This document shows, one piece after another, positions 1-32,000 of a DNA stretch of 32,000 nucleotides. The notes under the pieces were generated by a model. That model did not search any database. It was not told where the DNA came from and saw only the letters and a program-made list of their open reading frames with translations. The stretch lies in the NCBI GenBank assembly GCA_008932965.1, contig WBXG01000014.1:1-32000 (forward strand), read 5' to 3'. Positions within the stretch are counted from its first letter, which is position 1. Each line of letters opens with the position of its first letter. The position numbers and the translations under genes were made by a program. The DNA is from Verrucomicrobiota bacterium. GTDB taxonomy: Bacteria; Verrucomicrobiota; Verrucomicrobiia; Chthoniobacterales; UBA6821.

Positions 1-129
1 GGGTAAGGCAGGCGAGTATTTTGATGCAGGGCTGTATGTGTACATACTGCCCAAATCAAAATGGGAGTCTAACGCAGCATCCATCTGACTTCCCGGCTTC
101 CGTAGTAGATCGGTAGGAAATATGCGGGC
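1..129 (+). mobile_element. MITE-like repeat, right-hand about 129 bp of a copy cut by the window edge
   Basis: Aligns base-for-base with 16587..16715 (the copy inside hisD), with about 7 mismatches by manual alignment. Ends '...GGAAATATGCGGGC' followed by TA-G (130..132). Confidence 0.85.
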
Positions 130-185
130 TAGATTCTTTTATTCTTGAATACTTAGGATACTATCCCTCTTATCACCTCATCATT

Positions 186-1640
186 ATGTCTAAAACTCCA
201 ATCACAGTTGCCTACGGTGACGGTATCGGTCCTGAAATTATGGAGGCAACACTTCATATCATTGAGTCTGCTGGAGCCCAGCTCGAGATTGAACGAATCG
301 ACATTGGTGAAAAAATGTACCTAGCAGGTCATCCCACCGGCATAGATCCTTCTGCTTGGGAATCACTACGCCGTACCAAAGTTTTTTTGAAATCACCCAT
401 TACAACTCCTCAGGGAGGAGGCTTTAAGAGTCTTAATGTAACTGCAAGAAAAGCGTTAGGCCTTTATGCCAATGTACGTCCTTGTGTTAGCTACCATCCT
501 TTTGTTGCTACAAAACATCCTTTTATGGATGTCGTTATTATTCGAGAAAATGAAGAGGATCTTTATGCCGGTATTGAGCATCGTCAGTCCCAAGATGTGA
601 TTAGTTGTACTAAACTAATATCTCGTCCTGGATGCGAAAAAATTGTGCGTTATGCCTTTGAGTATGCACTCCTCAACAATCGTAAAAAAGTCACCTGCTT
701 CACTAAAGACAACATCATGAAGATGACCGATGGGCTCTTTCACAAAGTATTTGATGAAATTGCAATGGAGTATCCTGGTATCGAAAAGGAGCATTGGATT
801 GTCGATATAGGTGCTGCTAAACTTGCTGACACCCCACAGGTCTTTGATGTCATGGTCCTCCCTAATCTTTATGGGGATATTCTCTCTGATATAGCAGCTC
901 AGATTGCAGGCTCTGTAGGCCTGGCTGGCTCCTCGAATATTGGAAATAATGCGGCTATGTTTGAAGCTATCCACGGCTCTGCTCCCCGTCGAGCAGGTCA
1001 AAACCTAGCCAATCCCTCTGGTCTTTTTTTAGGAAGCATCCTCATGCTCCTACATATTGGTCAGGCAGAGGTTGCGGAGCGTGCCCATAACGCCTGGCTT
1101 TGTACCTTAGAGGAAGGAATCCACACTTATGATATTTTTGATGAAGCTGTAAGCCGACAAAAAGTCGGAACGAAGGAATTTGCGCTTGCCGTTGTTGCGC
1201 GCCTAGGCCAGAAACCTCAGCGCCTTAAACCAGTTTCCTACAAAAAAGAATCCCCTGCTCTTCATCGGATGGTTCCTTATTGTCGCCCCCAAGAAAAAAA
1301 AGAACTCATCGGCGCTGATGTTTTTATTGAACATCAAGGACAACTAGACGATCTCATTCCTCTTTTAGTACGATGCGGCATGGCTAAAGATAAAATGATG
1401 TTAGAAATGGTTGATAATCGAGGAATGATCGTCTGGCCTCAGAGACAGCCAGACCTTTTCTATTCTGATTCATTCCGGGCTCGTTATAAACTTCCAGACG
1501 GGACTCCAGGAGTGATCTCTCACAATAAGATAATTGAATTGCTCCAACGAATCACTTTGGAGAACTTAGAGTTTTTGAAAGTAGAACTTCTTTATAATTT
1601 CGATGGCCAGCCCGGATTTACAAGAGGACAGGGACAATAG
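186..1640 (+). CDS. icd: Isocitrate dehydrogenase (isocitrate/isopropylmalate dehydrogenase family, about 480-aa subclass with C-terminal extension)
   Basis: 484-aa ORF. Family signatures 'ITVAYGDGIGPEIM', 'IIRENEEDLYAG', 'NLYGDILSD' and 'GSVGLAGSSNIG'. The antisense ORF 615..1001 is a shadow ORF. Confidence 0.9.
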   Translation: MSKTPITVAYGDGIGPEIMEATLHIIESAGAQLEIERIDIGEKMYLAGHPTGIDPSAWESLRRTKVFLKSPITTPQGGGFKSLNVTARKALGLYANVRPCVSYHPFVATKHPFMDVVIIRENEEDLYAGIEHRQSQDVISCTKLISRPGCEKIVRYAFEYALLNNRKKVTCFTKDNIMKMTDGLFHKVFDEIAMEYPGIEKEHWIVDIGAAKLADTPQVFDVMVLPNLYGDILSDIAAQIAGSVGLAGSSNIGNNAAMFEAIHGSAPRRAGQNLANPSGLFLGSILMLLHIGQAEVAERAHNAWLCTLEEGIHTYDIFDEAVSRQKVGTKEFALAVVARLGQKPQRLKPVSYKKESPALHRMVPYCRPQEKKELIGADVFIEHQGQLDDLIPLLVRCGMAKDKMMLEMVDNRGMIVWPQRQPDLFYSDSFRARYKLPDGTPGVISHNKIIELLQRITLENLEFLKVELLYNFDGQPGFTRGQGQ

Positions 1641-1786
1641 AAATGGAAGAATCATCGTTAAGAAATTGCTTAGATAGTTTTGTTTGTTTACAGTTCTTAA
1701 CAACGGTGAGTTCTCGTAATTTTCTAACATCACTGAAATAGAAAAGCTCTCCTCTATCCTATATCTTCTATTTTTGAAGTTTTTCC

Positions 1787-4700
1787 ATGCCTAAAGATCT
1801 TACGTTAAAAAAAATTCTCCTAATTGGAGCTGGTCCGATTGTTATTGGACAAGGATGTGAGTTTGATTATTCAGGAGTTCAAGCCTGTAAAGCTTTGAAG
1901 GAAGAGGGATACCAAGTTGTTCTTGTTAACTCCAATCCTGCAACCATCATGACTGATCCGGAGTTTGCGGATCGAACCTATATTGAGCCGATCACCCCGG
2001 AGGTTGTCGAAAAGATCATAATACGCGAACAACCAGATTCGCTTCTTCCTACTCTTGGGGGACAAACTGCTCTTAATGTCTCCATGGAGTTAGTACGACG
2101 AGGGATTTTAAAAAAACATGGAGTACGCCTCATTGGTGCCAATGCAGAGGCTATTGAGCGTGGTGAAGATCGAACTGTTTTTAAAAACCTGATGCTTGAA
2201 ATCGGTCTTGAGGTGGCCAATTCAGGTGCTGCCCACTCGATGGAAGAGGTCATTACGATTGCAGAAAAAATAGGTTCTTATCCTTTAATCATCCGTCCAG
2301 CTTTTACATTAGGTGGTGCTGGAGGGGGCATTGCCAGGAATCGTGAAGAACTAGAACTCATTGCGCAACATGGACTGGATCTCTCTCCTACCAGCGAAGT
2401 CCTCATTGAAGAATCACTCCTTGGCTGGAAAGAATTCGAAATGGAAGTCATTCGTGACTGTGCTGATAATTGCATTGTCATTTGTTCCATTGAAAATATT
2501 GACCCGATGGGTATCCATACCGGAGATTCCATGACAGTAGCTCCGATTCAAACCTTAACTGACAAAGAATATCAGCGCATGCGCAATGCCTCCTTTGCTG
2601 TTATTCGTGCAGTTGGGGTAGAAACAGGTGGATCTAATATTCAATTTGCCCTGCATCCTCAAACAGGACGGATGCTGGTTATTGAAATGAACCCCCGTGT
2701 TTCACGCTCTTCTGCTCTTGCTTCTAAGGCCACGGGATACCCCATTGCTAAAATCGCAGCCAAGCTCGCCGTAGGTTATAGATTAGATGAATTAACCAAC
2801 GATATTACAAAAACAACGACTGCCTGTTTTGAGCCTACTATCGATTATTGCGTTGTTAAAATTCCACGTTTTACATTTGAGAAATTCCCGCTAGCAGATG
2901 CAACGCTTACAACACAAATGAAGAGTGTTGGTGAAGTGATGGCCCTCGGAAGAACTTTTAAACAAGCGCTTCAAAAAGCACTTCGATCACTTGAGACTGG
3001 ACGCTTTGGCCTTGGTGCTGATGGAAAAGATACCGAACCTCGTCTTTCAGATGGCACCTGGGATTTCGCAACAATTGAGAAAAATTTACGAGTTCCCTGC
3101 GCAGAACGGATTTTTATGATTCGCTATGCCTTTCTAGCAGGCCTCTCGGTTGATGATATTCATCAACTCAGCTTTATTGACCCCTGGTTTTTGCACAATA
3201 TTTTGGAAATTGTGCAAGAGGAAGAAGAGTACCGTGCAAAACCAGATCAAATTCCATTACTACGTGCAAAAAAAATGGGCTTTTCAGACCATCAGATTGC
3301 CTATCTGAGTAATCGCTCAGAAGATGAGGTGCGTGCCCAGCGCAAAGCAGAAGGCATTTATCCCACCTACCGGCTCGTAGATACATGTGCTGCAGAATTT
3401 GAAGCCTCCACCCCCTATTTTTATTCGACCTATGGAGAGGAAGATGAAGTTAAAAGTAGCAGTAAGAAAAAAATCATGATCCTAGGAGGGGGACCGAACC
3501 GTATTGGTCAAGGAATTGAATTTGATTATTGTTGTGTGCATGCCTGCTTCGCTCTGCAAGAAGAAGGTTATGAAACGATCATGGTGAATTCAAATCCTGA
3601 AACGGTCTCCACAGACTATGACACAAGTGACCAACTTTTTTTTGAACCACTCACGCTCGAGGATGTCCTCAATATTTATGAGCGAGAACAATGCCACGGT
3701 GTTGTTGTGCAATTTGGAGGTCAGACCCCACTAAACCTTGCAGCAGCCCTACAACAACGCGGAGTAACAATTATTGGCACACAACCAAAAAGCATTGAGA
3801 TGGCCGAAAATCGAAAGCATTTCTCTCGCATGCTAGAGAAACTTGGGCTTAAGCAAACCGTGGGAGCAACTGCAATCAATGAATCGGAAGCGGTCAAAAT
3901 TGCCAGTGAGATTGGATACCCTGTTTTAGTCCGCCCCTCTTTTGTTCTAGGTGGTCGTGCAATGGAAATTATCCACACAGAAACCGATCTTCGACGTTAC
4001 ATTCAAACTGCTAGTGCTATTAGTCCCGACAGCCCCATTCTCATTGATCGTTTCTTAGAGGATGCTACAGAAGTCGATGTAGATTGCCTCGCCGATGGGC
4101 ATCAATGCGTTATTGGCGGTATTATGGAACATATTGAGGAAGCAGGAATTCACAGTGGTGATAGTGCTTGCGTCATTCCAACTTTTTCATTATCACCAAC
4201 GGTCCTCACAAAAATTCGCAACGCCACTTCCCTAATGGCACTCGAACTTCATGTTCGTGGACTGATGAATGTTCAGTTTGCTGTAAAGGAAGAGGAGGTC
4301 TACATCCTGGAGGTCAATCCACGTGCATCACGCACGACCCCTTTTGTAAGCAAGGCTATAGGAGTACCTCTTGCAAAGTTAGCAGCTAAAATTATGACTG
4401 GACGTACGCTTTCCAGCCTTGGCTTTACCCAAGAAATTATCCCCCAGCATTTTTGTATAAAAGAAGCCGTAATGCCTTTTATCAAATTTCCAGGAACAGA
4501 TATTATCCTTGGACCTGAAATGCGCTCTACTGGCGAAGTGATGGGACTCGATGTTGATCTCGGCCGTGCCTATGCCAAAGCACAAATGGCCGCGCATCCT
4601 CCTCTTCCTTTAGGTGGTAATTTATTTGTGAGTGTCAAGGATGCTGATAAAAAGGCCATTGTACCCTTAGTACGTGAATTTATTGACCTTGGATTTTCGG

Positions 4701-5014
4701 TTTATGCGACTCGCGGAACAGCACGCACCTTGCAAGAGTCAGGCATTGAAGTTCTTCAACTCAACAGACTCAGTGAGGGACATCCGAATGTTTTGGACAT
4801 GATTCAAAAAAACAATGTTCATTTGATTATCAACACACCCTCGGGAAAATTACCGTGGAGAGATGAAGTTGTTATTCGAAGTGCGGCCGTTGCTCATAGA
4901 ATTGTCACAATCACAGTATTAAGAACAGCTATTGCAAGCGCTGCAGCAATTCGAAGCATGCTTGCAGGTGATCTTGAGGTACGTAGCATTCAAGAATATC
5001 ATCAATCTCTCTAA
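1787..5014 (+). CDS. carB: Carbamoyl-phosphate synthase large subunit
   Basis: 1075-aa ORF with duplicated ATP-grasp halves ('[17 protein letters not shown]' and '[17 protein letters not shown]'; '[22 protein letters not shown]' and '[22 protein letters not shown]') and a C-terminal MGS-like allosteric domain. Confidence 0.97.
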
Positions 5015-5130
5015 CAGCTAAGAATAATCGCTTGAAATTTAAGTTCAAATGTAGGAGGATTGTGGACTTGTGAACCTTTAGACCCCTCCACTCTTATCAA
5101 CCCCCTATAAAAAGTTAAATATACCCCACT

Positions 5131-6846
5131 ATGAAGCCCTCCATTTATTTGTTAATCTCGCTTATCTCGGTAAATCTTGTTATTGCAGCATCTCCTACAA
5201 AAAATCCTAAAACTGTTGCCGATTTAGGTATTGAGATGATAAATGTGGGAGATCCAAAAAATCCCGAAGATCCTTCAAATCACTATGGTGCTGTAGCTGA
5301 AACATTTCAAATTAGTAAATACGACACCACTGCAGCACAATACTGTGTCTTTCTTAACAAAGTCGCTAAGCACTCAGATCCCTATCAGCTATACGATGAA
5401 AGAATGAATAGTGATGAGAACGTCGCTAGCATTGTACGTACAGGAGATGCAACAACCGGCTATACTTACAGCGTTAAATCACCTGAAACTGCGCAGCTTC
5501 CTATTGTCTATCTCACGTGGTTCTCTTCAGCTCGCTATTGCAACTGGATAAACAATAGTGTGATTGCAGGACACCTACTCGAAGGATCAGAAGATGCCTC
5601 TACAACAGAAAAAGGAGCCTACGATTTTACCGTTCCTGTAAAAGTTGTGACAAGCAAGTATACTGATTTTCTCAATAACATGGCATCAACTGAAAGTTCT
5701 ATAAATCCTAGTGATAGCCTCCATAAAAAATTATTTGAGGATGAGAAAAGCCTCCACGATATTATTAATTGTACTAAAGGAGATAACGGAAAATATGTAT
5801 ATTCGATCAAACAAAGTAATACCTCAGCAGACATACCAGACCATGTCGAACTTAGCTGGACTTCTGCAGCACGTTTTAGCAATTGGAAGTACAATGTAGA
5901 GACTACCAAAAATTCTCATCATTACTCAAAAGAAGAACTCACGGAGAGAGGGCTTTTTACTATTGCTGACGGTATTAAGGATAATACTGGTGATGCAGAT
6001 GTAGTCCCGACTGACTATGCTAAGGTTACTCCTGGAGCAAAATATTTTCTTCCTACTGAAAACCAATGGTACAAGGCAGCCTACTTTGCTAGAAAACATT
6101 ATGGGCCTGGTTTTAGTTCAGATTATTATAAATATCCAACAAGCATGGATCTTGCTCCAGTTAATCAACTAGAGGGCACACAGATGGTAGCCAAAACATC
6201 TGCATTTTCATGGTTGACCGATGATCCTAATGACGCATTAACTACTGAAAAAGTTGATAAAGGCAATAGCGCTAACTACTACATTGATGATATGGTCGTA
6301 GATAAAAAATTCACTACAGGAGATAAAAAACCACACCTTACACCAGTAGGATATTTTTCTAAAACAACTTCTCCATATGGAGTATTTGATATGGCTGGCA
6401 ATGTGTCACAATGGATCAGTGGTACAGCAGGGCACTATGTAACTTTCAGCTATGACGAGGATGGTAAAATCACGAAAAGTGATTTAGCTAAAATAGATAA
6501 TAATGGTCAGCCTCTTCTGGTTGATGGCGTTACAGCTGACAAAACAATAATAGATGCTGGGGGGCACACCATGAAAAAAGATGCCCAGGATCATATCCTT
6601 TTACAATGGCAGTATGCAGGGGTCACACGTCCCATTCGAGGTGGTGGTTGGGGGAATGAGGGACAGTGCCCAACAGGTAATGATCAATTTGCAAAAGTTA
6701 CAATAATGGTCATCGATGGATCTGTGAAACGTGACTATATTGGATTCCGAATTGCTGCCCCTGCTCTTGCTACAATTAAAGATGAACAAATGGGCTCTTC
6801 ACAAAAAGCTCTTGAATCTACCACGGGTCCAAAACAATGGTGGTAA
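5131..6846 (+). CDS. Secreted FGE-sulfatase (SUMF1/formylglycine-generating-enzyme-like) domain protein
   Basis: 571-aa ORF with an N-terminal signal-like peptide 'MKPSIYLLISLISVNLVIAAS'. FGE-sulfatase fold motifs are 'VYLTWFSSARYCNW', 'LPTENQWYKAAY', 'SPYGVFDMAGNVSQW', 'RGGGW' and 'IGFRIA'. The domain is split by long insertions, including an internal duplication. Confidence 0.75.
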   Translation: MKPSIYLLISLISVNLVIAASPTKNPKTVADLGIEMINVGDPKNPEDPSNHYGAVAETFQISKYDTTAAQYCVFLNKVAKHSDPYQLYDERMNSDENVASIVRTGDATTGYTYSVKSPETAQLPIVYLTWFSSARYCNWINNSVIAGHLLEGSEDASTTEKGAYDFTVPVKVVTSKYTDFLNNMASTESSINPSDSLHKKLFEDEKSLHDIINCTKGDNGKYVYSIKQSNTSADIPDHVELSWTSAARFSNWKYNVETTKNSHHYSKEELTERGLFTIADGIKDNTGDADVVPTDYAKVTPGAKYFLPTENQWYKAAYFARKHYGPGFSSDYYKYPTSMDLAPVNQLEGTQMVAKTSAFSWLTDDPNDALTTEKVDKGNSANYYIDDMVVDKKFTTGDKKPHLTPVGYFSKTTSPYGVFDMAGNVSQWISGTAGHYVTFSYDEDGKITKSDLAKIDNNGQPLLVDGVTADKTIIDAGGHTMKKDAQDHILLQWQYAGVTRPIRGGGWGNEGQCPTGNDQFAKVTIMVIDGSVKRDYIGFRIAAPALATIKDEQMGSSQKALESTTGPKQWW

Positions 6847-6996
6847 TTTTTATCTCTATAGTGTCTCTTGATTTATGATAGTGGCAGCTACTTCTAATTG
6901 ATAAATAAGCTGCTACTAACAATTACTGGAACTAACTATTGTTGTTCTTTTATTGTCAGTAGCAGCAAATATGAAAAAAAACCATAGTGAACTCAG

Positions 6997-7171
6997 CTTC
7001 CCTATTTCACTCTAATCGTGACTAGGAGGCTGATGAAGCTGTAGGGTATGGCAAGTAATGAAAGTTTAACAACTGATGTGCGGATACACGCTGCACGAGG
7101 AAAACTTCGAGCTCAACAAATCTTCTATCAAGCTTCCTGGTATCCTTAGGTGATCGGCATGAAATAACTCC
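6997..7171 (+). mobile_element. Degenerate MITE-like repeat copy
   Basis: 'CTTCCCTATTTCACTCTAATCGTGACTAGGAGGCTGATGAAGCTGTAGGG...' parallels 'GCCCGGATATTTCATACTGATCGTGACGAGGAGGCCGCGGAGGCTGATGGGG...'. The right end '...CTTCCTGGTATCCTTAGGTGATCGGCATGAAATAACTCC-TA-G' parallels '...CTTCCCGGCTTCCGTAGGTGATCGTGATGAAATATGCGGGT-TA'. Heavily mutated. Confidence 0.6.
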
Positions 7172-7425
7172 TAGGAGCTTATTTGATTCAGAGGGAATAT
7201 TTGATTCTTTACTAAAGGATGTCGTTTCAAAATAGGTTTTGTGCTAGTAACAATTTTTTATAATAGGGTAATGTCCCCAATTAGCTACAGAGATTCTACT
7301 TCACAACTTTTTTACTAATATCAACAAATCAAATGGGTTGCTATACCAGTTTCAAAAACTTTTGAGATTCCTTCTAATTCCCTATTTCCTATTTTGATTC
7401 ATGTTTCTCAGTTTAAAATACTAGA

Positions 7426-7713
7426 ATGGTAACAATGATACCCACTACCTTTATTGCTTTTGGACTTCCAGCAGTTCCAGAGTGCTCTTTTATTATCGTT
7501 TTAGCACTGCTTCTTTTTGGTCCAAAAAAGCTACCACTTCTAGCACGTCAATTTGCTAAGCTCCTTGCTGAATTTCAAGAGGCAAAAGAAGAATTTCACA
7601 AAGAGATTCTTCTAATTCCCCCTACTCCGAAAATTCAAGAGCCTCTAGAAAAAAAAGTCTATCAGAATACATCCAAACCATCACCTCCATCTGAAATAAT
7701 AGTAAAAGAGTGA
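7426..7713 (+). CDS. tatA: Twin-arginine translocase subunit TatA/E family
   Basis: 95-aa ORF with a single N-terminal TM helix followed by the TatA hinge and amphipathic helix 'LLLFGPKKLPLLARQFAKLLAEFQEAKEEF'. The start could instead be the ATG at 7435. Confidence 0.75.
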   Translation: MVTMIPTTFIAFGLPAVPECSFIIVLALLLFGPKKLPLLARQFAKLLAEFQEAKEEFHKEILLIPPTPKIQEPLEKKVYQNTSKPSPPSEIIVKE

Positions 7714-7777
7714 GTTGAATTTTCTTAGAGCATTTTAAAAGAGTTATCCCGAATAATTCATCTCGATCTACTGCTTA

Positions 7778-8048
7778 ACCCGGATATTTCAAACTGGTTC
7801 GTCGCGAGGCGCTGCGAATCCTGATGCAGACACCACCGGCGGTCGGGAGACCGCGATGGAGACTGCCCTGGCTTTAAGGGGGCAGCCCTGAAAGGGCGAG
7901 ACGAGCGGGAGCGAGCGAGTCAACGCAGATGAGTATTTTGACGCAAGGCTGTTTGATTACATACTACCCAAGAAAGACTCCGAGCTTGGGCGAAGTATCC
8001 ATCATGGCTTCCCAGTCTCCGAATGTAATCGGCATGAAATATACGGGC
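7778..8048 (+). mobile_element. MITE-like repeat, long (271 bp) variant with an extra GC-rich internal module
   Basis: Left end 'TA|ACCCGGATATTTCAAACTGG', right end 'GGCATGAAATATACGGGC|TAG'. The right about 120 bp is homologous to 1..129. An extra module of about 100 bp lies at 7827..7925. TA flanks both sides. Confidence 0.85.
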
Positions 8049-9523
8049 TAGGCAGACTCTTCGGGACGGTAATCCCTCGTCTCAAAGCGAGTATATTCCT
8101 TAAGAAATGTTAACGGGACCTCACCGGTCGGTCCATTACGCTGCTTGGCAATGATGAGTTCAGCTTCACCCTCTTTTTCACTACGAAGAGCATCATCTTT
8201 TTCAAAATAAGCAGAACGATAAAGCAGACCCACGAGATCAGCATCTTGCTCAATTGAGCCAGACTCACGTAGATCAGATATACGTGGTTTCCCATCACTC
8301 CTTTTTTCTGATTCACGATTCAGCTGTGCTAAAACAATCACAGGAATTGATAGCTCTTTTGCCAATGCTTTGATTCCAGCTGAAATTTCAGCTATTTCAA
8401 TTTGACGATTATCTTGAGCTCTCTTGGAGTTGGATCTTAGCAACTGAAGGTAATCAATAATAATAAGGCTAAGATCGTGACGATCCTTCAATCTGCGTGC
8501 TTTTGCCCTTAGCTCCAAAATACTGAGTCCAGCAGTATCATCGATATAAATTTTACTTTTGGATAAAGCATCAGCGGCTCGAGAAAGATTTTTCATATCT
8601 TTACTTCCCATGAACCCATCACGCACTTTTTTTAAATCTACTTTGGCACGTGAACACAGAACTCGTTGAACAAGTTGTTGTGAGCTCATTTCCAGGCTAA
8701 AAATCCCTACTGATTTTTGAAGATCGATTGCTACATGCTCTGCAATATTCATTGCTAGGGCCGTTTTACCCATTGATGGACGAGCAGCAATCACAATCAT
8801 TTCACTAGCATGCATTCCATCTGTAAGCTGATCTAGGAAAGAAAATCCAGTAGAGAGGCCAGTAAGGGCACCTTTATTTTTGTGCATGCCTTCGATGGCA
8901 TCAATCGCCAAAAGCACCTGTTCTTTAATTTCAGGAAGAGCATTACTCACTCGAGATTCACTGATCTTAAAAATATTACTTTCAATAGTATCAACTAGCG
9001 TTTTGACATCACCTTGTTCTTCGTAACATTGAGCTGCTGCACTCGTGCATACAGCAATCATACTCCGTAGAAGAAATTTCTCCTGAACAATCTCTAGGTA
9101 ATATTCAATATTGGCTGCAGTCGGAATAAATTGAATTAAATGAGCCAATGCTGCAGGACCACCTACACCATCAAGAAGTTTTTGATCGGCTAGTGCCTGG
9201 GTCACCGTAATGAGATCAATCGGTTTTAATTCCTTCCATAGACCAACTAAGACGCTGTAGATGGTGGAGTGAGCAGGTTGATGAAAATAATTTTCATCAA
9301 TTTTTTCAATACAGAGAACTAACACCTCTCGAGGTGATAGAAGAATAGAACAAAGCACCCCCATTTCCGCATCAGGACTTGATGGTAGAGCACGATAGGA
9401 CTCAGGGAGGATTTTCTTAGCAACAAACTTGTTATCTCCTGCTTCTACCTTTTTTAGAACAGAGGGAGATTTTTTTCTTCCGCTAAATGCTCCCGCATCT
9501 GTATTAGAAGAAACGGACTCCAT
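8048..9523 (-). CDS. dnaB: Replicative DNA helicase DnaB
   Basis: 491-aa ORF. Walker A 'ARPSMGKTA', 'IIIDYLQL', 'QLNRESE', and N-terminal domain 'PSSPDAEMGVLCSILL'. It has an N-terminal extension of about 40 aa. The stop codon TAG (8048..8050) lies in the CTAG at the MITE junction. Confidence 0.95.
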   Translation of the reverse strand: MESVSSNTDAGAFSGRKKSPSVLKKVEAGDNKFVAKKILPESYRALPSSPDAEMGVLCSILLSPREVLVLCIEKIDENYFHQPAHSTIYSVLVGLWKELKPIDLITVTQALADQKLLDGVGGPAALAHLIQFIPTAANIEYYLEIVQEKFLLRSMIAVCTSAAAQCYEEQGDVKTLVDTIESNIFKISESRVSNALPEIKEQVLLAIDAIEGMHKNKGALTGLSTGFSFLDQLTDGMHASEMIVIAARPSMGKTALAMNIAEHVAIDLQKSVGIFSLEMSSQQLVQRVLCSRAKVDLKKVRDGFMGSKDMKNLSRAADALSKSKIYIDDTAGLSILELRAKARRLKDRHDLSLIIIDYLQLLRSNSKRAQDNRQIEIAEISAGIKALAKELSIPVIVLAQLNRESEKRSDGKPRISDLRESGSIEQDADLVGLLYRSAYFEKDDALRSEKEGEAELIIAKQRNGPTGEVPLTFLKEYTRFETRDYRPEESA

Positions 9524-9542
9524 AAGAGTATTTAGCTAAAAA

Positions 9543-10088
9543 TTACTCTGCTGCTGACTCTTTGCGAGTACGTGGTTTTTTTAAACCTTCTGATTCATGA
9601 GCTTCTTTTAATTCCGCTTCTGATGATGCTCTAATGGTAATATGAAGTGTTGCCGTTACTTCAGGATGTAGACGAACAGGAATGGTCTTTTCTCCTGTTT
9701 CTTTAATAGGACGTTCAAGAGAAATTGAATGACGTGAAAGTTGTTTTTCACTCAGTTCACCCAATTCTTTTTTGATAAGCTCAATAAGATCATGAGCTGT
9801 AATCGATCCAAATGCTTTGCCAGCGAAGCCAGTTTCCAATGTTAGACTTAAACGAAGTTTGTTAATTTTGGATGCAAGCGCTTCTGCTTCGACAAGTTCA
9901 CGTGCTTCACGCTCAGCACGCTTTGCTTTAAGATGATTAATCTTACGAAGGGTAGCAGGAGTTACCTCGAGTGCTTTGCCATGAGGAACTAGAAAGTTGC
10001 GAGCATAGCCTGAACGAACTTTGACAATGTCAGCTTCAGCACCAAGGGTTGAAATTGCTTCGGTAAGGATAACTTGAGAGGTGGCCAT
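9543..10088 (-). CDS. rplI: 50S ribosomal protein L9
   Basis: 181-aa ORF. The N-terminal L9 signature is 'QVILTEAISTLGAEADIVKVRSGYARNFLVPHGKA'. The rplI-dnaB adjacency is conserved. A charged C-terminal tail of about 30 aa extends beyond the usual length. Confidence 0.93.
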   Translation of the reverse strand: MATSQVILTEAISTLGAEADIVKVRSGYARNFLVPHGKALEVTPATLRKINHLKAKRAEREARELVEAEALASKINKLRLSLTLETGFAGKAFGSITAHDLIELIKKELGELSEKQLSRHSISLERPIKETGEKTIPVRLHPEVTATLHITIRASSEAELKEAHESEGLKKPRTRKESAAE

Positions 10089-10189
10089 AAATTAAAATGC
10101 AGAAAAAAATAATACTCGAAACAAACGCAATGCATTTTCGAGTGAGGATTCAAACTTAGCGAAGGGAAAAGCTAATCGATGAGGGGGTC

Positions 10190-10222
10190 GTCTGTCAATA
10201 TTGCATTATGAAATAGGCGGGC
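10190..10222 (+). mobile_element. MITE-like repeat, right-terminal fragment (possibly the end of a short degenerate copy starting near 10126)
   Basis: '...TTGCATTATGAAATAGGCGGGC|TAG' matches the family right terminus 'CAGTATGAAATATGCGGGC|TAG'. Upstream similarity is weak, so only the terminus is confident. Confidence 0.5.
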
Positions 10223-10228
10223 TAGTAC

Positions 10229-11011
10229 TTATTGAATTTTCTTGAGGTGTCGTTTCTTCAAACATTCTATGACATCAAAAAAATCACTATTGCACGCTTG
10301 CAAAAGCACAAGCATGTGAAAGAGCAGATCTGCTGTTTCATTAATGAGCTCGTGAGGTTTTTTACCTACGGCCGCAATAACGGTTTCTACTGCTTCTTCT
10401 CCCACTTTTTGAGCACAACGCTCTCTCCCCTCATTCAACAATTGAGTTGTATACCGAATCGGATCCGCCCCAGCCGTAGCACGCTCGGCAATGGTGGTGA
10501 TTAAGGTTTTTATAAATCCAAGATCCGTAGAGACCGGAGGCTGAAAGCAACTGGAATATCCCAAATGACAGGCGGGTCCTTTTGGCAAGACGAGCACAAG
10601 CAAAACATCATGATCACAATCCGTTCGAATAGATTGCACCTCCATACTATTGCCTGAGGTATCACCTTTGCGCCAAAGGGATTGTTTGCTACGACTCAAG
10701 AAGGTGACTTTTCGTGTGCTTACAGTTTGAACATACGCTTCTTGATTCATGTATCCTAACATTAAGACATCTCCTGTTTGTGCATGCTGAACAATTGCTG
10801 GAAGCAATCCTTTCATTTTTTCCCAATCTAATAGACTACTTTCACATTCTAGTGCAGCTGTGGTGAACTCAGAGGAACCAGCATGTCTCTCTTCGAGCAC
10901 CTCTTGTTCACTATGGGAATAAGCTTCTAAATTTCCCTCTTTTATATCAGCGGTAGCAACGTTGAAACTAGGTTCTCGTTGATCGACTATTGGCTTAGAT
11001 ATAATTTTCAT
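10229..11011 (-). CDS. hisIE: Bifunctional phosphoribosyl-AMP cyclohydrolase / phosphoribosyl-ATP pyrophosphatase
   Basis: 260-aa ORF. The HisI part is 'LLPAIVQHAQTGDVLMLGYMNQEA...SRSKQSLWRKGDTSGN...DCDHDVLL'. The HisE part is 'AQKVGEEAVETVIAA...ETADLLFHMLVLL'. It has a non-homologous N-terminal extension of about 60 aa, and an internal start (M66) is possible. Confidence 0.88.
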   Translation of the reverse strand: MKIISKPIVDQREPSFNVATADIKEGNLEAYSHSEQEVLEERHAGSSEFTTAALECESSLLDWEKMKGLLPAIVQHAQTGDVLMLGYMNQEAYVQTVSTRKVTFLSRSKQSLWRKGDTSGNSMEVQSIRTDCDHDVLLVLVLPKGPACHLGYSSCFQPPVSTDLGFIKTLITTIAERATAGADPIRYTTQLLNEGRERCAQKVGEEAVETVIAAVGKKPHELINETADLLFHMLVLLQACNSDFFDVIECLKKRHLKKIQ

Positions 11012-11017
11012 ATTTTT

Positions 11018-11788
11018 TTAGGAAGTTCTTACCTCAATATTATTTTCAACAAGAGTTTGTTTTACGTTACTGATACTGAGAATACGATCATGAAAAATAG
11101 TAGCTGCCAAAGCTCCATCAGCTCCTGTTTTTTGAAAGACATCGACAAAATCACTGCATTTCCCTGCCCCACCAGAAGCAATAAGAGGAACTGTTGTGAT
11201 GGCTCGCATATATTTTAATTGCTCTAGATCATAACCATGAAGCACCCCATCTGACTGCATACAATTGAGCACAATTTCTCCTGCTCCACGCTCTTGCACC
11301 TCAACCACCCAATCTTTTGTCTTACGCCTTGAGTTTTGAGAGGTGGCCTCATTTCCTGTGTATTGAAAAACGTAGAAATCATCCTCTATCCATCGACTGT
11401 CGATGCCCACCACCACACACTGAGCACCAAAAGCTGCACTAAGTTGATTAATGAGACTAGGGTTTTCTAATGCTGGGCTATTGAGCGATATTTTATCAGC
11501 ACCCGCATTTAAAAGGGCTCGTGCCTTTTCAAGAGAGCGAATACCACCTGCTACGGTAAATGGAATGTTGATAGCAGCAGCTACCTGATTCATCCAAGTA
11601 ACGCTTACAGAACGCTGATCACTGCTTGCAGTAATATCATAAAAAACTAATTCATCTGCTCCTTCGTTAGCATAAAACTCAGCAAGCGAGAGAATATCTC
11701 CCACAATGCGGTGATTACGAAACTGAACGCCTTTGACCACTTTTTGATCTAGGACATCAAGGCAAGGAATAATTCGTTTTGTAAGCAT
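11018..11788 (-). CDS. hisF: Imidazole glycerol phosphate synthase cyclase subunit
   Basis: 256-aa ORF. 'KRIIPCLDV', '[11 protein letters not shown]' and '[10 protein letters not shown]' are typical HisF (beta/alpha)8 motifs. Operon context supports the call. Confidence 0.96.
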
Positions 11789-12528
11789 TATCTTCTTGAT
11801 TGCTTTTCACTCTCAATAGCAGCTTTCAAATTGAAATGAGGATCATAGAGGACACGACCCAAAATGGCAGCGGCAACACCAACACGGGATAATTTTTTGA
11901 GATCCTCACGATCCCGTACACCTGCAGATGCCTGCCACTGTATGGTTGGAAAGCGACTTAACGCCTCCTCATACAAGGCTATATTAGGGCCTGAGAGCAT
12001 CCCATCCCGAGTAACATCAGTGCATAGAATAGTATCAATACCCCAATCTTGATAAAAAGAAACACGCTCCCACAAGGAATGTTTTGTTGCTGTTTGCCAC
12101 CCATGAATGACTATGTTAGGGAGTGTCTCTTCTATCCTCACATCTAAAGCCAAGATGACGCGCTGGGGCTTGGCTTCTTGAATAATTGTTATTGTTTCTT
12201 TGGGGTTACTAATGGCAATACTTCCAAGAACGATCCTCTCAATACCAGCATCAAGACAAGCTAAAGCGGTTTTAAAGTCACGGATACCTCCACCAACTTG
12301 AAGAGAGAGGCCCTCTGCTGTTAATCCTTTGATAAGCTCTAGCTGCTGCATGCTACCTTTCTTAGCTCCATCTAAATCGACAAGATGAAGATGGGTTGCA
12401 CCAGCCTGTGTATAGTTCGCAGCAAGAGTCATAGGATCCTTTTCATAAATAGAAACACGGTCAAACTGACCTTGTTCTAATCGAACACAGCGGCCATTCT
12501 GAAGATCAATTGCGGGAATAATAATCAT
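11788..12528 (-). CDS. hisA: ProFAR isomerase (1-(5-phosphoribosyl)-5-[(5-phosphoribosylamino)methylideneamino]imidazole-4-carboxamide isomerase)
   Basis: 246-aa ORF. '[15 protein letters not shown]', 'LHLVDLDGA' and 'LQVGGGIR'. It overlaps hisF by 1 nt and hisH by 4 nt. Confidence 0.95.
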
Positions 12529-13121
12529 GAGCGTGTTAACCTTAAAAAATTATTCAATAAGGTCATTCCCACCAGTGCTGATTTTTCAGGGTGAAATTGC
12601 ACTCCGTAAATATGATCTTTTTGGACAACAGCAGTGAATTCTGTGCTGAAGTGACAGCGAGCAATGGTATTTTCGTGGGATAAAATTGCATAACTATGCA
12701 CAAAATAGAAGTGGTCATCATCCTTCAATCCTTGACTTAAAGGAGATTCCTCAAGCCACGTCATATTATTCCATCCCATGTGAGGAATGGAGAACCCTGG
12801 TACTGAAGGCAAGCGTTTAACCTGTCCTGAGAGCAAGCCTAGCCCTTTTTCATTCCCTTCTTCACTACTTTCAAAGAGGAGTTGCATTCCCACACAGATG
12901 CCTAATAAAGGTTGTCTTAGTCCACCAATAAGATCGATGAGATGATGTTTTTGTAAAGCTTGCATAGCAGCACCTACGGTTCCAACACCTGGTAAAATTA
13001 CATGACTGGCTCGCTCAATAGTTTTAGGATCATGGGTTAGGCAGGATTCAAATCCCAAGCGGTCTATCGCATTGGCAATAGAAGTGAGATTGTTCCCCGT
13101 AATATCAATAACAGCGATCAT
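12525..13121 (-). CDS. hisH: Imidazole glycerol phosphate synthase glutamine amidotransferase subunit
   Basis: 198-aa ORF. Class-I GATase catalytic '[10 protein letters not shown]' and 'VQFHPEKS'. Operon context supports the call. Confidence 0.95.
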
Positions 13122-14176
13122 AAAACCCCTTTCGTAGAGGGAAGTACTGTTCCCTGTACCATAGTAGCTTGACGCAGGGCACGCCCTAACGCTTTAAAAC
13201 AAGCCTCAATCATATGATGATTATTTGTTCCTTTTACTTGCACATGAATGGTGGCTCCTAAACTTGTTGCCAACGAATGAAAAAAATGGGGAATCATTTC
13301 CGTTGCGAGCCCCCCTACAAAATCACGTGTAAAATGCCCCTCAAAATGAGAGGAGCCGCGCCCTCCAATATCGATAGTCACGGTTGCCAATGCCTCATCC
13401 ATGGGTAGGGTGAATCCGTAACGTTGAATACCAACTTTGTTACCTAAAGCCTTTTTTAAAGCCTCTCCCAGTGTGATAGCGGTATCCTCGATAAGATGAT
13501 GTTCGTCAACCTCAACATCACCCTGTGCCTGTAGTTCCAGATAAAATCCAGCATGCTTGGCGATCTGTTCGAGCATATGAGTAAAAAATCCAACAGGAGT
13601 CTTAATACTACTTGGTTTTTCTGAATCTAAAAAAAGCGTTATGGTGATCTCGGTTTCATTGGTTTTACGCTTGATCGAAGCAGAACGATTGAGATGAAGA
13701 ATAACTGAAGCAACTTCCTTCCAATCTTGAGTGCTTGAAATGAGCAAGAATGGAATGTTCAGATTTTGAGCTAAAAGCCGATCTGTTTCACGATCACCGA
13801 TTACAAAAGAATGAGCATGATCTAATGGGTTATTTTTTAAAAATGTTTCTAGCAAGCCCACTTTTGGTTTACGGCAAGGACAATTTTCTTTTGGCAAGTG
13901 AGGACAAATAAAAATCTCCTTAAAGATAATCCCCTGCGATGCAAAAAGAGCTAAGAGAAAATCATGGCATTCTTGAAAGGCAGATTGAGGAAAACTAGAG
14001 GTCCCTAAACCATCTTGATTACTTACCATAATAAGCTCAAATCCCCCTTCTAATAAGGATCTCAGAGCTGGAATAACATAAGGAGAAAGTCGGATTTTAG
14101 AAAGAGCATCGACCTGATAGTCGCTGGGTTCTTCAATCAATGTCCCATCACGATCAATAAAAAGTATTTTTTTCAT
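13118..14176 (-). CDS. hisB: Bifunctional histidinol-phosphatase (HAD type) / imidazoleglycerol-phosphate dehydratase
   Basis: 352-aa ORF. The N-terminal HAD phosphatase has '[14 protein letters not shown]' and '[10 protein letters not shown]'. The C-terminal IGPD has '[15 protein letters not shown]' and '[17 protein letters not shown]'. Confidence 0.95.
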
Positions 14177-14187
14177 GCAGTAGATTT

Positions 14188-15414
14188 TTAAAAATCAGGT
14201 TGAAACGAACGAAGAGCTAAAAGCAGAGCCTCATTTTGAAGGCGATCACCTACTGTGATTCTCAACTTATCGTCCAGGAGCGGATTCCCGTTATAATGAC
14301 GCACTAGAATGTTGTTCTTCTCCAACCAGCTACTCACGCTGTGCGCCTGTTTTGTTTTGAGAAAAATAAAATTAGCCTCACTGGGGTAAACTTTTTCGAC
14401 CCAGGAAAAAGTTCTTAAAGAAACCTGTAGTTCTTCACGAAACATCACAATATTTTCAACTGCTGTTTTAATCCAAGATGCATTTTTTAAAACGCGAAGG
14501 GCCCTTTCTATAACGAGACTAGAAAATGTAAAAGGAGGAGTAATACTCCTGAGGGCTTGTATTAAAGGAGCAGGACCTATCACACTGCCCAGTCGCAAGC
14601 CTGCTAAACCATAAGCCTTGGAGAGTGTTCTTAATACAAGCAGATTATCAAATGAGTTGATGAGTGATGTTGCACTTACCGTCTCAGTAGAGTTTGAATA
14701 TCGGTTCTGAGCAAATTCCACATAAGCTTCATCCACAACAATGATAGCGCGCCTCTCATATTTTTGACACAAACTAGCAATCGTTTCTAAATCGATAAGA
14801 TTACCCGTAGGATTATTGGGACTACAAAGCATGATGAGCTTACAATGCGGTTGCCAGAGCTGATCTAGGAGCTCGAGGTCTAGACTGAAATCCGTATCTT
14901 TGAGAGGACAGCAAATAACATTTGCCTGCTGCATCCGTGCATAAAAAGCGTACATCAAGAAAGCCGGAGGAAATTGCATGATACTATCGATGCCCGGTTG
15001 CAAAAAAAGACGCATGATAAAATCGATTCCCTCATCAGCACCTCGTGTCAGCAGGAGATTTTCAGGGTTTACGTAATAGATCTCGGCAAGCGCCTGTTCT
15101 AATTGTGACTGAGGTTCTAAGTCAGGGTAGCAGTTTAAAAACCTATTCTCACAGTCTACTGACGTAGCGAAGGGCTTTGTTGCTTCAGTGCTCGCTCCAT
15201 CGAGTACATTAAGCGTATTCTGTCGCTGTGCGCTCGATATTCCTTGCCCTTGATCAGCCACAGTAACCTTGAAAACAGGTTCTAGAAAAACAGAAAACTC
15301 CTCGGTGGGTATCCATGGTGATTCATTAAGGTGCAAACGAGTTTTCCCATGAGTAGGGGTAGTAATGTAGGTTGTCATGCCCACTAACTCAGGCCGTACT
15401 AAGTCAATACTCAT
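14188..15414 (-). CDS. hisC: Histidinol-phosphate aminotransferase, carrying an extra N-proximal insertion of about 45 aa
   Basis: 408-aa ORF. 'LNESPW', 'LNCYPD', '[16 protein letters not shown]', 'SPNNPTGN' and the PLP-lysine motif '[15 protein letters not shown]'. The start shares one nucleotide with the hisD stop. Confidence 0.93.
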
Positions 15415-16892
15415 TATATTTTCTCCATGACTTGCAAGCGTTGCGAAATTGCATTGGCGTGTGCATCGAGACCTTCGAGCATAGCAAGGGTGCAGGCTGA
15501 TTTCCCTAACGTCCTTAATCCTTCCTCAGAGATAGATTGAACACACATCGATTTCATAAAATCCCCAGTTGATAAGCCGCTACGCTGACGTGCAAATCCA
15601 TATGTGGGTAGGATATGATTGCTGCCGGTAACGTAATCACCCAATGTTTCTGCAGCCCATGAGCCTAAGAAAATAGTTCCTGCAGCAGTAATGTGATCTA
15701 CCCAACTTGCAGCATCCACACATTGAATCATGAGATGCTCTGGTCCATAACGATTCACAATTTCAATCATTACGGATCGATCTTGGCAAATGAGGATAGC
15801 GCTATGTTGTAACGATTTTTTGATGAATTCTTGTCTCGTGAGATGTTGATATTGGTCGACTAAGGCCTGATGAACCGCTTCTGCAAAGAGAGGGTCTTCG
15901 CACAGTAGAAAAACTTGAGAATCGGCCCCATGCTCCGCCTGAGCTAGTAGATCAGCAGCCACAAAAAGAGGATTTGCTGAGGCATCTGCTAGGATCATCA
16001 CTTCGGAGGGACCTGCAGGCATGTCGATAGCTGCACCCTCAGGATCACTAGAAACCTGAACCTTTGCTTCGGTAACATAGGCATTACCGGGACCAAAAAT
16101 CTTATCTACTTTTGGGATGCTTTTTGTTCCATAAGCCATGGCAGCAATTGCTTGAGCCCCTCCAATTTTATAAACTTGTTTGATATCACACAAACGAGCA
16201 ACTACTAGGAGTACTGGATCAATTACTCCTTCTGCATTAGGTGGTGTGCACATGACACGCATAGGACACCCTGCAACCTTTGCTGGGAGTGCCTGCATGA
16301 GCAACGAAGAGACTAAAGGAGTCTTATTACCACCCGGAACATAGAAGCCTACTCGGCTAATAGGTCGATAAATCCGCTCTAGAAGGACTCCTGGAGCAGT
16401 TGAAATATGCTTATTCTCAGGCAGTGTTTCTTGATGGAAGTGGGTGATGTTTTTCACTGCTGTCATCACGGCTTCCATGGCCTGCGGAGAAATAGTAGCT
16501 GCAGCAATCTCCTTGGGAGAGACTTGCAGGCTCGCTAGCCCGGATATTTCATACTGATCGTGACGAGGAGGCCGCGGAGGCTGATGGGGTAAGGCAGGCG
16601 AGCATTTTGATGCAGGGCTGTATGTGTCCCTACTGCTCAAATCAAAATGTGAGTCTAACGCAGCATCCATCTGACTTCCCGGCTTCCGTAGTAGATCAGT
16701 ATGAAATATGCGGGCTAGGTCGATACCATCGAGCTCACGTGTCCATCGTAAGAGAGCTACGTCTCCCTCTTGTTGGACCGAGTGAATAATCTCAGTGACA
16801 CGTTTTTTAGCATCATGGTGCTGGGGAGGCCTTACTAAAAGCTCTTCTCTTCTGGAAGCAGAGAGGATCTGCCAGTTTTCAATACGCAACAT
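15414..16892 (-). CDS. hisD: Histidinol dehydrogenase interrupted in-frame by a 178-bp MITE (plus TA), adding 60 codons
   Basis: 492-aa ORF. HisD motifs are 'YVPGG', 'IGGAQAIAAMAYGT', 'GPGNAYVTEAK', 'AGPSEV', 'LAQAEHG' and 'GDYVTGSNHILPT'. Residues 60-119 are encoded by the repeat element. Removing them restores a canonical 'RELDGIDLA-SLQVSPKEIAAA' junction and a length of about 432 aa. Confidence 0.93.
   Translation of the reverse strand: MLRIENWQILSASRREELLVRPPQHHDAKKRVTEIIHSVQQEGDVALLRWTRELDGIDLARIFHTDLLRKPGSQMDAALDSHFDLSSRDTYSPASKCSPALPHQPPRPPRHDQYEISGLASLQVSPKEIAAATISPQAMEAVMTAVKNITHFHQETLPENKHISTAPGVLLERIYRPISRVGFYVPGGNKTPLVSSLLMQALPAKVAGCPMRVMCTPPNAEGVIDPVLLVVARLCDIKQVYKIGGAQAIAAMAYGTKSIPKVDKIFGPGNAYVTEAKVQVSSDPEGAAIDMPAGPSEVMILADASANPLFVAADLLAQAEHGADSQVFLLCEDPLFAEAVHQALVDQYQHLTRQEFIKKSLQHSAILICQDRSVMIEIVNRYGPEHLMIQCVDAASWVDHITAAGTIFLGSWAAETLGDYVTGSNHILPTYGFARQRSGLSTGDFMKSMCVQSISEEGLRTLGKSACTLAMLEGLDAHANAISQRLQVMEKI
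16538..16715 (+). mobile_element. MITE-like repeat, full 178-bp copy inserted within the hisD coding sequence
   Basis: 'C-TA|GCCCGGATATTTCATACTGATCGTGACG ... GTAGATCAGTATGAAATATGCGGGC|TA-G'. It has a terminal inverted repeat of about 22 bp, and TA (CTAG) on both flanks. It is about 95% identical to 1..129 over the shared part. Confidence 0.9.
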
Positions 16893-16919
16893 CTCGTGAA
16901 AGGTAAAAATTAGACTTCA

Positions 16920-17801
16920 TCACTCTAATATTTTTTCAATGGGCAAAATTAAAATAGAACTAGCCCCTAAGGATTGAATCGTTTCTAACGTTTTCCAAAA
17001 AACTCCTTCTGTAGAGACGACGTGAACTACCACTTTATCAGGATCTCCTGGAAGTGGAAGAACGGTTGGTGATTCAACACCAGGGAGCTGTTCGCAAATT
17101 TCCTTCAAGGCGCTTTTAGGAGCGTGAAAGGCAATATATTTACGCTTTGCAGCATGCTGCACAGCACTAATACGACGTGCCAGCATGTCGAATAAATCGT
17201 GTTGTTCAGGTGTGATAGCATGCTCTCCTCGAATCAGGCTTGCTTGACTCTCCAAAACTGTTTCCACAGGAATGAGTTTATTTTCTTCTAGGGTTTGACC
17301 ACTAGAAACCAAATCGCAGATAGCATCTGCCATCCCCATACGTGGAGCCACCTCCACAGAGCCTGAAAGAATCAGCGTTGGAGCAGAAACATGTTGTTTT
17401 TTTAAATACTCCGTTAAAAGCAGAGGATAACTTGTGGCAATGCGTTTTCCTTCTAAGCTGCTTGGACCCTTATAATTCATCCCTTCTGGTACAGCAATCA
17501 CCAAGCGACAATGAGCATTATCTAGCGTTAAAATACTTTGATATTTTTTATCAGGAAAGCGGAGTGATGCCTCCAGCAACACGTTAGTGCCAATAATCCC
17601 CCCATCACACAAACCATCAAAAACTAACGTAGGAATGTCATCATCACGCACAAAGAGAAGATCAATTGGGAAATTATTCACATGCGTTAGCAAGGCACTT
17701 TCTTTGACATGAAACTGAAGTCCACAACGCTCTAGAAGAGCTATTGAATCTTGAGCAAGGCGTCCTTTTTTTTGAAGAGCCAAGCGAAGTCGAGAGGGCA
17801 T
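16920..17801 (-). CDS. hisG: ATP phosphoribosyltransferase, long form with C-terminal regulatory domain
   Basis: 293-aa ORF. 'LRLALQKKGRL', 'DLLFVRDDDIPTLV', 'DAICDLVSSGQTLEENKL', and a C-terminal HisG-C domain. It is the first gene of the his operon. Confidence 0.94.
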   Translation of the reverse strand: MPSRLRLALQKKGRLAQDSIALLERCGLQFHVKESALLTHVNNFPIDLLFVRDDDIPTLVFDGLCDGGIIGTNVLLEASLRFPDKKYQSILTLDNAHCRLVIAVPEGMNYKGPSSLEGKRIATSYPLLLTEYLKKQHVSAPTLILSGSVEVAPRMGMADAICDLVSSGQTLEENKLIPVETVLESQASLIRGEHAITPEQHDLFDMLARRISAVQHAAKRKYIAFHAPKSALKEICEQLPGVESPTVLPLPGDPDKVVVHVVSTEGVFWKTLETIQSLGASSILILPIEKILE

Positions 17802-17879
17802 AAAATAGAAATTAGAATTTTTACTAGCGATAGAAGAGTTGATTCTTAAAGGAGAGTGATAGCTTGAGTCAATAGACTA

Positions 17880-18022
17880 ACCATACTATTTCATACTGAT
17901 TGTGACGAGTAGGTCGCGAAGGCTGTATGAGTCCCTACTTCCCGAGGAAGACTTCGAGCTTGGGCGCAACATCCACCCTTGCTTCCCGGCTTCTGCAGGT
18001 AATTGGTATGAAATATGCGAGC
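17880..18022 (+). mobile_element. MITE-like repeat, short (143 bp) variant between the uvrA stop and the hisG upstream region
   Basis: 'AC-TA|ACCATACTATTTCATACTGATTGTGACGAGTAGG ... CTTCCCGGCTTCTGCAGGTAATTGGTATGAAATATGCGAGC|TA-G'. It shares the internal 'GAGGAAGACTTCGAGCTTGGGCG' block with copies at 7778 and 20617. Confidence 0.85.
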
Positions 18023-18037
18023 TAGCAGGTGTGATTA

Positions 18038-20590
18038 TCAATGAGTCATATATTTTCCTGTCACACTTCTTGAACACGCAGCCACAGCCTCAGGCGTACC
18101 AGCAATGAGCAGCTCTCCCCCTCCGTCGCCTCCCTCAGGACCAAGATCAATCACCCAGTCAGCAGATTGAATCACAGCGATATGATGCTCGATGACAATG
18201 ACGGTATTTCCTCGATCGCGTAGTTGAAATAAGACTTCCAAGAGTTTTTGAATATCACTTGCGTGCAGTCCTGTGGTCGGCTCATCGAGCAAGTAGAGCG
18301 TCTTTCCTGTTTCTCTTTTGCCAAGTTCAGCAGCTAACTTAAGACGTTGTGCTTCTCCTCCAGAGAGAGTTGTCGCTGATTGTCCTAATTTTAGATAGCC
18401 AAGGCCGACTTCGTGGAGTCGCGCTAATTTTCGATGGATCACGGGAATGGCTCTAAAAAAAGAAAGTGCTTCTTCAACATTCATCTCCAGCACATCTGCA
18501 ATACTGCGCCCTTTAAAGGTAATTTCAAGAGCTTCACGTTGAAAGCGTCGTCCTTCGCAAACATCACAAGGGACAAAAACATCGGCTAAGAAATGCATTT
18601 CAATACGACGCATCCCCTCACCCCGACAATGCTCACAACGGCCACCTTTTACATTACAGGAAAAATATCCTGGTCTATATCCACGCACTTTTGCAGCTGG
18701 TAAATTCGTGAAAAGATCGCGAATCAACCCAAAAATTTCGATGTAGGTTGCAGGATTGGAGCGTGGTGTCTTCCCAATAGGGCTTTGATCAACAACAATG
18801 ATTTTATCAATCTGTTCGCAACCCAAAAGAGTATCATGCTTACCGACTGCTATTTTAGAATGATGGAGTTGCTTCATCACAGCTGGATAGAGAATTTTAT
18901 TCACAAGCGTTGATTTTCCACTTCCGGAGACTCCTGTAACAGACGTCACGAGGCCTATTGGAAATCCAACAGTGAGATTTTTTAAATTATTTTCACAAGC
19001 TCCCACAACCGTAATCCAGCCAGGATGAGGGGCTAGGAGAGGTGGAGCTGAACACCGTTTTGCAGGAGCCCCAATCCTTAATGCTCCGCTCAAGTAACGA
19101 CCCGATAAGGAACGCGGGTTTGCGATGATTTGCTCCAGTGTTCCTGCAGCCATGATCTCTCCCCCCTCTAATCCAGCTCCAGGACCCATATCAATAATGT
19201 AATCGGCTGCACGCATCGTCTCCTCATCATGCTCCACCACAATCACACTATTTCCTAAATTTCGCAAATCATAGAGAGTCTTGAGTAGACGTGTGTGATC
19301 ACGTGGATGCAGACCAATACTCGGTTCATCTAGAACATAGAGAACACCTGAGAGAGCTGATCCCACTTGTGTTGCTAAGCGAAGACGTTGCGTCTCACCA
19401 CCCGAGAGCGTCCCACTTTCACGATGGAGTGTTATATAACCAAGCCCTACCTCTTCTAGAAAATGCAACCGTTTTAGAATTTCTTGAATCACTTCTTGAA
19501 CGACCAGATATTCAGATTCCGAAAAGAAAATATGTTCACATACTTTTTTTGCCTGAGTGAGTGAGAGTTGACAGAAATCATGAATGTTCCACTCACGTCG
19601 ATACTGCTCGGTTTGCTCGACAATGGTCACTGCTATTATTTCAGGACGAAAACGCTTCCCCTGACAGACAGGACAAATCAACGTTTTAGAAGGATGAGGG
19701 AGCAGCCCCCCTCCTTGGCAATGGGGACAGGCTCCTAGCAGACTATTAAAAGAAAAACTTTTGGGAATCAGCGGAGGCATTGTAAAGCCAGTTTTAGGAT
19801 TACAAAAATCAGTGGAAAAATAACGTTCTTCCCAAAGGTCACTTCCTGGGCATTGTGTCAAATTTAGGATACGATTTTTTCCCCACCGTAAGGCAGTGCC
19901 AAGAGAATCGTGCAAACGTTGTCCAATACCCTCTCCGACAATGAGCCGATCTACCACCACTTCCAGCTGGTGTACTTTCTTTTTTGAAAAAGAAAAAGTA
20001 TCCGCTTCCTCAGTACTCACGATAGTCCCATCAATCCGCATCCTTACGAATCCTTCACGCCGCACGCGGTCCAGCACCTCTTCATACGACTCACCTTCAG
20101 CACGCGCAAGTGGAGAGAGGAGCATCATCCTTGTTCCTGTAGGAAATTTTAAAATCTCATCAGCAATTTGTTGGAGTGACTGTCTTTGAATAACCTCCCC
20201 ACTTTTGGGATCATGTGCTACTCCTACAGATGCAAAAAGGAGCCTCAAATAATCATAGATTTCTGTTGTTGTAGCGACCGTTGAACGAGCACTAGGAGAG
20301 GCCATATGTTGACCGATAGCAATGGCAGGTGATAATCCCTCAATAAAGTCAACATCTGGCCGTTGCAAGCGATCAAGAAACTGACGTGCATAGGCAGAAA
20401 GAGTCTCTACATAACGCCTCTGCCCTTCGGCAAAAAGGGTATCAAAGGCCAGAGAGGATTTTCCCGAACCACTTGGTCCAGTGATCACCACCAACTGATT
20501 TTTAGGAATCGAGAGATCGAGGTTTTTTAAATTATGCTGACGTGCTCCTTTAATACGAATAACGCCCGAAGAGGAAAAAATATTTTTCAT
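18038..20590 (-). CDS. uvrA: Excinuclease ABC subunit A (short, 850 aa; lacks the insertion domain)
   Basis: Two ABC ATPase modules: Walker A 'GPSGSGKSS' and 'GVSGSGKST', signatures 'LSGGETQR' and 'LSGGEAQR', Walker B 'LYVLDEPSIGLH' and 'LYLLDEPTTGLH'. The C-terminal zinc module is 'CEHCRGEG...CDVCEGRR'. Confidence 0.95.
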   Translation of the reverse strand: MKNIFSSSGVIRIKGARQHNLKNLDLSIPKNQLVVITGPSGSGKSSLAFDTLFAEGQRRYVETLSAYARQFLDRLQRPDVDFIEGLSPAIAIGQHMASPSARSTVATTTEIYDYLRLLFASVGVAHDPKSGEVIQRQSLQQIADEILKFPTGTRMMLLSPLARAEGESYEEVLDRVRREGFVRMRIDGTIVSTEEADTFSFSKKKVHQLEVVVDRLIVGEGIGQRLHDSLGTALRWGKNRILNLTQCPGSDLWEERYFSTDFCNPKTGFTMPPLIPKSFSFNSLLGACPHCQGGGLLPHPSKTLICPVCQGKRFRPEIIAVTIVEQTEQYRREWNIHDFCQLSLTQAKKVCEHIFFSESEYLVVQEVIQEILKRLHFLEEVGLGYITLHRESGTLSGGETQRLRLATQVGSALSGVLYVLDEPSIGLHPRDHTRLLKTLYDLRNLGNSVIVVEHDEETMRAADYIIDMGPGAGLEGGEIMAAGTLEQIIANPRSLSGRYLSGALRIGAPAKRCSAPPLLAPHPGWITVVGACENNLKNLTVGFPIGLVTSVTGVSGSGKSTLVNKILYPAVMKQLHHSKIAVGKHDTLLGCEQIDKIIVVDQSPIGKTPRSNPATYIEIFGLIRDLFTNLPAAKVRGYRPGYFSCNVKGGRCEHCRGEGMRRIEMHFLADVFVPCDVCEGRRFQREALEITFKGRSIADVLEMNVEEALSFFRAIPVIHRKLARLHEVGLGYLKLGQSATTLSGGEAQRLKLAAELGKRETGKTLYLLDEPTTGLHASDIQKLLEVLFQLRDRGNTVIVIEHHIAVIQSADWVIDLGPEGGDGGGELLIAGTPEAVAACSRSVTGKYMTH

Positions 20591-20616
20591 AACATCACAA
20601 ATCCTTACCTAAACTA

Positions 20617-20795
20617 ACCCGGATATTTCATGCTAATGGTGACGAGGAGGCCGCGAAGGTTGATAGAGGAGGGCACGCGATCAAGTCTGACGAGATAGGC
20701 GTTTGTACACACTGCCCAAGGAAGACTTCGAATCCAACGCTCTATTCATAGAGCTTTGCACATGCCTTTATAAATTGAGTGTGAAATATCCGGTA
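20617..20795 (+). mobile_element. MITE-like repeat, 179-bp copy between tRNA-Ser and the uvrA start
   Basis: 'AC-TA|ACCCGGATATTTCATGCTAATGGTGACGAGGAGGCCGCGAAGG ... GAGTGTGAAATATCCGGT(A)|TA-G'. The right boundary is ambiguous by 1-2 nt. It starts 26 nt upstream of the uvrA ATG. Confidence 0.85.
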
Positions 20796-20829
20796 TAGCG
20801 GAGCAGTCGCATTCATGAGTAACAAAAAC

Positions 20830-20916
20830 TGGTGAGGGAGGGATTCGAACCCTCGGTACCTTTTACAGTACGGCGCTTTAGCAAAGCGCTGCTTTCGACC
20901 ACTCAGCCACCTCACC
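20830..20916 (-). tRNA. tRNA-Ser (anticodon GCU), class II with long variable arm
   Basis: The reverse complement reads GGTGAGG-T-GGCTGAGTGGTCGAAAGC-A-GCGCT-TTGCTAA-AGCGC-CGTACTGTAAAAGGTAC-CGAGG-GTTCGAATC-CCTC(C)-CCTCACC-A. It has a 7-bp acceptor stem, an anticodon loop with GCT, a long variable arm and a GTTCGAATC T-loop. No CCA is encoded. Confidence 0.9.
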
Positions 20917-21047
20917 TAAGATTATTATTTCAAGAGCGAGGATTCTGTAAGAGAGGACTCGCAAGGTCAACTTGAAAGCTGCTTAGGAATAAAAATAGGG
21001 GTATCCCAACATGGGGTTCCTACTCTACTCTCTAACTATTCATTTTT

Positions 21048-22097
21048 ATGATGACTTCAATGCCTCCTGTTAAGACAACTGCGAAACAACTCCTTATTAC
21101 CGGATCTACCGGCTTTGTAGGACGCAATTTGCTGATTCACGCTCTGAAGGATCCGAGCTGGTCTCAAATCATTCTTCCTGTCAGAAATCCAAAGAAACTT
21201 CTTGAACAACTCCACCAGGATCATCTCCATGGGTATTTAGATCGCTTGCACCTCTGCACCGTGAGCAACAATACATGGAACTTAGAAGGGATCGAGGATC
21301 TTGACCTAGCGATTCACTGTGCTGGACTCACCTTCTCTCGTGACCGAGATCCTTATTTTGCAACACATGTAGAGGGCTCTCTCCATCTGCTAGAATCACT
21401 CCCAAAGCACTCGCGTCTCCTTGTACTCTCCTCCCAATCAGCAGCTGGACCGAGCTCTAAGATTATCCCAATACGTAGAGAAAACCATCTTGAAAAACCC
21501 CTCACCTGGTATGGAAAATCGAAATTAGCAATGGAAAAAAATCTCTCGCTGCTCGCCTATGAACGGCTTCTTATCCTGCGTCCTCCTATGATTCTTGGCC
21601 CCCGTGATACGGCGACAGTTCCCCTTTTTAACATGGCTAAGGGACGAGTACGTTTTAAACCTGGTTTTAAAAAAAAGGAATATAGTTGGATTGCGGTCGA
21701 TGACTTATGTGATGCAATACTTCTTGCTGCAAGGAACGATTGGAGCTCCCTTCCCCAGCGTTGTTATTTTTTAGCACATCCAAAAACATTGACTGATGTC
21801 GCATTGCTTAAGACAACAGCTGAAATAATTCATGCAAGTGGTATTACTCTTCCTTTACCTCATGCTCTGATCCAATGCATTTCAAGAGTAGCTGATCTGG
21901 TACCAACGCTGAGAGAAGCCCTTCCTAGCTTGGGTCGTGATCGGGTTAAAGAAATATTTGAACAGCGTTGGGTGATTGATGGAAAACCTTTCGAACGCGA
22001 TTTTCAGTGGAAAGCTCAAAAAGATCTTCGTGAGACTTTACAAGAAACAGCTGTTTGGTTAGAGAGAAACAGAAGTTCGAAGAGTAAATCGCAATAG
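21048..22097 (+). CDS. NAD(P)-dependent epimerase/dehydratase family (extended SDR) protein
   Basis: 349-aa ORF. Rossmann motif 'LLITGSTGFVGRNLL' and catalytic 'YGKSK' (YxxxK). The substrate cannot be determined from sequence. Confidence 0.8.
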   Translation: MMTSMPPVKTTAKQLLITGSTGFVGRNLLIHALKDPSWSQIILPVRNPKKLLEQLHQDHLHGYLDRLHLCTVSNNTWNLEGIEDLDLAIHCAGLTFSRDRDPYFATHVEGSLHLLESLPKHSRLLVLSSQSAAGPSSKIIPIRRENHLEKPLTWYGKSKLAMEKNLSLLAYERLLILRPPMILGPRDTATVPLFNMAKGRVRFKPGFKKKEYSWIAVDDLCDAILLAARNDWSSLPQRCYFLAHPKTLTDVALLKTTAEIIHASGITLPLPHALIQCISRVADLVPTLREALPSLGRDRVKEIFEQRWVIDGKPFERDFQWKAQKDLRETLQETAVWLERNRSSKSKSQ

Positions 22098-22162
22098 GAT
22101 TCTAACACAGCATCCATCTGAATTCCCGGCTTCCGTAGGTGATCGTGATGAAATATGCGGGT
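22098..22162 (+). mobile_element. MITE-like repeat, right-half fragment filling the gap between two convergent stop codons
   Basis: 'GATTCTAACACAGCATCCATCTGAATTCCCGGCTTCCGTAGGTGATCGTGATGAAATATGCGGGT|TA' matches the right 65 bp of 16538..16715. It starts immediately after the epimerase TAG, and its last base plus the flanking TA form the TAA stop of the 743-aa ORF. Confidence 0.85.
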
Positions 22163-24393
22163 TAAGGAAACGCTGGAACCGTGTAGGGAATATCACCTGC
22201 ATAGGGATAAAGATTGATGACATAAAGTCCACTTGAAGAGCCGGTAGGGTCGCCCCCTTTTTCTTTTGCGTTAAGCACTCGTTGATAAGCTTCGCAAGCA
22301 ATTCTTGTGACTCTTGCTTGCATTTCTGGATGATCTTCATAGTGACGCATGACGCAATAGATAGCTTTTAATTCAGCCAGTCGTTCTTGGACGTAAGGTT
22401 CTATGGGATCACTAGAAGGACTTGAATTTTTGAGTTTTTGATAATGATTTTTTATATCACTGAGTACATTTTGATAACTCAGCTCTTGGGTGGTTACTCT
22501 GGGGCCAGGCTTATAGAGCAATTGACCATCTGATTGTGATTGGCTTTCCAATTTATTTGCATAGGTGATTTCGGCACGGCTTTTAGAGTTTAAGTAGCGA
22601 GCACTTAAATAAACAGTAAATTGTCTAGGCATCGAAGCAGAAGTAACGACTCGATTTACTATTTTAAAAGTACGACTTTCAAAACCGACCCCTGAAGTGA
22701 TTTCCTCGTTGAGTTGGTCTTCATTCTCTACGCTATCTTGGGCTTGATGCGCTATTTCAGGAAGATTGTCGGCGCTTGTCATTCCCAATAAATGTCGGGT
22801 GTCATCGACTAAATGAACCACATCATGAGTTAAATCATTACCTGTTCCATGTAACGCAGCCTCTGAAGCATAATAACCAGATAAAAGAAATAATTCATGG
22901 CTGAGTGCTTCTGAATAGGGAATCCCAGTCGCAGCAACGGCATGATCGATCACACCACCCACAAGAGTATTCTGAATACTTTCACCTAGCATGGCACCAA
23001 CAGTTGTATGATATGCAATATTAGCACCAGCATTGGCACCCGTGAGAGCATTCACATCACTCTGGGGGCTCAAGGCCTCATCAACCTTAGCATCCCAATA
23101 AGTTGTTACATAACCAACACCCCAACCAGCAGCCACCCCTGCAATGATACCAATCCCGAGAGCTCCAACCGGAAGTAATGCCGTGCCAAGGGCTCCTGTT
23201 GCCAGTGGTGCTCCCAAGTGTGCTACAGCAGTAGTAACTGCAGGGCCAACTGAGTAGCCTTTTAAAAGCATTCCTATTTTGATGAGATCTCCAGGGGTTT
23301 TTAGTAACTCTTTTCCAGTTTCAGTCAGTTTCTTTAAACAGCGTTGTTCCTCAAGTGATAGTTTTTCAAATTTTTCCTCTGCCTCACATCTTACACGATT
23401 TTCTCTGTGTTCGCTCAGTATACCCGATTGCAAAGGAATGAGTTCAGCCACGCGATCCAAACCTGCGTAACAGTCATCGATCATCGCTTTTGCTTGACGA
23501 TAGCCTAGAGGAGAGTTCGGCTCGTGTTGAAGAAAGGGTTGAGGGAGTTGATCTCCAAATTGAGCTTGAATGGCTTGAGAAAATCTTTTCCAGATCGCTC
23601 GTGACTGATCTTCCGTTGGTGGTTCTTGTTGAAAAAGTATTTTATTCTCTTCATCTGTTAGCAAAAAACCATCCTCCTCTTGGCATAAAATATCAGTAAA
23701 AGGCTTCAGTAAATGGTGAGCATTCTCTCTAGCGCTCTGAGCAAGAACATAAGTCCCCTCCAGCATCTCCTCTCTGGCTTGGGGATCTAGATTTTTAATA
23801 TCTTCAAACGCATCACTCAGTGAATGAGCTACCTCATTAAAAGCTGGAGGTTCCTGATTTGAGGAGTGGCTAGAAATCTGCCCAACTTGCTCTGCCTCTC
23901 TTGTTTTGATTTCTTGAAAAGCTTGGTAAGCCTCTAAGGCAACTCTAGAAATCTCATTTTTGACTTTTTCTAAGTTCTCCGCTGAAGAGTTGTTAGGAAT
24001 CCCTACCTTGATTCTAATAGCTTCCTCGTGAAATTTTTTAAGATTGTTGTTAGGTGAACGATCACTTCTGGAATTTTTTTGAAGCTCCTTATCCATGATT
24101 TGTATTGCTTTGATTTTGGTTATAGCAAGGCTCCTAATTGCCTCACGATCATCATTCTCTTGTTCACCATTGTGATGATTGTAATAGGAGCGATTGGTAT
24201 ATCCAAACCAACTACCCAAAAAGGAGAGACGACTCCTTTCCGTTTCTTTCACTTTTCCTGAGGAATTATTGGGCGATACTTGCTTCAATGATCCAGAAGA
24301 ACTGACAGTGGCATTATCATTAGATTTAGAGGTAAAGGGATAAAAACTAGGTAAACTAGAAATAATCCGCGAAAATAAATTTTGTGCGCTCAT
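22162..24393 (-). CDS. Hypothetical 743-aa protein with a Ser/Asn-rich N-terminus, helical middle region and central glycine-zipper hydrophobic hairpin
   Basis: Long uninterrupted ORF with no family motif that I recognise. Residues about 372-433 read 'IGMLLKGYSVGPAVTTAVAHLGAPLATGALGTALLPVGALGIGIIAGVAAGWGVGYVTTYW'. There is no classical signal peptide. Confidence 0.7.
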   Translation of the reverse strand: MSAQNLFSRIISSLPSFYPFTSKSNDNATVSSSGSLKQVSPNNSSGKVKETERSRLSFLGSWFGYTNRSYYNHHNGEQENDDREAIRSLAITKIKAIQIMDKELQKNSRSDRSPNNNLKKFHEEAIRIKVGIPNNSSAENLEKVKNEISRVALEAYQAFQEIKTREAEQVGQISSHSSNQEPPAFNEVAHSLSDAFEDIKNLDPQAREEMLEGTYVLAQSARENAHHLLKPFTDILCQEEDGFLLTDEENKILFQQEPPTEDQSRAIWKRFSQAIQAQFGDQLPQPFLQHEPNSPLGYRQAKAMIDDCYAGLDRVAELIPLQSGILSEHRENRVRCEAEEKFEKLSLEEQRCLKKLTETGKELLKTPGDLIKIGMLLKGYSVGPAVTTAVAHLGAPLATGALGTALLPVGALGIGIIAGVAAGWGVGYVTTYWDAKVDEALSPQSDVNALTGANAGANIAYHTTVGAMLGESIQNTLVGGVIDHAVAATGIPYSEALSHELFLLSGYYASEAALHGTGNDLTHDVVHLVDDTRHLLGMTSADNLPEIAHQAQDSVENEDQLNEEITSGVGFESRTFKIVNRVVTSASMPRQFTVYLSARYLNSKSRAEITYANKLESQSQSDGQLLYKPGPRVTTQELSYQNVLSDIKNHYQKLKNSSPSSDPIEPYVQERLAELKAIYCVMRHYEDHPEMQARVTRIACEAYQRVLNAKEKGGDPTGSSSGLYVINLYPYAGDIPYTVPAFP

Positions 24394-24652
24394 GATAAAT
24401 CAGTAGAAAAGAAATTACTCGGTAGTATTACTATGGACCCAATATCCGATAGATTCTTAAGATAGTAAGAGGAAATAAAAGAAGGTAGGATGCCCTCATT
24501 TCTAGAATGCGTTACAGCTATCTTGGTAATACAGATCAAGGACCTTGTTAAAATTGGTCAAAACTGATTTTTTATTCAAATATTTTTTACCCTCACTTTC
24601 CGTAACGAAATCTAGCACGCTCTTCTTGAGCAGTTGTGTTGATACAATCACC

Positions 24653-27025
24653 ATGCATTACCTTATTATTATTTTTCTTTTTCACTTAGGAGTTTTAGTA
24701 GCTCAAGAAACAACAATTTCTACTTCTTCCAAAGCAGTTGAACCTCTCAACCAAACTTCAACACGAGCCGAACTCTCCTCAAAGCTTCTATTAGAGCAAA
24801 AGCAATCCTCCCTTTCTGCCAAGTCTACCACTACAGGACCAGGAACTGACCTTGCTAACCAAGCTTCGTTAGAGAAATTACCCCACGTCTCGGCAGCAAT
24901 TTTACGAACAAAACTCCAGCAGGAGAAGGATCCCTCACAACGCCATCAAATAGCGTTACGTCTTGCAGAGATTCTACTCCAGGAACAACGTCCCGCTGAG
25001 GCTCTCTCAATCCTAGAGTCGAAGGATATTGACTCACCTCAAGAGGGAGAGCAGGACACGATGGTTCTATTCTGGAAAGCTCAAGCCCTACTTGCATTGC
25101 AGCGGCCTGCAGAGGCTATTGCATTACTTGAAAAACTAGTTTTGATATTTCATTCCAATCTCACTCCAGAACTTTCCACTCAACAAACTCAAGATTATCT
25201 CGAAGCCTCTCAAATGAGCTTAGTTCGTGCCTACCGTGCACAAAGTGACTTTGCAAAAGCCATATCAGTGCTCGATACTATTACTCCCAATGGCCCCATG
25301 GCGGCTCTAGTCTTGCAAGAACGAATAGCAACTTTACTAGCCCTTCAAAAAAACAGTGATGTTGAACAACTCTTTAAAACCATCTCACCACAGACACTTT
25401 CAAAGCAACCACGCCTGGCCTATCTTTTTGCGCTATGTGCAGCACAACAAGGGGACAATACTGAAGCTCTGAAGCGATTTTCAAAAGTGGAGGCTGTTGA
25501 TCCTTGGACCTCCTCCGCTGCTATTTCAGGAATCGTTCATTGTGATATTTCCCTTAATAAACCTGCGGAAGCACAATTAATTTTAGAAAAATATTTGCAA
25601 GAGAATCCAGAATCTCCACGGGTAGCAGAATTGATGACTCAGTTAGAGCAGCTCTATATTCTTCAAAATAACAATGACATAACCCTTTTTCAAAAGTGGT
25701 CCCAAGATACAACACAACCCTGGCGTGCCTCCTATGCGCTACTTCCCTACGCACGAACCATGGAACGTCTTGGACATCGAGATAAAGCCGATGAATTGTG
25801 CACCATTTTTTTAACCACCTATCCTCATCATGCCCTTAACAATGAGGCTTTATTAGAACTGGCTCAGAGCAAACTCTTGCAAGGAGATCCTCAAGGAGCC
25901 CTCTCCTATATTGGTGATAGACCTGATATGGCTTCTTCAATGCGGGCCCGCTACGCTTTTCAAAGGGGTTTAGCAGAATCAGCATTGAAACATCCTGAAC
26001 AAGCCAAAAAAGCGTTTATTGAAGCGGCTTCTTTTGATCCCCATCTCTCAGAGGATGCCTTGTACAATCAATCGCTTCTTCAAATTACCCCTGACATTGA
26101 GAATTCCATGACACCACTCAAAAATGCACACGACCAAAATGCTCATGAAAATGAGGAGTATCTAGCTGTTCTTTCCACAGATCAAGGAACTCGTCAAAGT
26201 GCAATTTCAGTGATTAAAGCATCTCGTCATTTTCTAGAAACCTACCCTCAATCCCCCTTCTCCAATGAAGTGAGGATGAAACTGGGGGAAGCCTTGCTGG
26301 CCTTTGGCAATGTTAGGGAAGCACGCTTAGAACTAGAAACAGTAGGAAAATTAGAGCCTTCTTCTGAACTAGGAAGGCAAGCACTTTTCCTAGCTGCCCA
26401 AGCAGCGTCACGCAGCATGGATCCTAAGTCCATTGATGATGCTTTGATGCTTTTAGAACAAATCGCTCAAAGCCCTCATGCAGGAGCTGATGTTTGGCAA
26501 GCAAGATTAGATCAAGCTGCGTTAAAAAATGCTCAAGCATTGCCACTAGAAGCAATTGCTATTTACGATCAGATTTTGGCTTCACAGGAACCCTCTCCTC
26601 AATTACGTAATACCGCACACATGGCAAAAGGAGACACGCTCTATGGACTGGGCACCAAAGATCGTGCTAATTATCAAGCGGCCATCAACGTCTGGCGCCA
26701 GCTAGCCGATGAACCCAACATCGCTCCCTACTGGCGCAATCAAGCGCTCTGTAAAATAGGATTAACTGATGAAAAATTAGGCGATGTCGACTCTGCTCTT
26801 ACAGCTTATTATGAAGCACTGAAGACTCCATTAAACCAAGAAACAGAGCTGCTCTGGCATGATAAATCAGCTTTTGAAGCAGCACGCTTGTTAGAGTCAA
26901 GAAAGCAATGGAGTGAAGCAATTCGACTTTATCAACAAATTGTTTCTGAAGGGGGCCCTCGTGCTTATGAGGCGCAGGAAAAAGTGAGCAAGCTTCGTTT
27001 AGAGAATTTTCTCTGGGAAAAATAG
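24653..27025 (+). CDS. Secreted tetratricopeptide-repeat (TPR) protein
   Basis: The ORF track starts at a TTG (24545). The ATG at 24653 gives a typical signal peptide 'MHYLIIIFLFHLGVLVAQE'. The remainder has many 34-aa TPR-like helical repeats ('AEALSILE', 'AEAIALLEKL', 'GDNTEALKRFSKVEAVDP', 'PEQAKKAFIEAASFDP', 'WSEAIRLYQQIV'). Confidence 0.75.
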   Translation: MHYLIIIFLFHLGVLVAQETTISTSSKAVEPLNQTSTRAELSSKLLLEQKQSSLSAKSTTTGPGTDLANQASLEKLPHVSAAILRTKLQQEKDPSQRHQIALRLAEILLQEQRPAEALSILESKDIDSPQEGEQDTMVLFWKAQALLALQRPAEAIALLEKLVLIFHSNLTPELSTQQTQDYLEASQMSLVRAYRAQSDFAKAISVLDTITPNGPMAALVLQERIATLLALQKNSDVEQLFKTISPQTLSKQPRLAYLFALCAAQQGDNTEALKRFSKVEAVDPWTSSAAISGIVHCDISLNKPAEAQLILEKYLQENPESPRVAELMTQLEQLYILQNNNDITLFQKWSQDTTQPWRASYALLPYARTMERLGHRDKADELCTIFLTTYPHHALNNEALLELAQSKLLQGDPQGALSYIGDRPDMASSMRARYAFQRGLAESALKHPEQAKKAFIEAASFDPHLSEDALYNQSLLQITPDIENSMTPLKNAHDQNAHENEEYLAVLSTDQGTRQSAISVIKASRHFLETYPQSPFSNEVRMKLGEALLAFGNVREARLELETVGKLEPSSELGRQALFLAAQAASRSMDPKSIDDALMLLEQIAQSPHAGADVWQARLDQAALKNAQALPLEAIAIYDQILASQEPSPQLRNTAHMAKGDTLYGLGTKDRANYQAAINVWRQLADEPNIAPYWRNQALCKIGLTDEKLGDVDSALTAYYEALKTPLNQETELLWHDKSAFEAARLLESRKQWSEAIRLYQQIVSEGGPRAYEAQEKVSKLRLENFLWEK

Positions 27026-27027
27026 AT

Positions 27028-27085
27028 TCCATAGCTCCTCATCATTACGATCAGTATGAAACATCCAGGTTGACCCGGATATTTC
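27028..27085. repeat. Back-to-back MITE terminal remnants (an inverted left-type end abutting a direct left-type end)
   Basis: 27037..27070 'CCTCATCATTACGATCAGTATGAAACATCCAGGT' is the reverse complement of the family left end 'ACCCGGATATTTCATACTGATCGTGACGAGGAGG', about 30/34 by eye. After 'TG', 27073..27085 'ACCCGGATATTTC' is a direct left end that stops after 13 nt. Confidence 0.6.
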
Positions 27086-27113
27086 TATTTTTTTCTATCC
27101 TCGAAATTTCTCT

Positions 27114-28208
27114 ATGGCTACACTTTCAGATTTTCTTATGACCTCCTCTATTCAACTTTTTATTCCTGGTCCTGTGAATGTTTCTCAAAAAACCAGAAAT
27201 GCTTTTTCAAGACCGATGATAGGACATCGTGGTAATGATTTTAAAAAACTCTATGCCTCCTGCCAGCCACGCCTTCAAGCGCTTTTTCAAACCGAGCGGC
27301 CTGTCTATATTTCTACCTCCTCGGCATGGGGAGTGATGGAAGGGGCATTGCGTAATCTAGTTCAAGGAAAGGTGCTCCATTGTATGAATGGGGCTTTTTC
27401 TGATAAATGGTTTGATGTGGCAGAACGTTGTGGGTATCACGCAGAGAAGCTACAGGTAGATTGGGGAAACCCTATCACTCCTGAACTCTTAAGAGCTCGT
27501 TTAGAACAAGGGGATATTGATCTTGTCACTTTAATCCATAATGAAACCTCCACTGGTGTCTTAAGCTCCTTAAAAGAGCTCGCTGAGGTGATGAAGCAAT
27601 TCCCAAATATCTTTTTTGTTGTAGATACTGTTTCATCTTTTTCTACGATCCCTATCTCGATGGATGAACTTGGAATTGATGTGATGTTAACAGGAAGTCA
27701 AAAGGCATTAGCACTTCCTCCAGGGTTGGCACTTTTTTCGGTTTCTCAAAAAGCAATGGAACGTGCAGCAAAAATCAAGGGTAGAGGCTACTATTTCGAT
27801 TTCCTCGAATTTCAAAAAAATCATGAAGGGGATATGACCCCAAGCACTCCTTCTATTGGACATATCTATGCTTTACAATCGAAGCTTGATGATATTTTTG
27901 AAGAAGGGATCCACGAACGCTATGCCCGTCATGCGCGGACTAATAAGCTCGTTCACGATTGGGTCAAGCACCATGGATTCGAATTTTTTGCCCCGGAAGG
28001 ATACCGCTCTTTATCACTGACCTGTGTTAAAAATAACAAAGAGGTCGATGTGGCTGCATGGATTGCCCGTCTCAAAGAAAAATATCATACGATTATTGAT
28101 GGGGGTTATGGAAAGATCAAAGGGACCACTTTCCGTATTTCTAACATGGGAGATGAGACCGAGGAGACGGTATCTCAGCTTCTCTCTTGGCTTGATGATG
28201 TGAGGTAG
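27114..28208 (+). CDS. Class-V pyridoxal-phosphate aminotransferase (serine-glyoxylate / alanine-glyoxylate / serine-pyruvate aminotransferase-like)
   Basis: 364-aa ORF. 'IPGPVNVS', 'HNETSTGV', 'VDTVSS', and the PLP-lysine motif 'GSQKALALPPGLA', which is typical of the AGXT-type class V fold. Confidence 0.8.
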   Translation: MATLSDFLMTSSIQLFIPGPVNVSQKTRNAFSRPMIGHRGNDFKKLYASCQPRLQALFQTERPVYISTSSAWGVMEGALRNLVQGKVLHCMNGAFSDKWFDVAERCGYHAEKLQVDWGNPITPELLRARLEQGDIDLVTLIHNETSTGVLSSLKELAEVMKQFPNIFFVVDTVSSFSTIPISMDELGIDVMLTGSQKALALPPGLALFSVSQKAMERAAKIKGRGYYFDFLEFQKNHEGDMTPSTPSIGHIYALQSKLDDIFEEGIHERYARHARTNKLVHDWVKHHGFEFFAPEGYRSLSLTCVKNNKEVDVAAWIARLKEKYHTIIDGGYGKIKGTTFRISNMGDETEETVSQLLSWLDDVR

Positions 28209-28287
28209 AGGCTGCCACAGCTACCATCTTTACACCTGCTTTCCGCTTGCTCCTCTTGACTCTAGCCTATAGCCTCCAGGCTTCTTT

Positions 28288-31008
28288 ATGAGTTACCGAG
28301 ATACTGTTTCTTTGCCCAAAACCGATTTTCCGATGCGTGCCGGTCTTGCTACCCGAGAACCAGAATTACTAGCCCGCTGGAGTCAAGAGAATCTCTATGA
28401 GCGTATTATTGAGTCGCGTCAGGGACGACCTCGCTACCTACTTCATGACGGTCCTCCCTTTGCTAATGGAAAAGTTCATATGGGAACAGCGCTTAATAAA
28501 GTGCTCAAAGATTTCGTCATTAAGTCAAAAACGATGGCTGGTTTTCAGGCTCCTTTCGTTCCAGGCTGGGATTGTCATGGGCTGCCTATTGAATTCAAAG
28601 TTGTACAATCCTCTCGGGGGCTGACCCCTCTTCAAATTCGAGAACAATCAGAAGCCTACGCGAGAAAATTTATCACTATTCAACGTGATGATTTCAAGCG
28701 GCTCGGTGTCTTTGGAGATTGGGAAAATCCCTACCTCACCTTGGATCCTGCATATGAAGCTAGCGTGATTCATTCTTTTGGAAAGATTGTTAAAAAAGGA
28801 CTTGTTTATCGGAGTAAGAAGCCGGTGCATTGGAGCACGGGAGCTCAAACCGCTCTAGCAGAGGCTGAAATCGAGTACCAAGAAAAAATCTCCCCTGCTA
28901 TCTATGTTGCATTTCCTCTCAAGAATGAAAATCTAGAAAATGTCAGCGTCATTATTTGGACAACAACGCCTTGGACACTGCCTGCCAATGTGGCTGTAGC
29001 CCTCAATGCTGATGCAACTTACGTGATTCTTCATACCAAGAACAAAAAAGGTTCTGAAAGAAAATATTTAGTAGCAGAAAAACTCGTCGATAAAATCTGT
29101 GAAGCATGTGCACTAGAAAAAATCTCCCTTCATGAGACCTTCTTGGGCTCTCAACTAGCAGGAATGCAAGTAGAGCATCCTTTCCTACCACGCACAGCTA
29201 CTCTCTTTTGTGGAGATTTTGTCACTTTGGATACTGGAACAGGACTTGTCCATATTGCTCCTGGGCATGGAGAAGATGACTACTCCTTAGGAATCAAAAA
29301 CAATTTACCCATTTTATCCCCTGTGGACGATGATGGCTGTTTTACCGAGGAATGCGGTCTTACTGAACTCGTCGGCAAGCAGGTCTTTGCTGGAAATCAA
29401 CTCATTATCGATCTACTTGAGGCTCGAGGTCTCTTACTTGGACATAAAGAATATACTCATAGTTATCCTCATTGCTGGCGCTCTAAAACACCGATTCTCT
29501 TTCGTGCTGTGGAGCAATTTTTTATTAGCATTTCCAAACTTCGAGAAAGTGCTCTTAGTGCCATTGATGAGGTCTCGTGGCTTCCTCATTGGGGACGCAA
29601 CCGTATACGAGGAACGGTCGAAAACCGTCCCGACTGGTGTATCTCGCGCCAACGCTCCTGGGGTGTTCCGTTACCTGTTTTTTACGATGAGAAAAATCAA
29701 CCAATCCTAGATCCCCTCATCATTGCCAATGTTGCCAAGGTCATCGAAGAGCATGGTTCCAATGCCTGGTTCTCTTTGGATGACCCAACCTGGTGTCGCC
29801 TTGCAGGAGCACCTGTTGGATCAACACGCCGTTTTGATACGCTGGATGTTTGGATTGATAGCGGGGTGAGTCATGAAGCTGTTTTGCGAGCACGACCTGA
29901 GTTGCAATTTCCAGCAGATCTTTATTTAGAAGCCACTGATCAGCATCGAGGCTGGTTTCAATCCTCACTCATGACCTCCATAGCACTTCATGGCGTTGCT
30001 CCCTACAAGAGTGTCTTGACCCATGGGTATGTCGTCGATGTCGACACACGTCAGAAGATTTCTAAATCCAATCAAGGAACACCTGGATATCAAAAACCGA
30101 CTGAAGTAGACCATTTTATCAAGACCTACGGAGCAGATATTGTTCGTCTCTGGGCAAGTAGTATTCAAATCACCGATGATGTCCCCTTTTCTGAAGAAAT
30201 TTTTGCACGTGTGACCGATTCCTATCGTCGCCTGCGTAACACACTGCGAATCCTTCTAGGGAACCTTGCTGGATATGATCCTCACGCAAGTACACCCACA
30301 CCAACGGGCATCGACTTATGGATTCTAGGACGTTTGCAGCAGGTGGTTAATATATGCCGTTCTGCATATGATGAATTCTCATTTCAACGTGTCTTCCATA
30401 CGATTAATCAATTTTGTACGGTCGATTTGAGCAGTCACTATATTGATGCGACCAAAGATCGCCTTTACTGCGACTCACCAAATTCAAACCGACGTCGCTC
30501 CACCCAGGCGACCATGGCCCATATCTTTGAAACCTTAACACGCTTGCTAGCACCGATTTTGGTTTTCACTGCTGAAGAGGCCTGGGGCTACTATCGGCCA
30601 GGAAGCTCCATTCATGTAGAATACTTTCCAGAAGTCGTAGAGGTCGATGAAGAGCTACTCAAGCGCTACGAAAAACTGTTTCTCCTGCGCGGCCAGGTTG
30701 CTCAAGCTCTCGAAAAAGCACAGAATGATCATCTCATTTCCAATCCTTTGGAAGCAAAAGTAATTGTAACAACAGAAGATACTTTGATTTTACAAAGCAC
30801 TGGGACTTCTGCAGGCCTCTCAGAAGCAGAAGAGCTTTTTATCTTGAGTTATCTTGAGGTAGTGCAGGGTCCAGAAATGATTCGTATTGAAAAAACGACC
30901 ACTCAGAAATGTGAGCGCTGCTGGCGTCATCGTAATGATGTGGGGAACCATCATGAGCATCCGACGTTATGTGGACGCTGCTCAACAGTGATGAGTGAGA
31001 GAATCTGA
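28288..31008 (+). CDS. ileS: Isoleucyl-tRNA synthetase (bacterial type 1 with C-terminal zinc-binding domain)
   Basis: 906-aa ORF. HIGH motif 'PPFANGKVHMGTAL', KMSKS motif 'KISKS', CP1 editing region 'TTTPWTLPAN', and C-terminal 'CERCWRH...CGRC'. Confidence 0.96.
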   Translation: MSYRDTVSLPKTDFPMRAGLATREPELLARWSQENLYERIIESRQGRPRYLLHDGPPFANGKVHMGTALNKVLKDFVIKSKTMAGFQAPFVPGWDCHGLPIEFKVVQSSRGLTPLQIREQSEAYARKFITIQRDDFKRLGVFGDWENPYLTLDPAYEASVIHSFGKIVKKGLVYRSKKPVHWSTGAQTALAEAEIEYQEKISPAIYVAFPLKNENLENVSVIIWTTTPWTLPANVAVALNADATYVILHTKNKKGSERKYLVAEKLVDKICEACALEKISLHETFLGSQLAGMQVEHPFLPRTATLFCGDFVTLDTGTGLVHIAPGHGEDDYSLGIKNNLPILSPVDDDGCFTEECGLTELVGKQVFAGNQLIIDLLEARGLLLGHKEYTHSYPHCWRSKTPILFRAVEQFFISISKLRESALSAIDEVSWLPHWGRNRIRGTVENRPDWCISRQRSWGVPLPVFYDEKNQPILDPLIIANVAKVIEEHGSNAWFSLDDPTWCRLAGAPVGSTRRFDTLDVWIDSGVSHEAVLRARPELQFPADLYLEATDQHRGWFQSSLMTSIALHGVAPYKSVLTHGYVVDVDTRQKISKSNQGTPGYQKPTEVDHFIKTYGADIVRLWASSIQITDDVPFSEEIFARVTDSYRRLRNTLRILLGNLAGYDPHASTPTPTGIDLWILGRLQQVVNICRSAYDEFSFQRVFHTINQFCTVDLSSHYIDATKDRLYCDSPNSNRRRSTQATMAHIFETLTRLLAPILVFTAEEAWGYYRPGSSIHVEYFPEVVEVDEELLKRYEKLFLLRGQVAQALEKAQNDHLISNPLEAKVIVTTEDTLILQSTGTSAGLSEAEELFILSYLEVVQGPEMIRIEKTTTQKCERCWRHRNDVGNHHEHPTLCGRCSTVMSERI

Positions 31009-31019
31009 AGCATTTCTTC

Positions 31020-31886
31020 ATGAAGACAGAGAGCTTTTTTCTTCTCAAGCTTCAGGCTCCCGATCGCATCGGTCTACTTGCCTCCATTACAAACCTTATC
31101 GCAAAGCATCAGGGAAACTTAGTAGAGGTGCAACAGTATACGAGCACGCTTGATAAGGTATTTTTTGGACGTCTTGCTTTTGAAATTTCAGGACTCGACA
31201 AAATTGAAGAACTCAAAAAAAATATCTCTCTTCTCGCACAAGAGATAGAAGCTCAATGGACATTACGAGATCAGAGTGTTCCATTAAAGACAATCTTGCT
31301 TGTGAGTAAAACAAACCACTGTCTTGCCGATCTTCTTTGGCGCTGGCGATCTCAAGAACTCAACATCGCCATTCAATCTGTGATTTCTAATCATGAGGAT
31401 TTACGCTCCGAAGTCGAACGCGAAGGATTACCTTTTCATTATTTCCCAATCCCCCAGGAAGCCGCACTAAAAGAACAAGCCTTACAACAGATGGCGGCCA
31501 TGATTCGTCGTGAATCGGCAGAACTTCTTGTGATGTGCCGCTACATGCAAGTGCTCCCTGCATGGTTGTGTGAAGAGTATAAAAATCGAATTATCAATAT
31601 TCATCATTCCCTTTTACCAGCCTTTGTGGGAGCAGATCCTTACAGACAGGCCTACAATCGAGGAGTGAAGCTCATTGGAGCAACATGCCATTATGCTACC
31701 GAGCAGCTTGATGCAGGCCCCATCATTCATCAAGAGATGCTTCGAATAGAACATTTCCATTCGTTAAATGATATACGACGCCTCGGTCGTGATTGTGAAA
31801 AACTAGCACTAGCACGAGGAATTCGTTTTCATGCCGATGACCGTGTTCTTGTTTACGATGGGCGATCTATCGTGTTTGGAGATTAA
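31020..31886 (+). CDS. purU: Formyltetrahydrofolate deformylase
   Basis: 288-aa ORF. N-terminal ACT domain 'LKLQAPDRIGLLASITNLIA' and formyltransferase core 'IINIHHSLLPAFVGADPYRQA' and 'GVKLIGATCHYATEQLDAGPII'. Confidence 0.93.
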   Translation: MKTESFFLLKLQAPDRIGLLASITNLIAKHQGNLVEVQQYTSTLDKVFFGRLAFEISGLDKIEELKKNISLLAQEIEAQWTLRDQSVPLKTILLVSKTNHCLADLLWRWRSQELNIAIQSVISNHEDLRSEVEREGLPFHYFPIPQEAALKEQALQQMAAMIRRESAELLVMCRYMQVLPAWLCEEYKNRIINIHHSLLPAFVGADPYRQAYNRGVKLIGATCHYATEQLDAGPIIHQEMLRIEHFHSLNDIRRLGRDCEKLALARGIRFHADDRVLVYDGRSIVFGD

Positions 31887-31934
31887 GTAAAATGGTAGAC
31901 TCGATCATAATAATAGAGCCTCCTATATTCTCCT

Positions 31935-31983
31935 TCATTCTGACCGGCCCCTCACGACCAATCAGTATCAAATATCCGGGGGC
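31935..31983 (-). mobile_element. MITE-like repeat, truncated copy in inverted orientation
   Basis: 'CCCCTCACGACCAATCAGTATCAAATATCCGGGGGC|TA-A' matches the reverse complement of the family left end 'GCCCGGATATTTCATACTGATCGTGACGAGGAGG'. I recognise no element sequence further upstream. Confidence 0.6.
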
Positions 31984-32000
31984 TAATCCCTCTCTTCTTC

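Follow-up and report, generated by a model that had tools for sequence, protein, structure and literature searches.

The question raised by the locus examined here, a window of 32,000 nucleotides (the whole stretch of DNA that was analysed) from an uncultured freshwater verrucomicrobial bacterium whose lineage is widespread, is what kind of element has populated it so densely with short repeats, and what kind of transposase could have moved them. The initial annotation proposed a very abundant, recently active family of non-autonomous miniature elements (MITEs) of the IS630/Tc1-mariner type, which duplicate the dinucleotide TA. The existence and abundance of the family are upheld by the analysis described below, while the duplication, and with it the assignment to IS630, is revised.

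Copies, termini and abundance of the family

Starting from the copy at 16537-16716, iterative nhmmer searches gave a profile with which the copies in the window were called. The calls are as follows (coordinates, strand, description):

1..128, +, copy truncated at the window edge, with its right-hand 128 bp present, then CTAG at 129-132; nhmmer 2-130, model positions 52-180, E ~1e-31 to 1e-35
6995..7175, +, full-length but degenerate copy, located in the FGE-sulfatase-like gene/tatA spacer; nhmmer 7003-7166, E 3e-19 to 5e-22
7779..8047, +, long variant of 269 bp with an internal GC-rich module of ~90 bp at 7830-7917 (module analysis); nhmmer 7777-8049, E 2e-30; flanked by TTAA (7775-7778) on the left and CTAG (8048-8051) on the right, the latter including the dnaB stop codon (reverse complement of 8048-8050; ORF 8048-9523)
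10204..10223, +, terminal remnant (right end, then CTAG) of 20 nt, 17/20 matching; E 0.42
16539-16714, +, reference copy, a 176-bp element CCCGG...GCGGG inside hisD; nhmmer 16537-16716, E 4e-51; flanked by CTAG (16535-16538) and CTAG (16715-16718), the whole spanning 16535..16718
17881..18021, +, 141-bp copy shortened by an internal deletion, in the uvrA/hisG spacer; nhmmer 17887-18023, E 9e-21; flanks CTAA (17877-17880) and CTAG (18022-18025)
20618..20794, +, full-length copy in the tRNA-Ser/uvrA spacer; nhmmer 20616-20793, E 7e-31; left flank CTAA (20614-20617), right end degenerate, with CCGGT then ATAG
22087..22161, +, right half-copy between convergent genes; nhmmer 22087-22162, E 4e-13; contains the last codons of ORF 21048-22097 and is followed by TTAA (22162-22165), which gives the TAA stop of ORF 22162-24393
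27037..27071, -, terminal remnant; nhmmer E 4e-5
31935..31980, -, terminal remnant downstream of purU; nhmmer E 4e-4; inverted-repeat pair I17, 20 nt, 95%

Seven of these are clear copies, two are significant remnants and one is a weak remnant. All belong to one repeat family, and they reproduce the approximately ten copies and remnants reported initially, as well as the reported absence of a transposase from the window, whose gene tables (L089 and L090) contain no transposase Pfam family. The copies at 1-132 and 16587-16718 are 95% identical. The remnant at 10204-10223 is by itself below significance; a related MAG (L006) carries a full copy at 6814-6995 in the equivalent spacer upstream of rplI, ~60-70 bp nearer to rplI than the remnant.

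The unit runs from CCCGG to CCGGG and has a modal length of 176 bp, with mini forms of ~60 bp and long forms of ~270 bp. Its terminal inverted repeats (TIRs) are ~22-25 nt long, much as the initial estimate of ~22 bp had it; the arms of the reference copy (inverted-repeat pair I5) measure 25 nt and are 96% complementary. The termini, which carry CCCGGATATTTCAT and have the TIR sequence CCCGGATATTTCATACTGATC, are almost invariant across an alignment of 61 sequences (A2): C is found at positions 1-3 in 66-69 of 69 copies, and G at the last three positions in 67-68 of 69. The ORFs inside copies are translated repeat sequence and nothing else. The family thus has the general characteristics of a prokaryotic MITE, in that its members are shorter than ~500 bp, present in many copies, devoid of transposase coding capacity, bounded by TIRs and flanked by a target duplication for which empty sites exist. 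The family had not been annotated before; searches of the literature on MITEs in Verrucomicrobia or Chthoniobacterales, and on bacterial MITEs associated with TTAA or CTAG, found nothing relevant. In public annotation the family is visible merely as dozens of small “hypothetical proteins”, and the gene calls and protein-family statistics of these MAGs are therefore polluted by it.

The expectation that the family would be very abundant across the genome is borne out. More than 480 further copies were found in ~1.4 Mb of DNA from related freshwater Chthoniobacterales MAGs and metagenomes, with 205 non-redundant matches in the window and the 86 loci fetched in a genome-collection scan (593 kb), nearly all of them in Chthoniobacterales MAG loci, and 282 matches in 734 kb of metagenome contigs; the overall figure of ~490 non-redundant matches counts copies and fragments together. 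Chance-matched loci of other phyla yielded 0 matches and a blastn search of 72,556 plasmids none, and among the DNA searched the family is found in Chthoniobacterales alone. The portion of one MAG that was fetched contains at least 90 copies, and 43 lie in 95.7 kb from the species of the window, where a copy occurs roughly every 2-3.6 kb and the family makes up 4-6% of the DNA. To our knowledge, this MITE load is among the densest in any bacterium.

Hairpin, genomic contexts and age of the insertions

The reference copy is predicted to fold into a hairpin of -99 kcal/mol (z -10.3), and a full-length hairpin with co-varying arms is predicted for every subtype. Because the subtypes do not align structurally, RNAalifold applied to a mixed-subtype alignment recovers the terminal stem only, and folding within each subtype combined with arm swapping was used in its place. 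Matched arm subtypes outnumber mixed ones by 42 to 7, and swapping arms costs 10-20 kcal/mol. One of the two strands folds better in 70/71 copies, an asymmetry that is consistent over subtypes A, B and C. Copies are also biased in orientation relative to GC skew (96 vs 47). The family has no named equivalent in Rfam: a scan of the window at gathering thresholds returned the tRNA-Ser only, and a scan of the reference copy at E<=1 returned nothing.

The copies occupy convergent, tandem and divergent spacers as well as the interiors of ORFs on both strands, and many of them are decaying remnants. The claim that the family has been recently active holds in part. The insertions post-date the split from the sister species. 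In Deming, the his region is free of the copies present in the window, and the orthologous tRNA-Ser/uvrA spacer likewise lacks a copy corresponding to 20618..20794. The window insertions covered by four contigs of the same species (96-99% identical to the window) are all present there, with no insertion polymorphism seen among the four, and copies are identical to their nearest neighbours at 91-92% in the median and at 98% at most. There is accordingly no sign of very recent activity, and current mobility is putative.

These observations bear on whether the copies might be kept mainly for a host function of the hairpin, as an RNA stability or processing signal or as a DNA structural site, their mobility being ancient. 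Selection of this kind would account for matched arms that preserve the hairpin and for a folding asymmetry common to subtypes A, B and C, and it would be in keeping with the absence of both young copies and a transposase from the data searched. Matched arms can, however, also result from the palindromic origin of a MITE, and a host function sits poorly with insertion positions that are unconserved between sister lineages, with the occupation of every context including ORFs on both strands, with the many decaying remnants and with the lack of an Rfam match; we consider this explanation unlikely.

A 4-bp target duplication

As originally noted, the dinucleotide TA lies directly outside both ends, as it does in 66-67 of the 69 full copies compared across several genomes. 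The conservation extends beyond it: YTAR occupies the left flank in 129/141 copies and the right flank in 124/141, and the flanking 4-mers are identical in 84/141 (TTAA 54, CTAG 15, TTAG 15), which gives a target preference of TTAA > CTAG = TTAG. At palindromic targets (TTAA, CTAG) duplications of 2 bp and 4 bp are indistinguishable in any single copy, so that statistics, the non-palindromic copies and a single nested insertion have to decide between them. The outer neighbour of TA on one side and its inner neighbour on the other are the same base much more often than chance would give, with 75+17 of 114 matching at position 1 (Fisher p 8e-7) and 64+41 of 121 at position 4 (Fisher p 4e-16). 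Fifteen copies have the non-palindromic arrangement TTAG...TTAG, and in a nested insertion (L082) the single CTAA of the host element is duplicated around the guest copy. Since the flanking bases match across the two sides, and given the TTAG pairs and the duplicated CTAA, the target duplication is 4 bp (YTAR), with the element beginning at CCCGG, and the 2-bp TA duplication proposed initially is abandoned.

Empty sites, which the initial annotation had proposed to seek in relatives, are found at hisD in both lineages compared, each holding a single 4-mer. Where the window has CTAG-element-CTAG, the sister lineage L088 reads ...GCTCG CTAA GTCGATACC..., and Deming (L087) has a single TTAA, the flanks otherwise matching in both.

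In element orientation, TTAG is duplicated 15 times and CTAA 0 times. This asymmetry and the bias relative to GC skew described above are both unexpected for a simple DDE-mobilised MITE.

IS630-derived MITEs exist. A MITE of IS630/Tc1-mariner type, inserting at NTAN/CTAG with duplication of TA and having the termini R-CCCGG...CCGGG-Y, would be consistent with the TA found at both ends and would predict the same sequence as a 4-bp duplication at TTAA and CTAG. The difficulty is that such a model predicts independence between the outer bases, which belong to the target, and the inner bases, which belong to the element, whereas the matches described above are observed; it would moreover have to assume, for each of the 15 TTAG...TTAG copies, termini that do not complement each other (G...T) and a target that matches them, and it does not predict the duplication of CTAA in L082. 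No IS630-like gene is seen in the gene tables for ~110 kb from the species of the window and Deming. The exact-TA duplication on which the original assignment to IS630/Tc1-mariner depended is not what the copies display, and that assignment now appears quite improbable. A single-strand element of IS200/IS605 type (REP- or PATE-like), on which a Y1 (HUH) transposase would act at replication forks, would explain the full-length hairpin with its better-folding strand and the bias relative to GC skew, but it is highly improbable, since such elements are not known to have TIRs or a target duplication, whereas here both flanks share a variable 4-mer of which empty sites hold one copy, and since the same gene tables contain neither a Y1 transposase nor a RAYT gene.

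Insertion into genes, proposed mechanism and comparison with known systems

Two genes of the his region in the window contain insertions:

15414..16892, -, hisD, 492 aa, with a MITE-derived segment of 60 aa at residues ~59-118
15138..15290, -, in-frame insertion in hisC, 153 bp, 49 aa, with CTAG/TTAA bounds and imperfect inverted ends

The hisD orthologues that lack the insert have 433 aa, and the reference copy adds 60 codons exactly in frame. The hisD ORF is intact in four contigs of the same species; the dN/dS of the insert, which has just 2 substitutions, is uninformative. In an AlphaFold2 model of HisD the fold is kept, with pLDDT >90 over most of the core, and the insert is of low confidence (pLDDT <50 for residues 66-119) and without secondary structure. 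The insertion in hisC is absent from the L088 and Deming orthologues and is possibly an older related element; the family profile (nhmmer) detects neither it nor the N-terminal extension of hisIE.

Of 71 full copies, 10 (~14%) lie in frame inside long ORFs, all of them in the Leu frame, and the inserted peptide has the form L[AT]RIFHTD...YEI[SC]GL. HisD, PheT and GlnD are among the hosts with clearly internal inserts, while in the RnpA and PyrF ORFs the segment lies upstream of the recognised domain and may be an N-terminal extension. When the peptide was used to look for further host proteins, most matches were spurious small ORFs. The element is open in the Leu (YTA) frame in both orientations, and together with the duplication it measures 180 bp (176 + 4). 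Moreover, 56 of 558 element ends (~10%) directly adjoin the stop codon of an ORF that is 100 codons or longer, compared with 1.6% of all YTAR sites.

The TIRs, the target duplication, the empty sites in sister lineages and the window devoid of a transposase support the non-autonomous MITE originally proposed, and the family is very probably one of hairpin MITEs with a 4-bp YTAR duplication, presumably moved in trans, now or in the past, by a DDE-type transposase. Such an enzyme would make a 4-nt staggered cut at YTAR (TTAA > CTAG = TTAG), so that each insertion would come to be flanked by a duplicated YTAR. Because YTAR contains TAA or TAG, insertion at a stop codon would regenerate that stop, and insertion in a Leu codon (YTA) would add 60 residues and keep the frame, the 180 bp being open in both orientations. 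Both properties would explain how a load of 4-6% is tolerated, including in hisD, pheT and glnD.

A more elaborate proposal, which we regard as a long shot, is that an undescribed prokaryotic transposase has piggyBac-like chemistry (a 4-nt stagger at YTAR/TTAA, ends of the form CCC...GGG and perhaps seamless excision), that either its activity or the persistence of what it generates is coupled to replication, and that the element has evolved to be coding-neutral, with a Leu frame open both ways and a length of 3n including the duplication. If the coupling to replication were true, then the strand bias relative to GC skew would be accounted for; if the coding-neutral part were true, then the Leu and stop codons of essential genes would be open to colonisation.

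The ~1.47 Mb of lineage DNA searched (MAG and metagenome) yielded neither an autonomous element nor a transposase; IS elements present in many copies are often lost in the assembly of MAGs. Where two TIRs form an inverted pair at a distance of 0.3-5 kb, they bracket housekeeping genes only (for example those for GyrA, an aldolase and an aminopeptidase), and no TIR-bounded transposase-like ORF was found in the lineage DNA. An all-versus-all comparison of ORFs for multi-copy proteins returned orthologues only, as did a search for pairs of ORFs at least 80% identical with unrelated flanks. Gene tables with Pfam assignments for Deming and for five additional loci from the species of the window (the ~110 kb referred to above) contain no transposase family. 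Searches of the 1.47 Mb with tblastn, which used approximate probes and are weak negatives, gave a best E of 2.1 for IS5 InsH and of 0.6-1.0 for T. ni piggyBac and ISEcp1.

The known systems with which the family may be compared differ in how closely they approach it. REP/RAYT repeats and the PATEs of IS200/IS605 are not known to have a target duplication. REPs are described as palindromes of 20-40 bp with a GTAG or CGTC tag at one end (PMC3733652), compared with ~176 bp and CCCGG ends here. Identity with these repeats is argued against by the length of 176 bp, the CCCGG ends, the TIRs and the 4-bp duplication; the possibility raised at the outset, that the repeat might belong to a structured RNA or RAYT-associated REP family, finds no support, Rfam having no match. 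The Correia/NEMIS elements of Neisseria, RUP and ERIC resemble the family in being hairpin-forming, TIR-bounded, 100-200 bp long and numerous, and in having modular mosaic subtypes that often lie at gene ends. They duplicate TA, however, whereas this family duplicates YTAR, and the density known for Correia elements is lower than the 4-6% of DNA seen here.

With a YTAR duplication, the transposase to look for is one that cuts like IS5 or like piggyBac/IS1380, instead of one like IS630. Elements of the IS5 group generally have ends that start with GG or GA, in contrast to the CCCGG of this family. IS5 (IS5 group, IS5 family), for which the motif of the target duplication is YTAR (PMC10359306), shares with the family a 4-bp duplication of that consensus, but no IS5-like transposase was found here with the approximate InsH probe or in the gene tables, and target use in this family is asymmetric, with TTAG but never CTAA in element orientation. 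For the eukaryotic piggyBac superfamily, TTAA targets and CCC/GGG termini have been described, together with a distant kinship to the prokaryotic IS1380 transposases (PMC10140906). This family likewise has CCC...GGG ends, and TTAA is its commonest duplicated target (54/84 perfect duplications); it differs in also using CTAG (15) and TTAG (15), that is, YTAR and not strict TTAA, and no piggyBac-like or IS1380-like ORF was found in the 1.47 Mb with approximate probes. The resemblance may serve as a lead, and is not evidence of descent. The orientation bias and the hairpin that is stronger on one strand together provide a testable case of palindrome tolerance or replication-coupled insertion.

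The Rickettsia palindromic elements (RPEs) are palindromes of ~150 bp that often lie in frame in unrelated metabolic or housekeeping genes (PMC10969869), much as the copies described here lie in frame in HisD, PheT, GlnD and other long ORFs. The likeness is one of description, with no indication of kinship in sequence, and the family differs from RPEs in belonging to Verrucomicrobiota, in lineages that are free-living in fresh water as far as known, and in having clear-cut TIRs and a clear-cut 4-bp duplication. It extends the RPE phenomenon to another phylum and supplies a rationale for it at the level of sequence, namely a target at Leu and stop codons, an open frame and an insert of 180 bp.

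Copies in the window and their target duplication

The MITE copies listed in the initial annotation were recovered by repeat detection and by a family profile, built iteratively with nhmmer from the window copy at 16537-16716, the lone terminus being non-significant by itself.

Copies of the MITE family in the window, with profile E-values
2-130, copy cut by the window edge, E 1e-31 to 1e-35
7003-7166, degenerate copy, E 3e-19
7777-8049, copy of the long variant, E 2e-30
10204-10223, putative terminus-only remnant, E 0.42
16537-16716, reference copy (hisD), E 4e-51
17887-18023, internally shortened copy, E 9e-21
20616-20793, full-length copy, E 7e-31
22087-22162, right half, E 4e-13
27037-27071, minus strand, remnant, E 4e-5
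31935-31980, minus strand, remnant, E 4e-4

One related MAG has a complete copy in the corresponding spacer upstream of rplI, about 60-70 bp nearer to rplI than the terminus at 10204-10223. An Rfam scan of the window returned a tRNA-Ser as its sole match and nothing for the MITEs, and relaxing the threshold to E<=1 for the reference copy still gave no family.

The family had been attributed to IS630/Tc1-mariner transposition with duplication of TA. The corresponding parse, TA/R-CCCGG...CCGGG-Y/TA, is compatible with the sequences, since TA stands on both sides in 66-67 of 69 copies. Under TA duplication the element would contribute the inner bases and the target the outer ones, and therefore no left-right agreement would be expected. 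Among 141 full copies whose termini could be recognised, the 4-mer next to CCCGG (left) conforms to YTAR (TTAA, CTAG, TTAG or CTAA) in 129 and the one next to CCGGG (right) in 124, and the two are identical in 84 (TTAA 54, CTAG 15, non-palindromic TTAG 15), with agreement at both position 1 (Fisher p 8e-7) and position 4 (p 4e-16). Nested copies at the related locus L082, where the uninterrupted host-family sequence ...GAGT CTAA CGCAG... is converted to ...GAGT CTAA [CCCGG...CCGGG] CTAA CGCAG..., settle the choice between a 4-bp and a 2-bp duplication for that one case. The empty hisD site of L088, a sister-lineage locus and the nearest relative without the element (86-90% nucleotide identity), reads ...GCAGGCTCG CTAA GTCGATACC..., and the filled site in the window reads ...GCAGGCTCG CTAG [176 bp] CTAG GTCGATACC...; in BLAST a single set of four L088 bases aligns with both flanks of the element. 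The more distant Deming_bin.170 MAG has TTAA at the same spot. Because of the flank agreement, the nesting and the empty sites, the element is CCCGG...CCGGG and duplicates a 4-bp YTAR rather than TA.

The modal element length is 176 bp (60 of 141 copies), and one YTAR is common to both members of tandem copies, as is expected where a duplicated target is re-used. Target use is asymmetric between the element ends: in element orientation and over all loci, including the window copies at 7779, 16539, 17881 and 20618, TTAG/TTAG occurs 15 times and CTAA/CTAA not at all.

Hairpin structure and strand bias

The reference copy folds as a single long hairpin (-99 kcal/mol, z = -10.3) and its opposite strand folds more weakly (-75.5 kcal/mol), an asymmetry present in 70 of 71 copies (means -86 versus -72 kcal/mol). 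Alignment reveals mosaic subtypes whose arm types A, B and C each form a full-length hairpin with about 60 Watson-Crick pairs plus 7 G-U pairs. The two arms of a copy are of matching type in 42 cases and of mixed type in 7, and swapping arms in silico costs 10-20 kcal/mol. The hairpin may be under selection or may simply reflect the origin of palindromic MITEs. A long form of about 270 bp, exemplified by 7779-8047, contains a 90-bp GC-rich internal module at a constant position; mini forms, about 60 bp long, are made up of just the terminal repeats and a short loop. Mini elements lie at the related loci L021 (3176), L046 (7391), L054 (1434), L070 (7685) and L071 (7530), flanked by YTAR or degenerate YTAR-like 4-mers, and one of these five lies in another verrucomicrobial MAG, GL74, whose fetched 8 kb holds no full copies.

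The seven clear window copies share one orientation, and both significant remnants are reversed; neighbouring copies separated by more than 300 bp agree in orientation in 26 cases versus 11 across loci. After masking of the elements, the genome strand that carries the better-folding, G-rich side of a copy is the locally C-rich one for 35 of 43 copies in the window's species. Over all copies that could be oriented with confidence the figure is 96 of 143 (p 5e-5), or 43 versus 19 when counted by locus (p 0.003). Orientation relative to neighbouring genes displays no comparable bias (12 versus 9 in tandem contexts, 10 versus 10 inside ORFs). In most bacteria the leading strand is the G-rich one; if this holds here, the weaker hairpin would fall on the lagging-strand template, which would be in keeping with counter-selection of strong hairpins on that template or with insertion linked to replication. 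The bias relative to base composition is also the chief reason for retaining single-strand transposition as an explanation, but the terminal inverted repeats and the 4-bp duplication speak against it, and we consider it very improbable.

Relation to genes

The YTAR target explains the relation of the element to genes, since it includes TAA or TAG and since YTA is a Leu codon. The duplicated target is the stop of an abutting ORF of at least 100 codons at 56 of 558 element ends (10%), whereas for YTAR sites at large in this DNA the figure is 1.6%; the window cases are dnaB (stop 8048-8050) and ORF 22162-24393. The 743-aa product of this ORF has no Pfam family and adjoins an 826-aa protein (24545-27025), whose N-terminus looks hydrophobic and whose same-species orthologue has TPR-repeat Pfam matches; the inverted repeat I1 (31 nt, 94%; 23502-23532 and 24756-24786) spans the shared upstream region of the two genes.

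Ten of 71 full copies lie within long ORFs, and the target is read as Leu in all of those checked (nine re-checked, together with the hisD copy read directly). Because the element approximates its own reverse complement, either orientation yields L[AT]RIFHTD...YEI[SC]GL in the Leu frame, and each insertion of 176 + 4 = 180 bp adds exactly 60 codons. Hosts of in-frame copies include HisD, essential PheT, GlnD and two PMT-like glycosyltransferases. In the ORFs for RnpA and PyrF the segment precedes the recognised domain and may extend the N-terminus instead of interrupting the protein. The hisD ORF is intact in four same-species contigs. In an AlphaFold2 model of the 492-aa HisD, pLDDT exceeds 90 across most of the core and falls below 50, with no secondary structure, at residues 66-119 within the insert (about 59-118); the insert is predicted to have no regular structure, at low confidence, and the flanking HisD fold is predicted confidently.

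Several further features of the region were observed. Positions 15138-15290 of hisC (14188-15414, minus strand) form a 153-bp, 49-aa in-frame insert that the L088 and Deming orthologues lack. It has CTAG and TTAA at its borders, imperfect inverted ends (about 17/22) and no profile match; an older MITE, or a related one, is the probable explanation, in which case two successive his genes would carry in-frame inserts. Beyond a few Chthoniobacterales relatives, Legionella/Tatlockia supply almost all of the nearest homologues of hisD (15414-16892), with 51-56% identity across the whole query and 61-66% downstream of the insert, a pattern suggestive of horizontal his-gene transfer between the two groups. 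HisIE (10229-11011) has 260 aa in the window, with an N-terminal extension, versus 217 in Deming; UvrA (18038-20590) has 850 versus 905; and an ABC-transporter gene lies between uvrA and hisG in Deming and is missing from the window. Public annotation of the family consists only of small 'hypothetical proteins'. Dozens of these, of 40-110 aa (locus tags K9M81_, QE493_, DVB29_; protein database hits P0135-P0192), lie on repeats in public MAGs and are almost certainly spurious gene calls.

Spread, age and resemblance to known transposons

The hisD product of the window has a 99%-identical cluster annotated as a 'Verrucomicrobiae bacterium' MAG, as well as relatives of 433 aa and 88% identity from Chthoniobacterales. 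The terminal-repeat pattern, scanned against 185,579 species genomes, occurs in at least 86 stretches; among the matches listed, nearly all are from freshwater Chthoniobacterales/'Spartobacteria' MAGs, including Kiruna_bin-02438, Tobar2m-G38 and Deming_bin.170 (90, 77 and 25 profile copies in the fetched parts) and, as single loci, SMAG_U8253 and a Lake Tanganyika MAG. Chance-matched loci of Bacteroidota, Clostridia and others contain zero profile copies. A metagenome scan added at least 282 profile matches in 734 kb among the matches listed, with 81 of 85 loci positive. In the window's species (MAG GCA_029866255.1), the window and four further loci hold 43 copies in 95.7 kb (one per 2.2 kb, 6.2% of the DNA), a density biased upwards because the four were picked via a copy; the window by itself has one match per 3.6 kb (about 4% by summed match lengths). 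The predicted hundreds of copies genome-wide are supported by this density, and the figure is probably too low.

None of the window's copies is present in the 16.8-kb his-operon region of Deming, and L088 lacks the hisD copy, while four same-species contigs (96-99% identical) have every window copy in the stretches they cover. Between each copy and its nearest neighbour, identity is 91-92% at the median and 97-98% at most. Since sister lineages lack the copies, activity was later than the species splits, but the proposed recency is overstated; nothing shows present-day activity, given the uniformly filled same-species sites and the identity maximum. In the same-species contig L090 (97% identical), synteny with the window is lost from about 19104, a point that coincides precisely with the left end of the element at 7779-8047 (window 7778) and beyond which a TPR gene replaces tatA and an FGE-sulfatase-like gene; either a repeat copy served as a recombination site or the metagenome was mis-assembled at the repeat.

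The reading of the family as MITEs, abundant and with no transposase nearby, was correct in kind. No match was found among plasmids, Rfam or the searched literature, and the family is new, yet of a known kind; its density, coding-neutral design and strand bias take it beyond the routine. An autonomous partner was sought in 1.47 Mb of DNA and none was found, which is no proof of absence because multi-copy ISs are frequently lost from MAG assemblies. The in-frame behaviour resembles, in a different phylum, that described for Rickettsia palindromic elements in protein genes (review PMC10969869). Assignment to IS630/Tc1-mariner is unsupported because the duplicated YTAR is 4 bp; YTAR is instead the duplication motif reported for IS5 (PMC10359306), and IS701-family elements also duplicate exactly 4 bp (PMC2266710). 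The CCC...GGG ends, with TTAA the commonest duplicated target, recall the TTAA target and CCC/GGG termini that are the hallmark of piggyBac, whose distant prokaryotic relatives are the IS1380 transposases (PMC10140906).

Follow-up and report, generated by a model that had tools for sequence, protein, structure and literature searches.

An IS1380-type MITE inserted in frame in hisD of a freshwater Verrucomicrobiota lineage and most likely read through

The 32,000-nucleotide stretch of DNA analysed here (the window) contains a complete hisGDCBHAFIE operon in which all nine his genes are intact. Its hisD open reading frame (ORF) spans 492 codons in the ORF list, as an earlier note made from the sequence had stated, and includes a 60-residue segment encoded by a copy of a dispersed repeat. 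The gene and its insert comprise the following features.

15414..16892, minus strand: hisD ORF with the insertion, 492 codons
16535..16559: left terminal inverted repeat (TIR), 25 nt by inverted-repeat search, including the CTAG flank 16535-16538
16694..16718: right TIR, 25 nt by inverted-repeat search, including the CTAG flank 16715-16718
16539..16714: core of the element, 176 bp; the plus strand reads CCCGGATATTTCAT...ATGAAATATGCGGG
16538..16715: the element as 178 bp, if a TA duplication is assumed

HisD family membership was assigned with TIGR00069 / PF00815. The ORF scored 484.7 bits against the TIGR00069 profile (curated cutoff, 243.8 bits), and its best solved relative was E. coli HisD (1K75, E = 2.5e-111). 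When 62 HisD sequences were aligned, the Zn and catalytic positions in QAEHG, PEHL and GDY and at H478 (window numbering) were invariant (Q318, E320, H321, E385, D419 and H478), with H386 nearly so (at least 90%). In the 1K75 alignment the catalytic and Zn residues correspond to E. coli Q259, H262, E326, H327, D360 and H419. The HisD motifs are kept, as had been recognised by eye.

None of the 61 other HisD sequences in the alignment, close relatives included, had the 60 residues; every orthologue showed a clean gap of 60 columns in their place, and one of these (P0002) was 88% identical outside the gap. DNA alignment gave the same picture: the filled site reads GAC-CTAG-[176 bp]-CTAG-CGAG versus GAC-TTAG-CGAG in the empty site of a related hisD (L002), so that the net gain amounts to exactly 180 bp, and with both CTAG flanks the insertion spans 16535..16718. 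The TIR arms (16535-16559 and 16694-16718) are 96% complementary over 25 nt each. CTAGC is present at both borders, as already noted. The Leu-Ala duplication leaves three equivalent ways to number the insert: codons 59-118, 60-119 or 61-120. The earlier numbering, 60-119, is one valid choice, although the peptide bracketed with it was residues 61-120.

An assembly error, raised beforehand as a possible objection, is argued against by the recurrence of the filled-site junctions in independent NCBI, JGI and ENA assemblies, made from different samples with different pipelines. Five 492-residue members of the hisD cluster come from these three sources, and an identical insert is present in a strain (L001) that is 98.6% identical to the window over 17.9 kb. 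That the segment is an ancestral part of HisD or an assembly chimera is an a priori possibility in metagenome assemblies and nothing more. Given its absence from 61 of 61 other sequences, the TIRs, the target duplication and the dozens of intergenic copies, we regard this as extremely improbable, the least probable of the alternatives considered.

At least seven copies of the repeat lie in the window. A blastn search within it matched 16587-16718 to 1-132 (94.7% identity over 132 nt, E = 4e-56), close to the figure of about 95% given in the earlier note. The other copies are as follows.

1..132: intergenic copy truncated where the window begins (94.7% identity with the hisD copy)
7000..7166: diverged intergenic copy (nhmmer, E = 3e-37)
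7906..8051: intergenic copy; the TAG stop of dnaB lies within its right CTAG flank (8048-8051)
17878..18025: intergenic copy in the hisG/uvrA gap, with an internal deletion
20614..20798: intergenic copy upstream of uvrA, adjoining a tRNA-Ser gene
22087..22165: partial copy separating convergent genes; the TAA stop of a 743-aa ORF falls within its TTAA flank (22162-22165)

The hisD insert is thus a MITE: a small element with TIRs, a target duplication (TA or 4-bp YTAR) and dispersed copies, which bears out its proposed mobile-element origin. About 45 copies or fragments were counted in approximately 200 kb of DNA from the lineage. Annotation over intergenic copies has produced dozens of spurious 'hypothetical proteins'. 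An exhaustive search of 1.84 billion representative sequences yielded 121 translated matches and recovered long host proteins. Word-indexed peptide searches in both orientations recovered no protein longer than 107 aa; because they missed two positive controls (HisD P0001 and AroB L131), their lack of long hosts is uninformative. A metagenome scan with a 29-nt internal pattern found three loci only, the pattern being too specific for a survey of the family. The element had no blastn match in the plasmid collection.

The parental transposon could be recognised from the ends. The 14-nt termini of the MITE (CCCGGATATTTCAT), together with CTAG flanks, also bound elements of 1560-1626 bp (L024, L094, L043, L063 and L045). 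These insertion sequences (ISs) are about 1567 bp long and encode transposases of 443-456 aa with the PF13701 (DDE_Tnp_1_4) domain; the two transposases scanned (L024 and L063) matched it at E = 1e-165. A genome scan with the TIR listed elements from many phyla; the ISs with such ends among the matches listed were from Opitutales, Thiodiazotropha, Alphaproteobacteria and other taxa, and full-length copies occur in other Verrucomicrobiota MAGs (L024, L094 and L043). No autonomous copy was found in the window or in short related contigs. Their termini, beginning with CC, and their CTAG flanks are identical to those of the hisD element, which differs in having no transposase gene and an unrelated interior, so that the ends alone are common to both. 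Judged by these ends, the hisD MITE is an IS1380-family derivative. The earlier description of a TA/CTAG-targeting MITE holds for the element and its CTAG flanks but not for the parent, which belongs to the IS1380 family and is no TA-targeting mariner/IS630 type.

The earlier sum of 178 bp plus TA gives the correct total of 180 bp, but a 176-bp element with a 4-bp CTAG duplication fits the site equally well. Flank pairs at other copies point both ways: TTAG/TTAG (two copies) and CTAA/CTAA favour the 4-bp duplication, CTAA/TTAG (one copy) fits a TA duplication, and TTAG/CTAA (two copies) forms a palindromic pattern that calls for a target other than CTAG or a subsequent mutation, whichever model holds. 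Flanks of CTAG or TTAA are themselves palindromic and uninformative in this respect. Members of the IS1380 family generate direct repeats of 4-5 bp according to ISfinder, and the 4-bp reading fits the family better. For IS1247, a 5-bp repeat is recorded (PMC3281130, Table 2).

Insertion in frame was not confined to hisD. In the lineage, no fewer than four further enzyme genes carry the MITE in frame, in line with the RPE-like behaviour (see below) suggested earlier. It interrupts aroB (L131) in the opposite orientation, as well as hexose-6-phosphate mutarotase (P0257/L135) and aroD (P0259/L136), the last two checked at the DNA level; further hosts encode AroK, a phosphopantetheinyl transferase (PPTase), and SixA-like and DR2241-domain proteins. 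All surviving intragenic copies are 3n in length and stop-free in the host frame. Alongside the MITE there is a second, unrelated repeat family, for which every copy seen lay within a gene (hisC, hisIE or uvrA); two of the copies are in the his operon.

15142..15288, minus strand: second repeat family (TIR, AACCTGT(A/T)TTCA), a 49-aa in-frame insertion in hisC
10823..10977, minus strand: copy of the second family within the first 63 codons, at the 5' end, of the hisIE ORF

The hisIE copy adds an N-terminal extension of about 45 aa relative to L006, and three genes of a single his operon (hisD, hisC and hisIE) thus contain repeat-derived segments.

The hisD copy of the MITE is stop-free in only two frames, the CTA-G frame of each orientation, and these 61-codon read-through frames are the longest open frames in it; the remaining four contain 4-8 stops. 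The YTA-R frame is likewise stop-free in both orientations in intergenic 176-bp copies. Openness in both orientations was considered as a significant feature and rejected: the element is about 68% self-complementary, and the two read-through frames are therefore not independent. Because the insertion adds 180 bp, the target is read as CTA-G and no stop lies in that frame, transcription and translation of hisD most likely continue through the insert uninterrupted.

In the mRNA, the insert is predicted to form a hairpin of -75.5 kcal/mol (z = -7.3), which could hinder translation. The GenBank annotation of one allele (KAB2644367.1, P0333) gives a protein of 418 aa beginning at Met75 inside the element (MDAALDSHF...). 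If this start were used and the hairpin stopped ribosomes coming from the native start, the gene would be split: HisD would lack its first 58 native residues and the upstream 58 codons would be a relic. Those codons, however, are intact and in frame in all alleles and 85-90% identical to the orthologues. A promoter and terminator scan of 16300-17000 found nothing, including no promoter-like site, and the N-terminal strand and helices are confident parts of the AlphaFold2 model. Because hisD follows hisG by 27 bp in the same operon, its native start is the natural one, and we consider initiation at Met75 quite unlikely.

The identical CTAGC sequences around a very stable hairpin also bear a superficial resemblance to take-off and landing sites. 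If RNA processing at the hairpin cut the insert out and the ends were rejoined, or if ribosomes bypassed it from one CTA-GC copy to the other, the protein would be without the 60 residues. Known ribosomal bypassing, as in T4 gene 60, requires a stop codon after the take-off codon, and none follows the putative take-off codon here. An Rfam search matched nothing in the element, whether intron, ribozyme or another family; the only match in the window was a tRNA-Ser elsewhere. Removal also gives no reason for all intragenic copies being 3n and stop-free in the host frame, and it is very improbable.

The substitution pattern indicates that hisD is under purifying selection, after the insertion as well. 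Its dN/dS was 0.10 against L001, 0.12 against L002/L003 and 0.08 against L006. The L001 gene also bears the insert and differs from the window by nine synonymous and three non-synonymous changes; as only 12 substitutions separate these insert-bearing alleles, selection after the insertion is a small-number result. So few changes would also suit a young pseudogene, in which hisD was inactivated by the insertion, the ORF is open merely for lack of time, and histidine comes from the environment, the host or a second copy. The many repeats and the several insertion-bearing genes of the lineage are likewise what relaxed selection might leave. Against this stand the synonymous excess itself, the intact state of the whole operon, the five independent 492-aa alleles with no frameshift or stop, and the retention of similar insertions in other essential-pathway genes across several samples. 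The pseudogene reading, a caveat of the earlier note, is less likely still than a Met75 start; hisD looks functional, and its product probably retains enzyme activity with the insert.

The AlphaFold2 model is consistent with such a product. Residues 69-119 had a pLDDT below 50, compared with 91-96 in the flanking blocks, and the model retained the HisD fold (TMt 0.90 against 1K75_A). By prediction, the insert is a floppy, low-confidence loop at a position compatible with the fold.

Taken together, we favour the following account, with a probability of about 0.78 for the whole. A 176-bp MITE would have been moved in trans by a DDE transposase of the IS1380 family, one that recognises the 14-nt termini, and would have integrated at a (C/T)TAG site at codon 59/60 of hisD, duplicating the target. 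The frame would have been kept, the element and duplication together being a multiple of three, the target being read as Leu followed by a codon beginning with G, and the element contributing no stop. The product would be HisD in which a disordered, proline-rich loop of 60 residues follows helix 44-55 and precedes strand 120-123, at the equivalent of E. coli residues 60/61, with the remaining fold and the active site untouched. The insert probably persists since it is nearly neutral, not through any function, and selection would have purged insertions that fell in another frame or where the protein was less tolerant.

The hisD element resembles Rickettsia palindromic elements (RPEs; Ogata et al. 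2000 Science 290:347; Ogata et al. 2002, PMC186582; summarised in PMC10969869), short (100-180 bp) palindromic repeats in many copies. In both systems a fraction of copies lies in frame in unrelated housekeeping genes, adding a peptide where the fold is predicted to accommodate it, and more than one repeat family acts in this way within one genome. The host here is a freshwater Verrucomicrobiota (Chthoniobacterales in the source records) rather than Rickettsia, and the hisD element is distinguished by canonical TIRs, by duplication of a YTAR target and by a parent that can be identified as IS1380. For RPEs we know of no transposase partner. The element behaves as an RPE does without being an RPE itself: judged by its host and its IS1380-type termini, it would fall outside the Rickettsia sequence families.

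In-frame insertion of this kind had been called rare elsewhere, which was an overstatement: ERIC, BOX, QMITE1 and Anabaena MITEs have been reported in frame (PMC10969869). QMITE1 of Coxiella burnetii (PMC5896051), intragenic ERIC, BOX and the Anabaena MITEs (PMC10969869) are also non-autonomous TIR elements with occasional in-frame ORF fusions or extensions. QMITE1 differs in length (300-400 bp), in its variable direct repeats of 2-3 nt, and in its parent family and target; compared with ORF-overlapping bacterial MITEs in general, the present cases are clean internal insertions in conserved enzymes with known orthologous empty sites. Coding palindromes of Nematomorpha mitochondria (PMC6649704) share long inverted repeats translated within essential genes, but they are organellar and consist of perfect hairpins in which each arm codes for conserved protein sequence, and they do not form a dispersed transposon family with target duplications. 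We found no paper linking IS1380, MITEs and CTAG, and none on MITEs within Verrucomicrobia genes.

Because the MITE also occurs in frame in other housekeeping genes, the hisD insertion is best seen as Rickettsia-like selfish DNA in a new phylum, not as new biology. It extends the RPE phenomenon to a free-living-type freshwater Verrucomicrobiota lineage and carries a warning for annotation, as a GenBank HisD start and spurious hypothetical proteins have been placed within repeats. The recognisable IS1380 parent with its CTAG/YTAR target provides a mechanistic handle, unlike in RPEs: this target accounts for the MITE copies on stop codons (dnaB and the 743-aa ORF) and for the single permissive reading frame at each CTAG site. 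Whether the 176-bp family is pre-adapted for landing in genes, beyond mere tolerance, is a more doubtful proposition; the points in its favour are the length of exactly 180 bp with the target duplication, a YTAR target that is possible inside an ORF in two frames only, and a YTA-R frame free of stops in either orientation even in intergenic 176-bp copies, to which the second family, seen within genes alone, may be added. If such element-level selection for coding compatibility were true, this would be an RPE-like system with a known transposase family, in which the spread and survival of in-gene repeats would become open to experiment.

The window hisD ORF (15414..16892, minus strand) stayed open for 492 codons, as the earlier note had stated, and its product scored 484.7 bits against the HisD equivalog model TIGR00069 (cutoff 243.8). 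In a within-window blastn, the segment 16500-16750 matched window positions 1-132 at 94.7% identity (132 nt, E 4e-56), bearing out the ~95% likeness to the repeat at 1..129 claimed before, and gave weaker matches at ~10 further places. In addition to smaller fragments, nhmmer located the following copies of this short inverted-repeat element (MITE) in the window:

1-132, MITE copy
7000-7166, MITE copy
7906-8051, MITE copy
16535-16718, MITE copy in hisD, with inverted-repeat arms at 16535-16559 and 16694-16718 (25 nt each, 96% complementary)
17878-18025, MITE copy
20614-20798, MITE copy
22087-22164, partial MITE copy

A tRNA-Ser(GCT) gene (20830-20916, minus strand) lies 32 bp from the copy at 20614-20798.

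The protein nearest to the window HisD in the protein database was P0001 (99% identical, 492 aa), and the next ones were 433-441 aa long. The orthologue alignment proposed earlier as a check placed a clean 60-column gap in every aligned relative, including the proteins P0002, P0003 and P0004 and Legionella HisDs; outside this gap P0002 was 88% identical to the window HisD. In the DNA alignment, the filled site in the window reads GAC-CTAG-[176 bp]-CTAG-CGAGCC and the empty site in the related locus L002 reads GAC-TTAG-CGAGCC, a net gain of exactly 180 bp. Judged from these alignments, the 60-codon segment is an insertion, not an ancestral part of HisD. CTAGC was read from the strand at each border, as previously noted. 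Because Leu-Ala is duplicated, the earlier placement at codons 60-119 holds as one numbering, and 59-118 or 61-120 are equally possible. The insert-bearing allele was present in NCBI, JGI and ENA assemblies as five sequences of 492 aa, which argues against a chimeric assembly and against the assembly error that the earlier note had considered. In the P0003 lineage, where hisD has no insert and HisD as called is 441 aa with an N-terminal extension of 8-9 residues, the sequence directly upstream of hisD contains part of a copy of this MITE (L003 2233-2328, L004 20-86, L005 16-110).

A genome collection was scanned with the right end of the MITE, GAAATATNCGGGCTAG, and left and right ends were then paired. 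Among the matches listed, the right end was spread over many phyla, and the paired ends fell into two size classes, ~1560-1626 bp and 131-257 bp, nearly all with CTAG on both sides. The long IS1380-type elements were:

L024 225-1791, one element
L094 220-3358, two tandem copies
L043 5450-7014, one element
L063 3334-4893, one element
L045 1863-3488, one element

Their products are 443-456 aa long; those of L024 and L063, the two scanned, matched Pfam PF13701 (DDE_Tnp_1_4), the IS1380-family transposase, with E about 1e-165. The hisD MITE and the long elements have the 14-nt termini CCCGGATATTTCAT and the flanks in common and do not share the interior; these ends identify the hisD element, at the sequence level, as a MITE derived from an IS1380-family IS with a (C/T)TA(G/A) target, which presumably mobilised it. 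Taxa in which ~1567-bp IS1380-family ISs and 131-257-bp MITEs (many short ones in loci L015-L125) carry the same termini and CTAG flanks include Verrucomicrobiota, Burkholderiales, Desulfobacterota, Endozoicomonas, Planctomycetota and Acidobacteriota. These ISs and MITEs appear to form a very widespread superfamily whose ends are conserved and whose interiors are unrelated.

The earlier description of 178 bp plus a duplicated TA stands in its total of 180 bp, and the duplication can be either TA (element of 178 bp) or 4 bp (element of 176 bp) with the same net gain. Flank pairs TTAG/TTAG and CTAA/CTAA favour a 4-bp duplication, CTAA/TTAG favours TA, and the palindromic pattern TTAG/CTAA needs later mutation under both models. 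ISfinder lists 4-5-bp direct repeats for the IS1380 family, which favours the 4-bp reading. The direct repeat of IS1247 is 5 bp (PMC3281130).

Of its six frames, the hisD copy is free of stops in just two, namely CTA-G in either orientation, and has 4-8 stops in each of the other four; in the intergenic 176-bp copies both CTA-G frames are likewise open. Because the MITE is ~68% self-complementary, the two open frames are not independent, and we rejected openness in both orientations as significant by itself. A YTAR site within an ORF is never read xxY-TAR, since TAR would be a stop codon, so that two frames are possible, one of them permissive; 11 of the 15 YTAR sites of hisD without the insert are in the permissive frame. 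The same target preference explains why copies abut stop codons, and it is consistent with the flanks at two genes:

8048-8051, CTAG flank overlapping the dnaB stop (TAG 8048-8050; the MITE copy ends at 8047)
22162-22165, TTAA flank overlapping the stop of a 743-aa ORF (TAA 22162-22164; the partial copy ends at 22161)

The family may be adapted to coding regions or may merely have been filtered by selection.

Several observations bear on whether hisD works. The nine his genes of the window (hisG-D-C-B-H-A-F-IE) are adjacent and all intact. In a 62-sequence alignment, the Zn/catalytic residues Q318, E320, H321, E385, D419 and H478 are the same in all sequences and H386 in nearly all (E. coli counterparts: Q259, H262, E326, H327, D360 and H419). 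The dN/dS of the window hisD was 0.12 against L002 and L003, 0.08 against L006 and 0.10 against L001. Locus L001, 98.6% identical to the window across 17.9 kb, carries an identical insert, so its hisD differences from the window post-date the insertion; these are nine synonymous and three non-synonymous changes, small numbers that point in the direction of purifying selection after insertion. The earlier note had suggested modelling to see whether the insert is a loop. In an AlphaFold2 model built from the same alignment (mean pLDDT 77.8), residues 69-119 had pLDDT <50 and the blocks on either side 91-96, the insert being modelled as a low-confidence loop; the model matched E. coli HisD 1K75_A with a target-normalised TM of 0.90, and the insertion site is equivalent to residues 60/61 of the E. 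coli protein. The insert could form an mRNA hairpin (-75.5 kcal/mol, z = -7.3), and the segment contained no promoter-like or terminator-like site and no Rfam family. We infer that hisD is translated through the insert.

The main rival is a HisD that starts at Met75, inside the MITE, and GenBank annotates KAB2644367.1 (P0333) in this way: a 418-aa HisD identical to window residues 75-492, with the conserved first 58 residues dropped. However, the 58 codons upstream of the insert, which begin 27 bp after hisG, have kept their frame and are both intact and conserved, which makes this start improbable. In related MAGs, ORFs called on intergenic MITE copies account for dozens of 'hypothetical proteins' of 40-107 aa. 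Freshwater-metagenome MAGs labelled Verrucomicrobia, Verrucomicrobiae or Chthoniobacterales are the sources of the HisD cluster members and of the spurious ORFs. Among named homologues, those closest to the window HisD are from Legionella species (54-65% identity), although the source labels are Verrucomicrobiota/Chthoniobacterales; this affinity could be due to horizontal transfer or mislabelled bins. The locus L132 also encodes a CesT-type secretion chaperone.

In ~200 kb of related-genome DNA, nhmmer found about 45 MITE copies or fragments, two of which sit in long conserved ORFs: hisD, and aroB in locus L131. In aroB the MITE runs opposite to the hisD copy, has flanks TTAA/TTAG and encodes LTRIFHTNRNEEAAKADG...EIFGL at a position where solved DHQ synthases are about 50 residues shorter. 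This AroB (L131 10321-11251) is recorded as 492 aa versus ~360-390 aa in solved DHQ synthases; one 60-aa insertion explains only part of the excess, and the N-terminal part, beyond the compared locus, may hold another. An exhaustive phmmer search with the 61-aa hisD-frame peptide gave 121 matches among 1.84 billion representatives, most of them spurious short ORFs that lie on intergenic copies. The peptide was also found in full in the following proteins, two of which were checked at the DNA level:

P0257, D-hexose-6-phosphate mutarotase, residues 106-166, splitting the Aldose_epim domain (DNA: L135 973-1154, flanks TTAA/TTAA)
P0259, type I dehydroquinase, residues 19-79 (DNA: aroD, L136 3056-3237, flanks TTAT/TTAA)
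P0258, shikimate kinase, N-terminus
P0261, phosphopantetheinyl transferase, C-terminus
P0284, DR2241 / Fer4_23 protein, between domains
P0286, SixA-like phosphatase, residues 13-77
several larger uncharacterised proteins, internal

The mutarotase allele and the insert-bearing HisD occur in the same MAGs (KAB2642889.1 with KAB2644367.1; MDH4469513.1 with MDH4469944.1). A protein search by word index, run with queries of 60 aa, yielded short proteins only; HisD and AroB, the positive controls of 492 aa, were not among them, so this search cannot rule out long host proteins.

A second repeat family behaved alike. The window HisC (ORF 14188-15414) is 408 aa long and its relatives 351 aa; a 49-aa insertion and a separate 8-aa insertion (AQNRYSNS) make up the difference. 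The 147-bp segment encoding the former is bounded by different inverted termini, AACCTGT(A/T)TTCA. The copies of this family were:

about 15142-15288, in-frame insertion in hisC, residues 43-91
10823-10977, within codons 1-63 of the hisIE ORF 10229-11011 (E 1e-7; 4e-11 in L001)
L006 4561-4718, 47-aa in-frame insertion in uvrA, opposite orientation (nhmmer E 6.6e-13)

The hisIE copy has the frame and orientation of the hisC copy, with EPSFNVATADIKEG... aligned to its hisC counterpart, and accounts for a ~45-aa N-terminal HisIE extension absent in L006. In the window and the related-genome DNA examined, this family was encountered only within genes. In the 571-aa FGE-sulfatase-domain protein at 5131-6846, residues 46-443 (398) match profile positions 25-204 (180) of 255, which suggests large insertions.

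In-frame MITEs are a kind already known, having been reported for ERIC, BOX and Anabaena MITEs (PMC10969869) and Coxiella QMITE1 (PMC5896051). In the open-access literature searched, we found no description of an IS1380-derived CTAG-flanked MITE or of intragenic MITEs in Verrucomicrobiota. Rickettsia palindromic elements (RPEs) lie in frame within housekeeping genes that are unrelated to one another, at sites predicted to tolerate them (Ogata 2000, 2002; PMC10969869), and so does the window MITE; in contrast, its host phylum is not that of RPEs, and it has the canonical ends and target duplication of the IS1380 type. The RPE-like behaviour proposed earlier holds functionally and not as membership. 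The insertion in hisD is confirmed and its reading as an RPE-like mobile element is supported; to these are now added a parent IS family, further genes in which the phenomenon recurs, and a second family with the same behaviour. The hisD MITE is a tractable RPE-like system outside Rickettsia.
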